From Macrostomum lignano (taxonomy: Eukaryota): a stretch of DNA of 64,000 nt. The DNA lies in assembly GCA_002269645.1 (NCBI GenBank), contig NIVC01002320.1, positions 1 through 64,000 on the forward strand. The letters are read 5' to 3'. Made by a program: the position numbers and the translations under genes. The notes beneath the pieces were generated by a model. That model saw only the letters and a list, made by a program, of their open reading frames with translations. It was not told the origin of the DNA and ran no database searches. This document shows positions 1 to 64,000 of the stretch, piece after piece; the first letter of the stretch is position 1, and each line of letters begins with the position of its first letter.

Positions 1-1184
1 TCGCCAGAGGTTTCCTTTGCAGGGCAGCCGGGTTTACCTGACGTCTGCGTCTGCAAAACTTTCTTTAGCTAAAAATATGCCAGAAAAAAGCATAAGATAA
101 AGAAATTGGATAGATGCTTGCATTGTCAAACCTAAAAATTGTATTGAAGTTACGAACTTAAGTAATAAATTCAGGATTAATATTTATCTAATTACTAATT
201 TACATACGAGTACATGCAATGCATCTAGCAGCCGTATAAAATTTTAGAATAAGATTGCTGTAGTTGACCAAAAAAGGAGGCTAAAAAAAGCTTTTAATAC
301 TCGTACTTCATAATTTCGTGGTTTGCATTTACGAGCGTAAAAGACACTCTAGCACTCTGCATAAACAAAATTATTGATAAAAAGGTCGGTACTGCTGCAA
401 CTCCAGGCAGCTTTCTATATCAACAAGAAGAGAAAGTTCGCAACCGAGCCAGCAGTTTTCACTCCAAAGCACAGCTGCTGCTGCTGCTGTTTCAGTTGCC
501 AAAGGAAATCAAAAACTGAAAGCTGCTCTTCTTCATCAGCTGTCATGGCGCAGCTCTTGGTGCTGAGTGCTCTGTGTGCAGCTCTTTGTGCTCTTGGAGG
601 CGGTGAGTTGTCTGTCTACCCTCAATGTCAGATATATTGTAAGCCTTTATCTCTCACGTGAAAGCGCCTGCTCTCTTACAGCGGCGAGCTCCATCAAGTT
701 CAACATCACGACAACAAACGTCGCGGCTTCCTGGCAGTCGTCGGAATTCGGCAACAGGTGCTTCAGAGACACGGCTGTTCTTGAGCAGTGGGATTACTTT
801 CACACGACGGACACCCCAGACTCTCATGGATACCAGTGGCTGCTCATTAAGCTGTTCCGTGCAATCCGTGTGCAATCAGTCACTGTCTATGGCAGGGCAG
901 CAGGTGAGTTGTCTTGTCCACTTCTGTCTCTTCCGCTTCACTTCTTTCTTACTTCTCTTCTCACTGCAGTGCCCAGCAGAGCACAGAACATCGAGATTCT
1001 GCTGAGTGACAGACTGCCATCGGGTCTGAATACGAGCAGCGATAGTTGCTATGGGACTCTGTCCGGTAGCTTGAGCTCGCTCACTCAGTGCGGAGTCACC
1101 AGAGTGAGCAGACTCAGACTCACAAGGTGGCCTGCAGCTACTCTGGCTGCCCGAATGTGGGTTCATATACTCTGTTGTTACTGA

Positions 1185-1284
1185 GTGCAAATAGGTGCAA
1201 ATAGGTGCAAATAGGTGCAAATCGGTGCAAATAGGTGCAAATAGGTGCAAATAGGTGCAAATAGCTGCAAATAAGGTGCAAATT
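1185..1284 (+). repeat. 10-bp tandem repeat (GTGCAAATAG)n at the start of intron 3, copy 1 (~10 units)
   Basis: Directly visible; begins at the exon 3/intron 3 boundary. Confidence 0.95.
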
Positions 1285-2100
1285 GGTGGCTAAAACTCAC
1301 GAAATTTCAGCTGACTGAGTACATCTTGCTAAGGAAGAACGTTCGAAACGAGACTTATAAATACTTAAAGTATATTAACTTTCAAGCTCTGGAAGTCGAA
1401 GAAGGTACGACTTTAGTTAAATAAGCTCAATTATGTCTTCACGGGGCATTTTTGACTCTAAACAAACTTTCTCTCTTTCAGCATCTCAGAATGCGCAGAT
1501 TTATAGGTGTGAAGTGTCTGGCGGACGCCTCAGTAACTGCAGACTCAATGCTTTGCAAACTTTGAAAAATGGCGACAGAGCTTGTATGAAAGTCTGCCCA
1601 CCGTGTCAGCTTCCGACAACTGATGCAGCATCTTGTCACATTGCTGCTCCAAGTGGCAGAATCACACAGCTGAGAGTTGTGAGCTCACGGATGAATTTAT
1701 TTCTTTTTAAATGATTTTCACAGACTATTCGACTAAATAATAGGAATAAGTGGAATGAGCAATTATGAATGGTAAAAAATCGTGTTTTTATACGATTTTA
1801 GCCAGTTCCTTAAATTTCTTTCACCATTTTCAGAATGGGCACCCAGACTTCTTTTTAATTGTAATTTTCATACCGACTGCGGAAAGTCAAGGAGGAAACT
1901 TCACGTGCAACTTTAACTGCTCGAGCGATTTGCCTCAGTCAGCAACTGAACCAATCGGTTTCTTTGGTATGCAGTTTTTGTGTGTAATTTTTACCTCAGA
2001 CAGGTGAATTCAAATTAAACTTATAGATTTGAAAAGCAACCTTGTACTATTCAAACTGTTTTAATCTAGGATATTGGTATTTTGCTAGCAGCCTAGCAGC

Positions 2101-2456
2101 AAGGACTACTCAAGTACATAAATATAGGACGCAACACTCGAAATCTACGGTAAATGTTTTGAAGGCAACTTTTCGCCGAAAAATATACAGAGATAGAAGG
2201 TTTTAATCTTATGAGAAAAACGTTTAAAATAATGACAAGACCAATTTAACATGCATAATAAATAAATGCGTTGTTAGAGCAGCATGTGAGACACAAAATA
2301 GTGTGATTAGGACTTTTTTGACACTGCTAAGAGACCTAAATACTGTTTTAGTGTTGAAAATCGTGAAACTTCCTATCTCCGTAGTGTATTTTTCCGATGA
2401 AACCTGCCTTTAAAACTATTTCTGAACAAAAAACTGCAGTACAAATTTTTTTTGTA
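2101..2456. mobile_element. Copy-1-specific insertion in the 29-bp minisatellite, containing a MITE-like segment
   Basis: Absent at the same position in copies 2-4. About 2156-2200 (gttttgaaggcaacttttcgccgaaaaatatacagagatagaagg) is an imperfect inverted repeat of ~2372-2416. Its 5' part (aaggactactcaagta..gcaacactcgaaatcta) recurs at ~30470 and ~55715. Confidence 0.55.
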
Positions 2457-2665
2457 CTGCAGTACAAATGACACCCTAGCAGCAGGTGCAGTACAAATGA
2501 CAGCCTAGCAGCATGTGCAGTACAAATGACACCCTAGCAGCAGGTGCAGTACAAATGACACCCTAGCAGCAGGTGCAGTACAAATGACACCCTAGCAGCA
2601 GGTGCAGTACAAATGACACCCTAGCAGCAGGTGCAGTACAAATGACACCCTAGCAGCAGGTTCAG
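2457..2665 (+). repeat. 29-bp minisatellite (CCCTAGCAGCAGGTGCAGTACAAATGACA)n, intron 5, copy 1 (~7 units)
   Basis: Period of 29 read directly from the sequence. Confidence 0.95.
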
Positions 2666-4384
2666 TGCCAATGGCTAAGCTAATTTTCTGTTGCAGAAGA
2701 GAAGCCCAGAAGTGTCAGCATTGAGCCCAGCAACAGGGTCCAGATTGGATCAAGGATATTTCTGGCTCCAGGCACGGAGTTTCACTTCAGCTTCATCACA
2801 GAAGCTGCGTACCCAAGTCCCATCCATGCTTGCAGGCTGGTGAGAACTGCTGAGCAGGAAACTAAAGAAGATACTTCAGGTGTTCAACTGCATCCATTCA
2901 CAGAGGTGAGAAAATTCTGTGCAATCTTACTACTTTCATTTCCCATTCTGATATTCTCTCATCAAATGCTTTTTCAGAGATCTGTCACTGACGCATCAGC
3001 CAACAAAAGCCATGCAATTACCAAGATCTCAGAGTACAGACTCAGCATTAGCGCACACATGCAAGCAGCTGGGCAAAAGATACAGTGCGTATCGACTGTC
3101 GGTGAAAGCAGTGGAAAAGTGGGGAAATCAATTTCGCTGCCTGAGCTTGTAGGTAAGCAAACTATAGAAGGCGAACACTGGCAGGTGTGATACCTGGAAT
3201 TTCTCACCTAATTCACCTGTCTAATTAGATGAGGATAAGTTGAATTGAAACGATAAAAATTACAGTACAAAGCAAGCCAGAGTTTCTGCTACCGCCAATC
3301 ACGGATTGGAAAGACGGCCACTCCGTCTCAGTTGCTGTCGACTCAACAACAGACAGCTCTGTTTCAACCAGCCACCGCTGCTTGCTGGAGACTCGAGACG
3401 GCAACAGAAGTCTCAACCTTACTCAAGTGAGTCTCGCTTTGGTTTCGTGTCGTTGTGATGTCGGTTTCCAAAACTTAAGACTGTTGCATAAGATTGAGTG
3501 CAAACGTCAGATGAAATTCCTAAGTATGGATTCCTTTTCTTCCATACATGTCCATACACAGGACTTACTTATTCTAGCACGGTAGACTTCTCAAAACGAA
3601 ATTCCAGGGTAAAAATCAACTCAGCACATTCAAAATCAATGTTGATAGACACTGGGGAAACGCAGCCTCTCTGGTCTGTTTGGTAAATCAATCTGGGCTG
3701 ATCCAGACATGGACTCGACATCGGCTACCGAAGGTGCTCTGTGAGTCTCTGATGCCATGACTTTCTTCACAAGCCCATTACTGCATTTGAAGATTAAATC
3801 ACGATTGCATTTTCGAATTCAGACAAGGCCGAAGGGCTGGCCATCCGTATTTCGTCTGGAGACCTGGTGACTGATGAAGAAGCCAGCTTCTCAGTGACTG
3901 CATCTGACTCAGGATACCCAGCGGCTCTGCACCAGTGCAGAATCGAGAGCAAGAGCCTCGGAGAAGACAAGGTATGAGGCTGATGTTATTGCTCATTCAG
4001 AGTTCCCAACCAGCATTTCAATGCTACAATTTCGGCTGACCATTCCGCAGACTGCAGAGTCAGACGGCTCAAGTCACTGGAGATTCACGCCTCAGCGAGG
4101 GCACAACGGTGAACAAATCAGATGCGATGTGGTGCAGAAACTGAGTGGCTCTTTGATATTCAGTCAGACTGTAAACAACTCTAATCTGGAGGTTAAATGT
4201 GAGGCTCATGCTTTATTATGCTGCATGCTGTCATCCCAATCGATGCAGTAGGGCTGCTTGCACTTCAGACAGGGCAATCGTCACGTGGCCCAGCAAAATC
4301 GCTCCGAAAAAGGAAGGCGAGGCTCTGTCATTCGTTGTGCTCGCAGACGGCAACCCAGAGCCCAGCAGTCAGTGCTGGCTGCAG

Positions 4385-4975
4385 CTGGTATCTGGCGCAC
4401 AGGTGAGTCTTTGATTTGGGATGATGCTGGTATCTGGCTCACAGGTGAGTCTTTGATTTGGGATGATGCTGGTATCTGGCTCACAGGTGAGTCTTTGATT
4501 TGGGATGATGCTGGTTTCTGGCTCACAGGTGAGTCTTTGATTTGGGATGATGCTGGTATCTGGCGCACAGGTGAGTCTTTGATTTGGGATGATGCTGGTT
4601 TCTGGCTCACAGGTGAGTCTTTGATTTGGGATGATGCTGGTTTCTGGCTCACAGGTGAGTGTTTGATTCAGGATTGATGCAGGTTTCTGGCGCACAGGTG
4701 AGTCTTTGATTTGGGACTGATGCTGGTTTCTGGCTCACAGGTGAGTCTTTGATTTGGGATGATGCTGGTATCTGGCGCACAGGTGAGTCTTTGATTTGGG
4801 ATGATGCTGCTTTCTGGCGCACAGGTGAGTCTTTGATTTGGGATGATGCTGGTTTCTGGCTCACAGGTGAGTCTTTGATTTGGGATGATGCTGGTTTCTG
4901 CCTCACAGGTGAGTCTTTGATTTGGGAGTGATGCTGGTTTCTGGCTCACAGGTGAGTCTTTGATTTGGGATGATG
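4385..4975 (+). repeat. 42/43-bp minisatellite containing CAG|GTGAGT, intron 12, copy 1 (~14 units)
   Basis: Unit CTGGTTTCTGGCTCACAGGTGAGTCTTTGATTTGGGATGATG; the first unit overlaps the 3' end of exon 12. Confidence 0.95.
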
Positions 4976-7900
4976 TTGCAGTCTCGGTGTTTCATAATAA
5001 TCGCTATTTTCGTTCCAGGTAGACCTGCATAAGCTGAAGCATTCCATGTTTGAGAGCACCTTCAACGTCACTGTTGATAGGTCAATGAACCGAGCCAATT
5101 TGAGCTGTGTTTTGACTCAACCTGGACTTCCATCTTCAACAGAGCAGAGGTTCACCCAATTGATCACAGTTTTTTGTAAGTTTACAGTATCCATTTTCAT
5201 AGGGTTCATAAAGAGGTATACAATTTGTAAATGCGTGCGTATTTTTTGAGCCAATGGAAACATTTCCTGTCGCTTCGGAGGCTCTGAGTTGAAGCACTTC
5301 TTAAATCGAAGACTGAAAAATAATATCGACCCAATCATCCTACAGATCAGCCTCAGCCTCCACTCACCATCGACTTGGCTCAGACTGTCTACGAAGGCAC
5401 CGACGTCACCTTCACGGTGCGGTCGGGCGCTGGAAACCCCAATGTCACCCACAGATGCCACGTGTACAACGGAGAAATTGTGAGCGCAATATTTGCTCAT
5501 CCATTCAACTGACGTGCAGCTTTGATTTAGCATAGAGTTGATCATTTCAGGAAGTTCAAAACAGCATGAAAATCGAATCGGAGTACTTGACAATGGTGAA
5601 CTATGCACCCAACAGTCATGACACATTTGTGAGCTGCACGGCCGAGCAGATGCACCGCTCTGATGTTGTGTTCACCAGCAGCATCAGAAGGAACATCACC
5701 GTAAATTGTGAGAAGTCAAATGCCATTTTATTAGCATGCAGCCTGCCATTTACTTGAAAACCGGAGTATCCACTTTAACTTCAGACTTTGCGCGCAACTC
5801 CATGGACATCAGTCCGACAGACGGAGTTCTTGCTGGAGATCGAGTCGAAGGGACACTCAGATCTCATGGTGGCCGGCCTGCCGTCACGCGTCCTGAGTGT
5901 TCGCTTGGAGGCTCTGAGCTGACTATGGAAAACGTATGCTTTTTCATCACCTGAGTGCTTTTGAATTGAATGTAAACCTTCTTCAGGCAACCTAAATGAT
6001 CAATTTGGGAATTTTCCTACAGTTAACAAGGCGTCCCACCGAAGTGAAGTTCACGTTCCGTGCATCGAAAGAGCACCACGGCAAGGTGCTCGCCTGCAAA
6101 TTCGTACAGGATGAGCGACTGATTGAGTGGAGGAGAGACAAACTCAGCGTCTTCTGTAAGTACAGTTTGAGTTGTTTATTGGTGTGAAAGTATGGGGGTA
6201 TCTTCTACATTGAAAAGTAACTCGTTAAGCCACACTGATGTAAATGTGCACTGCTTTTTCGCACCTGTAGACAAAGCGGATTTCGACTCTGAGGTAAGAA
6301 TCATAAATAGAAAAGTCAGGTGGAACACGACAGTCCAGTTCAGCATCTCCTACTCTGATGTGGGAAACCCGTCCGCCAAGCACTTCTGCCGCATCGGCTC
6401 TCGGCCACTCACCGATGCTGAGGTGCGAAAATACTGACCAACATTTTTGTGCCCGCTTTATGTAAGTAACAAGGTAATTAGAGGTTGTAATGGAAAACAT
6501 CTGGTCAAAATACATTTCAGTCGGTTTCGGCATCACAAAGATTGTTGCGTTGGAAGTTCAAGGCTCAAGTCGGAGACAACGGTCAGAAGATCGTCTGCCA
6601 GGTGGTGCAAAATGATCGACATGGCGGCCTCGTCTTTAACCAAACAGTTGCCAGCCAGACTCTGGATGTGCTCTGTAAAGATTTTGTTTATCAGTTGTAT
6701 TTATTGCTTCAATAGAGCTATTTATATTTATTCCAATATATTGAACCACTTTGACTGTCACAACATTGTTTTCTTAATCTCTATCTTTTCAGACCCAGTC
6801 AGCTACTCAGGATTTCTATCCCAGCCACCGTCGGTGACGGAGGGCGATCCCTTGGTTATTTCTTTCTTTTCAACAGGAGGAAACCCCGAGCCTCGTCACC
6901 GATGCTGGTTGCAGACACCTGCAGGTCGGATGGACGCAGTCGCTCTAACAGAGGCGAGGACAGGTGTGGACCTCGTGACGAGCTTCAGTGTGACTTCCGT
7001 AAAGCAGATGAATGGAGGATCTGTGGTTTGCCGCGTCTCTCAGATGGGCCTCGAGGACCTGGACAAGGATTTCTCCCAGAACATTACTGTTTTCTGTGAG
7101 TTCTCTGTCGCGACTGCTCCAACTTTTATATCAATATAAAATCTAATAGAGGCTTGCAGTGCGTTCGTTTTTCCGTTTGCAGTCCGATCGGAGGTGGATC
7201 TGACCGGCTCAAGGATTTCAGGATCCATTGTGCTCATCAGCATCAATGTGACGGACGGAAACCCGACACCGCTGGTGAACTGCTCGCTGCTCTCGAGCTC
7301 TGGAACTCGACATGTGGGTTCTCAGTGTGCACAGTTGCTCCGCTTCTATTTGCATTGAGTAGCTTTAATGCAGCCGAACCCGTCATTTTAGGAGGTGTCC
7401 AGGAATTACTCGACAATGCTGAAAGTCGGACTGCATGAGATAGAAGTCGATCTGCTTTCAAGAGACCAGCCTCAGTCAGCCAACGTCACGTGTTCTGTGA
7501 AGCAATACTATGCGGGTTTCAAAAGCAGCAGCCTTGTCTTCTTGGCACTCAAAGCTGACGAGAGTTTCCAAGCTAGCGACCAAGAAAGTGAGCAGTTCTG
7601 TTTAGTCCAGCTTAGCTGCATTAATAAACTATTGTCTTTTAAGTTAATCGTATTGTAATGTCTTATCATATTGCTACCATTGTATTATCGCTACAAAAAC
7701 TGATCAATGCAGACCATGGGAGCCTCAGCTGGAATCAAATGTTCCAAATTCTCTGTCTGTGCGCAGTGGTTGGTGTCGCCATCGTTCTGTCCATCTCGCT
7801 GCCTGCCACAGTCTACGTCTGGAGGCGAACTGCATCGCCTCGGTTGGGAATTCAGCGGCAGCACGGAGCAGCCACAGACAGGAGACCAGCTGACGTACCT

Positions 7901-8377
7901 CTGGTCCCTGTGACTGCTGCTGAGCGAGATCTCAATGTAATATTGCTTTTCAGAATTGCTTGCTCATTTTGCTGTTTAATCTGTGTGTGAGGCTGACAAT
8001 CTGTGGGACACTTCAGACCGTCTACTACTATGAGGAGAACCCGGCGCTTCCGGATCGGCCTCCAAGCGTTGAGGAGACGGACTCAAATGTAAGTCTATTG
8101 TCTGCATCTTTGCCAGATGCTCTCAGTGCATGCTCAGTGCAGGATTCAGTTCCGCTCATTGCAGATGGTGCACTGTTCTGAGGAGGAGCAGACGGCTCAG
8201 GGAGCTGTCGAATTCTACGTGCAGTGAAAGTGATTTGCAAGTTGGAGTTTCACTGCTCAGACTCTGTTTTGGAGAAAACGAAACTGCATATATGAGAGTA
8301 TTGGCTGACTGAGCTTGCCTATATAGGCTCTGTTGCGCCGTTTGAAAGTACAACTGAGTGGCACAAAGATTTGGTAG

Positions 8378-8383
8378 AATAAA
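8378..8383 (+). terminator. Candidate polyadenylation signal of copy 1
   Basis: AATAAA 150 nt after the stop; conserved in copy 3 (39312-39317). Confidence 0.45.
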
Positions 8384-9867
8384 CAAAGTCTCGGTTTCGA
8401 TATATTATTTTTAAACGATGCTATCAAAAACGATGCACAATAATGGTTATTAATCTAGAATTGGAGTGGCGTTGGGCACGGGGCACAAAATGGGGTGGTG
8501 GGCTCACAAGGATGTACAATCAATAATTCAATAGTTAATTAGTTCACGCACGCATTGGCGGTTAGCGTAAAATTTTAAAACAAGCCACAGGTACAGCGAC
8601 AGACCCAGCGTTGCCTCAGACTCAGTGCATGCTTTCAAGGTTCCTGTGTATAAGACTGGCAATGCTTTCCAGACACTAAGTAGCGATAGCAAAGTATTTT
8701 GATTTTGCTTTTGGTCTTGCCGAATAACATTCTTTTAACAATAACTCGATTAACTTGAGAATCACAGATGCCTCTGCTACAAATTAGCTATTAGAGCAGT
8801 CAAAATGCTAACAAGTACACGAGACTGATTTGCATAATTTTTGTTTTTCAAGAAACGGCCATCAAGCTGCGATCCTCCAGTCTTTCTCGTCTGGTAGTCG
8901 GGATTGAAGCTTTTTTGGCCTGACTCAATGAGACAATGCCTGACAGAGCATTGAGAATAAAATCAATTTTGGAAGGCTTGCAGAAGGGTTTAAATCACTT
9001 TATAAGCCTTGGGTTTCTTTTTGTAGCCATTGGTGTTTGATGAGTGTCATTGAAATAACCTTTTCTACAGATCTAGTGCATATATTTGACATTTTAATCC
9101 GGTTTGAAGACTCTCTAACTCACAGTATCAGTTTACTACTTAAAATGCTGTCTTCTTTGCATGATATTTTTTGTAACAGGGTCTATGAAAGTTCAGCATG
9201 TGATCTACTGACCCATTACTTTATTAGTCACTCAGGAGCTGCACTTCAGTGTGTATCTCTTGCAAAGTGGAACTTGTGTTTGGCATCGGAATAAACAGAT
9301 GCACCACCTCATCTCCTCTGCTTTAGCCGCTCGAAAACAATGTTTTATCAAGATTACACACTTTGGCACCTACACATTGGCATTGAAGCGTGCAGTAGCG
9401 TGCAGTAGAAGTGTGCCGTCAGCCTAGTGCACTTGTCTGTGCTTAGAGTGACTGATTTTCTCTTGTTGGTTCGACGACTTGAATAGTTTATAATTCCATT
9501 TTGCAGGCTTCTCCGTTATGCCGTAAAGACGGTCTCTGATGAGAATGTCACCGAAGGTGTACTCGACCCGGAGGGTTGTGGTTCGGGCTGGGACTTCTGG
9601 CCGGATATCTTGTATTCCGTATTTCAGGAAGAGTACCGCACTCTGTGCTGCTTTGAGCTGCCATTGCGCCAGGTGAACCTACTCCAAAGACTACTCAAGT
9701 AGGACGGGAAACCTCGTTTCTTGGAAAATTTGAGGAGCCAGGTTTTCCCGAAAAAATACACTACGGAGATGGGAGGCGGAGATGGGAAGATCCTATCTTT
9801 AGATAGGAGGCAGACCCAATGTTCATTTTTTTATGTTTTGCCTTTCTTATAGGTCTATTGATTTTCA

Positions 9868-10165
9868 TAAAGCTTTTCGTTCAGAAAATTAGGATTCTAT
9901 GTTAATCTTTTATTCTGCGTACATTCCCTGTACCTAAAAATCATAAAAATGCATGGCACAGCTCCACTCATTGGTTCTATGAATCTGTTTTATCATCTCT
10001 GTTACACGCATTGTAACACGGTCAGCTAAGTGTTACAAAATAGATTCAAAAACCAATGAACCGAACCGCGCCATTCAAATGGTTTTCAGGCACAGGACAT
10101 GTGCAATTGTACGTAGAATAAGAAATTATAAACATAGAATCCTAATTCTCTAAATGAAAAGCTTA
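9868..10165. mobile_element. MITE-like element with ~55-bp imperfect terminal inverted repeats (second copy ~40759-41056)
   Basis: taaagcttttcgttcagaaaattaggattctatgttaatcttttattctgcgtac is reverse-complementary to gtacgtagaataagaaattataaacatagaatcctaattctctaaatgaaaagctta; no coding capacity. Confidence 0.55.
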
Positions 10166-12140
10166 TCCTAGGCTTTGGAGATGTGTTCGGCGCCGGAGTG
10201 AAAGGCTCTCACCTGTTTGCGGCACAGCCCGGTGGTGCAATTGCTCTCCCAGTTGCCCATATAGCGACCCTGCCTGAAGGGTAGTTTAGGCCAGAGGATG
10301 ACGGTCTCTGAGGAGGCCGACCTGGTCCACTAAAAGCGGGTTGGCGGAGCCATACCAATTGCAAGAAATAAAGAGCTTCGCAGTTAGGATCACCCAGAAT
10401 CTCTCGCCCCTGATGGCGCCCAATCTTTGCCTCTTATGGCTATGGCTCACCCCTGCCTATCCAAGATTACTGCTCTCTTTGTGATGCAGCCCAAGCTTTG
10501 TGCTACGCAAAGGGGGATTCCAGTTTTTAGGTGGCCCGGGTCCAGTACCCATGGGGAACTCAACCCACTATTCAAAAGGCAGAGCCAAATCCGTGCTTAG
10601 GCAACCCCGTTTAACAACAACAGCGGGGCCTGTGAAAGTTCAGCGGTTGGATCTACTGACCCGATACTGTATTAGTGCACTTCAGCGTTTTTCTCTTGCA
10701 AAGTGGAACTTGTGTTTGGCATCGGAATATACTTTATACAGATGCGAGATTCTGCACCACCTCGTATCCTCTGCTTTAGCCGCTCGAAAACAATGTTTTA
10801 TCAAGATTAGACTCTGCGAAACCAACGCATTGGCATTGAAGCAGTGTGCAGTCAGCATAGTGCACTTCCTTGTCTTTAGAGCAACTGATTTTTCTTCTTG
10901 GTTAGACGACTTGAATAGTTTATAATTCCATTCTGCAGGCTTCTCCGTTATGACTTCACTGTTAACTTTGATAACCCTTACCAACTAAATTTCATCTAAA
11001 CCTGCATCTCTGACTTGCGTGTTCACTGGCCTTCAGCTTTTGGACCTTCAACTGCTATTTGAAGTTTAATAGAGTTCTGTCCAATTGCTGGTTGGACAAA
11101 TAACCGAAGACGGAAGTTAATGACCAACACATACCAGAGACTGAAATTACTCGTAGCAGCACGGGACAGTGAATTTGAAACAGTTGGAAGATGGCTGCCC
11201 GAGGCGTCTTAAGAGCGAGGCTATTTTTAGAGACAGAACTGGACCTCTTCGTACACCAAGCGCGCTGAGAAGCCTAAATTATCGATCGTGCAACTGTTTG
11301 CGAAAGCGTTCAACGCACACAGGCGCAACAGATTAAGCGGCCCAATTGGGGAGCCACCGCACGCAAAATTACACAGACAGACGATACGATGATTTATCTG
11401 ACAAGTTATTTCAGACGCAGAATCTCTGTATAGCAGTTCGTTCTACTGGAAGTAATAAATTCGGAGTATACTTGTAGATTCTGAATGACGTGCAGAGTTT
11501 AATTTGTCACAGATAAATTTTGAGTTCGAAAATGGAAATAAAAAATCATTGGCCCGCACAGTCGCTGCCATGTTCTGCGAGCCTCATCAAGCAACAGGCT
11601 TCACCCAAGGCACCCAAGCCAGCAGACGGGAGCATCCGGCCACCAGACTTTTGCGCTGATGGCGGGATTCAATACCGAATCACAGGCGATTACTTCTGAT
11701 AAAAATGATCAATGCTAAAATAATAAAGAAACTACTATTCATATTGCAATCAGCACAATGAAGTATGAAATATGTAAAACAGTATATTATGCAATTTCCA
11801 ATCGTGCAGCACACTCAAATCTCATCTCGAAATTTTAAAAACTTTTCATTCACGCGATGGATTTCGATATCGCACTCCGCAGCTCTATATAGTACTCATA
11901 GTAGCTATTTAACTTGATTTGTTGGTTTTGTTGAAAATGTATAAAAATCGCACTTGTGTTCCACCAATGAAAATGAGATTAGCGGTATCAAGACGTTAAT
12001 CTGCACCGAATACGTGCAGTTTTATCCAGGAGAGAAATTTCGCAACCGAGCCAGCAGTTTTTACTCCAAAGCACAGCTACTGCTGCTGCTGTTTCAGTTG
12101 CCAAGGAAACACTGAAAGCTGTTCTTCCTCATCAGCTGTC

Positions 12141-15100
12141 ATGGTGCAGCTCTTGGCGCTGTGCGCTCTGTGTGCAGCTCTTTGTGCTCTTGGAGGCGGT
12201 GAGTTGTCTGTCTGCCTTCAATGTCAGATTACTGTAAGCCTTCATCACTCATGTGAAGCCCCTGCTCTCTTACAGCGGCGAGCTCCATCAAGTTCAACAT
12301 CACGACAACAAACATCGCGGCTTCCTGGCAGTCGTCAGAATACTTCAACAGGTGCTTCGGAGACACGGCTGTTCTTGAGCAGTGGGATTACTTTCACACA
12401 ACGGACACCCCAGACTCTCATGGATACCAGTGGCTGCTCATTAAGCTGTCCCGTGCAATCCGTGTGCAATCAGTCACTGTCTATGGCAGGGCATCAGGTG
12501 AGTTGTCTTGTCCACTTCTGTCTCTTCCGCTTCACTTCTTTCTTACTTCTCTTCTCACTGCAGAGCCCAGCAGAGCACAGAACATCGAGATTCTGCTGAG
12601 TGACAGACTGCCATCGGGTCTGAATGCGAGCAATGGCAGTTGCAATGGGACTCTGTCCGGTAGCTTGAGCTCGCTCACTCAGTGCGGAGTCACCCAGAGT
12701 GAGCAGACTCAGACTCACAAGGTGGCCTGCAGCTACTCTGACTGCCCGAATGTGGGTTCATCTACTCTTTTGTTGCTGAGTGCAAATAGGTGCAAATAAA
12801 TGGGTAAATCACACGAAATTTCAGGTGACTGAGTACATCTTGCTGAGGAAGAACGTTCGAAACGAATCCGATAAGTATATAAACTTTCAAGCTCTGGAAG
12901 TCGAAGAGGGTACGACTTTAGTTGAATAAAGCTTAATTAAGTCATCATGGGACATTTTTGACTTTAAACAGACTTTCTCTCTTTTCAGCATCTCAGAACG
13001 CGCAGATTTATAGGTGTGAAGTGTCTGGCAGACGCCTCAGTAACTGCAGACTCAATGCTTTGCAAACTTTGAAAAATGGTGACAGAGTTTATATGAAAGT
13101 CTGCCCATCATGTCAGCTTCCGACAACTGATGCAGCATCTTGTCACATTGCTGCTCCAAGTGGCAGAATCACACAGCTGAGAGTTGTGAGCTCACGGATG
13201 AATTTGTTTCTTATTAATTGATTTTCACGGACTATTCGACTAACTAATAGGAATAAGTGGAATGAGCAATTATGAATGGTAACACTTTATTTATAAGATT
13301 TTAGCCAGTTCCTTAAAGTTCTTTCACCATTTTCAGCATGGGCACCCAGACTCCAATTTAATTGTAATTTTCACACTGACTGCGGAAAGTCAAGGAGGAA
13401 ACTTCACGTGCAGCTTTATCTGCTTGAGCGAGTTGCCTCCGTCAGCAACTGAACCAATCGGTTTCTTTGGTATGCAGCTTTTGTGTGACTTTTTACCTTA
13501 GACAGGTGAATTAAAATGAAACTTATAGATTTGTAGAGCAACCTTGTACTATTCAAACTAGTATAATCTAGGGTATTGGTATTTTGCTAGCAGCCTAGCA
13601 GCAGGTGCAGTACAAATGACACCCTAGCAGCAGGTGCAGTACAAATGGCAGCCTAGCAGCAGGTGCAGAACAACTGACACCCTAGCAGCAGGTGCAGAAC
13701 AACTGACACCCTAGCAGCAGGTGCAGAACAACTGACACCCTAGCAGCAGGTGCAGTACAAATGGCACCCTAGATGCAGGTGCAGTACAAATGACACCCTA
13801 GCAGCAGGTGCAGTACAAATGGCAGCCTAGCAGCAGGTGCAGTACAAATGACACCCTAGCAGCAGGTGCAGTACAAATGACGGCCTAGCAGCAGGTGCAG
13901 TACAAAGGACACCCTAGCAGCAGGTGCAGTACAAATGACAGCCTAGCAGCAGGTGGGTCATTCATTCCAAGTTTTGGTGTTCGTTGTGTTGGCTGTTTTA
14001 GGGGTTGGCCTGCGCTGGGGGGTTGGGCACGCTTTTATTCACCTGAACCTATATCGATCGGAATGTACGCGCGTACATAGTGAATGACAAATATATATAT
14101 CGACTAACTTGGCCTTTGAGCCCTCGTACTGATTTTCTCGCAATTCTGGTCTTACACTGGTGGCAGCGAAGCCCAATTCAAGTTGGCAGATCAGAATGGA
14201 AGAGCGAGATGAGAAGAGCAACGACGCCAGTTTGCTACCGCCTAAGTTTAGTGGCCAATCAAACGTGCACTTTTGGCTGAGCATCTTTGAAGACTTCGCC
14301 GAAGACAAGAATTGGGACGATGCAAAGCGTGCCTCCAAAGTGAAGCTCCTGCTGAGAGGGGAGGCCCAGGTCTGTGTTTGGGACATGCCAGATGCCGATA
14401 AAAAGAGTTATGAGAAAATCAAGGCACTTCTTCTCCAGCAGTACGGCGGCTCTGCCAATCAGCACCGCGCCATGCAGGAGTTCCAAGGTCGACAACGAAA
14501 GAATGGCGAGTCAATCAGGGAGCTCTCGTTCGCTCTCAGGCTGCTGTACATGAGAGCCCGCCCGGATGACCCATCAACGCTCCGTGATCGGGAGGTCAAG
14601 TTTAGAATTATCCAGCTATTAAGCGCAGGGATACGCGAAGCCCTGCTCAAGGAGAGCGACTCGGATACATGCACACTGGGCACGCTGGTCGAGAGAGCCA
14701 CCAGACTGGAGCAGGTGATGAGCAAGAACACGCCCGCAAGTTCGTCTATGGTCTCCGTGGTTGACGACCGGCTGTCCCGACTCGAGCAGCAGCTGTAGAC
14801 ACTGACAGCTGCCGTGACAAGCGGCGCCGCTAGAGGAGGCCGCGCTGGACCAGGTGACCGTCGGCAGGCCCAGAGAACATCCGGTTGCTACCAGTGCGGC
14901 AAAGACGGTCACATCGCGCGCAGATGTCCAACTAAAGGTTCCCACAAGCAAGGTCGGTGCTTCAACTGCTCCGGTTGGGGCCACAATGCAGCGGTCTGCC
15001 CAAGTAGGAATAAGCGTAGACCTTATCCTAGGGATGGACTTTATCGGTCGGGCAACCAGCGAGCTACGGATTAACATCAACAACAAGACTGTCTTCTTTA

Positions 15101-18100
15101 ATGATGAGGCCGTGCCGTTTTTCACCAACAGCTCAAAAATTCAAATGGTGACCGGGACGCTGGTGGCCCGCATTGAGTGCAACATCAACGTCCCCGCTAG
15201 GAGTGAGAAGCTGGTCTGGCTGCGAGTGAAGTCAAAAGATGAGCAGGGCGTTTTCGAGCCGAATGCGGAGTTTACTCAAGAGACCGGTCTGCTGGCATCC
15301 CGAGTTCTCGCCTTGTCCGCCGATCAGAGGATTCCCGTTCTCATGTGCAATCTGGGATCCGAGGCAGTAACACTGTATGCCAACAAAGCAGTCGGTGAAT
15401 TCGAAGCTGCTGATGTACTCGAGCCGGTTGGGAACGTGAAGGAGAAACTGAAGAACTGGGACGTGAACCCCGAACTGACAGAGCTAGAAAGAGACAAGCT
15501 GATGACCATCTTGAAAGCCAACGACGACCTGTTCAGCACTCATGAGTTTGACCTCGGCTCCACAAGCGTACTAAAGCACCACATCGAGCTCGAGCCAGGA
15601 GCACGGCCATTCAGGCAGCGCCAGCGCCCTCTCCCCCTGCCGCTGAGGGACCGAGTCGACGACAAGATTGGCCAGATGCTTGCGCACGACATCATTGAGC
15701 CGTCGAGCTCTCCATGGGCCAGCAATTTGATCGTGGTCAAGAAAAAGAACGGAGACATCCGCATCTGCACTGACTGGCGCCAACTGAATGCCGCTACGGT
15801 AAAGGACGCCTATCCGCTCCCACACCTACAACAGTCCATGGACGCGCTCTCAGGCTGCTCTTGGTTCACGACAATCGATTGCAAGCAGGGTTTCAATCAA
15901 GTGGAAGTTGAGGAAGCCGACCGCTACAAGACGGCATTTTACTCTACCAGAGGACTCATGCAGTTCAAGAAAATGGGATTTGGAATGTGCAACTCGCCGG
16001 CTACGTTCCAACGACTAATGGAGCTGATCATGTCTGGCCTCACATGGGAGGAGGTCCTGGTCTACGTGGATGATCTAATAGTGTTCAGTAAGAGCTTTGA
16101 TCAGCATCTAGTCAGCCTTCGACGGGTTTTTGAACGGCTTCGAAGCGCTGGCCTGAAACTGAACAAGGAGAAGTCCGTGTTTGCGTACCGTAGTGTCAAG
16201 TACCTGGGCCATGTGGTCAGCAGCGAAGGAATTCAGCCAGACCCCAGTAAGGTGGAAGCTTTATCGAAGATTAAGACGCCGAGTTCAGCTGAGGAAGTGA
16301 GGCGATTCATCGGCATGCTGGGATTTTACCGGCGATTCATCCAAGACTTCAGCAGGATAGCCGCGCCTCTGCATGCAGCAACGCAAAAGACCGGCTTCAC
16401 CTGGACGGATGAGTGTGAGAGCGCTTTCACCAAACTAAGGGAAAGGATCTGCCAGGCTCCCGTGCTTAGACTACCAGATTTTAGCCGGCCCTTCATCCTG
16501 AGTTGCGATGCAAGCGCATTTGCAGTCGGCGCGGTCCTCAGTCAGGCACACGGAGATTCGGAACTGCCGGTCGCTTTTGCCTCAAGAACTCTGAATAAGG
16601 CAGAAAGGAACTACTCAGCTACCGACAGAGAACTGCTCGCCTTAGTCTGGAGCCTAAAACATTTCAGATCATACCTGTGTAACGTGAAGCACTTCACCGC
16701 GTTCACCGATCATCAGCCACTGAAGGGCCTGCTACAGACTAAGGAACCTGAAGGGCGTCTGGCGCGCTGGCTTGACACGATTCAGCAGTTCAACTTCACG
16801 CTCTGCTATCGGCCTGGTCGAGAGAATGTCGTCCCGGACATGTTGAGTCGAACCGCCACCACTCAGCTCGACAGCAGCAGGGATCAAGACTTCCTAGAGG
16901 AACAGCAGCGCGATGCGCTTCTGCAGAGTGTCTTCAAGGCGCTCACCGAGGGACGCGAGCACCTGTCCAACAGCGGTCAGCAGAAGGTCGAGGAGTTCTT
17001 GGGCGATGACGGAATTGAGATCGGACCGCATGGCGCGCTGGTCAGGCAAGGAAAGCCGGTCGTTCCGAGCCATCTGCGAGCCGAGTTCATGGCCGACGCC
17101 CACGATGCAGCCGCTAGCGGTCACCTCGGCGCGGACAGAACACTACAGAAGTTGCGTGAGCGCTGCTGGTGGCCAAAAATGCAGCAGGATGTCCAGAACT
17201 GGGTCGCCAGCTGTGCAGCATGCCTTCGGCGCAAGAACAATAGTCGCCCTCAGCGAGCTCCACTGCAGAGTACAGCACAGCCGGCGCGACCGTGGGAGAC
17301 CGTGCAAATCGACATTAAGGGGCCGTTGCCAAGGACGCCTCGAGACAACAGCTACATTCTGAGCATCTGCGACTGCTTCTCCAAATGGATGGAAACCCGT
17401 GCTCTACCAAGTATCGAAGCCGAGCGAGTTGCTGATGTTCTGGTCCATCAAGTAGCCCTACGTCACGGAGTTCCGGACACGATTCACAGTGACCAGGGCC
17501 GGCAATTTGAGAGCCAGCTGTTTCAGTCTCTGTGTGAGCAGCTCGGGATGCGGAAGACTCGAACTTCCCCGTTTCATCCGAGTGGCAACGGCCTGGTGGA
17601 GCGCGGAAACCGCACTCTCGGTAACATGTTGGCGACGGTCGTAGCGGAAAGCCAGGACGACTGGGATGTACAGCTGCCTTTTGTCACATGGGCATTCAAC
17701 AGCTCTGCGCACTGTACGACTGGTCTGTCTCCGTTTCAAGTGCTACACGGTTGGCCACCAAGACTGCCGCTTGATGTCAAGCTGCCGCACACCAACAGCG
17801 GCGCTTCGGATACTCTGGACTACGTCGAGGATGTTCAGAAACGGCTTTTGCAGAGTCGGAGGCTCGTCCACCAGAAGCTTCAGAGCGCGCAGACTGAGAG
17901 AAACGAACGATACAACAAGGACGTGCGGTTTCAGCCCTACAACCAAGGCGATCTGGTCATGCTAAGCTGCAAGACAGTGAAGCCTGGTCGCTCCAAGAGC
18001 CTCAGCAACCGCTGGACGGGGCCCTACGTCGTTCTCAAGCGGCTGGGTGAGGTCAACTATCGAGTGCGGCTGGCACCTGGCCTAGCGGTTCGGCGGCGTC

Positions 18101-21100
18101 GCAAGCTCGTGGTGCACCATGACCGCCTCAAGCCATTCGTGAAGCGGCGCGGCTCTCTGCAACTGACCGATGAGCAGCAGCCGGCTCCGGCTACCAGCAC
18201 CAGTCCTGAGCAGCTGGGTGTGCCTGACGCCTGGGCTCAGCTGTCAGGCGGCAATGACGATGACGACGGCGACACCGAAGCAGCAATCGACCCGGTCGTC
18301 CCACCAGCGCTAAGACGTTCGGTACGACAGCGGAGGCCTCCTGATTTTTATCGCCCTGAGTGAACCTTTTTTTGAACTTTTGCCATAGAGTTTTATTCCT
18401 CGTGCTTGGGGGGAAAGTGGTGTGAGTTTTGTTGTTCGTTGTGTTGGCTGTTTTAGGGGTTGGCCTGCGCTGGGGGGTTGGGCACGCTTTTATTTACCTG
18501 AACCTATATCGATCGGAATGTACGCGCGTACATAGTGAATGACAAATATGACAAATATATATATCGACTAACTTGGCCTTTGAGCCCTCGTACTGATTTT
18601 CTCGCAATTCTGGTCTTACAGTCCCATCATGTTTTTTGAACTTTGAGCACTTGTAACTTTCGAGCCATAATAGATAAACAAAGCTGCAAACAGCAATCTG
18701 TGTCAAACTTCTAGTTCTATCTTTTTCACATAGCTGCTTATGAATTCTAAAACAACTGAACACATAGCAGAGGTCAACAGTCAGCATAGTTTATGCTCTG
18801 CTATGTGTTCAGTTGTTTTCCAAGTGCAGTACAAACGGCTGAGCTCATTTTCTGTTGCAGAGGAGAAGCCCAGAAGTGTCAGCATTGAGCCTAGCAACGG
18901 GGTCCAGATTGGATCAAGGATATTTCTGGCTCCAGGCACGGAGTTTCACTTCAATTTCATCACAGAAGCTGCGTACCCAAGTCCCATCCATGCTTGCAGG
19001 CTGGTGAGAACTGCTGAACAGGAAACTAGAGAAGATACTTCAGGTGTTCAACTGCATCCCTTTACAGAGGTGAGAACATCGAGTGCAATCTTAATACTTT
19101 CATTTCCAATTCTGATATTCTCATCAAATGATTTTTCAGAGATCCTTTAATGACGCCTCAGCAAACAAAAGCCATGCAATTACCAAGATCTCACAGTATA
19201 GGCTCAGCATTAGCGCACACATGCAAGCAGCTGGGCAAAAGATACAGTGCGTGTCGGCTGTCGGTGAAAGCAGTGGAAAATCGGTGAAATCAATTTCACT
19301 GTCTGAGCTTGTAGGTAAGCAAAATATTGGAGTGAGAGTACTGGCAGGTGATACATGGAATTTATCATGTTAGATGAAGATGAGTTGTATTGAAATGATT
19401 AAAAATTGCAGTACCAAGCAAGCCGGAGTTTCTGCTAGCGCCAATCACGGATTGGACAGATGGCCACTCCGTCTCAGTTGCTGTCGACTCAACAACAGAC
19501 AGCGCTGTTCCAACCAGCCACCGCTGCTTGCTGGAGACTCGAGACGGCAACAGAAGTCTCAACGCTACTCAAGTGAGTCTTGCTTTGGTTTTATGCCGTC
19601 GTGATGTTGGTTTAGAAAGCAAAAACTTTGGCAAAATATTGAATGCTTTTCATCAAATGTCAAATATTTGACAAACGTCATGGGCTGCTGAAGTGATTCA
19701 TTCGGTGTTCTAAGCATGAGCATGTTTACTTTCTTTGAATAAATACGAAGTTGCTAAATTGCTAAAAATTTCGAGTAGTTCTCTTAAAAATTTCCTGTAG
19801 TAACTCTGAATCAGTCCATGAGTGTGTGTACAGGACTATCCTTCTCCCTCGGTAGAGACTTCTCAAATCGAAATTCCAGGTAACATATAAAAGCAGTAAA
19901 TTCGAGTTGGATGTTGATAGGCACTGGGGAAGCGCAGCCTCTCTGGTCTGTTTGGTAAATCAGTCTGGGCTGATCCAGACATGGACTCGACATCGGCTAC
20001 CGAAGGTGCTCTGTGAGTCTCTGATGCCATGACTTTCTTCACAAGCCTATTACTGCATTTGAAGATTAAGTCACAATTGCATTTTCGAATTCAGACAAGG
20101 TCGAAGGGCTGGCCATCCGTATTTTATCAGGAGACCTGGTGAGTGATGAAGAAGCCAGCTTCTCAGTGACTGCATCTGACTCAGGATACCCAACGGCTCT
20201 GCACCAGTGCAGAATCGAGAGCAAGAGCCTCGGAGAAGACAAGGTATGAGGCTGATGTTATTGCTCAATCAGAATTCCCAACCAGCATTTCAATGCTCCA
20301 ATTTCGGTTGACCATTCCGCAGACTGCAGAGTCAGACGGCTCAACTCACTGGAGATTCACGCCTCAGCGAGGGCACAACGGTGAACAAATCAGATGCGAT
20401 GTGGTGCAGAAACTGAGTGGCTCTTTGATATTCAGTCAGACTGTCAACAGCTCTAATCTGGATATTAAATGTGAGGCTCATGCTTTAATCTGCTGCATGC
20501 TGTCATCCCCATCGATACAGTAGGGCTGCTTGCACTTCAGACAAGGCAACTGTCACGTGGCCCAGAAATATCGCTCCGAAAAAGGAAGGCGAGGCTCTGT
20601 CATTCGTTGTGCTCGCAGACGGCAACCCAGAGCCCAGCAGTCAGTGCTGGCTGCAGCTGGTATCTGGCGCACAGGTGAGTCTTTGATTTGGGATGATGCT
20701 GGTATCTGGCTCACAGGTGAGTCTTTGATTTGGGATGATGCTGGTATCTGGCTCACAGGTGAGTCTTTGATTTGGGATGATGCTGGTTTCTGGCTCACAG
20801 GTGAGTCTTTGATTTGGGATGATGCTGGTTTCTGGCTCACAGGTGAGTCTTTGATTTGGGAGTGATGCTGGTTTTTGGCTCACAAGTGAGTCTTTGATTT
20901 GGGAGTGATGATAGTTTCTGGCTCACAGGTGAGTCTTTGATTTGGGAGTGATGCTGGTTTCTGGCTCACAGGTGAGTCTTTGATTTGGGAGTGATGAGTG
21001 ATGCTGCTTTCTGGCTCACAGGTTACTCTTTGATTTTTGAGTGATGCTGGTTTCTGGCTCACAGGTGAGTCTTTGATTTGGGAGTGATGAGTGATGCTGG

Positions 21101-24100
21101 TTTCTGGCTCACAGGTGAGTCTTTGATTTGGGAGTGATGAGTGATGCTGGTTTCTGGCTCACAGGTGAGTCTTTGATTTGGGAGTGATGAGTGATGCTGC
21201 TTTCTGGCTCACAGGTGAGTCTTTGATTTGGGAGTGATGCTGGTCTCTGGCTCACAGGTGAGTCTTTGATTTGGGAGTGATGAGTGATGCTGCTTTCTGG
21301 CTCACAGGTTACTCTTTGATTTGGGAGTGATGAGTGATGCTGGTTTCTGGCGCACAGGTGAGTCTTTGATTTGGGAGTGATGAGTGATGCTGGTTTCTGG
21401 CTCACAGGTGAGTCTTTGATTTGGGAGTGATGCTGCAGTCTCGGTGTTTCATAATAATCGCTATTCTCGTTCCAGGTACACCTGCATAAGCTGAAGCATT
21501 CCATGTTTGAGAGCACCTTCAACGTCACTGTTGATAGGTCAATGAACCGAGCCAATTTGAGCTGTGTTTTGACTCAACCTGGACTTCCATCCTCAACGGA
21601 GCAGAGCTTCACCCAATTGATCACAGTATTTTGTAAGTTTACAGTATCCATTTTCATAGGGTTCATAAAGAGGTATACAATTTGTAAATGCGTGCGTATT
21701 TTTTGAGCCAATGGAGACATTTCCTGTCGCTTCGGAGGCTCTGGCCTGAAGCACTTCTTAACTCGTAGACTGAAAAATAATATCGACCCAACCATCCTAC
21801 AGATCAGCCTCAGCCTCCACTCTCCATCGACTTGGCTCAGACTGTCTACGAAGGCACCGACGTCACCTTCACGGTGCGGTCGGGCGCTGGAAACCCCACC
21901 GTCACCCACAGATGCCACGTGTACAACGGAAAAGTTGTGAGCGCAATATTTGCCCATCCATTCAACTGACGTGCAGCTTTGATTTAGCATAGAGTTGATC
22001 ATTCCAGGAAGTTCAAAACAGCATGAAAATCGAATCGGAGTACTTGACAATGGTGAACTATGCACCCAACAGTCATGACACATTTGTGAGCTGCACGGCC
22101 GAGCAGATGCACCGCTCTGATGTTGTGTTCACCAGCAGCATCAGAAGGAACATCACCGTAAATTGTGAGAAGTCAAATGCTATTTTATTAGCATGCAGCC
22201 TGCCATTGACTTGAAAAACGGAGTATCCACTTTAACTTCAGACTTTGCGCACAACTCCATGGGCATCAGTCCGACAGACGGAGTTCTTGATGGAGATCGA
22301 GTCGAAGTGACACTCAAATCTTATGGTGGCCGGCCTGCCGTCACTCAGCATGAGTGTTCGCTTGGCGGCCCTGAGCTGACTATGGAAAACGTATGCTTTT
22401 TTATCACCTGAGTGCTTTTGAATTGACTGTGAACCTTCTTCAGGCATCCTAATTGATCAATTTGGGAATTTTTCTACAGGTAACAAGGCGTCCCACCGAA
22501 GTGAAGTTCACGTTTCGTGCATCGAAAGAGCATGACGGCAAGGTGCTCGCCTGCAAATTCGTCCAGGATGAGCGACTGATTGAGTGGAAGAAAACCAATC
22601 TCAGCGTTTTCTGTAGGAGAAAATGAAGCAATATTTTTCACGTCTTTTCGCTTTTTGTTTGCAAATGCATGTACACTTCACATTCACTTTTCGTACCTTT
22701 AGACAAAGCGGCTGTCGACTCTGAGGTGCAAACCTTAAAGAGAAAAGTCAGGTGGAACACGACAGTCCAGTTCAGCATCTCCTACTCTGATGTGGGAAAC
22801 CCGTCCGCCAAGCACTTCTGCCGCATCGGCTCTCGGCCACTCACCGATCCTGAGGTGCGAAAATGCTGGCACATCTCTGTGTCTGCTTTGTGTAAGTAAC
22901 AAGGTATTAGAGATTACATGTATAATGGAAACATCTGGTCAAAATACATTTCAGTCAGTTTCAACATTACAATCGGTTTGGAAGTTCAAGGCTCAAGTCG
23001 GAGACAACGGTCAGAAGATCGTCTGCCAGGTGGTGCAAGATGATCGACATGGCGGCCGAGTCTTTAACCAAACAGTTGCCAGCCAGAGTCTGGATGTGCT
23101 CTGTAAAGATTTTGTTTATCAGTTGTATTTATTGCTTCAATAGAGCTATTTATATTTATTCCAATATATTGAACCACTTTGACTGTCACAACATTGTTTT
23201 CTTAATCTCTATCTTTTCAGACCCAGTCAGCTACTCAGGATTTCTATCCCAGCCACCGTCGGTGACGGAGGGCGATCCCTTGGTTATTTCTTTCTTATCA
23301 ACAGGAGGAAACCCCGAGCCTCGTCACCGATGCTGGTTGCAGACACCTGCAGATCGGATGGATGCAGTCGCTCTAACACAGGCGAGGACAGGTGTGGTCC
23401 TTTTCATGACGAACTTCAGTGAGACTTCTGTAAAGCAGATGAATGGAGGATCTGTGGTTTTCCGCGTCTCTCAGATGGGCCTCGAGGACCTGGACAAGGA
23501 TTTCTCCCAGAACATTACTGTTTTCTGTGAGTTCTCTGTCGCGACTGCTCCAATTTTATATCAATATAAAATCTAATAGAGGCTTGCAGTGCGTTCGTTT
23601 TTCCGTTTGCAGTCCGATCGGAGGTGGGTCTGACCGGCTCAAGGTTTTCAGGAGCCACTGTGGTCCTCAGCATCAATGTGAAGGACGGAAACCCGACACC
23701 GCTGGTGAACTGCTCGCTGCTCTCGGGTTCTGGAACTCGACATGTGGGTTTTCACTGTGCACAGTTGCTCCACTTCTATTTGCATTGAGTAGCTTTAATG
23801 CAGCTGAACCCGTCATTTTAGGAGGTTGCCAGGAATGACTCGACATTGCTGAGAGTCGGACTCCATGAGATACCAGTAGAAGTCGATCTGCTTTCAAGAG
23901 ACCAGCGTCAGTCAGCCAACGTCACGTGTTCTGTAAAGCAAGACTATGCGGGTTTCAAAAACAGCAGCCTTGTCTTCTTGGCACTCAAAGCTGACGAGAG
24001 TTTTCAAGCTAGCGACCAAGAAAGTGAGCAAGTCTGTGTAGTCCAGCTTTGCTGCATTCGTCTTTCTAAACTCTAAAAATAATCGCATCACTTTGTCTCA

Positions 24101-24633
24101 TTTTATCTGATCAATCAGAGCATGGGAGCCTCAGCTGGAATCAAATGTTCCAAATTCTCTGTCTGTGCGCAGTGGTTGGTGTCGCCATCGTTCTGTCCAT
24201 CTCGCTGCCTGCCACAGTCTACGTCTGGAGGCGAACTGCATCGCCTCGGTTGGGAATTCAGCGGCAGCACGGAGCAGCCACAGACGGGAGATCAGCTGAC
24301 GTGCCTCTGGCCCCTGTGACTGCTGCTGAGCGAGATCCCAATGTAATATTGCTTTTCAGTATTGCTTGCTCAATTTGCAGGTTAATCTGTGAATGAAGCT
24401 GACAATCTGCGGCACTTTTCAGACCGTCTACTACTACGAGGAGAACCAGACACTTCCAGATCGGCCTCCGAGCGTTGAGGAGACGGACGCGAATGTGAGT
24501 CTACTGTCTGAATCTTTGCCAGATGCTCTTAGTGCATGCTCAGTGCAGGATTCAGTTCCGTTCATTGCAGATGGCGAACTGTTCTGAGGAGGAGCAGACG
24601 GCTCAGGGAGCTGTGGAATTCTACGTGCAGTGA
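12141..24633 (+). CDS. F-type-lectin/10xIg transmembrane receptor, copy 2 (open, 1320 aa by exon sum; LTR element in intron 5)
   Basis: Exons 12141-12198, 12276-12497, 12564-12779, 12989-13185, 13337-13469, 18861-19069, 19140-19314, 19412-19572, 19880-20012, 20095-20243, 20323-20470, 20541-20674, 21476-21632, 21803-21936, 22008-22164, 22242-22390, 22480-22612, 22703-22854, 22955-23102, 23221-23526, 23613-23743, 23822-24023, 24119-24342, 24423-24494, 24571-24633. Sum is 3963 nt, all phases match, and there is no internal stop. The exon 3 donor is weak and uncertain. AATAAA at 24809-24814. Confidence 0.8.
13592..13955 (+). repeat. 29-bp minisatellite, intron 5, copy 2 (~12 units, interrupted by the LTR insertion)
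   Basis: Directly visible; the last partial unit resumes at 18824. Confidence 0.95.
14196..15074 (+). pseudogene. gag: Gypsy gag with two CCHC zinc knuckles and an in-frame TAG
   Basis: MEERDEK..PPKFSG..WLSIFE..; TAG at 14796-14798, after which the same frame continues to CYQCGKDGHIARRC and CFNCSGWGHNAAVC. Confidence 0.85.
15010..18363 (+). CDS. pol: Gypsy pol: protease C-terminal remnant, RT, RNase H, integrase
   Basis: LILGMDFI (protease C-term; no D[ST]G upstream); RT YVDD with FGMCNSPATFQR; RNase H LSCDAS; integrase H-H-C-C (HDAAASGH..CAAC), IDIKG, SDQG, VERGNRT, and GPY motif. The ORF track starts at 14854, but that part is off-frame gag. Confidence 0.9.
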   Translation: MSVDLILGMDFIGRATSELRININNKTVFFNDEAVPFFTNSSKIQMVTGTLVARIECNINVPARSEKLVWLRVKSKDEQGVFEPNAEFTQETGLLASRVLALSADQRIPVLMCNLGSEAVTLYANKAVGEFEAADVLEPVGNVKEKLKNWDVNPELTELERDKLMTILKANDDLFSTHEFDLGSTSVLKHHIELEPGARPFRQRQRPLPLPLRDRVDDKIGQMLAHDIIEPSSSPWASNLIVVKKKNGDIRICTDWRQLNAATVKDAYPLPHLQQSMDALSGCSWFTTIDCKQGFNQVEVEEADRYKTAFYSTRGLMQFKKMGFGMCNSPATFQRLMELIMSGLTWEEVLVYVDDLIVFSKSFDQHLVSLRRVFERLRSAGLKLNKEKSVFAYRSVKYLGHVVSSEGIQPDPSKVEALSKIKTPSSAEEVRRFIGMLGFYRRFIQDFSRIAAPLHAATQKTGFTWTDECESAFTKLRERICQAPVLRLPDFSRPFILSCDASAFAVGAVLSQAHGDSELPVAFASRTLNKAERNYSATDRELLALVWSLKHFRSYLCNVKHFTAFTDHQPLKGLLQTKEPEGRLARWLDTIQQFNFTLCYRPGRENVVPDMLSRTATTQLDSSRDQDFLEEQQRDALLQSVFKALTEGREHLSNSGQQKVEEFLGDDGIEIGPHGALVRQGKPVVPSHLRAEFMADAHDAAASGHLGADRTLQKLRERCWWPKMQQDVQNWVASCAACLRRKNNSRPQRAPLQSTAQPARPWETVQIDIKGPLPRTPRDNSYILSICDCFSKWMETRALPSIEAERVADVLVHQVALRHGVPDTIHSDQGRQFESQLFQSLCEQLGMRKTRTSPFHPSGNGLVERGNRTLGNMLATVVAESQDDWDVQLPFVTWAFNSSAHCTTGLSPFQVLHGWPPRLPLDVKLPHTNSGASDTLDYVEDVQKRLLQSRRLVHQKLQSAQTERNERYNKDVRFQPYNQGDLVMLSCKTVKPGRSKSLSNRWTGPYVVLKRLGEVNYRVRLAPGLAVRRRRKLVVHHDRLKPFVKRRGSLQLTDEQQPAPATSTSPEQLGVPDAWAQLSGGNDDDDGDTEAAIDPVVPPALRRSVRQRRPPDFYRPE
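18749..18819. other. Perfect 24-bp inverted repeat with a 23-nt loop (hairpin) in the DNA co-inserted with the LTR element
   Basis: aaaacaactgaacacatagcagag (18749-18772) is the exact reverse complement of ctctgctatgtgttcagttgtttt (18796-18819). Confidence 0.9.
20657..21432 (+). repeat. 42/43/50-bp splice-donor minisatellite, intron 12, copy 2 (~17 units)
   Basis: Same unit as copy 1, with variants carrying an extra GAGTGAT. Confidence 0.95.
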
Positions 24634-25172
24634 AAGTGATTTGCAAGTTCGAGTTTCACAGCTCAGACTCTGTTTTGGAGAAAACGAAACTGCAGATACG
24701 AGAGAGAGCATTGGCTGACCGAGCCTGCTTATATAGGCTCATTTCATGCTTCCCATGTTTCTGTGTATAAGACTGGCAATGCTTGTCAGACACTAAGTAG
24801 CGATATCAAATAAATATTTTTATTTTCTTTTCTGTCTTGCTGGATAATATTTAAAACAATAACTCGATTACCTTGAGAATTAAAGATGTCGAATCGAATC
24901 AGTGCCGTCAGTGTTGTGTATGATGGTGACAATGCTCGTCAGGCGCTATGTACGAGGAGCGTTGCAAAGGTTTCCGGACTGTGTTTACTGTGAACGACAT
25001 GAACGCCCACAACTCCTTGTACAGCTGCTCTAATGAATGAAAACGCTGCAAAATGATTCGAACTTGTGAGCAAATTTTTTTACAATTTATAACAGGTTAC
25101 ACATGGGCTTTGTTATAACGATTGGGAAATTCAAATTTATCACTTGCTATCGCCGTCTTATTACTGGCGGGG

Positions 25173-28100
25173 GGGTCGTTCTCAAATTCTGGGAGGAGCG
25201 AAAATTTTAACAATTTTCCGAACATTTACTATTGTTACTGCCGTATTGAAAATAATAGGACACTTTCATCCGTGAATAAAGATAATTTTTGGGTTGAAAT
25301 TTATGTTGCAAAAGTGTTTTAAGTTGTCTTGCGGTATTAGGCGATATTAGGTGATGAAAAAATTCAAATTCAATCACTTCACCGATGTCCTAATTTTTGA
25401 CACTATGATGTCTATAGCTAAAAAAAGTTGTTGTTGTGTTGAAAACTTGCTATACTACATTTAAAATGAAAGCTTATATAAATTTAATTTAAGATTTTTT
25501 TAAAGCTTAATAAACTGCACTATAAATGATTTTATAGACGCTTAACTGTACGCCTAGCATTTCCGGTGGGATAGCCTCTTTGCGTCTCACAAAATGTATT
25601 TTTCAGCTGACGTCTAGAATGTGCGCTTAAAATGATACATTTTGATGCAGATAATTAGAAAAACATGTCTTATTATCTTTTTGTAAAAAATTGTTATGAA
25701 ATAGAGCACTATTGTTGATAAAAATAATTAAAAGCAACCATGCATCGCAATAAACTCCTACTTTGAAGCACAAAATAAATATCCTGTAACCACACTAGCA
25801 TTCTCCATGGAGCACCTTTTGAGCTGAAATTTTACACAGATATCCAGTAAAGTAAACTGAGCAAATGATTTTTTTTGTTTTTGAAAATACTTCAATTTGG
25901 CTATGTATCAGTTAGTTCATTGGACATATTTATTATATTTTTATTAGAATCCTTGTAACCAAGCTGCAGAGAAACATGTGCAAAACTGGACCTTGAAATT
26001 TGACCTGAATGATCAGCAAATGTGTATCTCGAAATGATTTTTTTGTTTTCATCAAGTCATTCTATGCTAATTTTTTCTGAAGGGAAAGATACCATATATT
26101 TAGAGTCAATAGGGGAAGCATTTAGACTTATTCAATAGTCATTAAAATTGCAACTATATTATTATAATATAGTAATAATATTATACATGTATTATATAGT
26201 AATATTAACTTCTAAGATGCCCTTATAAATTTAAGTAAAGACAACAGGCCTTAATTAATTAATCAGCATTTTGAAGAAACTGACCTTATACAGATGGGCC
26301 CCAAGCTAAGAAATGAATGTAGAGCTTATTTCGTGTAAGGTATAAAAGTCAATTTATTATAATATTAAATACTCCTAATAAATTGGTTAAATTAGTTATT
26401 TACCTTGAATTAATTTAATTTTAATAATTAAATATATAAATTTGTTTCACTTCTTACTGCATTTAAATAGAGTACCTCTCTACTATACTATAGAAGTATA
26501 GTAAAAGTATATGGTAAAAAAGTATAGTAAAAAATTTTCTTTGGTTTAATCCCACCTTGCCTCAGTTTTTTAGTCTTAATACGAGCTAGATAGTAAGTGT
26601 TGATTAATTTGCTCCATCACCTTTTGCCACGGAAACAGCACATGTCGGACATGCAACACTCTTCCTGATCCCTGGATTCAAGATGACTGCTTCTGCTTCT
26701 TCAATGCTTGAAAACTGAGCTCATGGAGCTTTAGGTTATGCTGTCAGAGTGCTGCTGCCGGTGCTGTGTGTGTATGTGTGTGTCTTCTGCGGGTAGGTTC
26801 CCTGTCCCTCAGTTTAGCCACTGTTGTGGGCTAACTGGAGGAATTGCCGTTGTCGGTGCTGCAGATGGCACTGCATGGTAGTATTGACGCTGTCAGTGAC
26901 GCTGGCAAAGGCTTGGACAAAGCTAGGTGCCGTCATTGTCAGGAGGACATGCGTGTGCTGCTTAGACCAGTGCGCACATTCGACTGGACTCGTATCTGGT
27001 GCAGTCTGGTGTATTCACTGAGATTGTGTGGATCTGCCTCCTCGCATCACCTCAACCAGGCTCAATTTCTTTTGTAGAATTTTCGTGCGCTGCTTAACTG
27101 CATCTTGTGCCTGCTGAGTGATGCCAAGAATTGTGCCACACAATAATTTAGCCCATAAACTACTCGTATATTATACATATGTATGCACAGCACACACACA
27201 CGCAGTTCATTCATATTAAATGTACTAGTTAATGGAATTCTCATCTCATGAGCTCTAGTCTATGGACAAACCTGAAATTACTAGAATATCTAGATAGATC
27301 TAAACTTATTTGAGCAGCGCGCTGCGCTGCGAGCAAATACATGTAGATTCCTTAGCGCAACTAATTAATAGTGTCGTACAGTCTACAGCCTGAAGTAGCC
27401 TGTGTAAGATGCGGAGGGATGATTTTTGCATAGGAAGCCACTACGGTAAGGTTGATGGAACTATGGGGAGGTGAGAGATTCAAAGCGAGGGACGGAAGCC
27501 ATGCATAGTTCGATCATAAGTTTGATTATTGCATGAGTCTGGGGATGCATTAACGAGAGGCGGACGAGAGCATAGAAATAAAGGGGGCTAAATATATTAA
27601 TACACAAAATTACATGTACTAGCTAGTATTTTCAGAATGGTCAGCGACTCCTCCGATTTGTATCCGCGACCGCGTGCCCACAAATCCCCCGGCAGACTCT
27701 GTCGCAGTTGGTGGTTGTGCACAGAATACAATGTTAATTTTCGAGCTTCTCTGCAAAAAATGCGTGATGCACTCAAGATGCGTGCTATAGTCTACTTCTT
27801 TGATTGATGGCTGGGTTTTGCCTTTTCGCTTGTGATCATCAAAAGCTTGGGCGTCATTGCTACTGGTGTTTCAGTGTGCGCATTATGTCTGGTTATCATA
27901 TTATGTGCATGTGCAGTGTCTTTTACCTACATTTTTGTTTGTCTCTGTTTCCTGCATGCTCTTTCGCATTTTTACACCTCGCACATCCTCATTTTTCTCA
28001 ATTAACAAGTGAAATCTTTTCTTAAAGACTAATTGCTATTTTAGTTAAGCTAGTAGGTTTTTGGTAATTAAAAAATTCAATTTTGTCTATTTTCCAAAAA

Positions 28101-28972
28101 GTTTCAAAAAATGAATTAATTAAAATAAATTTGAATTATTTTAAGTTAATTGGAGTAAAATGTCTAATAAGTAACTATAATTTTTTTATTTTAAGTACAT
28201 GTAGCTTTGGTATAAGTATTAATGTAATGAGTACTTAAAGTAAAATCAAGCAAGTTATAGTTTTCAGAAATTATGCTACAAATAATCAAATATATACTAG
28301 TATCCGAATTCCTTTATTAAGGAACATGCAGTCGATATTAAATCCACAATGTGCTCTTTGGTGTTCAAGGATAGTTCCCTGACTTTTTCTATTATTAGTT
28401 AGATTTTATTATATTTAATGTAAAAATGAACAATTCTATTCAAGGTAAAAATGAACATTCTTTATTTGTCGAATCATCTTGCCTTTGAAAAGATACATAG
28501 TGAAAACTTGATTTTTAATTCAAACTTTCAAGACTTATTTAGACTTCTTAATTCAGTGATTAGTTAAACTGATCGAAGTTCTTTCGAGTGCATGCTATAA
28601 TAATTTCGCACTTTTTCGCACACGATAATTTTAAATGTCTGGGATTTAGAGCAGAGTAACAAAATGCTGTGCTCAAAAACATTTCCTTTGTCAATTTCTT
28701 GTTCTTTTATTTTTGCAAAAGAAATTTAACTGCATATTTAAAATAAAAATGGAAGAAAATTTTATTTTCTCTTTTAATATTTTTGTCGTTTATTTTCCGC
28801 AACAAAGAATAACAAATAGCCTTGATTTCTTCTCAATTTCAAGTTTTCTTGTGGTTTTAGTAGCAGCTTCTTACAGAAATTGTCGAAAGAATTTTTTTTG
28901 TACGATTATTAGTCGATGTATAAACTTTTTTTGCAATAACAAAAAGTTGTGACCTAGCTTTGAGAACGACCC
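25173..28972. mobile_element. ~3.8-kb non-autonomous DNA transposon with 14-bp TIRs
   Basis: GGGTCGTTCTCAAA at 25173-25186 and TTTGAGAACGACCC ending at 28972. The paralogous spacer (~53146-53156) is the empty site (cGGGGGGGct). The interior is AT-rich, with GC-richer stop-interrupted coding-like patches at ~26620-27800; no transposase motif recognised. Confidence 0.8.
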
Positions 28973-29299
28973 GGGGGCTACGACGCCGCGGTTAGGCCGC
29001 GAGGCCCCTTTCGCACGCTATCACCGTCACTTTCACCATTTTCCCCTGCCGCTGACATGCCAGGATGAAGTGCCGTTGGCTCTCCTTTGATCCATCGTTC
29101 GAAGCATTTTTGCTCCGTGCATTGCTTCGTTTGAGTGACCGAAAAATTAACAGCTTAAAAGTACAAGTTGCTCTGTGGCTCGCATTCCCTGTGATATTCC
29201 ATCAGCAGGTTGTCTGTGGAAAATGTTTTCAAATCGTTTTATAAAAGCCAGGCATGATTTTGCTCAGCATGTAGAATCGCTCACAGTTTTACCAGTCAA

Positions 29300-30760
29300 C
29301 AGTGCAGATGCGCAAGGAGTTGTGGGTAAAGTTCAGCTCATCTGGACATTGCTGTCGTTCTCGACAATAAACATAGCCCGGAACTTTTGCAACCTCTCAA
29401 AGCGTTCAGGATATTTGCAGAGATTGCATGGACAATAGTGATCTTGATTGTCGTCTTGCTTACGAATAATGATATTGTACTCTCTGACAACTCTGATTCG
29501 CATAACTTTTTGTTTTCGGAGAAACGACCGTCAAGCGATAATTTGCGATCCTCTGGTCTGCCTTGCCTGGTAGTCGGGGTTGAAGTTTGATTTCGGACTG
29601 ACTCAATGAGACAATGCCTGCCGCATCATTGAGAATAAAATCGAGTTGATGTCTGGCAGAAGGAATCAAATCGCTTTTATAAGCCTTAGATTTCTTTTTG
29701 CAGCCATTGGTGAAGATGAATATCATTGAAATAATCTTTTTTACACTGCGATATGTTTTCCCAGTGCATATTGTTTACATTTTATTCCTGTTTTAAGACT
29801 GTCTGACCCACAGCATCAGCTCACTATGTACAATGCTCTCTTTGTTTGCGGTATTGGGTTAATTATTAAATTGCATTATATTGTTAACAGGGCCTGTAAA
29901 AATTCAGCATGTGATCTACTGACCCATTACTTTATTAGTCATTCAAGAGCTGTACTTCAGTGTTTATCTCTTGCCAAGTGGATCTTGTGTTTGGCATAGG
30001 CATAAACTTATGTTGCAGATGCGAGATTCTGCACCACCTCATATTATTTGCTGTAGCCGATCGAAAACACCGTTTTATCAGATTATACACTGCCACACCA
30101 ACGCATTGGCATTGAAGCAGTGTCAGCCTAGTAAACTTCTTAGTGTAAGAAATATTTGGAGTGAACTCGGAAATTTATAAATTCCTAAATGTAGTAAACA
30201 TTTCAGCTCGGATTTTCAACGATTACCTTAGAAAGTTGGATTGTTTCCTCATGCGTAATCATAATTGTTCAGTACATCCCTGTGAGCCAACCAGCAGTGC
30301 GGCTTTGCCTGCGTCTCTGACTTCGGTGCCCACTGGCCTTCAGCTTGTTGACCTTCAACTGTCAGTTGAAGTTAAACAGAATTCTTTCCAATTTCTAGCA
30401 GGACAAAAAAACCAGAGACGGAGCTAAATTACTAATAAATAGCAGATTTGCAGCAGGCAGACAGTGGATCAAGGATTACTTAAGTAGATGGATGCAACAC
30501 TCGAAATCTATCGCAATTTTTGTCCGATATCTATCAGTCGTCCTTGCAGTGAAATTTTAAACAGTTGGAAGATGGTTGCCTGAGGCGAGAGCGAGGCTGT
30601 ATTTAGAAACAGAACTTGACCTCCTCGTGCGCCACGCGCGCGGAGAAGCTCAAATTATCGCTGGTGCAACTGCTTGCGAAAACCTTCAACACAAACACAA
30701 GCAAAAAAGATAAAACGGCCCGATTGGGGGCAACAAAACGCAAAATTACACAGACAACAG
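29300..30760 (-). pseudogene. Decayed antisense exons of a related Ig-domain gene (relics; also ~53560-54830 and in spacers A/A')
   Basis: Minus-strand fragments: signal-peptide-like AVLSFLLVFVLKVFASSC (~30650-30730), VEGQQAEG..KPHCWL (~30280-30365), EVVQNL..VYA.AKHK (~29985-30030), FRAMFIVEND + THNSLRICTV (~29290-29400). All are broken by stops or frameshifts. Confidence 0.45.
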
Positions 30761-32237
30761 ACAAAATGGGAAAAAGAAGGATTATTGTCAGTTTTTATGC
30801 ATAAATCTGATAAGGTCTTTCAGACTACTAACAGTAGCAATTTTTAGTATACTTGTAGACTCTCAATGCCGTGCAGACTTTGATTTGTCAAAGTTGAATT
30901 TTGAGTTGCATAAATCGAAAATCATTGGCCCGCACAGACGCTGCCATGTTCTGCGAGCCTCATCAAGCACCCAGCTTGAGTTCACCCAGGTACCCCAGCA
31001 GACGAGAGCGTCCGATACCAGATTTTGCGCTGATGGCGGATTCAACAACGAATCACACGCGATAACTTCATCATTTACGACAGAGTCTGACCCCGAGCCG
31101 TCAGTTAAGCGAGCGCCTTCTGTTTATTTGATATGGCAGCAATTTCCGATCAAACTGATCAGTACAAAAGTACGAGCTATAAAAGCAACGAATATTCGTA
31201 TAGCAAGTAGCAAAATAAACTAAAGTATGTAAAATAATTAATGCCACACTTTCCAATCATGCAGGTTACGACGCAAAGTTTATCTTTCAAAATTTAGAAA
31301 CTTTCATTCCTGCGATAGATTTCGATATCACAGTCAATACATATGCATTCACTACTCATAGTAGCTATTAATTTTTTTGAGTTTTGTTGAAATCTTACAT
31401 AAATCGCACTTGTGTCCCACCAATGACAAATGAGATAAGCGGTATTAAACCGTCGATCCGCGCCAAACACGTGCAGTTTTACCCAGGAGAGAAATTTCGC
31501 AACCGAGCCAGCAGTTTTCACTCCAAAGCACTGCTGCTGCTGCTGCTATTTCAGTTGCCAAGGAAACACTGAAAGCTGCTCTTCTTCATCAGCTGTCATG
31601 GCGCAGCTCTTGGCGCTGTGCGCTCTGTGTGCAGCTCTTTGTGCTCTTGGAGGCGGTGAGTTGTCTGTCTGCCTTCAATGTCAAATTACTGTAAGTCTTC
31701 ATCAGTCATGTGAAAGCCCCTGCTCTCCTACAGCGGTAAGCTCCATCAAGTTCAACATCACGACAACAAACATCGCGGCTTCCTGGCAGTCGTCAGAATA
31801 CTTCAACAGGTGCTTCAGAGACACGGCTGTTCCTGAGCGATGGGATTGCTTTCTCACGACGGACACCCCAGACTCTCATGGATACCAGTGGCTGCTCATT
31901 AAGCTGCCCCGTGCAATCCGTGTGCAATCAGTCACTGTCTATGGCAGGGCAGCAGGTGAGTTGTCTTGTTCACTTCTGTCTCTTCTGCTTCACTTCTTTC
32001 TCACTTCTCTTCTCACTGCAGAGCCCAGCAGAGCACAGAACATCGAGATTCTGCTGAGTGACAGACTGCCATCGGGTCTGAATGCGAGCAATGGCAGTTG
32101 CTATGGGACTCTGTCCGGTAGCTTGAGCTCGCTCACTCAGTGCGGAGTCACCCAGCGTGAGCAGACTCAGACTCACAAGGTGGCCTGCAGCTACTCTGGC
32201 TGCCCGAATGTGGGTTCAAATACTCTGTTGTTGCTGA

Positions 32238-32316
32238 GTGCAAATAGGTGCAAATAGGTGCAAATAGGTGCAAATAGGTGCAAATAGGTGCAAATAGGTG
32301 CAAATAGGTGCAAATA
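32238..32316 (+). repeat. 10-bp repeat (GTGCAAATAG)n, intron 3, copy 3 (~8 units)
   Basis: Directly visible. Confidence 0.95.
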
Positions 32317-33106
32317 AATGGGTAAATCACACGAAATTTCAGCTGACTGAGTACATCTTGCTAAGGAAGAACGTTCGAAACGAATCTGATAAGTACATGA
32401 ACTTTCAAGCTCTGGAAGTCGAAGAGGGTACGACTGTAGTTGAATAAAGCTTAATTAAGTCTTCATGGGACATTGTTGACTCTAAACAGACTTTCTCTCT
32501 TTCAGCATCTCAGAATGCGCAGATTTATAGGTGTGAAGTGTCTGGCAGACACCTCAGTAACTGCAGACTCAATGCTTTGCAAACTTTGAAAAATGGTGAC
32601 AGAGTTTATATGAAAGTCTGCCCATCATGTCAGCTTCCGACAATTGATGCAGCATCTTGTCGCATTGCTGCTCCAAGTGGCAATATCACACAGCTGAGAG
32701 TTGTGAGCTCACGGATGAATTTATTTCTTTTTTAATGATTTTCACAGGCTATTTGACTAAATAATAGGAATAAGTGGAATGAGCAATTATGAATGTTAAC
32801 AGTTTATTTTTTATACGATTTTAGTCAGTTCATTAATGTTCTTTCACCATTTTCAGAATGGGCACCCAGACTCCAATTTAATTGTGATTTTCACATCGAC
32901 TGCGGAAAGTCAAGGAGGAAACTTCACGTGCAACTTCAACTGCTCGAGCGAGTTGTCTCAGTCAGCGACTGAACCGATCGGTTTCTTTGGTATGCAGCTT
33001 TTGTGTGTACTTTTTACCTTAGACAGGTGAATTCAAATGAAACTTATAGATTTGTAGAGCAACCTTGTACTATTCAAACTGTTTTAATCTAGGGTATTGG
33101 TATTTT

Positions 33107-33255
33107 GCTAGCAGCCTAGCAGCAGGTGCAGTACAAATGGCAGCCTAGCAGCAGGTGCAGTACAAATGACAGCCTAGCAGCAGGTGCAGTACAACTGGCA
33201 CCCTAGCAGTAGGTGCAGTACAAACGGCAGCCTAGCAGCAGGTGCAGTACAAACG
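33107..33255 (+). repeat. 29-bp minisatellite, intron 5, copy 3 (~5 units)
   Basis: Directly visible. Confidence 0.9.
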
Positions 33256-35112
33256 GCTGAGCTCATTTTCTGTTGCAGAGGAGAAGCCCAGAAGTGTCAG
33301 CATTGAGCCCAGCAACAGGGTCCAGATTGGATCAAGGATATTTCTGGCTTCAGGCATGGAGTTCCACTTCAGCTTCATCACAGAAGCTGCGTACCCAAGT
33401 CCCATCCATGCTTGTAGGCTGGTGAGAACTGCTGAACAGGAAACTACAGAAGATACTTCAGGTGTTCTACTGCATCCCGTCAGAGAGGTGAGAACATCCT
33501 GTGCAATCTTACTACCTCCATTCCCCATTCTGATCTTCTCTCATCAAATGATTTTTCAGAGATCTCTAACTGACGCATCAGCAAACAAAAGCCATGCAAT
33601 TACCAAGATCTCAGAGTACAGACTCAACATTACAGCACACATGCAAGCAGCTGGGCAAAAGATACAGTGCGTGTCAACTGTCGGTGAAAGCAGTGGAAAA
33701 GTGGTGAAATCAATTTTGCTGCCTGAGCTTGTAGGTAAGCAAAATATGGGAGGGCGAATACTGGCAGGTACCAGGAATTTCTCATATTAGATGAAGATGA
33801 GTTGTATTGAAATGATAAAAATTGCAGTACCAAGCAAGCCAGAGTTTCTGCTACCGCCAATCACGGACTGGAAAGATAGCCACTCCGTCTCAGTTACTGT
33901 CAAATCAGTAACAGACAGCCCTGTTCCAACCAGCCACCGCTGCTTGCTGGAGACTCGAACCGGCAACAGAAGCCTCACCGCAGCTCAGGTGAGTCTCGCT
34001 TTGGTTTGATGTCTTTGTGATGTCGGTTTCGAAAACAAATAAATTGCTTCAAACATAAATTGCTCTTCAAACATTGAATACATTTCATCAAACCTCAAAT
34101 ATTTTAAGTCATACGCCGCTGAAGTGATGCATTCAATGTTCTAAGCATGAGCATGTTTAATTTCTCGATGAAGTTTCTTCTAGCCTCTTCTAGAAGCTCA
34201 GCATGGACACCATGCTCATTGGATAAATAGGAAATTCCTAAATTACAAAAAATGTTGATTCATTTGTTTCCATATATGTCCATACACAGGACTACTCCTG
34301 GATCTACTACTACTTGAGCAGCATCACAAGAAGCGCATTCGAACTGGCTGTTGATAGGCACTGGGGCAACCCAACATCTCTGGTCTGTTTGGTAAATCAA
34401 TCCGGGCTGATCCAGACATGGACTCGACATCAGCTACCGAAGGTGCTCTGTGAGTCTCTGATGCCATGACTTCCGTCATTAATCTATTGTTGCATTTCAA
34501 GACTGTCATTTAATTATATTTTCGAATTCAGACAAGGCCGAAGGGCTAGCCATCCGTATTTGGTCAGGAGACATAGTGAGTGATGAAGAAGCCAGCTTCT
34601 CAGTGACTGCATCTGACTCAGGATACCCAGCGGCTCTGCACCAGTGCAGAATCGACAGAAAGAGCCTCGGAGAAGACAAGGTATGAGGCTGATGTTATTG
34701 CTGCTCCATTCCGAGTTCCCAACCTCTGCTTTATAATAAAGAAATTCAATGCTGCAATTTTGGCCCACCATTCCGCAGACTGCAGGGTCAGACAGCTCAA
34801 CTCACTGGAGATTCACGCCTCAGCGAGGGCACAACGGTGAAAGAATCAGATGCGATGTGGTGCAGAAACTGAGTGGCTCTTTGATATTCAGTCAGACTGT
34901 CAACAGCTCTAATCTGGATATTAAATGTGAGTATCATGCTTTAATATGCTGCATGCTGTGATCCCAATCGATACAGTAGGGCTGCTTGCACTTCAGACAA
35001 GGCAAATGTCACGTGGCCCAGCAATATCCCTCTGAAAAAGGAAGGAGAGGCTCTGTCATTTGTTGTACTCGCAGACGGCAACCCAGAGCCCAGCAGTCAG
35101 TGCTGGCTGCAG

Positions 35113-35938
35113 CTGGTTTCTGGCTCACAGGTGAGTCTTTGATTTGGGATGATGCTGGTTTCTGGCTCACAGGTGAGTCTTTGATTTGGGATGATGCTGG
35201 TTTCTGGCTCACAGGTGAGTCTTTGATTTGGGATGATGCTGGTTTCTGGCTCACAGGTGAGTCTTTGATTTGGGATGATGCTGGTTTCTGGCTCACAGGT
35301 GAGTCTTCAATTTGGGATGATGCTGGTTTCTGGCTCACAGGTGAGTCCTTGATTTGGGAGTGATGCTGGTTTCTGGCTCACAGGTGAGTCTTTGATTTGG
35401 GAGTGATGCTGGTTTCTGGCTCACAGGTGAGTCTTTGATTTGGGAGTGATGCTGGTTTCTGGCTCACAGGTGAGTCTTTGATTTGGGATTGATGCTGCTG
35501 GTTTCTGGCTTACAGGTGAGTCTTTGATTTGAAAGTGATGCTGGTTTCTGGCTCACAGGTGAGTCTTTGATTTGGGAGTGATGCTGGTTTCTGGCTCACA
35601 GGTGAGTCTTTGATTTGGGAGTGATGCTGCTGGTTTCTGGCGCACAGGTGAGTCTTTGATTTGGGAGTGATGCTGCTGGTTTCTGGCTCACAGGTGAGTC
35701 TTTGATTTGGGAGTGATGCTGGTTTCTGGCTCACAGGTAACCTTTGATTTTGGAGTGATGCTGGTTTCTGGCTCACAGGTGAGTCTTCAATTTGGGAGTG
35801 ATGCTGGTTTCTGGCTCACAGGTGAGTCTTTGATTTGGGATTGATGCTGCTGGTTTCTTGCTCACAGGTGAGTCTTTGATTTGGGAGTGATGCTGCTGGT
35901 TTCTGGCTCACAGGTGAGTCTTTGATTTGGGAGTGATG
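35113..35938 (+). repeat. 42/43-bp splice-donor minisatellite, intron 12, copy 3 (~19 units)
   Basis: Directly visible. Confidence 0.95.
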
Positions 35939-38900
35939 TTGCAGTCTCGGTGTTTCATAATAATCGCTATTTTCGTTCCAGGTAGACCTGCATAAGCTGA
36001 AGCATTCCATTTTTGAGAGCACCTTCAACGTTACTGTTGATAGGTCAATGAACCGAGCCAATTTGAGCTGTGTTTTGACTCAACCTGGACTTCCATCTTT
36101 AACGGAGCAGAGCTTCACCCAATTGATCACAGTATTTTGTAAGTTTACAGTATTCATTTTCATAGGGTTCATAAAGAGGTATACAATTTGTAAATGCGTG
36201 CGTATTTTTTGAGCCAATGGAAACATTTCCTGTCGCTTCGGAGGCTCTGGCCTGAAGCACTTCTTAACTCGTAGAGTGAAAAATAATATCGACCCAATCA
36301 TCCTACAGATCAGCCTCAGCCTCCACTCACCATCGACTTGGCTCAGACTGTCTACGAAGGCACCGACGTCATCTTCACGGTGCGGTCGGGCGCTGGAAAC
36401 CCCAGCGTCACCCACAGATGCCACGTGTACAACGGAAAAATAGTGAGCGCAATATTTGCCCATCAAATCACCTGACTTGCAGCTTTGATTTAACACAGAG
36501 TTGATCATTCCAGGAAGTTCAAAACAGCATGAAAATCGAGTCGGAGTACTTGACAATGGTGAACTATGCACCCAACAGTCATGACACATTTGTGAGCTGC
36601 ACGGCCGAGCAGAAGCACCGCTCTGATGTTGTGTTCACCAGCAGCATCAGAAGGAACATCACCGTCAATTGTGAGAAGTCAAATGCTATTTTATTAGCAT
36701 GCAGCCTGCCATTGACTTGAAAAACGGAGTATCCACTTTAACTTCAGACTTTGCGCACAACTCCATGGGCATCAGTCCGACAGACGGAGTTCTTGATGGA
36801 GATCGAGTCGAAGTGACGCTCAGATCTTATGGTGGCCGGCCTGCCGTCACGCGTCCTGAGTGTTCGCTTGGAGACTCTGAGCTGACTATGGAAAACGTAT
36901 GCTTTTTCATCACCTGAGTGCTTTTGAATTGACTGTAAACCTTCTTCAGGCATCCTAATTGATCAATTTGGGAATTTTTCTACAGGTAACAAGGCGTCCC
37001 ACCGAAGTGAAGTTCACGTTTCGTGCATCGAAAGAGCATGACGGCAAGGTGCTCGCCTGCAAATTCGTCCAGGATGAGCGACTGATTGAGTGGAAGAAAA
37101 CCAATCTCAGCGTTTTCTGTAGGAGAAAATGAACCAATATTTTTCACGTCTTTTCGCTTTTTGTTTGCAAATGCATGTACACTTCACATTCACTTTTCGT
37201 ACCTTTAGACAAAGCGGCTGTCGACTCTGAGGTGCAAACCTTAAAGAGAAAAGTCAGGTGGAACACGACAGTCCAGTTCAGCATCTCCTACTCTGATGTG
37301 GGAAACCCGTCCGCCAAGCACTTCTGCCGCATCGGCTCTCGGCCACTCACCGATCCTGAGGTGCGAAAATACTGACCCACATTTTTGTCTGCTTTATGTA
37401 AGGGACTGGGTAGTTGATATTGTAATGGGAAAGATCTGGTCAAAATACATTTCAGTCAGTTTCAACATTACAATCGGTTTGGAAGTTCAAGGCTCAAGTC
37501 GGAGACAACGGTCAGAAGATCGTCTGCCAGGTGGTGCAAGATGATCGACATGGCGGCCGAGTCTTTAACCAAACAGTTGCCAGCCAGACTCTGGATGTGC
37601 TCTGTAAAGATTTTGTTAATTTGCTGTATTCATTTCTCCAATAGAGCTTTGCCTAATTATTCCGATGTACTCAAGCACTTTGATTGTCACAAACGCACTG
37701 TTCACAATATCGTTTTTCTTGATTTCTCCATCTTTTCAGACCCAGTCAGCTACTCAGGATTTCTATCCCAGCCACCGTCGGTGACGGAGGGCGATCCCTT
37801 GGTTATTTCTTTCTTTTCAACTGGAGGAAACCCCGAGCCTCGTCACCGATGCTGGTTGCGGACACCTGAAGGTCGAATGGACGCAGTCGCTCTAACAGAG
37901 GCGAGGACAGGTGTGGACCTCGTGACGAACTTCAGTGTGACTTCCGTAAAGCAGATGAATGGAGGATCTGTGGTTTGCCGCGTCTCTCAGATGGGCCTCG
38001 AGGACCTGGACAAGGCGTTCTCCCAGAACATCACTGTTTTCTGTGAGTTCTCTGTCGCGACTGCTGCAACTTTTATCAATATAAAATCTAATAGAGGCTT
38101 GCAGTGCGTTCGTTTTTCCGTTCCAGTCCGATCGGAGGTGGATCTGACCGGCTCAAGGATTTCAGGATCCATTGTGCTCGTCAGCATCAATGTGACGGAC
38201 GGAAACCCGACACCGCTGGTGAACTGCTCGCTGCTCTCAAGCTCTGGAACTCGACATGTGGGTTCTCAGTGTGCACAGTTGCTCCGCTTCTATTTACATT
38301 GAGTAGCTTTAATGCAGCTGAACCCGTCATTTTAGGAGGTTGCCAGGAAGGACTCGACATAGCTGAGAGTCGGACTCCATGAGATAAAAGTCGATCTGCT
38401 TTCAAGAGACCAGCGTCAGTCAGCCAACGTCACGTGTTCTGTAAAGCAAGACTATGCGGGTTTCAAAAACAGCAGCCTTGTCTTTTTGGCACTCAAATCT
38501 GACGAGAGTTTTCAAGCTAGCGACCAAGAAAGTGAGCAAGTCTGTGTAGTCCAGCTTAGCTGCATTAATAAACTATTGTCTTTTAAGTTAATCGTATTGT
38601 AATGTCTTATCATATTGCTACTATTGTATTATCGCTACAAAAACTGATCAATGCAGACCATGGGAGCCTCAGCTGGAATCAAATGTTCCAAATTCTCTGT
38701 CTGTGCGCAGTGGTTGCCGTCGCTATCTTTCTTTCTCTGCCTGCCACAGTCTACGTCTGGAGGCGAACTGCATCGCCTCGGTTGGCAATTCAGCGGCAGC
38801 ACGGAGCAGCCACAGACAGGAGACCAGCTGACGTACCTCTGGTCCCTGTGACTGCTGCTGAGCGAGATCCCAATGTAATATTGCTTTTCAGAATTGCTTG

Positions 38901-41900
38901 CTCATTTTGCTGTTTAATCTGTGTGTGAGGCTGACAATCTGCGGCACTTTTCAGACCGTCTACTACTATGAGGAGAACCCGGCGCTTCCGGATCGGCCTC
39001 CAAGCGTTGAGGAGACGGACTCAAATGTAAGTCTATTGTCTGCATCGTTGCCAGATGCTCTCAGTGCATGCTCACTGCAGGATTCAGTTCCGCTCATTGC
39101 AGATGGTGCACTGTTCTGAGGAGGAGCAGACGGCTCAGGGAGCCATCGAATTCTACGTGCAGTGAAAGTGATTTGCAAGTTCGAGTTTCGCTACTCAGAC
39201 TCTTGGAGAAACCAAAACTGCATATATGAGAGCATTGGCTGACTGAGCTTGCCTATATAGGCTCTGTTGCGTCGTTTGAAAGTACAACTGAGTGGCACAA
39301 AGATTTGGTAGAATAAACAAAGTCTCGGTTTCGATATATTATTTTTAAACGATGCTATCAAAAACGATGCACAATAATGGTTATTAATCTGGAATTGGAG
39401 TGGCGTTGGGCACGGGGCACAAAATGGGGTGGTGGGCTCACAAGGATGTACAATCAATAATTCAATAGTTAATTAGTTCACGCACGCATTGGCGGTTAGC
39501 GTAAAATTTTAAAACAAGCCACAGGTACAGCGACAGACCCAGCGTTGCCTCAGACTCAGTGCATGCTTTCAAGGTTCCTGTGTATAAGACTGGCAATGCT
39601 TTCCTTGCAGCTCGTATTTTGATTTTGCTTTTGGTCTTGCCGAATAACATTCTTTTAACAATAACTCGATTAACTTGAGAATCACAGATGCCTCTGCTAC
39701 AAATTAGCTATTAGAGCAGTCAAAATGCTAACAAGTACACGAGACTGATTTGCATAATTTTTGTTTTTCAAGAAACGGCCGTCAAGTTGCGATCCTCCAG
39801 TCTTTCTCGTCTGGCAGTCGGGATTGAAGCTTTTCTGGCCTGACTCAATGAGACAATGCCTGACAGAGCAACTTTGGAAGGCTTGCAGAAGGATTTAAAT
39901 CACTTTTATAAGCCTTGGGTTTCTTTTTGTAGCCATTGGTGTTTGATGAGTGTCATTGAAATAACCTTTTCTACAGATCTAGTGCATATATTTGACATTT
40001 TAATCCGGTTTGAAGGCTCTCTAACTCACAGTATCAGTTTACTACTTAAAATGCTGTCTTCTTTGCATGATATTTTTGTAACAGGGTCTATGAAAGTTCA
40101 GCATGTGATCTACTGACCCATTACTTTATTAGTCACTCAGGAGCTGCACTTCAGTGTGTATCTCTTGCAAAGTGGAACTTGTGTTTGGCATCGGAATAAA
40201 CAGATGCACCACCTCATCTCCTCTGCTTTAGCCGCTCGAAAACAATGTTTTATCAAGATTACACACTTTGGCACCTACACATTGGCATTGAAGCGTGCAG
40301 TAGCGTGCAGTAGAAGTGTGCCGTCAGCCTAGTGCACTTGTCTGTGCTTAGAGTGACTGATTTTCTCTTCTTGGTTCGACAACTTGAATAGTTTATAATT
40401 CCATTTTGCAGGCTTCTCCGTTATGCCGTAAAGACGGTCTCTGATGAGAATGTCACCGAAGGTGTACTCGACCCGGAGGGTTGTGGTTCGGGCTGGGACT
40501 TCTGGCCGGCGATCTTGTATCCCGTATTTCAGGAAGAGTACCGCGCTCTGTGCTGCTTTGAGCTGCCATTGCGCTAGGTGAACCTACTCCAAAGACTACT
40601 CAAGTAGGACGGGAAACCTCGTTTCTTGGAAAATTTTAGGAGCCAGGTTTTCCCGAAAAAATACACTACGGAGATGGGAAGATCCTATCTTTCGATAGGA
40701 GGCAGACCTAATGTTCATTTTTTATGTTCTGCCTTTCTTATAGCTCTATTGATATTCATAAAGCTTTTCGTTCAGAAAATTAGGATTCTATGTTAATCTT
40801 TTATTCTGCGTACATTCCCTGTACCTAAAAATCATAAAAATGCATGGCACAGCTCCACTCATTGGTTCTATGAATCTGTTTTATTATCTCTGTTACACGC
40901 ATTGTTACACGGTCAGCTAAGTGTTACAAAATAGATTAAAAAACCAATGAACCGAACCGCGCCATTCAAATGGTTTTCAGGCACAGGACATGTGCAATTG
41001 TACGTAGAATAAGAAATTATAAACATAGAATCCTAATTCTCTCAATGAAAAGCTTATCCTAGGCTTTGGAGATGTGTTCGGCGCCGGAGTGAAAGGCTCT
41101 CACCTGTTTGCGGCACAGCCCGGTGGTGCAATTGCTCTCCCAGTTGCCCATATAGCGACCCTGCCTGAAGGGTAGTTTAGGCCAGCGGATGACGGTCTCT
41201 GAGGAGGCCGACCTGGTCCACTAAAAGCGGGTTGGCGGAGCCATACCAATTGCAAGAAATAAAGAGCTTCGCAGTTAGGATCACCCAGAATCTCTCGCCC
41301 CTGATGGCGCCCAATCTTTGCCTCTTATGGCTATGGCTCACCCCTGCCTATCCAAAATTACTGCTATCTTTGTGATGCAGCCCAAGCTTTGTGCTACGCA
41401 AAGGGGGATTCCAGTTTTTAGGTGGCCCTGGTCCAGTACCCATGGGGAACTCAACCCACTATTCAAAAGGCAGAGCCAAATCCGTGCTTAGGCGACCCCG
41501 TTTAACAACAACAGCGGGGCCTGTGAAAGTTCAGCGGTTGGATCTGCTGACCCGATACTGTATTAGTGCACTTCAGCGTTTTTCTCTTGCAAAGTGGAAC
41601 TTGTGTTTGGCATCGGAATAAACTTTTTACAGATGCGAGATTCTGCACCACCTCGTATCCTCTGCTTTAGCCGCTCGAAAACAATGTTTTATCAAGATTA
41701 GACTCTGCGAAACCAACGCATTGGCATTGAAGCAGTGTGCAGTCAGCATAGTGCACTTCTTTGTCCTTGGAGCAACTGATTTTTCTTCTTGGTTAGACGA
41801 CTTGAATAGTTTATAATTCCATTCTGCAGGCTTCTCCGTTATGACTTCACTGATAACTTTGATAACCCTTACCAACTAAATTTCATCTAAACCTGCATCT

Positions 41901-43034
41901 CTGACTTGCGTGTTCACTGGCCTTCAGCCTTTGGACCTTCAACTGCTATTTGAAGTTTAATAGAGTTCTGTCCAATTGCTGGTTGGACAAATAACCGAAG
42001 ACGGAAGTTAATGACCAACACATACCAGAGACTGAAATTACTCGTAGCAGCACGGGACAGTGAATTTGAAACAATTGGCAGATGGCTGCCCGAGGCGTCT
42101 TAAGAGCGAGGCTATTTTTAGAGACAGAACTGGACCTCTTCGTACACCACGCGCGCTGAGAAGCCTAAATTATCGATCGTGCAACTGTTTGCGAAAGCGT
42201 TCAACGCACACAAGCGCAACAGATTAAGCGGCCCAATTGGGGAGCCACCGCACGCAAAATTACACAGACAGACGATACGATCATTTATCTGACAAGTTAT
42301 TTCAGACGCAGAATCTCGGTATAGCAGTTCCTTCTACTGGAAGTAATAAATTCGGAGTATACTTGTAGATTCTGAATGACGTGCAGCGTTTAATTTGTCA
42401 CAGATAAATTTTGAGTTCGAAAATGGAAATCAAAAATCATTGGCCCGCACAGTCGCTGCCATGTTCTGCGAGCCTCATCAAGCAACAGGCTTCACCCCAG
42501 GCACCCAAGCCAGCAGACGGGAGCATCCGGCCACCAGACTTTTGCGCTGATGGCGGGATTCAATACCGAATCACAGGCGATTACTTCTGATAAAAATGAT
42601 CAATGCTAAAATAATAAAGAAACTACTATTCATATTGCAATCAGCACAATGAACTATGGAATATATAAAACAGTATATTATGCAATTTCCAATCGTGCAG
42701 CACACTCAAATCTCATCTCGAAATTTTAAAAACTTTTCATTCACGCGATGAATTTCGATGTCGCACTCCGTAGCTCTATATAGTACTCATAGTAGCTATT
42801 TAACTTGATTTGTTGGTTTTGTCGAAAATGTATATAAATCGCACTTGTGTTCCACCAATGAAAATGAGATTAGCGGTATCAAGACGTTAATCTTCACCAA
42901 ACACGTGCAGTTTTACCCAGGAGAGAAATTTCGCAACTTCATCAGTTTTCACTCCAAAGCACTGCTGCTGCTGCTGCTGCTGCTGTTTCAGTTGCCAAGG
43001 AAACACTGAAAGCTGCTCTTCCTCATCAGCTGTC

Positions 43035-46000
43035 ATGGCGCAGCTCTTGGCGCTGTGCGCTCTGTGTGCAGCTCTTTGTGCTCTTGGAGGCGGTGAGTTG
43101 TCTGTCTGCCTTCAATGTCAGATATATTGTAAGCCTTCATCACTCATGTGAAGCCCCTGCTCTCCTACAGCGGCGAGCTCCATCAAGTTCAACATCACGA
43201 CAACAAACATCGCGGCTTCCTGGCAGTCGTCAGAATACTTCAACAGGTGCTTCGGAGACACGGCTGTTCTTGAGCAGTGGGATTACTTTCACACGACGGG
43301 CACCCCAGACTCTCATGGAAACCAGTGGCTGCTCATTAAGCTGTTCCGTGCAATCCGTGTGCAATCAGTCACTGTCTATGGCAGGGCAGCAGGTGAGTTG
43401 TCTTGTTCACACTTCTGTCTCTTCCGCTTCACTTCTTTCTTACTTCTCTTCTCACTGCAGAGCCCAGCAGAGCACAGAACATCGAGATTCTGCTGAGTGA
43501 CAGACTGCCACCGGGTCTGAATGCGAGCAATGGCAGTTGCTATGGGACTCTATCCGATAGCTTGAGCTCGCTCACTCAGTGCGGAGTCACCCAGAGTGAG
43601 CAGACTCAGACTCACAAGGTGGCCTGCAGCTACTTTGGCTGCCCGAATGTAGGTTCATATACTCTGTTGTTTCTGAGTGCAAATAGGTGTAAATAGGTGC
43701 AAATAGGTGCAAATAGGTGCAAATAGGTGCAAATAGGTGCAAATAGGTGCGATTAGGAGGTGCAAAGAGGTGCGATAAGAAGGTGCAAATAGGTGAAAAT
43801 AGGTGCAAATAGGTGGAAATAGAAGGTGCAAATAGGTGCAAATAGGTGCAAATAGGTGCAAATAGAAGGTGCAAATAGGTGCAAATAGGTGCAAATAGGT
43901 GCAAATAGGTGCAAATAGGTGCGATTAGGAGGTGCAAATAGGTGCAAATAGGTGAAAATAAATGCAAATAGGTGCAAAAAGGAGGTGCAAATAGGTACAA
44001 ATTGGTGCAAACTGATACAAATAGGTGTAAATAGGTGCAAATAGGTGCAGGTGCAAATAGGTGTGATTAAAGGTGCAAATAGGTGCAAATAGGTGAAAAT
44101 AAATGCAAATAGGTGCAAAAAGGAGGTGCAAATAGGTGCAAATGGGTGCAAATAGGTGCAAATAGGTGCAAATAGGTGCAAATAGGTGCAAATAGGTGCA
44201 AATAGGTGCAAATAGGTGCAAATAGGCGCAAATAGGTGCAAATAGGTGCAAATAGGTGCGATTAGGAGGTGCAAATAGGTGCGATTAGAAGGTGCAAATA
44301 GGTGCGATTAGAAGGTGCAAATAGGTGCAAATAGGTGCAAATAGCTGCAAATAAATGGGTAAATCACACGAAATTTCAGGTGACTGAGTACATCTTGCTA
44401 AGGAAGAACGTTCGAAACGAATCTGATAAGTACATGAACTTTCAAGCTCTGGAAGTCGAAGAGGGTACGACTGTAGTTGAATAAAGCTTAATTAAGTCTT
44501 CATGGGACATTGTTGACTCTAAACAGACTTTCTCTCTTTCAGCATCTCAGAATGCGCAGATTTATAGGTGTGAAGTGTCTGGCAGACACCTCAGTAACTG
44601 CAGACTCAATGCTTTGCAAACTTTGAAAAATGGCGACAGAGCTTATATGAAAGTCTGCCCATCATGTCAGCTTCCGACAACTGATGCAGCATCTTGTCAC
44701 ATTGCTGCTCCAAGTGGCAATATCACACAGCTGAGAGTTGTGAGCTCACGGATGAATTTATTTCTTTTAAAATGATTTTCACGGACTATTTGACTAAATA
44801 ATAGGAATAAGTGAAATGAGCAATGATGAATGTTAACACTTTATTTTTTATACGATTGTAGCCAGTTCCTTAAAGTTCTTTCACCATTTTCAGAATGGGC
44901 ACCAAGACTCCAATTTAATTGTAATCAGCTTTAATTGCTTGAGCGAGTTGCCTCAGTCAGCAACTGAACCAATCGGTTTCTTTGGTATGCAGCTTTTGTG
45001 TGTACTTTTTACCTTAGACAGGTGAATTCAAATGAAACTTATAGATTTGTAGAGCAACCTGGTACTGTTCAAACTGTTGTAATCTAGGATATTGGTATTT
45101 TGCTAGCAGCCTAGCATTAGATCCAGTACAAATGGCAGCCTAGCAGCAGGTGCAGTACAAATGGCAGCCTAGCAGCAGGTGCAGTACAAATGGCAGCCTA
45201 GCAGCAGGTGCAGTACAAACGGCTGAGCTCATTTTCTGTTGCAGAGGAGAAGCCCAGAAGTGTCAGCATTGAGCCCAGCAACTGGGTCCAGATTGGATCA
45301 AGAATTTTTCTGGCTTCAGGCATGGAGTTCCACTTCAGCTTCATCACAGAAGCTGCGTACCCAAGTCCCATCCATGCTTGCAGGCTCGTGAAAACTGCTG
45401 AGCAGGAAACTACAGAAGATACTTCAGGTGTTCTACTGCGTCCTTTCACAGAGGTGAGAAAATCCTGTGCAATCTTAATACCTTCATTCCCCATTCTGAT
45501 ATTCTTTCATCAAATGCTTTTTCAGAGATCTCTCACTGACGCATCATCGAACAAAAGCCATGTAATTACCAAGATCTCTGAGTATAGACTCAACATTGGC
45601 GCACACAATGCAGTTGAGAAAAAAATACAGTGCGTGTCAGCTGTCGGTGAAAGCAGTGAAAAATCGGTGAAATCAATTTCGCTGCCTGAGCTGGTAGGTA
45701 AGCAACAATATATTTGCGCCTTTTGGGAGAGTACTGGCAGGTATGATACCTGGAATTTCTCATATTAGATGAAGTTGAGCTGTATTGAAACGATAAAAAC
45801 TGCAGTTCCAAGCAAGCCGGAGTTTCTGCTACCGCCAATCACGGATTGGAAAGACGGCCACTCCGTCTCAGTTGCTGTCGACTCAACAACAGACAGCCCT
45901 GTTCCAACCAGCCACCGCTGCTTGCTGGAGACTCGAGACGGCAACAGAAGTCTCAACGCTACTCAAGTGAGTCTTGCTTTCATTTCATGCCGTCGTAATG

Positions 46001-49000
46001 TCGGTTTAAATTATAATTTACAATTGCAAAAAATTGAATGATTTTCATCTAACATCAAATATTTCCTTCATGCGCCTGAAAAAAGCATTTAGCGTTCTGA
46101 GCATGAGCAGGCTTTGTTTCTCATTGAAATTTTAAAACTATTCTTAAGCTCAGAATGGACACCGTGCTCATAAAAAATATGAAATTTCTAAATTGCTACA
46201 AATTTCGGTTCGTTCTCTTACATACATGTCCATACACAGGACTTACGTATTCTCGCATGGTAGAGACTTCTCAAATCGAAATTCCAGGGTACAAATCAAC
46301 TCAGCACATTCAAAATCAATATTGATAGAACCTGGGGCAGCCCAGCCTCTCTGGTCTGTTTGGTAAATCAATCTGGGCTGATCCAGACATGGACTCGACG
46401 TCGGCTACCGAAGGTGCTCTGTGAGTCTCTGATGCCATGACTTTCTTCACAAGCCTATTTCTGCATTTGAAGATTAAGTCACGATTGCATTTTCGAATTC
46501 AGACAAGGCCGAAGGGCTGGCCATCCGTATTTCGTCTGGAGACCTGGTGACTGATGAAGAAGCCAGCTTCTCAGTGACTGCATCTGACTCAGGATACCCA
46601 GCGGCTCTGCACCAGTGCAGAATCGATAGCAAGAGCCTCGGAGAAGACAAGGTATGAGGCTGATGCAATTGCTCATTCAGAGTTCCCAACCAGCATTTCA
46701 ATGCTACAATTTCGGCTGACCATTCCGCAGACTGCAGAGTCAGACGGCTCAAGTCACTGGAGATTCACGCCTCAGCGAGGGCACAACGGTGAACAAATCA
46801 GATGCGATGTGGTGCAGAAACTGAGTGGCTCTTTGATATTCAGTCAGACTGTAAACAACTCTAATCTGGAGGTTAAATGTGAGGCTCATGCTTTATTATG
46901 CTGCATGCTGTGATCCCAATCGATGCAGTAGGGCTGCTTGCACTTCAGACAGGGCAATCGTCACGTGGCCCAGCAAAATCGCTCCGAAAAAGAAAGGCGA
47001 GGCTCTGTCATTCGTTGTGCTCGCAGACGGCAACCCAGAGCCCAGCAGTCAGTGCTGGCTGCAGCTGGTTTCTGGCTCACAGGTGAGTCTTTGATTTGGG
47101 ATGATGCTGGTTTCTGGCTCACAGGTGAGTCTTTGATTTGGGAGTGATGCTGGTTTCTGGCTCACAGGTGAGTCTTTGATTTGGGAGTGATGCTGGTTTC
47201 TGGCTCACAGGTGAGTCTTTGATTTGGGAGTGATGCTGGTTTCTGGCTCACAGGTGAGTCTTTGATTTGGGAGTGATGCTGGTATCTGGCTCACAGGTGA
47301 GTGTTTGATTTGGGATGATGCTGGTTTTTGCTGACAGGTGAGTCTTTGATTTGGGAGTGATGCTGGTTTCTGGCTCACAGGTGAGTCTTTGATTTGGGAG
47401 TAATGCTGGTCTCTGGCTCACAGGTGAGTCTTTGATTTGGGAGTGATGCTGGTTTCTGGCGCACAGGTGAGTCTTTGATTTGGGATGATGCTGGTTTCTG
47501 GCTCACAGGTGAGTCTTTGATTTGGGAGTGATGCTGGTTTCTGGCTCACAGGTGAGTCTTTGATTTGGGAGTGATGCTGGTTTCTGGCTCACAGGTGAGT
47601 CTTTGATTTGGGAGTGATGCTGGTTTCTGGCTCACAGGTGAGTCTTTGATTTGGGAGTAATGCTGGTCTCTGGCTCACAGGTGAGTCTTTGATTTGGGAG
47701 TGATGCTGGTATCTGGCTCACAGGTGAGTCTTTGATTTGGGATGATGCTGGTTTCTGGCTCACAGGTGAGTCTTTGATTTGGGAGTGATGCTGGTCTCTG
47801 GCTCGCAGGTGAGTCTTTGATTTGGGAGTGATGCTGGTCTCTGGCTCGCAGGTGAGTCTTTGATTTGGGAGTGATGAGTGATGCTGGTTTTTGGCTCACA
47901 GGTGAGTCTTTGATTTGGGAGTGATGCTGGTCTCTGGCTCGCAGGTGAGTCTTTGATTTGGGAGTGATGCTGGTTTCTGGCTCACAGGTGAGTCTTTGAT
48001 TTGGGATGATGCTGGTTTCTGGCGCACAGGTGAGTCTTTGATTTGGGAGTGATGCTGGTTTCTGGCTCACAGGTGAGTCTTTGATTTGGGATGATGCTGG
48101 TTTTTGGCTCACAGGTGAGTCTTTGATTTGGGAGTGATGCTGGTTTCTGGCGCACAGGTGAGTCTTTGATTTGGGATGATGCTGGTTTCTGGCTCACAGG
48201 TGAGTCTTTGATTTGGGAGTGATGCTGGTTTCTGGCTCACAGGTGAGTCTTTGATTTGGGATGATGCTGGTTTTTGGCTCACAAGTGAGTCTTTGATTTG
48301 GGAGTGATGCTGGTTTCTGGCTCACAGGTGAGTCTTTGATTTGGGATGATGCTGGTTTTTGGCTCACAAGTGAGTCTTTGATTTGGGAGTGATGAGTGAT
48401 GCTGGTTTCTGGCTCACAGGTGAGTCTTTGATTTGGGAGTGATGCTGGTTTCTGGCTCACAGGTGAGTCTTTGATTTAGGATGATACTGGTTTCTGGCTC
48501 ACAGGTGAGTCTTTTATTTGGGAGTGATGAGTGATGCTGGTTTCTGGCTCACAGGTGAGTCTTTGATTTGGGAGTGATGCTGGTCTCTGGCTCACAGGTG
48601 AGTCTTCAATTTGGGATGATGCTGGTTTCTGGATCACAGGTGAGTCTTTGATTTGGGAGTGATGCTGGTTTCTGGCTCACAGGTGAGTCTTTGATTTGGG
48701 AGTGATGCTGGTTTCTGGCTCACAGGTGAGTCTTTGATTTGGGAGTGATGCTGGTTTCTGGCTCACAGGTGAGTCTTCAATTTGGGATGATGCTGGTTTC
48801 TGGATCACAGGTGAGTCTTTGATTTGGGAGTGATGCTGGTTTCTGGCTCACAGGTGAGTCTTTGATTTGGGAGTGATGCTGGTTTCTGGCTCACAGGTGA
48901 GTCTTTGATTTGGGAGTGATGCTGGTTTCTGGCTCACAGGTGAGTCTTTGATTTGGGAGTGATGCTGGTTTCTGGCTCACAGGTGAGTCTTTGATTTGGG

Positions 49001-52000
49001 AGTGATGCTGGTTTCTGGCTCACAGGTGAGTCTTTGATTTGGGAGTGATGCTGGTTTCTGGCTCACAGGTGAGTCTTTGATTTGGGAGTGATGCTGGTTT
49101 CTGGCTCACATGTGAGTCTTTGATTTGGGAGTGATGCTGGTTTCTGGCTCACAGGTGAGTCTTTGATTTGGGAGTGATGTTGGTTTCTGGCTCACATGTG
49201 AGTCTTCGATTTGGGAGTGATGCTGGTTTCTGGCTCACAGGTGAGTCTTTGATTTGGGATGATGCTGGTTTCTGGCTCACAGGTGAGTCTTTGATTTGGG
49301 AGTGATGCTGGTTTCTGGCTCACAGGTGAGTCTTTGATTTGGGATGATGCTGGTTTCTGGCTCACAGGTGAGTCTTTGATTTGGGAGTGATGCTGCAGTC
49401 TCGGTGTTTCATAATAATCACTATTCTCGTTCCAGGTAGACCTGCATAAGCTGAAGCATTCCATGTTTGACAGCACCTTCAACGTCACTGTTGATAGGTC
49501 AATGAACCGAGCCAACTTGAGCTGTGTTTTGACTCAACCTGGACTTCCATCTTCAACGGAGCAGAGGTTCACCCAATTGATCACAGTTTTTTGTAAGTTT
49601 ACAGTATCCATTTTCATAGGGTTCATAAAGAGGTATACAATTTGTAAATGCGTGCGTATTTTTTGAGCCAATGGAGACATTTCCTGTCGCTTCGGAGGCT
49701 CTGACTTGAAGCACTTTTTAAATCATAGACTGAAAAATAATATCGACCCAACAATCTCACAGATCAGCCTCAGCCTCCACTCACCATCGACTTGGCTCAG
49801 ACTGTCTACGAAGGCACCGACGTCACCTTCACGGTGCGGTCGGGCGCTGGAAACCCCAATGTCACCCACAGATGCCACGTGTACAACGGAGAAATTGTGA
49901 GCGCAATATTTGCTCATCAAATCACCTGACTTGCAGCTGTGATTTAACACAGAGTTGATCATTCCAGGAAGTTCAATACAGCATGAAATTCGAGTCGGGG
50001 TACTTGACAACGGTGAACTATGCACCCAACAGTCATGACACATTTGTGAGCTGCACGGCCGAGCAGAAGCACCGCTCTGAAGTTGTGTTCACCAGCAGCA
50101 TCAGAAGGAACATCACCGTCAATTGTGAGAAATCCAATGCCATTTTATTAGTATGCAGCCTGGCATTTACTTGAAAACCGGAGTATCCACTTTGACTTCA
50201 GACCTTGCTCGCAACTCCATGGACATCAGTCCGACAGACGGAGTTCTTGCTGGAGATCGAGTCGAAGTGACGCTCAGATCTTCTGGTGGCCGGCCTGCCG
50301 TCACGCGGCATGAGTGTTCGCTTGGAGACTCTGAGCTGGCTATGGAAAACGTATGCTTTTTATCACCTGAGTGCTTTTGAATTGACTGTAAACCTTCTTC
50401 AGGCATCCTAAATGATCAATTTGAGAATCTGTCTACAGGTAACAAGGCGTCTCACCGAAGTGAAGTTCACGTTTCGTGCATCGAAAGAGCACGACGGCAA
50501 GGTGCTCGCCTGCAAATTCGTCCAGGATGAGCGAATGTTTGAGTGGAAGAAAACCAATCTCAGCGTTTTCTGTAGGAGAAAATGAACCAATATTTTTCAC
50601 GTCTTTTCGCTTTTTGTTTGCGAATGCATGTACACTTCACATTCACTTTTCGTACCTTTAGACAAAGCGGCTGTCGACTCTGAGGTGCAAACCTTAAAGA
50701 GAAAAGTCAGGTGGAATACGACAGTCCAGTTCAGCATCTCCTACTCTGATGTGGGAAACCCGTCCGCCAAGCACTTCTGCCGCATCGGCTCTCGGCCACT
50801 CACCGATGCTGAGGTGCGAAAATGCTGACCCACATTTTTGTCTGCTTTATGTAAGGGACTGGGTAGTTGATATTGTAATGGGAAACATCTGGTCAAAATA
50901 CATTTCAGTCGGTTTCGGCATCACAAAGATTGTCGCGTTGGAAGTTCAAGGCTCAAGTCGGAGACAACGGTCAGAAGATCGTCTGCCAGGTGGTGCAAAA
51001 TGATCGACATGGCGGCCGAGTCTTTAACCAAACAGTTGCCAGCCAGACTCTGGATGTGCTCTGTAAAGATTTTGTTTATCAGTTGTATTTATTGCTTCAA
51101 TAGAGCTATTTATATTTATTCCAGTATATTGAACCACTTTGACTGTCACAACATTGTTTTCTTAATCTCTATCTTTTCAGACCCAGTCAGCTACTCAGGA
51201 TTTCTATCCCAGCCACCGTCGGTGACGGAGGGCGATCCCTTGGTTATTTCTTTCTTTTCAACTGGAGGAAACCCCGAGCCTCGTCACCGATGCTGGCTGC
51301 GGACACCTGAAGGTCGAATGGACGCAGTCGCTCCAACAGAGGCGAGGACAGATGTGGATCTCGTGACGAACTTCAGTTGGACTTCCGTAAAGCAGATGAA
51401 TGGAGGATCCGTGGTTTGCCGCGTCTCTCAGATGGGCCTCGAGGACCTGGACAAGGCGTTCTCCCAGAACATTACTGTTTTCTGTGAGTTCTCTGTCGCG
51501 ACTGCTGCAATTTTTATATCAATATAAAATCTAATAAAAAACGTTCGTTTTTCCGTTCCAGTCCGATCGGAGGTGGATCTGACCGGCTCAAGGATTTCAG
51601 GATCCACAGTGCTCGTCAGCGTCAATGTGACAGACGGAAACCCGACACCGCTGGTGAACTGCTCGCTGCTCTCAAGCTCTGGAACTCGACATGTGGGTTC
51701 TCAGTGTGCACAGTTGCTCCGCTTCTACGAGCTATTTCCATTGAGTAGCTTTAATGCCGCCGAACCCGTCATTTTAGGAGCTGTCCAGGAAGGACTCGGC
51801 AATGCTAAGAGTCGGACTGCATGAGATGGAAGTCGATCTGTTTTCAAGAGAGCAGCCTCAGTCAGCCAACGTCACGTGTTCTGTGAAGCAAGACTATGCG
51901 GGTTTCAAAAGCAGCAGCCTTGTCTTCTTGGCACTCAAAGCTGACGAGAGTTTTCAAGCTAGCGACCAAGAAAGTGAGCAGTTCTGTGTAGTCCAGCTTA

Positions 52001-52603
52001 GCTGCATTACTAAACTATTGTCTTTTAAGTTAATCGTATTGTAATGTCTTATCATATTGCTACTATTGTATTATCGCTACAAAAACTGATCAATGCAGAC
52101 CATGGGAGCCTCAGCTGGAATCAAATGTTCCAAATTCTCTGTCTGTGCGCAGTGGTTGCCGTCGCTATCTTTCTTTCTCTGCCTGCCACAGTCTACGTCT
52201 GGAGGCGAACTGCATCGCCTCCGTTAGGAATTCAGTGGCAGCACAGAGCAACCACAGACAGGAGATCAGCTGACGTACCTCTGGTCCCTGTGACTGCTGC
52301 TGAGCGAGATCCCAATGTATAATTATTGCATTTCAGTATTGCTTGCTCAATTTGCTGTTTAATCTGTGAATGAAGCTGACAATCTGCGGCACTTTTTAGA
52401 CCGTCTACTACTACGAGGAGAACCCGACACTTCCGGATCGGCCTCCGAGCGTTGAGGAGACGGACGCGAATGTGAGTCTACTGTCTGAATCTTTGCCAGA
52501 TGCTCTCAGTGCATGCAGGATTCAGTTCCGTTAATTGCAGATGGCGAACTGTTCTGAGGAGGAGCAGACGGCTCAGGGAGCTGTCGAATTCTACGTGCAG
52601 TGA
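43035..52603 (+). CDS. F-type-lectin/10xIg transmembrane receptor, copy 4 (open, 1302 aa by exon sum; 14-aa deletion in Ig1)
   Basis: Exons 43035-43092, 43171-43392, 43461-43676, 44543-44739, 44894-44984, 45245-45453, 45526-45697, 45806-45966, 46288-46420, 46503-46651, 46731-46878, 46949-47082, 49436-49592, 49763-49896, 49968-50124, 50202-50350, 50439-50571, 50662-50813, 50909-51062, 51181-51483, 51562-51692, 51778-51973, 52099-52316, 52400-52471, 52541-52603. Sum is 3909 nt, phases are consistent, and there is no stop. Confidence 0.8.
43677..44355 (+). repeat. Expanded 10-bp repeat with variants, intron 3, copy 4 (>60 units)
   Basis: (GTGCAAATAG)n with interspersed GATTAGGAG and ATAGAAG variants. 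Confidence 0.95.
45103..45222 (+). repeat. 29-bp minisatellite, intron 5, copy 4 (~4 units)
   Basis: Directly visible. Confidence 0.9.
47065..49392 (+). repeat. Expanded 42/43-bp splice-donor minisatellite, intron 12, copy 4 (~54 units)
   Basis: About 2.3 kb of the same unit; mostly the 43-bp GGGAGTGATG variant. Confidence 0.95.
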
Positions 52604-54864
52604 AAGTGATTTGCAAGTTGGAGTTTCACTGCTCAGACTCTGCTTTGGAGAAACCAAAACTGCAGATACGAGAGAGAGTATTGGCTGACTGAGCTTGCTT
52701 ATATAGGCTCATTGCATGCTTCCCATGTTTCTGTGTATAAGACTGGCAATGCTTGTCAGACACTAAGTAGCGATATCAAAGAAATATTTTTATTTTCTTT
52801 TCTGTCTTGCTGAATAATATTTTAAAACAATAACTCGATTAACTTGAGAATCAAAGATGCCTTGATTGGATCAGTGCCGTCAGTGTTGTGTATGAGGGTG
52901 ACAATGCTTGTCAGGCACTATGTACGAGGAGTGTTATGTACGAGAAATTTTCCGGACTGTGTTTACTGTGAACGACATGAATTCCCACAACTCCTTGCAC
53001 AGCTGCTCTAATGAATGAAAAAGCTGCAAAATGATTCGAACTTGTGAGCAAAACTTTTTACAATTTATAACAGGTTACACATGGGCTTTGTTATAACGAT
53101 TGGGAAATTCAAATTTATCACTGGCTGTCACCGTCTTACTTCTTGCGGGGGGGCTCAGACGCCGCGGTTAGGCCGCAAGGCCCCTTTCGCACGCTATCAC
53201 CGTCACTGTCGCCATTTTCCCCTGCCGTTGACATGCCAGGATGAAGTGCCGTTGGCTCTCCTTTGATCCATCGTTCGAAGCATTTTTGCTCCGTGCATTG
53301 CTTTGTTTGAGTGACCGAAAAATCAACAGCTTAAAAGTACAAGTTGCTCTGTGGCTCGCATTCCCTGTGATATTCCATCAGCAGGTTGTCTGTGGAAAAT
53401 GTTTTCAAATCGTTTTATAAAAGCCAGGCATGATTTTGCTCAGCATGTAGAATCGCTCACAGTTTGCTCACAGTTTGCTCAGCATCGCTCACAGTTTGCT
53501 CACAGTTTGCTCAGCATCGCTCACAGTTTGCTCAGCATGTAGAATCGCTCACAGTTTTACCAGTCAACAGAGCGCTGTGCAAGGAGTTGTGGGTAAAGTT
53601 TAGTTTATTCGGACATTGCTGTCGTTCACTGTAAACAGAGTCCGGAAACTTTTGCAACCCCTCAAAGCGTTCAGGATATTTGCAGAGATTGCATAGACAA
53701 GAGTGATCTTGATTGTCGTCTTCTTGTCTAATAAAGATATTATTATTGTAACAGTAAATCGATTAGCTCCAGGCTTATTAGAGCCGCCAAATTGGTAAAA
53801 GAGTACCAATACCAAGTACCAGTACCAAAGTAACTCTGATTCGCATAACTTTTTGTTTTCGGAGAAACGACCGTCAAGCGATAATTTGCGATCCTCTGGT
53901 CTGCCTTGCCTGGTAGTCGGGATTGAAGCTTTATTTCGGCCTGACTCAATGAGACAATGCCTGCCGCATCATTGAGAATAAAATCGAGTTGATGTCTGGC
54001 AGAAGGAATCAAATCGCTTTTATAAGCCTTGGATTTCTTTTTGCAGCCATTGGTGAAGATGAATATCATTGAAATAATCTTTTTTACACTGCGATATGTT
54101 TTCCCAGTGCATATTGTTTACATTTTATTCCTGTTTTAAGACTGTCTGACCCACAGCATCAGCTCACTACTTACAATGCTGCCTTTGTTTGCGGTATTGG
54201 GTTAATTATTAAATTGCATTATATTGTTAACAGGGCCAGTAAAAATTCAGCATGTGATCTACTGACCCATTACTTTATTAGTCACTCAAGAGCTGTACTT
54301 CAGTGTTTATCTCTTGCCAAGTGGATCTTGTGTTTGGCATAGGCATAAACTTATGTTGCAGATGCGAGATTCTGCACCACCTCATATTATTTGCTGTAGC
54401 CGCTCGAAAACACCGTTTTATCAGATTATACACTGCCACACCAACGCATTGGCATTGAAGCAGTGTCAGCCTAGTAAACTTCTTAATGTAAGAAATATTT
54501 GGAGTGAACTCTATTTTTAAACCTTTCTTCGCGGTTCGACTGACTTGAATAGTTGATCATTGAAATCCTTCTGCAGGATTCTCAGTTATGAATTTACTGG
54601 TAACTTACCCGTACCAGCTAGCGTAGCTATTAAATTTCTAAATATAGTAAACATTTCAGCTCGGATTTTCAACGATTATCTTAGAAAGTTGGATTTTTTC
54701 CATAAGCGTAATCATAATTTTTCAGCACACCCCTGTGAGCCAACCAGTAGTGCGCCTCAGTGCGGCTTTGGCTGCATCTCTGACTTCGGTGCCCACTGGC
54801 CTTCAGCTTGTGGACCTTCAACTGTTAGTTGAAGTTAAACAGAATTCTTTCTGATGTGTTTAGG

Positions 54865-54919
<55 letters not shown>

Positions 54920-55772
54920 TGTGTGTTTTAGCCCTCAGGGCGGTCCGGGACCGCTGCTCTGACTGGGCAACAGGAAGCCCAGCAGACCAATGACGTCCTT
55001 GGGACGAGTCCAGAGGTCTATCGGAGAAAGATTGGTAGGGTACGCAGGGCAGTTGAAGAGATGTTCGACTGTTTCGTCGGCTGCGTTGCACCTAGCGCAG
55101 GTAGGGGCGATGTTAGGATCCAGCTTGGCCTTGTAGGTCGCAAGGAGCGTGCAGTGCCCCGACCGAAGCTGGGTGAGCGTCGTGCGAAAAGGTCCTGCTC
55201 AGCAGGGACTCGGAAATGTCGATGGCGGGAGCCGGCTGATTGATGACAATGTTATTGGTGCGGTTGCTGAGGTAGGTCTGGACGCAGGCGGAATGGATAA
55301 CCTTGATGAGCCTGGTTGGCGGAAGAGGATCGGCAGAGATGGCGTTAATGACAGGTTGATGATTGATGAGGAAGCTGGTGGCATGAGAGCGGAGAGAATT
55401 GCGGAGCTGACGATGGGCAGCCGGTTCGGTGGTGATGTATTTGGGAAGTCGTGTTTTAGATCGTTGGCTCGTTACTCGTATATTTGTTGAAATAAAGCAA
55501 GAGCTTGTCAATCGTTTCGCGCTTGTTCCGATCTCTCTTGCCGCTCAAACGCAGTTTATTAATTGTGGGCCTGTAAGCCAAGCATTTACCCATAAACTAA
55601 TACGTGGCTGCTCTCAGCCACACATCACTTTCCAATTGCTAGTAGGACAAAAAACCAAAGACGGAACTAAATGACTAACAAATATCAGATTAGCAGCAGG
55701 CAGACAGTAATTCAAGGACTACTTAAGTAGATAGATGCAACACTCGAAATCTATAGCAATTTTTGTCCGATA
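52604..55772. repeat. Spacer B', paralogous to spacer B (24634-31597) minus the 3.8-kb TIR element
   Basis: Colinear identity to 24634-25172 and 28973-30530; homology stops at gtccgatat just before the Helitron array. Confidence 0.85.
54867..55500 (-). mobile_element. 5'-truncated non-LTR retrotransposon (LINE) 3' end with (CA)n tail
   Basis: Minus strand (one frameshift near 55185): ..IHSACVQTYLSNRTNNIVINQPAPAIDISESLLSR / TTLTQLRSGHCTLLATYKAKLDPNIAPTCARCNAADETVEHLFNCPAYPTNLSPIDLWTRP..PP* (CCHC knuckle typical of LINE ORF2 C-termini). Stop at 54935-54937, then (TG)n on plus at 54867-54926. Absent from spacer B. Confidence 0.85.
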
Positions 55773-55782
55773 TATATATAGA

Positions 55783-58398
55783 CGAGTGGAACTCCTCCTT
55801 CGGAGGAGAAAGGGGAAGAACTCCCATCACCGGAATTCCATTCCCTGAAATATCCATCAACTGAAATTCCATTCCCTGAAATATCCATCAACTGAAATTC
55901 CATGTCTTGAACCCTATCTTCCAAATCGTCTCCAAATTCTTTACAAACCTTTCAAAGACAATAGCTCAAAGACTCTTACGTCTCTCATATTTCCTCTCTC
56001 CTCTCTTCGCTATTATCGTGACTCTCTTCTCTCTCCTCTCTCTCATCTCATCTCTACCCCTACTCTCTTTTTAATCTCTACTCCCTTATTTATCTCTTCT
56101 CCCCCTTGTCTTTCGTCTGTACCCTCTCCTGTCTACTCTCCTATCTTCTCTCTTATCTCTCCTCTCTCATATCTCATCTCTACTCACTTATCTATCGTCT
56201 CCGCTCGACTTTCTCTCTTCCCTTTTCTCTATTCTCTCTGCTCTCATTTCTCGTATCTCTTATACGCTCTCACACTCTCCGTTCTTATCTCCCATCTTTC
56301 TTCCCTCCTTTCTACTGCATCACCTGTCTCCTCTCCTCTCTTTTCTCTCCTCTCCATTCTCTCTTCTCTCCTCTTATCTCCCCTGATCTCTTCTCTAATC
56401 TCGAATCTCTTCTCTCTTTTTTTCTCACTCATCTCTTTTCTCATTTAATCTCTCATCTCTCCTCTCTCTCCTCACATCTGTACTATCTTATTTATCTCTT
56501 CTCCCAGGTCTTTCAAATTTACTCTCTCCTGTCTCCTCTCTCCCCTCGTCTTTCCTCTCTCATATCTCTTCTCTTCTCACTTATCTATTCTCTCTCCTCT
56601 GCCCCCCTTTTACAATTTCCTATATGCTCTCACTCTCACTCTCTCCTTTCTTATCTGCTGTTTTTTACACTCCTTTCTACCACCTGTCTCCTCTCGTTTC
56701 TTTCCTCTCTGCACTCTCATCTTTACCCTCTTCTTTCTCCACACTACTTTCTTCTCTTACATCTCTGATCTCTGATCTTTCATCTCTCTCCTCTCACCTC
56801 TCACCTCTCTCCTCTCTTTCCTCTCTTCTATTGCCTCTGTACGCTCTTATCCCTCCTTTCTTCTCTCTCCTGTCTCCTCTCTGCTATCTCATATCTCCTC
56901 TCTCATATCCTCTCCCTTCATCTCCTCTCTCATCTTCTCTTCTCTCTCCTTCGTTCCCGCCTTACTCCCCTTTTCTCTCCCATCTGTCATGTCTAATCTC
57001 TCCACTCATTTCTACTCTGTTTTCTATCATCTCATCTCTCTTCTCTTTTCATTCTTCTCTTTACTCTCTTCTCTTTTCATTCTTCTCTTTACTCTCTTCT
57101 CTGACTGATTGAAGATGTCAAATCCATCAAGATCCTCTCCGCGAAGCAGAAATCCTGTCCGTGCAACTGAAAACCATCGAAATCCTCTCCGTGAAACTGG
57201 ACTCCTTCGAAATCCTCTCCTTGAAACTTAAATCCATCAAAATCGTCTCCATAAAACAGAAATCAATCATAAACTATCTCCGCGAAACAGAAATCCTCTC
57301 CGTGAAGCTGAACATCATCGAAATCCTCTCCACGAAACAGAAATCCTCTCCGTCAAAATTAAAACATTGAAATCGTCTCCGCTAAACTGGACTTAATCGA
57401 ATTTTTTCCGTCAAACAACTCAACTCGCCAGATTCATTGGTTAGGGTTAGGGTTAGGTTAAGAACTACGCACAGCTTCATGTTACGTAAAAGGCACTGAT
57501 AAAAATATTTAACTAATTGAATCAATTCATTGCGCAACCGATTTCACAGTCAGTCAGTATCAGTCTCAGTTAAAGTTAACAAAAACATTGCGCAATTGCG
57601 CAATCTAAATCAACCCTCCAATACACAGCAGCAGTGAGAAGTTGAACCCTCCCCCCAACTTTATCTATTACGTCTCGCAAAACTGAGTACAATTTTTGCA
57701 GAAAGTTAGAAGTATGGAAATAGTTTTTTAAATGCGGTGCTTTTTCTTTTCATATTTAAAGCAAACAAATTATATCCCTAAACTCAGCGTTGCAAGATCT
57801 TTCCAGCAATATAAGTCTCTCCTCTCAAAGTTTAAAACTCAAGGAACAGTTAGCGTTTGAAATTTACCGATTTCCCGACTGCTTGCTAGAGAAGCTCGCA
57901 ATAGGCTGCCTATATAAAAAAGGCGCCAATAATAAAACCAATTGAATCTCGACACAGTATATCTGTTTACACTGTACAACTGCTATGTACACTCAGCCCA
58001 AGCCCAACCCCCCAGTCTGGGTGAATCATTAAATTGAACTTAACCCCCCAACACGCGGGGGGTTTTATTTGCATTGAACGCAGAACACGCGCACCCACCA
58101 CCCCTCAATACACAGCGGCCCGCGGGCGGAGGTTGGGGTGGCTATTTTTACAAACTGGCTGCAGCCCCAGGCAGAGTGGCCAAAGAAGGTTATTGGGGGT
58201 TAAAAAAGCAGTTTTCTGCTTTTTTAGGGATGTTAAAATGTGAAAATTAAAAATTAAAATAGCCTAAAGCCTGCTCCGGAAAATTTGCAGTTTTCCCATA
58301 TAAGTTTCAACGCTGACTTGGCAGAATTGTAGGAGTTCACTTACTACATACATACATACAGACAGACAAACATCGCGTCAGTTTTAGTATTAGGAGGA
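55783..58398 (-). mobile_element. Non-autonomous Helitron-like unit U1
   Basis: In element orientation: 5' TCCTCCTAATACTAAAA, then (GTCT/GTAT)n; 3' hairpin CTCCTCC-GAA-GGAGGAG, then CTCG|T. Contains a ~1.1-kb C/T-rich tract (plus 55980-57110), a 20-bp GAAATCCTCTCCGCGAAACA minisatellite and (TTAGGG)2-3. Confidence 0.65.
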
Positions 58399-60323
58399 CG
58401 AGGCCAACTCCTCCTCTGGAGGAGAAAGGGGAAGAACTCCCATCACCGGAATTCCATTCCCTGAAATCCATCAGCTCAAATTCCATGACTTGAATCCCAT
58501 CTTCCAAATCATCTCCAAATCCTCTGTAAAGCCATAAAACCATATCTTGTTTTCCCTGTTCGCAAAAACTGACTGCCATTGTCCAGACTCAGATTCTTCT
58601 GTCTCCTCTCTTCTCTTTTCTCTCCTCTCACGTCTCTCATCTCTACCACCTTATTTATCTCTTCTCCCTCGTCTTTCGTCTTTCTCTCCTGTCTCCTTTA
58701 TCCCCTGTTTTCTCCTCTCTCCTCTCTTCTCTCCTCTCTCATCTCTCATCCCTCATGCCTCATCTCACTATTTCTTTCTCCTCTACTCTCAGCTCCTCTC
58801 TTCTCTCTCCTCTCATCTCTCCTGTCTCCCTCTGCTATCTCATATCTTCACTCTCATCTCCTCTCTCCTCTTTTCTTTTCTCTCCCTCTTCGTTCCCGCC
58901 TTACTCCCCTCTTCTCTCCCATCTGTCATGTCTAATCTGTCCTCTCTCATCTCTACTCTCTTTTCTATAATCTCTTCTCTCTTCTCTTTTCACTCTTCTC
59001 TTTACTCTCTTTACTGACTGACTGAAGATACCAAATCCATCAAAATCCCTCCGTGAAACAGAAATCCTCTCCGCGAAACAGAAATCCTCTCCGCGAAACA
59101 GAAATCCTCTCCGCGAAACAGAAATCCTCTCCGCGAAACAGAAACCCTCTCCGTGAAACTGGACTCCTTTCGAAATCCAATCCGCGAAACAGAAATCCTC
59201 TCCGTGAAACTGGGCTCCATGGAAATCCTCTGAGTGAAACTGACATCCATCAAAATCGTCTCCGTAAAACAGAAATACATCTAGATTCTCTCCACGAAAA
59301 AGAAATCCTCTCCGTGAAACCGAAAACCATCAGAATACTCCGTGAAACTGGACTCAATCGAAATTTTCTCTGTCAAAAAGAACTTAACTCTCAGAATTCA
59401 TTGGTTAGGGTTAGGGTTAGAGCTGCACAGAGCTGCGTGTTGAATTAATTGAATCAATTAATTGCGCAAACCATTTCTCAGTCAGACAGTATCAGTCTTA
59501 TTTAAAGTTAAACAAACGGTTGCGCAATCTAAATCAACCCTCCAATACGCAGCGGCAGACCCCCTTCCAATACGCCCAACTTTATCTATTACGTCTCGCA
59601 AAACTGAGTACAATTTTTGCAGAAAGTTAGAAGTATGGAAATAGTTTTTTAAATTCTGTGCTTTTTCTTTTCATATTTAAAGCATACAACTTATATCCCC
59701 GAACTCAGCGTTGCAAGATCTTTCCAGCAATATAAGTCTCTCCTCTCAAAGTTTAAAACTCGAGGAACAGTTAGCGTTTGAAATTTACCGATTTCCCGAC
59801 TGCTTGCTAGAGAAGCTCGCAATTCATTGAATTTCACTGCCAAACTAATACACAGGGCTGCCAATAATAAAACCAAATGAATCTCGACACAGTCTATCTA
59901 TTTACACTGTACAACTGCTATGTACACTCAGCCCAAGCCCAACCCCCGTTCTGGGGGAATCATTAAATTTAACTTAACCCCCCAACACGCGGGGGGTTTT
60001 ACTTGCATTGAACCCAGAACACGCGCACCCACCACCCCTCAATACACAGCGGCCCGCGGGCGGAGGTTGGGGTGGCTATTTTTACAAACTGGCTGCAGCC
60101 CCAGGCAGAGTGGCCAAAGAAGGTTATTGGGGGGTTAAAAAGCAGTTTTCTGCTTTTTTAGGGATGTTAAAATGTGAAAATTTAAAATTAAAATAGCCTA
60201 AAGCCTGCTCCGGAAAATTTGCAGTTTTCCCATATAAGTTTCGACGCTGACTTGGCAGTATTGTAGGAGTTCACTTACAACATACATACACACAAACAAC
60301 GCACCAGTTTTAGTATTAAGAGA
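58399..60323 (-). mobile_element. Non-autonomous Helitron-like unit U2
   Basis: Head-to-tail junction with U1 reads CTCG|TC in element orientation; same modules as U1 with a shorter CT tract (58590-59015). Confidence 0.65.
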
Positions 60324-61851
60324 CGAGGCCAACTCCTCCTCTGGAGGAGAAAGGGGAAGAATTCCCATCACCGGAACTCCATTCCCTGAAATGCCATTCC
60401 CTGAATCCCATCATCCAACTCCTCTCCGCGAAACTGAACATCATCGAAATCTTCTCCGTAAAAGAGAACTCCATCAAACACCTCTCCGTGAAACTGACAT
60501 TCATCAAAATCCCCTCCGAGAAATAGAAATCCTCTCCGTGAAACTGGACTCCATGGAAATCCTCTCCGTGAAACTGACATTCATCAAAATCCCCTCCGAG
60601 AAACAGAAATCCTCTCCGTGAAACTGGACTCCATGGAAATCCTCTCCGTGAAACTGACATTCATCAAAATCCCCTCCGAGAAACAGAAATCCTCTCCGTG
60701 AAACTGGACTCCATGGAAATCCTCTCCGTGAAACTGACATCCATCAAAATCGTCTCCGCGAAACAGAAATTCTCTCCATTAAACTGGACTGAATCGAAAT
60801 TTTCTCCGTAAAAAAGAATCAACTCTCAGGATTTAGTGGTTAGGGTTAGGGTTAGGGTTAGGGTTAGAGCTACAACGCAGCAGCGTGTTAAACCAATTGA
60901 ATTAATTGAATGCGCAACCGATTTCACAGTCAGTCAGTATCAGTCTCGGTAAAAGTTAACAAAAAGATTGCGCAAACTAAATCAACCCTCCAATACACAG
61001 CGACTGACCCCCTTCCAATACGCAGTGGCAATTAAAAGTTGAACCCCCCCTCCCACCAACTGTTGGGGGATTGGTCGAACCCCCATTGAACTCCAAAATG
61101 AGAACACTGCCGAAAGTTAAAAGTATGGAAATCGTTTTTTAAATGCTGTGCTTTTTGTTTTCACATTTAAAGCAAACAACTTATATCCCCGAACTCAGTA
61201 TTGCAAGATCTTTCCAGTAATATAAGTCTCTCCTCTGAAATTTTAAAACTCGAGGAACAGTTAGCGCTTGAAATTTCCTGATTTAAAGCATTAAAGTATC
61301 GAGTGTACGTTCACAGCCTGCTAAAGAGGCTCGCAAGTTTATTCATTAAATTTTACTGCCCAGCAAATACACATGGCTGCCTATTGAATGCCGCCGATAA
61401 TAAAACCAATTAAATCTCGACACAGTCCTAGCTATCTCCTTACACTGTACAACTGCTATGTACACTCAGCCCAAGCCCAACCCCCTCCCATTCCGGGGGA
61501 ATCGTTAAATTTAATTGAACCCCCCAACACGCGGGGGGGTTATTTGCATTGAACGCGGAACACGCGCACCCACCACCCCTCAATACACGGCGGCCCGCGG
61601 GCGGAGGTTGGGGTGGCTATTTTTACAAACTGGCTGCAGCCCCAGGCAGAGTGGCCAAAGAAGGTTATTGAGGGTAAAAAAAAAGTTTTCTGCTTTTTTA
61701 GGGATCTTAAAATGTAAAAATGAAAGATTAAAATAGCTATAAACCCAATCCGGAAAATTTGCAGTTTTCATATATAAGTTTCAACGCTGACTTGCCAGTA
61801 GTCTAGGAGAAAAATTGCAACACACAAACAAACATCGCACCACTTTTAGTA
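60324..61851 (-). mobile_element. Non-autonomous Helitron-like unit U3 (no CT tract; 5' tip interrupted)
   Basis: CTCG|TC junction to U2; (TTAGGG)4 at ~60839-60864; the 5' end lacks the terminal TCTCCTAA. Confidence 0.6.
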
Positions 61852-64000
61852 TCTCCTAATACTAAAACCGACGCGATGTTTGTCTGTCTGTCTGTCTGTC
61901 TGTATGTAGCAAGTGAACTCCTACAATACTGCCAAGTCAGCGTCGAAACTTATATGGGAAAACTGCAAATTTTCCGGAGCAGGCTTTAGGCTATTTTAAT
62001 TTTAAATTTTCACATTTTAACATCCCTAAAAAAGCAGAAAACTGCTTTTTAACCCCCCAATAACCTTCTTTGGCCACTCTGCCTGGGGCTGCAGCCAGTT
62101 TGTAAAAATAGCCACCCCAACCTCCGCCCGCGGGCCGCTGTGTATTGAGGGGTGGTGGGTGCGCGTGTTCTGGGTTCAATGCAAGTAAAACCCCCCGCGT
62201 GTTGGGGGGTTGAGTTAAATTTAATGATTCCCCCAGAACGGGGGTTGGGCTTGGGCTGAGTGTACATAGCAGTTGTACAGTGTAAATAGATAGACTGTGT
62301 CGAGATTCATTTGGTTTTATTATTGGCAGCCCTGTGTATTAGTTTGGCAGTGAAATTCAATGAATTGCGAGCTTCTCTAGCAAGCAGTCGGGAAATCGGT
62401 AAATTTCAAACGCTAACTGTTCCTCGAGTTTTAAACTTTGAGAGGAGAGACTTATATTGCTGGAAAGATCTTGCAACGCTGAGTTCGGGGATATAAGTTG
62501 TATGCTTTAAATATGAAAAGAAAAAGCACAGAATTTAAAAAACTATTTCCATACTTCTAACTTTCTGCAAAAATTGTACTCAGTTTTGCGAGACGTAATA
62601 GATAAAGTTGGGCGTATTGGAAGGGGGTCTGCCGCTGCGTATTGGAGGGTTGATTTAGATTGCGCAACCGTTTGTTTAACTTTAAATAAGACTGATACTG
62701 TCTGACTGAGAAATGGTTTGCGCAATTAATTGATTCAATTAATTCAACACGCAGCTCTGTGCAGCTCTAACCCTAACCCTAACCAATGAATTCTGAGAGT
62801 TAAGTTCTTTTTGACAGAGAAAATTTCGATTGAGTCCAGTTTCACGGAGTATTCTGATGGTTTTCGGTTTCACGGAGAGGATTTCTTTTTCGTGGAGAGA
62901 ATCTAGATGTATTTCTGTTTTACGGAGACGATTTTGATGGATGTCAGTTTCACTCAGAGGATTTCCATGGAGCCCAGTTTCACGGAGAGGATTTCTGTTT
63001 CGCGGATTGGATTTCGAAAGGAGTCCAGTTTCACGGAGAGGGTTTCTGTTTCGCGGAGAGGATTTCTGTTTCGCGGAGAGGATTTCTGTTTCGCGGAGAG
63101 GATTTCTGTTTCGCGGAGAGGATTTCTGTTTCACGGAGGGATTTTGATGGATTTGGTATCTTCAGTCAGTCAGTAAAGAGAGTAAAGAGAAGAGTGAAAA
63201 GAGAAGAGAGAAGAGATTATAGAAAAGAGAGTAGAGATGAGAGAGGACAGATTAGACATGACAGATGGGAGAGAAGAGGGGAGTAAGGCGGGAACGAAGA
63301 GGGAGAGAAAAGAAAAGAGGAGAGAGGAGATGAGAGTGAAGATATGAGATAGCAGAGGGAGACAGGAGAGATGAGAGGAGAGAGAAGAGAGGAGCTGAGA
63401 GTAGAGGAGAAAGAAATAGTGAGATGAGGCATGAGGGATGAGAGATGAGAGAGGAGAGAAGAGAGGAGAGAGGAGAAAACAGGGGATAAAGGAGACAGGA
63501 GAGAAAGACGAAAGACGAGGGAGAAGAGATAAATAAGGTGGTAGAGATGAGAGACGTGAGAGGAGAGAAAAGAGAAGAGAGGAGACAGAAGAATCTGAGT
63601 CTGGACAATGGCAGTCAGTTTTTGCGAACAGGGAAAACAAGATATGGTTTTATGGCTTTACAGAGGATTTGGAGATGATTTGGAAGATGGGATTCAAGTC
63701 ATGGAATTTGAGCTGATGGATTTCAGGGAATGGAATTCCGGTGATGGGAGTTCTTCCCCTTTCTCCTCCAGAGGAGGAGTTGGCCTCGTCCTCCTAATAC
63801 TAAAACTGACGCGATGTTTGTCTGTCTGTATGTATGTATGTAGTAAGTGAACTCCTACAATTCTGCCAAGTCAGCGTTGAAACTTATATGGGAAAACTGC
63901 AAATTTTCCGGAGCAGGCTTTAGGCTATTTTAATTTTTAATTTTCACATTTTAACATCCCTAAAAAAGCAGAAAACTGCTTTTTTAACCCCCAATAACCT
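61852..64000 (+). mobile_element. Oppositely oriented Helitron-like units U4 (61852-63788) and U5 (63789 to beyond the window), inverted copies of U2-U1
   Basis: Starts A|TCTCCTAATACTAAAA. Position x mirrors 122187-x from 61911 to 64000 (58187-60276); I noticed only one substitution (~59975/62212). CTCG|TC junction at 63788/63789. Confidence 0.7.

Follow-up and report, generated by a model that had tools for sequence, protein, structure and literature searches.

Does the run of similar genes in this stretch of Macrostomum lignano DNA, analysed here as a 64-kb window (64,000 nucleotides), form a cluster of lectin-headed immunoglobulin (Ig) receptors, and is it a diversified recognition locus, as a sequence-only reading had proposed? 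Self-BLAST of the window identified four tandem paralogues, all on the plus strand and with 88–96% DNA identity between units, which bears out the four same-strand copies of that reading. Here we refer to them as copies A to D. The cluster extends from the first ATG of copy A (545-547) to the end of the last stop codon of copy D (52603), exactly the limits given before (545-52603). Twenty-six exons were modelled in each copy (Table 1), following same-species database models in which exon 3 is longer and is followed by an extra 85-nt exon. Mapped exon boundaries showed AG and GT in all four copies, with exon 10 of copy C as the sole exception. The decayed relatives said to lie nearby were not found, as tblastn with the full protein (E up to 50) detected none in the window outside the four genes, where the best match had E = 1.3.

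Table 1 Features of the four-copy array, in positions of the window
Feature	Copy	Positions	Strand	Basis
26 exons, probably disabled	A	545..8227	+	exon mapping
Exons 1-13	A	545-602, 682-903, 970-1156, 1311-1404, 1482-1678, 1834-1966, 2697-2905, 2978-3152, 3266-3426, 3608-3740, 3823-3971, 4051-4198, 4269-4402	+	
Exons 14-26	A	5019-5175, 5346-5479, 5551-5707, 5785-5933, 6023-6155, 6271-6422, 6521-6674, 6793-7095, 7183-7313, 7392-7587, 7713-7936, 8017-8088, 8165-8227	+	
Intact ORF, 1339 aa, without internal stop codon	B	12141..24633	+	exon mapping
Exons 1-13	B	12141-12198, 12276-12497, 12564-12751, 12825-12909, 12989-13185, 13337-13469, 18861-19069, 19140-19314, 19412-19572, 19880-20012, 20095-20243, 20323-20470, 20541-20674	+	
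Exons 14-26	B	21476-21632, 21803-21936, 22008-22164, 22242-22390, 22480-22612, 22703-22854, 22955-23102, 23221-23526, 23613-23743, 23822-24023, 24119-24342, 24423-24494, 24571-24633	+	
Premature stop N-terminal to membrane anchor	C	31598..39165	+	exon mapping
Exons 1-13	C	31598-31655, 31734-31955, 32022-32209, 32343-32427, 32506-32702, 32857-32989, 33279-33487, 33560-33734, 33828-33988, 34290-34449, 34532-34680, 34779-34926, 34997-35130	+	
Exons 14-26	C	35982-36138, 36309-36442, 36514-36670, 36748-36896, 36986-37118, 37209-37360, 37456-37603, 37740-38042, 38127-38257, 38336-38531, 38657-38874, 38955-39026, 39103-39165	+	
Intact ORF, 1321 aa	D	43035..52603	+	exon mapping
Exons 1-13	D	43035-43092, 43171-43392, 43461-43648, 44380-44464, 44543-44739, 44894-44984, 45245-45453, 45526-45697, 45806-45966, 46288-46420, 46503-46651, 46731-46878, 46949-47082	+	
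Exons 14-26	D	49436-49592, 49763-49896, 49968-50124, 50202-50350, 50439-50571, 50662-50813, 50909-51062, 51181-51483, 51562-51692, 51778-51973, 52099-52316, 52400-52471, 52541-52603	+	
F-type-lectin-like head, exons 2-4, residues ~20-185 of B	A; B; C; D	682-1404; 12276..12909; 31734-32427; 43171-44464	+	profile, AF2, Foldseek
Cys-rich Ig-like domain, exons 5-6, residues ~186-294	B	12989..13469	+	AF2, Foldseek
Nine C2-type Ig domains, exons 7-23, residues 295-1220	B	18861..24023	+	
TM segment and cytoplasmic tail, exons 24-26	B	24119..24633	+	hydropathy
Ty3/gypsy LTR retrotransposon (ends approximate), intron 6	B	13970..18790	+	direct repeats and pol domains
42/43-nt minisatellite	A; B; C; D	4384-4975; 20656-21435; 35112-35938; 47064-49395	+	

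Spliced copies B and D gave uninterrupted frames of 1339 and 1321 codons, and the probability of one open frame of such length by chance, given the sequence composition, is about 2e-33. Between copies, gap runs were multiples of 3 in 7 of 9 cases in exons versus 19 of 89 (21%) in introns (Fisher p = 0.001), and mismatches amounted to 5–6% in exons and 8–10% in introns, the exons being about half as divergent. The proteins are 89–91% identical (dN ~0.05), so that the much amino-acid divergence previously described was overstated. In case of copy A, a 1-bp deletion in exon 3 (CCC to CC, at about position 1099) leads to a frameshift and a stop in exon 4, and the frame could be rescued only by splicing from a short exon-3 donor (1103) to the acceptor 1489; the lesion sits in a short homopolymer, where an assembly error may have occurred. 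The truncated member of the sequence-only reading corresponds to copy C, whose last Ig domain is interrupted by a TAG (38360-38362) in place of the ATG or TTG of the other copies; copy A is damaged too. In copy C, the acceptor of exon 10 lies further upstream (34289), which makes this exon 27 nt longer, and the preceding intron segment is replaced. Copy D carries an in-frame 42-nt deletion in exon 6, within the Cys-rich Ig-like domain.

The retrotransposon in copy B is intact and has direct repeats (13970-14094 and 18425-18549) with 98% identity, a gag-like ORF (14160-14798) and an open pol ORF (14854-18363, 1169 aa) with RT, RNase H and integrase domains; the intron 6 site in the other copies spans only ~290–730 nt. 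The minisatellite unit repeats the end of exon 13 and its 5′ splice site, with CAG/GTGAGT in each unit. There are 14 units in A, about 18 in B (estimated from the array length), 19 in C and 54 in D.

All Pfam matches on the head were to galactose-binding-like families, every one under the gathering threshold. A flatworm-only profile searched against 177,635 PDB sequences matched MsaFBP32 (E = 3.7e-6), eel agglutinin (E = 0.17) and nothing else. The AF2 model of the head, with pLDDT 75–86 except for two weaker loop blocks, retrieved galactose-binding-like jellyrolls and CBM32 in Foldseek; MsaFBP32 and eel agglutinin were at ranks 3 and 4, the latter with the joint-highest sequence identity in the list (18%). 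These E-values are modest (~1e-4) and do not distinguish F-type lectins from CBM32, APC10 and SUN domains. The F-type-lectin/discoidin fold group proposed for the head is upheld by the profile and Foldseek results.

The canonical F-type lectin motifs are HX24RXDX4(R/K) for fucose and h2DGx for calcium (PMC5712786). No intact fucose motif was found in the head, as its His precedes the first Arg by 30 residues and aligns 3 residues off the lectin His, and no acidic residue follows the first Arg; this putative lectin His is Leu in copy C, and some members of the family carry Leu or Ala there. The calcium motif was absent from the head. Both fucose-triad arginines align with those of the MsaFBP32 C-terminal domain and, with a WQSS and QWLL core, are kept across paralogue subfamilies. 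Judged by sequence and model, the head is a divergent F-type-lectin-like domain, with the fucose motif partly kept and no calcium motif. It is detectably homologous to eel agglutinin AAA (1k12) and striped bass MsaFBP32 (3cqo), with the same predicted jellyroll, but differs from them in the motif positions above and in a ~25-residue insertion ahead of the last strands. Unlike the flatworm receptor, both are secreted proteins with no domains other than lectin domains.

Behind the head, the previously described order of signal peptide, Ig stalk, TM and Tyr tail was recovered, whereas the ten Ig domains are better described as one atypical Cys-rich and nine C2-type domains. The Cys-rich domain (AF2 pLDDT 74) retrieved filamin repeats and antibody, Dpr and CD33 Ig domains in Foldseek, and its 5 cysteines are invariant across paralogue subfamilies. 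No CUB domain was among these Foldseek returns. Phase-1 introns bound all C2-type domains; a phase-0 intron interrupts eight of them, and the ninth lies within one exon. The C2-set assignment held, since Pfam C2-set_2 scored 33 bits on the stalk (cut-off 21) and, among PDB sequences, the Ig profile came closest to B7-H3, SYG-2 and nectin-4 and also matched CADM4, SIRP, PVR and ICAM-1. The stalk shares the C2-set_2 match, a GNPxP motif and an L-x-V-x-Y linker with nephrin/SYG-2, nectins, CADM and B7-H3. However, these have no lectin head, and all nine flatworm domains miss the canonical B-strand Cys and have a Cys in place of the conserved C-strand Trp.

Only two segments were strongly hydrophobic, the N-terminal signal peptide and a C-proximal TM (hydropathy peak 2.66, residues 1233-1251 of B) followed by RR. 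Two TM-exon boundaries are uncertain, because database models place the acceptor 50 nt downstream and the donor 27 nt upstream. The tail has 80 residues with tyrosines (YYYEEN, EFYVQ-COOH) identical in all four copies, and no canonical ITIM, ITSM or ITAM was found in it. Each protein has 25–27 N-glycosylation sequons.

An exhaustive phmmer search of 1.84 billion representatives with P0001 gave 16 matches. Apart from P0012, P0015 and P0018, all were from M. lignano, by name or near-identity. P0012 was rejected as an unrelated repeat protein, while P0015 (E = 5e-8) and P0018 (E = 2e-4), with Pfam F5_F8_type_C_2 / F5_F8_type_C, are the two relatives from outside M. lignano. Going by these sequence matches, relatives of the N-terminal region are confined to M. 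lignano in public data, bar these two distant F5/8-C lectin-like proteins. The paralogue subfamilies are 33–44% identical and have the head and Cys-rich domain in common; PAA49974.1 (804 aa), a full-length member, has a TM and a tail with ITIM-like VVYAQV and ITSM-like TEYTEI. For the subfamily studied here, protein database searches returned only fragmentary, uncharacterised UniRef models from another assembly, and neither an NCBI (PAA) model nor a transcript-derived one. The earlier statement that no such family had been described agrees with our literature search, which found no F-type-lectin-headed 10-Ig membrane family; the F-type lectin review does not name Ig among co-occurring domains (PMC5712786).

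Like the snail FREPs, CREPs and GREPs and amphioxus VCBPs, the flatworm proteins combine IgSF with a carbohydrate-binding domain and are lineage-specific and multi-copy. Those proteins are secreted and somatically or allelically diversified, with 1–2 IgSF domains at the N-terminus and a lectin or chitin-binding domain at the C-terminus; the flatworm receptor has the opposite domain order, is anchored in the membrane and carries ten Ig-like domains, and its diversification is not demonstrated. Selectins and Siglec-1 (sialoadhesin) have an N-terminal glycan-binding domain, a long repeat stalk, a single TM and a short tail. The design logic is the same, but their lectin folds (C-type lectin; V-set Ig) are unrelated, and the likeness is an architectural analogy only. 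Drosophila furrowed / CG9095 is also membrane-anchored, and repeated modules form the stalk that bears its F-type lectin domain (PMC5712786), although that stalk is built of CCP (sushi) repeats and a C-type lectin domain rather than ten Ig-like domains.

With regard to the history of the array, 6256-12798 and 37194-43695 showed a 95.6% match in self-BLAST, the 3′ flank of B matches that of D, and the nearest neighbour among copies switches along the gene in a mosaic. From these alignments, a two-gene unit is deduced to have been duplicated, from [A,B] to [C,D], with patchy gene conversion. Such a history, with two of four copies damaged, fits the proposed birth-and-death cluster in part. Overall dN/dS between copies was 0.55–0.66, clearly under 1 for every pair; taken separately, each extracellular domain and the TM/tail block also gave values under 1, with no positive selection, and pN/pS of the head was 0.68. 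These values indicate relaxed purifying selection with diversification not demonstrated, and the diversified recognition locus of the sequence-only reading, whose architecture, fold group, Ig type and novelty otherwise stood, was not borne out.

We consider it somewhat more probable than its opposite (about 55%) that the four genes form a young tandem array from a Macrostomum-specific family of type I membrane glycoproteins acting as a lectin-headed receptor/adhesion molecule. Counting against this reading are the disabling lesions in two copies and the missing NCBI (PAA) model, a dN/dS nearer relaxed constraint than strong function, and, for the domains, the degenerate fucose/calcium motifs, sub-threshold Pfam matches, modest Foldseek E-values and tails without canonical ITIM, ITSM or ITAM. 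Some of these would be expected if the array were decaying and dispensable, with recent duplicates drifting to pseudogenes and the apparent constraint left over from a functional ancestor or from functional paralogues elsewhere: A is frameshifted, C has its premature TAG, B a 4.8-kb intronic retrotransposon, the minisatellites bear decoy splice donors (up to 54 units), dN/dS is as high as noted and no transcript-derived model was returned. However, B and D retain every splice site and their open frames, most exon indels preserve the frame, exon divergence is about half that of introns and no pair has a dN/dS that is not clearly under 1; we regard decay as unlikely, though as the likeliest of the alternatives. 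Rather more doubtful is a protein-protein adhesion molecule of the nephrin/SYG-2/nectin kind, in which the jellyroll lost sugar binding and is now a protein- or lipid-binding discoidin-like module. The Ig domains nearest SYG-2, nectin-4, CADM4 and B7-H3, the degenerate motifs and the His replaced by Leu or Ala are consistent with it, and the F-type lectin review notes domains whose triad is replaced and which may no longer recognise sugar (PMC5712786), but the two arginines and the WQSS/QWLL core are conserved across subfamilies and the PDB profile matched lectins only, with no discoidin or FA58C protein.

By analogy with oyster sperm bindins, the proteins could be gamete or mating recognition receptors. 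Bindins are F-type lectin repeats that act in sperm-egg binding and are diversified by recombination (PMC5712786), and the flatworm family is likewise lineage-specific, duplicated and recombining; yet no positive selection was detected on its head, and bindins are acrosomal, are secreted and lack both Ig domains and a TM. We regard this role as improbable. It is very improbable that the array is an assembly artefact, in which uncollapsed haplotypes or homeologues of one gene were stitched in tandem. The M. lignano genome is duplicated and repeat-rich, and the homopolymer frameshift in A would suit such an error. The copies, however, differ by 5–10% in DNA, the spacers between them are non-identical, and the LTR element, 42-nt deletion, replaced intron segment and 14 to 54 minisatellite units are copy-specific; since the copies stand in tandem on one sequence with differing insertion, minisatellite lengths and lesions, they are not uncollapsed haplotypes. 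Moreover, P0005, a model from another assembly, runs from the tail of one copy to the head of the next, as expected of a true tandem arrangement.

For the lectin-headed receptor, the sequences show gene structure, domain folds and homologies, topology signals, duplication history, selective regime and confinement to this species in public data, while expression, ligand binding, signalling and biological role are what we infer. It would most likely act as selectins or Siglec-1 do, with the stalk carrying a membrane-distal head, about ten Ig-like domains from the membrane, past the glycocalyx, where its ligand may be a carbohydrate or a different surface molecule of a microbe, a gamete or some other cell, while the tail may engage cytoplasmic partners through tyrosine phosphorylation. 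The array grew through duplication of the two-gene unit, and gene conversion is homogenising patches of it as A and C decay and B gains an insertion. The domain architecture is real and new, of a known kind (a lectin-IgSF receptor), and it has the look of a receptor for recognition or adhesion that is specific to the Macrostomum lineage.

Self-comparison of the window gave four plus-strand units, starting near 430, 12030, 31180 and 42620, with a DNA identity of 88-96% to each other. The sequence-only reading of four same-strand paralogues was thus confirmed, and its limits were matched exactly, as 545 is the ATG of copy A, the first of the four genes (A to D), and 52603 is the end of the copy D stop codon. 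On the other hand, the decayed relatives that it placed nearby were not recovered; tblastn revealed no further family fragment, either in the spacers or across the 11 kb on the right-hand side of copy D, and the best match outside the genes had an E-value of 1.3. Scanning the window for tRNAs and against Rfam identified no RNA genes.

The gene model was built by hand in copy A from open frames and splice-site scans and then carried to copies B, C and D through a four-way MAFFT alignment. AG and GT border all transferred exons in all copies. The sole exception is in copy C, at the exon for the second half of Ig2, where part of the intron has been substituted and the acceptor taken lies 27 nt further upstream. 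In its final form the model comprises 26 exons for each copy. A hand-made 25-exon model, in which exon 3 ended early at a donor at 1103/12698, was dropped, as database models of M. lignano show that exon 3 extends 53 nt beyond its first placement and is followed by an 85-nt exon. The 26-exon model supplies the last strands of the lectin domain (..YILLRKNV..NFQALEVEE), which are conserved across all paralogue subfamilies. Copies B and D are open under both models. Under the 26-exon model their spliced frames have 1339 and 1321 codons, respectively, and the probability of one open frame of such length is about 2e-33 given the sequence composition. Gap runs divisible by three made up 7 of 9 in exons (3, 3, 6, 6, 6, 9 and 42 nt) and 19 of 89 in introns (Fisher p = 0.001), and the copies differ from each other by 5-6% in exons and by 8-10% in introns, with far more indels in the latter. 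The open frames of B and D, the in-frame exon gaps and the lower exon divergence thus indicate that the exon chain is under reading-frame constraint.

Only two Kyte-Doolittle hydropathy peaks above 2 were detected in the copy B protein, at residues 4-22 and 1233-1251; the first is a signal-peptide-like segment ending in GGA, the second is followed by RR, and 25-27 N-glycosylation sequons lie between the two. The two segments match the layout of a type I membrane protein, with a signal peptide at the N-terminus and a single C-proximal transmembrane segment followed by basic residues. The tail, of about 80 residues, carries the conserved tyrosine motifs TVYYYEEN and EFYVQ-COOH, while the window tails contain no canonical ITIM or ITSM, of the form (S/I/V/L)xYxx(I/V/L) or TxYxx(V/I), and no canonical ITAM.

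The head, at residues about 20-185, gave sub-threshold Pfam matches only, all of them galactose-binding-like (F5_F8_type_C_2, E = 0.003; F5_F8_type_C, E = 0.0015-0.02; and Sad1_UNC), with 18.5 bits against a gathering score of 27.8. When a flatworm-only profile (A5) was searched against 177,635 PDB sequences, two matches were obtained at E <= 10, namely MsaFBP32 of striped bass (3cqo, 3.7e-6) and the eel agglutinin AAA (1k12, 0.17), which are the two classical F-type lectins. This profile replaced one that included P0015, a distant relative, and that gave stronger F-lectin matches but was discarded as biased. An exhaustive phmmer search of 1.84 billion representative proteins with P0001, a database protein model of the family, gave 16 matches. 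One of them, P0012, is an unrelated repeat protein and the others are M. lignano by name or near-identity, save P0015 (E = 5e-8) and the bacterial P0018 (E = 2e-4), which are clear F5_F8_type_C_2 / F5_F8_type_C proteins. Structure modelling was carried out on P0001 and on paralogue fragments rather than on the spliced window sequences. The AlphaFold2 model of P0001 is a galactose-binding-like jellyroll with a pLDDT of 75-86 across most of the head; Foldseek ranked MsaFBP32 and AAA third and fourth, with CBM32, APC10/DOC, SUN and muskelin discoidin domains scoring similarly, and AAA had the highest sequence identity of the list (18%).

F-type lectins are defined by a fucose motif, HX24RXDX4(R/K), and a calcium motif, h2DGx (PMC5712786). 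The head in the window reads FHTT, then 30 residues, then R-A-(A/S)-(V/E)-P-S-R. Both basic residues of the fucose motif are present as arginines, spaced as in the C-terminal domain of MsaFBP32 and aligned with it, but the canonical motif is not complete, as the histidine is 30 rather than 24 residues upstream and unaligned, and the acidic residue at +1/+2 is absent. The same histidine is a leucine in copy C. No DG of the calcium motif was found in the corresponding segment of the head (CF(R/G)DTAV...), at which P0015 has ANDGL. The F-type-lectin head that had been proposed therefore holds as homology, given the PDB profile matches, but not as an intact set of fucose and calcium motifs. Sequence comparison supports a divergent F-type-lectin-like domain, for which sugar binding is plausible.

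In the second domain (residues about 186-294), five cysteines are shared by the paralogue subfamilies without variation, and the region is named CUB in one database source and Ig-like in another. The CUB identity, which is the name given to it in P0001 by that source, was rejected, as no Pfam CUB was detected at E <= 5 and no CUB was among the top 50 Foldseek matches. Its model, with a pLDDT of 74, matched filamin repeats and various Ig domains at TM-scores of 0.42-0.53; the domain is thus predicted to be an atypical Ig-like sandwich, presumably the first of the ten Ig domains originally counted. The remaining nine of that count are C2-type Ig domains.

These nine C2-type domains span residues 295-1220 (exons within 18861-24023 in copy B, with equivalent exons in A, C and D). 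Eight are encoded by two exons with a phase-0 split and one by a single exon, and phase-1 introns border all of them. As expected for C2-set domains, Pfam C2-set_2 (PF08205) was matched on the whole protein with 33.4 bits against a cut-off of 21, and a nine-domain profile matched B7-H3 (1.4e-7), SYG-2 (9.5e-5) and nectin-4 (6.5e-4), as well as CADM4, SIRP, PVR and ICAM-1. None of the nine domains has the canonical disulfide between B and F strands together with the C-strand tryptophan. In all nine, the B-strand cysteine (SYG-2 position) is replaced by a hydrophobic residue and a cysteine stands where the C strand normally has its conserved tryptophan (motif GNPxPxxxC), while the F-strand cysteine is invariant; the distant paralogue P0007 (PAA49974.1) has the same pattern. 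This suggests either a relocated C-F disulfide or free thiols. Such a systematic swap of the canonical Ig disulfide, with the cysteine moved to the tryptophan position, is of structural interest.

Public protein sets hold this subfamily as fragments only, of 142 to 760 aa, all from one automatic annotation, and some of them skip exons or span neighbouring copies; no NCBI (PAA) model of the subfamily was among the protein search matches. Since the products have 1320-1340 aa and the database models covering them do not exceed 760 aa, routine domain surveys miss the family. Identity between the fragments and the window copies is 88-97%, which indicates that further copies or alleles exist. In P0002, P0004 and P0005, automatic models from another assembly, the last lectin exon is joined to Ig1 or Ig2 and the Cys-rich second domain is skipped; since the domain-boundary introns are all in phase 1, such skipping keeps the frame, and it may reflect alternative splicing or an error of gene prediction. 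The paralogue PAA49974.1 (804 aa) combines this head and Cys-rich domain with fewer Ig domains, and its tail contains an ITIM-like VVYAQV and an ITSM-like TEYTEI. Its locus is single-copy, and tandem arrays are thus not general in the family.

The sequence-only reading knew of no described family with this architecture, and our full-text literature search agreed, as it yielded no paper tying Macrostomum to F-type lectins and no lectin-Ig receptor described for M. lignano. FREPs, CREPs and GREPs are secreted proteins with one or more N-terminal IgSF domains followed by a C-terminal lectin domain, whereas in the window protein the domain order is reversed and a transmembrane segment is present. 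With its lectin-type head on a long stalk, it resembles in design a selectin or Siglec-1. The frequent partners of eukaryotic F-type lectin domains are C-type lectin, pentraxin, CCP, transmembrane and FA58C domains, with Ig not being named among them (PMC5712786).

The positions of the repeats and mobile elements in the window, and of the PAA49974.1 locus, are collected in the table.

Gene copies, repeats and mobile elements of the window, with the locus of the distant paralogue
Feature	Location	Positions	Details
Copy A	+ strand	545-8227	
Copy B	+ strand	12141-24633	
Copy C	+ strand	31598-39165	
Copy D	+ strand	43035-52603	
42/43-nt minisatellite	copy A	4384-4975	14 units
42/43-nt minisatellite	copy B	20656-21435	about 18 units
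42/43-nt minisatellite	copy C	35112-35938	19 units
42/43-nt minisatellite	copy D	47064-49395	54 units
(GTGCAAATAG)n satellite	intron 3	43677-44353 (D); also 1185-1270, 32240-32310	65 units in D
29-nt repeat	intron before Ig1	2458-2673, 13594-13955, 33111-33257, 45106-45223	
Young Ty3/gypsy LTR retrotransposon	intron 6 of copy B	13970-18790	LTR segments 98% identical; gag and pol frames open
Inverted repeat, 2.1 kb		58187-60298 and 61889-64000	99.7% identical; internal 20-nt and 80-nt tandem repeats
Dispersed repeat, about 600 nt	downstream of each gene	8825-9395, 29493-30126, 39745-40300, 53836-54469	
PAA49974.1 locus (L001)	NIVC01003746.1, GCA_002269645.1	4223-15969	single gene by a poly(A)-binding-protein-like gene

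The minisatellite starts in the last 19 nt of exon 13, which encodes the first half of the fourth C2-type Ig domain, and its unit consists of the end of this exon with a consensus 5′ splice site (CTCACAG/GTGAGT, the slash marking the splice junction). Since read-through of the first donor meets a TGA after three codons, each unit would be a decoy donor giving a premature stop. The two intron satellites, (GTGCAAATAG)n and the 29-nt repeat, vary in length among the copies, and the LTR element of copy B sits at the edge of its 29-nt array. The open pol frame of this element (1169 aa) encodes RT, RNase H, integrase, SH3-like and C-terminal integrase domains, while no Pfam match was found for its gag-like ORF of 212 aa. 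A CT-rich low-complexity stretch at 56.1-57.1 kb (GC skew -0.57) adjoins the 2.1-kb inverted repeat. The dispersed repeat of about 600 nt is of an A/C type and a B/D type, which are 74-77% identical to each other, with B and D at 98%; it is probably a non-autonomous element older than the duplication of a two-gene unit.

This duplication is indicated by the stretch from the 3′ half of A through the spacer to the start of B (6256-12798), which matches that from C to D (37194-43695) at 95.6%, and by the 3′ flanks of B and D, which match each other. The closest pair of copies varies along the gene, being A-D at 3.5-4.5 kb and B-C at 5.7-6.3 kb (copy A coordinates), with A-C and B-D closest at the 3′ end. 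Such a mosaic is consistent with the pattern produced by gene conversion or unequal exchange.

Copies B and D are intact, apart from 14 codons of the second domain missing in D and the retrotransposon of about 4.8 kb carried by B. In copy A, one C is missing from a CCC run near 1099, causing a frameshift in exon 3 and a stop in the next exon, and the frame would be kept only if splicing joined, unconventionally, the donor of the short exon 3 to an acceptor at 1489; perhaps the deletion is a homopolymer assembly error. In copy C, a TAG at 38360-38362, where the other copies have ATG or TTG, falls in the last Ig domain and before the membrane anchor. The copies share 89-91% protein identity, with pairwise dS of 0.07-0.09, dN of about 0.05 and dN/dS of 0.55-0.66; the array is under relaxed purifying selection, which is common in young duplicates, and diversifying selection is not indicated by dN/dS, although four sequences give little power for this and none for a site-wise test. 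A search for a hypervariable domain by domain-wise pN/pS, likewise with little power from four sequences, found no extracellular domain and no transmembrane/tail block above 1: the lectin head had 0.68, the extracellular maximum was 0.89 in Ig3, and the highest pN was in Ig2. Only the signal peptide exceeded 1 (pN/pS 1.14; 19 codons, 12 substitutions).

The main rival explanation is that the array is dispensable and decaying. The two damaged copies, a dN/dS on the high side and the absence of transcript models all speak for it, whereas B and D speak against it by keeping their frames and splice sites. It is unlikely that the four copies are an assembly artefact, as they carry copy-specific structural differences and one database model, P0005, reads from the tail of one copy into the head of the next. 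In the best-supported reading, the array codes for a receptor or adhesion molecule that is lineage-specific, is anchored as a type I membrane protein and bears its lectin-type head on a long stalk of Ig domains. Its working design would be that of a selectin or Siglec-1, by analogy. By descent, the head is related to F-type lectins and the stalk to nectin/nephrin-type IgSF molecules. As far as the sequence goes, it may serve in immunity, in tissue adhesion or in reproduction. We consider the finding real and the architecture new, as a variant of the well-known theme of lineage-specific lectin-IgSF receptors.

A role in flatworm-specific non-self or mate/gamete recognition, with variability between individuals arising through tandem duplication, gene conversion, exon skipping and copy loss, seems to us rather unlikely. 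If it were true, snail FREPs, oyster bindins or Hydractinia Alr would have a platyhelminth counterpart in this family, with an Ig domain of relocated disulfide as its building unit.

To our knowledge, few pattern-recognition or self/non-self receptors are recognised in free-living flatworms, and M. lignano is a model open to genetic work by transgenesis and RNAi. With an F-type-lectin-like head carried by ten Ig-like domains, the family would extend the invertebrate lectin-IgSF chimeras by a new architecture, and it would be a concrete candidate for glycan-based recognition of cells, microbes or gametes in flatworms.

What the first reader, a model, noticed from the sequence alone, without database searches (positions are those of the whole stretch)
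2697..7587. Nine consecutive Ig domains swap the canonical B-F disulfide for a C-F (CD4-D2-like) cysteine pair
Seen: in Ig2-Ig10 the B-strand Cys of the nephrin-type motif L-x-C-x-S-x-G-G-x-P is replaced by a hydrophobic residue (ISFFSTGGNP, FTVRSGAGNP, FVVLADGNP). A Cys sits where the core Trp should be, often after His (PEPRHRCW, PNVTHRCH, PSAKHFCR, PAALHQCR, PSPIHACR, TSHRCL). The F-strand Cys is kept (QIRCDV, KIVCQV, NLSCVL). Known: CD4 domain 2 has this rare arrangement, a strained, redox-labile cross-strand C-F disulfide. Inference: a whole stalk of such domains could be a distinct Ig subfamily and possibly a redox-tunable receptor.
Basis: partly seen in the sequence, partly recalled or inferred. 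Interest (0 to 1): 0.75.

Follow-up and report, generated by a model that had tools for sequence, protein, structure and literature searches.

The report
Flatworm receptor with rewired Ig disulfides
Four tandem genes of the flatworm Macrostomum lignano encode a membrane receptor whose nine-domain immunoglobulin stalk has lost the usual core disulfide and tryptophan in every domain and instead carries a cysteine pair on two neighbouring strands, an arrangement otherwise known mainly from domain 2 of human CD4; this shows the Ig fold's most conserved core can be rewired across a whole gene family, though the bond itself and any redox role are still untested.

Summary
Window 2697-7587 is 17 exons of a 26-exon gene (545-8227) of Macrostomum lignano, present as four tandem paralogs. 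The exons encode nine C2-set-type Ig domains. In 35 of 36 domain copies there are exactly two Cys, and these are the only invariant columns. Profile alignments to solved SYG-2 and nectin-4 domains put the first Cys on the canonical strand-C Trp, a V/F/L/I residue on the canonical strand-B Cys, and the second Cys on the strand-F Cys. Residue periodicity puts both Cys on the core-facing side. An AlphaFold model (pLDDT 85) puts them on strands C and F of an Ig sandwich.

An exhaustive HMM search finds the same signature (G-N-P...H-x-C-[W/R]-L ... C-x-V-x-Q) in about 48 non-redundant domains. All the named proteins among them come from M. lignano. Domains from other organisms have Trp at that column.

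The N-terminal head resembles an F-type (fucose-binding) lectin (FBP32, E=1.7e-6). So this is a lineage-specific lectin-headed IgSF receptor family with a CD4-D2-like C-F cysteine pair. There is no specific homology to CD4. The disulfide itself, its strain and any redox switching were not tested; the tools return no coordinates.

The parts
545..602 (+). Copy 1, exon 1: start codon and signal peptide (MAQLLVLSALCAALCALGG)
   Evidence: matches the N-termini of P0005/P0155
682..1404 (+). Copy 1, exons 2-4 (682-903, 970-1155, 1311-1404): F-type-lectin-like head domain. A 1-nt deletion in a C-run between 1098 and 1099 shifts the frame relative to copies 2-4.
   Evidence: Head profile A3 hits the F-type lectin FBP32 (3cqo), E=1.7e-6; exon mapping; deletion
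1482..1966 (+).
   Evidence: no Pfam or PDB hit; AlphaFold pLDDT below 50
2697..3152 (+). Ig2 (exons 2697-2905, 2978-3152); Cys codons 2831-2833 (strand C) and 3086-3088 (strand F); long insert after strand C
3266..3740 (+). Ig3 (exons 3266-3426, 3608-3740); Cys codons 3379-3381 and 3677-3679
3823..4198 (+). Ig4 (exons 3823-3971, 4051-4198); Cys codons 3936-3938 and 4123-4125
4269..5175 (+). Ig5 (exons 4269-4402, 5019-5175); Cys codons 4373-4375 and 5106-5108. The intron holds a 42-bp minisatellite (4384-4975) that starts inside the exon and repeats its splice donor.
   Evidence: best match to nectin-4 D2
5346..5707 (+). Ig6 (exons 5346-5479, 5551-5707); Cys codons 5456-5458 and 5635-5637
5785..6155 (+). 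Ig7 (exons 5785-5933, 6023-6155); Cys codons 5898-5900 and 6095-6097
6271..6674 (+). Ig8 (exons 6271-6422, 6521-6674); Cys codons 6387-6389 and 6596-6598
6793..7095 (+). Ig9 (single exon); Cys codons 6903-6905 (C37, strand C) and 7029-7031 (C79, strand F); this is the modelled domain
   Evidence: AlphaFold pLDDT 85.4, strands 19-26 / 33-40 / 76-83; Foldseek finds an Ig fold
7183..7587 (+). Ig10 (exons 7183-7313, 7392-7587); Cys codons 7281-7283 and 7491-7493; membrane-proximal
7713..8227 (+). Copy 1, 3' exons (7713-7909 transmembrane helix and juxtamembrane part; 8017-8088 with YYYEENPAL; 8165-8227 ending in the stop codon)
12141..24633 (+). Copy 2 (head 12141-13469; stalk 18861-24023; tail to 24633). 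Ig9 strand-F Cys is replaced by Phe (TTC, 23460-23462). Intron 6 is enlarged by an LTR-retrotransposon-like insert.
31598..39165 (+). Copy 3 (stalk 33279-38531). In-frame TAG at 38360-38362 in exon 10b, upstream of the TM exon.
43035..52603 (+). Copy 4 (stalk 45245-51973). 42-nt in-frame deletion in exon 6 at 44925/44926. The Ig5 intron minisatellite is expanded to about 54 units (47064-49395).

Best explanation
The finding is the stalk of a type-I membrane receptor of the flatworm Macrostomum lignano. The gene has 26 exons and is present as four young tandem paralogs.

Architecture: signal peptide; F-type-lectin-like head; an eight-Cys module; nine C2-set Ig domains; one transmembrane helix; a short tyrosine-containing tail.

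In every stalk domain the canonical Ig 'pin' has been rewired. Normally this pin is a strand-B to strand-F disulfide capped by the strand-C Trp. Here the B position is an aliphatic or aromatic residue and the Trp position is Cys. That Cys lies directly across from the retained F-strand Cys in the same GFC sheet.

The most likely role of the pair is a buried, intrasheet cross-strand disulfide that staples strands C and F in each domain. That would be a structural substitute for the lost intersheet bond, and geometrically of the CD4-D2 type.

The receptor as a whole most likely holds a glycan-recognising head about nine Ig domains away from the membrane, for recognition or adhesion. It belongs to a Macrostomum-specific, rapidly evolving birth-and-death gene family.

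Shown: gene structure, domain family, positions and register of the cysteines, family-wide conservation, restricted taxonomic distribution, similarity of the head to an F-type lectin.

Inferred: that the two Cys are actually bonded, that the bond is mainly structural, and the ligand and biological role.
For: - Organism and family: the only homologs are M. lignano proteins.
- Gene model: consensus AG/GT sites, a phase-1/phase-0 pattern, and junctions matching the UniProt models. All 26 exons are present in four copies.
- Ig identity: Pfam C2-set_2 at 35.1 bits over the stalk, against a cut-off of 21. The profile hits SYG-2, nectin-4, Necl-4 and CD22. AlphaFold Ig9 has pLDDT 85.4 and pTM 0.73. 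The Foldseek top hits are SYG-1/SYG-2, titin, Necl-4 and MyBP-C.
- Rewiring: in the ungapped profile alignment to SYG-2 D3, family Cys1 falls on Trp, column 23 (V/F) on the B-Cys, and Cys2 on the F-Cys. Nectin-4 D2 also has Cys1 on its Trp and Cys2 on its F-Cys, with its B-Cys falling as an insert one residue after column 23.
- Periodicity: columns 19/21/23, 36/38 and 73/75/77 are the buried register.
- Model: C37 lies in strand 33-40 and C79 in strand 76-83. These strands are equal in length and consistent with a register that puts 37 opposite 79.
- Geometry from the literature: the Trp (3550) and F-Cys (8550) anchors are lateral backbone neighbours in the GFCC' sheet (PMC12051499).
- Pairing: all 55 full-length family domain matches carry both Cys. 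They are the only invariant columns and are 100% conserved in 48 non-redundant domains.
- Head: the profile built with the divergent paralog P0042 hits FBP32 (3cqo) at E=1.7e-6 over about 100 residues.
- Birth-and-death evolution: dS is 0.06-0.10 and omega about 0.6. Each copy has one blemish.
Against: - No coordinates were available, so the S-S distance, chi angles and bonding state are unmeasured.
- A single-sequence alignment of Ig5 and Ig9 prefers to align the Trp that follows the Cys with the canonical Trp. That would put the Cys one residue off and facing outward.
- Only one of the nine domains was modelled.
- Copy 2 tolerates loss of the Ig9 F-strand Cys. Together with omega of about 0.6 and defects in copies 1 and 3, this means some copies may be decaying, so conservation among the four copies is uninformative.
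- The head gets no Pfam hit. It lacks the acidic residue of the fucose motif and the DG calcium motif. Its AlphaFold model is unusable (pLDDT 40). Glycan binding is therefore not assured.
- No expression or functional data were found.
Confidence: 0.68

Rival explanations
1. Redox or mechanical switch. The nine C-F bonds are strained, CD4-D2-like allosteric disulfides. Extracellular thioredoxin/PDI-type reductants or force would open them, loosening the GFC sheet and allowing domain swapping, oligomerisation or a change in stalk stiffness that signals through the tail.
For: The arrangement matches CD4 D2: Cys on strands C and F, none on B. The CD4 D2 bond is buried yet reduced by thioredoxin and linked to domain-swapped dimers (PMC3352085; PMC4354306). 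A conserved His two residues before the Cys lies on the same face (77% of domains) and could tune thiol chemistry.
Against: Nothing here measures strain or lability. A bond present in every domain of every family member looks more like a structural solution than a regulatory one. CD4 has it in only one of its four domains. There is no homology to CD4 D2.
Confidence: 0.17
2. The cysteines are not a disulfide pair within one domain. Either they are free or metal-binding thiols (an H-x-C...C site), or the first Cys faces outward (Cys at Trp-1) and forms interdomain or intermolecular bonds.
For: The phmmer alignment of Ig5/Ig9 aligns the following Trp, not the Cys, with the canonical Trp. His-x-Cys is conserved. 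Copy 2's Ig9 keeps the first Cys without the second.
Against: The profile alignments are ungapped and place Cys on Trp. The position after the Cys is variable and often charged, while Cys+2 is always L/I/V, so the Cys is in the buried register. There are exactly two Cys per extracellular domain, and they co-occur in 55 of 55 domains. The model puts them on adjacent antiparallel strands of equal length.
Confidence: 0.08
3. The array in this window is a cluster of decaying pseudogenes, so the cysteine pattern has no present function here.
For: Copy 1 has a frameshift, copy 3 a premature stop, copy 2 a lost Cys and a retrotransposon in an intron, and copy 4 a 42-nt deletion. Omega is about 0.6.
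Against: All 104 exons (26 in each of four copies) are retained, and all splice sites in copies 1 and 4 are intact. Omega is below 1. The copy 1 change is a 1-nt difference in a C-run and could be an assembly error. Intronic transposons and in-frame deletions do not inactivate a gene. A stop before the TM exon could give a secreted form. The signature is conserved in far more divergent paralogs such as P0042, which has a complete ORF.
Confidence: 0.07

Closest known systems
Human CD4 domain 2 (Cys130-Cys159 cross-strand disulfide)
   Same: An Ig domain with no strand-B Cys. It has one Cys on strand C at the core-facing position opposite the strand-F Cys, so the pair lies within the GFC sheet. 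Hydrophobic residues replace the B-Cys. The motif C-x-V-x-Q follows the F-strand Cys.
   Different: There is no detectable homology (hhalign probability 3.5%). CD4 has the arrangement in one domain of four, whereas here it is in all nine domains and in a whole gene family. The flatworm domains are longer, with a mid-domain intron and a G-N-P / H-x-C signature. Redox lability is shown for CD4 and untested here.
CD80-like C2-set Ig domains (Pfam C2-set_2): nectin/Necl D2, SYG-2/nephrin, CD276
   Same: These are the best sequence and structure matches. They share the G-x-P-x-P B-C loop, the E-F region and the F-strand Cys.
   Different: Those domains keep the canonical B-F disulfide and the strand-C Trp. 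The flatworm domains have neither. Individual domains mostly score below the Pfam threshold.
F-type lectins (fucolectins: eel AAA, striped bass FBP32) and FTLD-containing membrane proteins such as Drosophila furrowed
   Same: The head matches the FBP32 C-terminal FTLD over about 100 residues. It has a His and an Arg-x5-Arg pair in the corresponding region. FTLDs are known fused to other modules and to TM segments, and they occur in planarians (PMC5712786).
   Different: No Pfam hit. The spacing is H-x30-R rather than H-x24-R. There is no acidic residue after the first Arg and no h2DGx calcium motif. None of the architectures in that review's domain-organisation figure legend (Figure 1) combines an FTLD with Ig domains.
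Siglec V-set domains (intrasheet B-E disulfide) and other Ig domains with non-canonical disulfides
   Same: They are precedents showing that an Ig domain can replace the intersheet bond with an intrasheet one.
   Different: Different strands are linked (B-E rather than C-F). Siglecs keep this in a single N-terminal domain.
Mollusc FREPs (lectin-like head plus IgSF domains, diversified multigene families)
   Same: A lophotrochozoan multigene family that combines a carbohydrate-recognition-type domain with IgSF domains and is tandemly expanded (PMC7588048, listed).
   Different: [quoted passage not shown] Here the head is N-terminal and F-type-like, there are nine Ig domains with C-F cysteines, and the protein is membrane-anchored. 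No immune role is shown here.

Membership tests
Immunoglobulin superfamily, C2-set (Pfam C2-set_2) | Significant sequence match to the family model | tested here: met
   The whole stalk scores 35.1 bits against a cut-off of 21, E=1.4e-8. Single domains are weaker: 6 of 18 match at E<=1, best 0.002. The profile hits SYG-2 at E=4.5e-6.
Immunoglobulin superfamily, C2-set (Pfam C2-set_2) | Ig beta-sandwich fold | tested here: met
   AlphaFold Ig9 has pLDDT 85.4 and eight strands. Foldseek finds 81 PDB matches at E<=1e-3 (all 50 listed are Ig domains), TM 0.6-0.75. Only one of the nine domains was modelled.
Immunoglobulin superfamily, canonical core (the CCW signature) | Strand-B Cys bonded to strand-F Cys | tested here: not met
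   The B column is F/V/L/I in 9 of 9 domains and never Cys in 48 family domains.
Immunoglobulin superfamily, canonical core (the CCW signature) | Conserved Trp on strand C packing on the disulfide | tested here: not met
   The column is Cys in 100% of family domains. It is Trp in 76 of 123 domains from other organisms.
CD4-D2-type Ig domain with a C-F cross-strand disulfide | Cys on strand C directly opposite the strand-F Cys, both core-facing, with no B-strand Cys | tested here: met
   Profile alignment to solved structures, periodicity, strand assignment in the model, and adjacency of the Trp and F-Cys anchors from PMC12051499.
CD4-D2-type Ig domain with a C-F cross-strand disulfide | The two Cys are actually disulfide-bonded, with strained (-RHStaple) geometry | not testable with these tools
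   Structure prediction returns no coordinates, so no S-S distance or chi angles can be obtained.
CD4-D2-type Ig domain with a C-F cross-strand disulfide | Reducible by thioredoxin or PDI with a functional consequence | not testable with these tools
   This needs a biochemical experiment. It is known for CD4 only (PMC3352085).
CD4-D2-type Ig domain with a C-F cross-strand disulfide | Sequence homology to CD4 D2 | tested here: not met
   hhalign probability 3.5% with 27 aligned columns. CD4 is absent from the PDB profile hits and from the 50 best Foldseek matches listed.
F-type lectin domain (FTLD) | Sequence similarity to a solved FTLD | tested here: met
   Head profile A3 against FBP32 (3cqo): E=1.7e-6, best stretch at profile positions 18-116. 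No Pfam family passes, even at E<=10.
F-type lectin domain (FTLD) | Fucose-binding motif H-X24-R-X-D-X4-(R/K) | tested here: not met
   A conserved His (YFHT/YFHS) and R-x5-R (GRAAVPSR; RPGELKR in P0042) are present. However, the spacing is about H-x30-R and the acidic residue is absent (motif definition from PMC5712786). This was read by eye from the alignments.
F-type lectin domain (FTLD) | Calcium-binding motif h2DGx | tested here: not met
   The stretch aligned to FBP32 'AIDGN' is 'FRDTA' / 'MMRPR', with no DG.
F-type lectin domain (FTLD) | F-type jelly-roll fold | tested here: inconclusive
   The AlphaFold model of the head has mean pLDDT 40.2. It is predicted all-beta but is unusable for fold search.

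The most novel reading that the evidence does not exclude
A lineage-specific Ig subfamily has replaced the fold's universal core pin (B-F disulfide plus Trp) by a CD4-D2-like strained cross-strand disulfide in every domain. As a result, a nine-domain receptor stalk becomes a redox- or force-gated element: reduction would unlock the C-F sheet, allow domain swapping or oligomerisation, and couple lectin-head engagement to signalling. This would be the first natural 'all-allosteric-disulfide' Ig stalk. It would also be a natural experiment on how an Ig domain folds without the CCW core.
Probability: 0.12. Interest if true: 0.8.

Novelty: new variant of a known kind. Interest (0 to 1): 0.55.

Why it matters
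The B-F disulfide and the strand-C Trp are the most conserved features of classical Ig domains and are thought to guide folding and stabilise the core (PMC12051499). A C-F intrasheet bond was known essentially as a curiosity of CD4 domain 2, where it acts as an allosteric disulfide of medical interest.

A whole expanded gene family that uses this alternative wiring in every domain shows it to be a stable, heritable solution for the Ig fold and not a one-off. The family offers dozens of natural sequences for studying cross-strand disulfide chemistry and Ig folding. It also defines an uncharacterised lectin-headed receptor family in a genetically tractable regenerating flatworm.

On the practical side, standard Ig models recognise these domains poorly, and the existing gene models are fragmentary or chimeric. 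The family is therefore under-annotated.

Tried and rejected
- My first guess was a teleost gene, from the GC content and split Ig exons. I rejected it: every homolog is from Macrostomum lignano.
- I considered that the 'extra' Cys at each domain end (ITVFC, EVKC) might be a third cysteine. It is the T|GTAAGT splice donor read through and is not part of the protein.
- Cys at Trp-1: rejected on the profile alignments and on periodicity.
- Specific homology to CD4 D2: tested and not found.
- Structure of the head plus eight-Cys module: the AlphaFold model was too poor (pLDDT 40), so I ran no fold search on it.
- Pfam, NCBI-style names and single-sequence PDB search for the head: nothing. A word-based homolog search with the head found only near-identical paralogs.
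- Spread outside Macrostomum: P0047 is an unnamed ENA genomic fragment that is read through the same intron and donor as the family gene, so it is a family member. P0056 is a bacterial-looking repeat protein with only 8-14 bits per repeat and is probably analogous. P0124 is a bacterial chance hit.
- Conservation of the Cys among the four paralogs as evidence: rejected as uninformative, because the copies differ by only about 5% at non-synonymous sites.
- Literature searches for this family, for flatworm lectin-Ig receptors and for other C-F Ig domains found nothing relevant.

Full report
**What is in the window.**
ORFs are short and interrupted, so this is a spliced eukaryotic gene. Splice-site scoring gives a regular pattern: each module is bounded by phase-1 introns, and eight of the nine also have a phase-0 intron in mid-domain. 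The finding's limits, 2697 and 7587, are exactly an acceptor and a donor.

The apparent extra Cys at the end of each module ('ITVFC', 'EVKC') is the donor T|GTAAGT read through. It is not part of the protein.

The spliced product of 2697-7587 is 17 exons encoding nine modules of 93-127 residues.

**Organism and gene.**
A search of 5.8 billion proteins returns only five relatives, all annotated as Macrostomum lignano 'Ig-like domain-containing protein'. Their sequences confirm my junctions and corrected the start of Ig3.

With them as guides, the complete gene has 26 exons (copy 1: 545-8227):
- signal peptide;
- a head of about 165 aa;
- an eight-Cys module;
- nine Ig modules;
- a transmembrane helix;
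- a tail containing YYYEENPAL, followed by the stop codon.

The gene is present four times in tandem (545-8227, 12141-24633, 31598-39165, 43035-52603), and all 26 exons are retained in each copy. The copies are young and moderately constrained: dS is 0.06-0.10 and dN/dS about 0.6.

Each copy has one blemish:
- Copy 1: a 1-nt deletion in a C-run at 1098/1099.
- Copy 2: the Ig9 F-strand Cys is changed to Phe (23460-23462), and a retrotransposon sits in intron 6.
- Copy 3: a TAG at 38360-38362.
- Copy 4: a 42-nt in-frame deletion in exon 6.

**Are the modules Ig domains?**
Yes. The evidence:
- Pfam gives C2-set_2 (CD80-like) at 35.1 bits over the stalk, against a cut-off of 21. Single domains are weak.
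- A profile of the domains (A1) hits the solved structures of SYG-2 (the C. elegans nephrin homologue, from my own knowledge), CD276, nectin-4, Necl-4 and CD22.
- An AlphaFold model of Ig9, built on the alignment of the paralogous domains, is confident (pLDDT 85.4, pTM 0.73) and all-beta.
- Foldseek against the PDB returns Ig domains throughout the 50 matches it lists: SYG-1/2, titin, Necl-4 and MyBP-C, with TM 0.6-0.75.

**The cysteine pattern.**
Every module of copy 1 has exactly two Cys, as do 35 of the 36 modules in the window. In the alignment of domains that share only 14-33% identity, the two Cys are the only invariant columns.

The key question is the register of the first Cys. A single-sequence alignment aligned the Trp that follows the Cys in Ig5 and Ig9 with the canonical Trp. 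That would put the Cys one residue off and facing outward. Three independent results argue against this.

1. The family profile aligns without gaps to SYG-2 D3. Family Cys1 falls on the Trp, column 23 (V/F) on the B-strand Cys, and Cys2 on the F-strand Cys. Nectin-4 D2 also puts Cys1 on its Trp and Cys2 on its F-strand Cys; its B-strand Cys falls as an insert one residue after column 23.
2. Among the domains of non-Macrostomum proteins retrieved by the exhaustive HMM search, the Cys1 column is Trp in 76 of 123 and the Cys2 column is Cys in 114 of 123.
3. Residue periodicity. Columns 19/21/23 (strand B), 36/38 (strand C) and 73/75/77 (strand F) are the hydrophobic, buried register. The residue after Cys1 is variable and often charged (W, R, H, S, L), while Cys1+2 is always L/I/V.

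The model places C37 in the third main strand (33-40), after strand B (19-26), and C79 in strand 76-83. These two strands are equal in length, and as antiparallel partners they would put 37 opposite 79.

The IgStrand paper states that the G, F, C and C' anchors form one lateral stretch of backbone-backbone interactions, and that these anchors include the F-strand Cys and the C-strand Trp (PMC12051499). A Cys at the Trp position is therefore the direct cross-strand neighbour of the F-strand Cys. This is the geometry of the Cys130-Cys159 bond of CD4 domain 2 (PMC4354306). That bond is inward-pointing and buried, yet is reduced by thioredoxin (PMC3352085).

I could not measure the S-S distance, because the structure tool returns no coordinates.

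**A distinct subfamily.**
A full HMMER scan of 1.84 billion representative proteins with profile A1 finds only 133 proteins at E<=1e-3. I classified their domains by the three key columns.

The scan gives 55 full-length 'C-F' domains, meaning Cys at the Trp column, Cys at the F column and none on strand B; seven more carry a strand-B Cys as well. Within the M. lignano family, all 55 domain matches that cover both columns have both Cys.

Every named protein among them is from M. lignano. They span more than a dozen clusters at 50% identity, with varied N-terminal parts.

The best hit that a source names from another organism, Saccoglossus hemicentin, is canonical. One unnamed ENA fragment (P0047) is a genomic read-through of the same intron and donor, so it is a family member. 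One metagenomic protein (P0056) looks bacterial and is only weakly similar.

Over 48 non-redundant domains the signature is:
G16 ... [V/F]23 ... S25 ... G-N-P(28-30) ... H34 (77%)-x-C36 (100%)-[W/R]-[L/I/V]38 ... [I/V/L]73-x-C75 (100%)-x-V77-x-Q79 (77%).

There is no specific similarity to CD4 D2 (hhalign probability 3.5%), so the resemblance is convergent.

**The head.**
The head gets no Pfam or single-sequence PDB hit, and its AlphaFold model is unusable (pLDDT 40).

The divergent full-length paralog P0042 (PAA49974.1) has the same architecture. A profile of both heads hits the F-type lectin FBP32 (3cqo) at E=1.7e-6 over about 100 residues.

I compared the head with the published motifs, H-X24-R-X-D-X4-(R/K) and h2DGx (PMC5712786). 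The head keeps a His and an Arg-x5-Arg pair. It lacks the acidic residue and the calcium motif, and its spacing is longer. It is therefore F-type-lectin-like, but sugar binding is not assured.

**Interpretation.**
The most economical reading is a lineage-specific, fast-evolving family of type-I receptors: a lectin-like head on a long Ig stalk. In the stalk domains the intersheet disulfide and its Trp cap have been replaced by an intrasheet C-F cross-strand disulfide that staples the GFC sheet.

The bond is present in every domain of every member, which favours a structural role. A CD4-like redox or mechanical switch is possible but untested. Ligand and biological role are inferred from the architecture alone.

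No literature on this family was found.

**Verdict.**
The redox tuning is open.
- It is a new variant of a known kind. It is of moderate interest to people who work on the Ig fold and on disulfide chemistry, and it is limited by being confined, so far, to one species and by the absence of experimental data.

Noticed in passing
window 14160-18363 (+), inside intron 6 of gene copy 2: GC-rich (54-56%) insert with a 212-aa Gag-like ORF and an intact 1169-aa Pol-like ORF. From my reading of the translation, the Pol carries protease, reverse-transcriptase, RNase H and integrase motifs. This looks like an apparently young LTR retrotransposon. It accounts for the extra 5 kb between the head and the stalk of copy 2. 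I did not analyse the sequence further.
   Followed up: partly
window 4384-4975, 20656-21435, 35112-35938, 47064-49395: A 42/43-bp minisatellite starts inside exon 5a and repeats the last ~19 nt of the exon together with its splice donor (CACAG|GTGAGT) in every unit. Copy number ranges from 14 (copy 1; a 42-bp period, so the frame stays open) to about 54 (copy 4). It could offer many alternative donors.
   Followed up: partly
window 2458-2673, 13594-13955, 33111-33257, 45106-45223: A 29-bp minisatellite (TGCAGTACAAATGACACCCTAGCAGCAGG) lies just upstream of the acceptor of the first stalk exon in copies 1, 3 and 4. In copy 2 it lies at the start of the enlarged intron. Copy number varies from 4 to 12.5.
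   Followed up: no
window 43677-44353 (and a short version near 1160-1300): A 10-bp repeat (GTGCAAATAG) of about 65 units sits in the head-domain intron of copy 4. The homologous intron of copy 1 holds only a few units.
   Followed up: no
window 1098/1099; 23460-23462; 38360-38362; 44925/44926: Each paralog has one lesion: a 1-nt deletion (copy 1), Cys to Phe at the Ig9 F strand (copy 2), a TAG stop before the TM exon (copy 3), and a 42-nt in-frame deletion that removes one Cys of the eight-Cys module (copy 4). They may be real decay, a secreted isoform in the case of copy 3, or assembly errors.
   Followed up: yes
window 58547-59448 (+) and 62739-63640 (-): A roughly 0.9-kb inverted duplication. 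The ORFs on the two strands are identical, and each arm carries a block of a 20-bp tandem repeat in opposite orientation (59043-59159 / 63028-63144). An 80-bp repeat lies between the arms (60446-60813). This could be a foldback element or an assembly artefact.
   Followed up: no
window about 56000-59000: Low-complexity sequence with a GC skew down to -0.57 over 56-58 kb. Its + strand translations are rich in Ser, Leu and Pro. It is not coding by any test made here.
   Followed up: no
window 8017-8088 and homologous exons 24423-24494, 38955-39026, 52400-52471: The cytoplasmic motif TVYYYEENP(A/T)LPDRPPSVEETD is conserved in all four copies. From my own knowledge, the tyrosines followed by EEN resemble pY-x-N / pYEE SH2-docking sites. 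This was not tested.
   Followed up: no
protein P0018 (M. lignano, UniRef A0A1I8HRG2), not in the window: This paralog has four Cys per Ig domain: an extra one near strand A and one at the canonical strand-B position, in addition to the C-F pair (for example ACNF...NFTCTS...QHRCEL...IECSVQ). It may be an evolutionary intermediate, or it may carry a second disulfide.
   Followed up: partly
proteins P0001-P0005, P0008 (UniProt models of this locus type): The public gene models are truncated or chimeric. For example, P0004 starts with the tail of one gene and continues into the head of the next, and it skips exons. This is probably because the tandem array and the minisatellite introns confuse gene prediction.
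   Followed up: partly
protein P0056 (JGI metagenome, 905 aa), not in the window: A bacterial-looking surface protein with about seven repeats. Each repeat has two Cys at positions that align weakly with the C and F columns (SPSCLVNG ... PINCTLHQ). This is probably an analogous two-Cys beta-sandwich repeat.
   Followed up: partly
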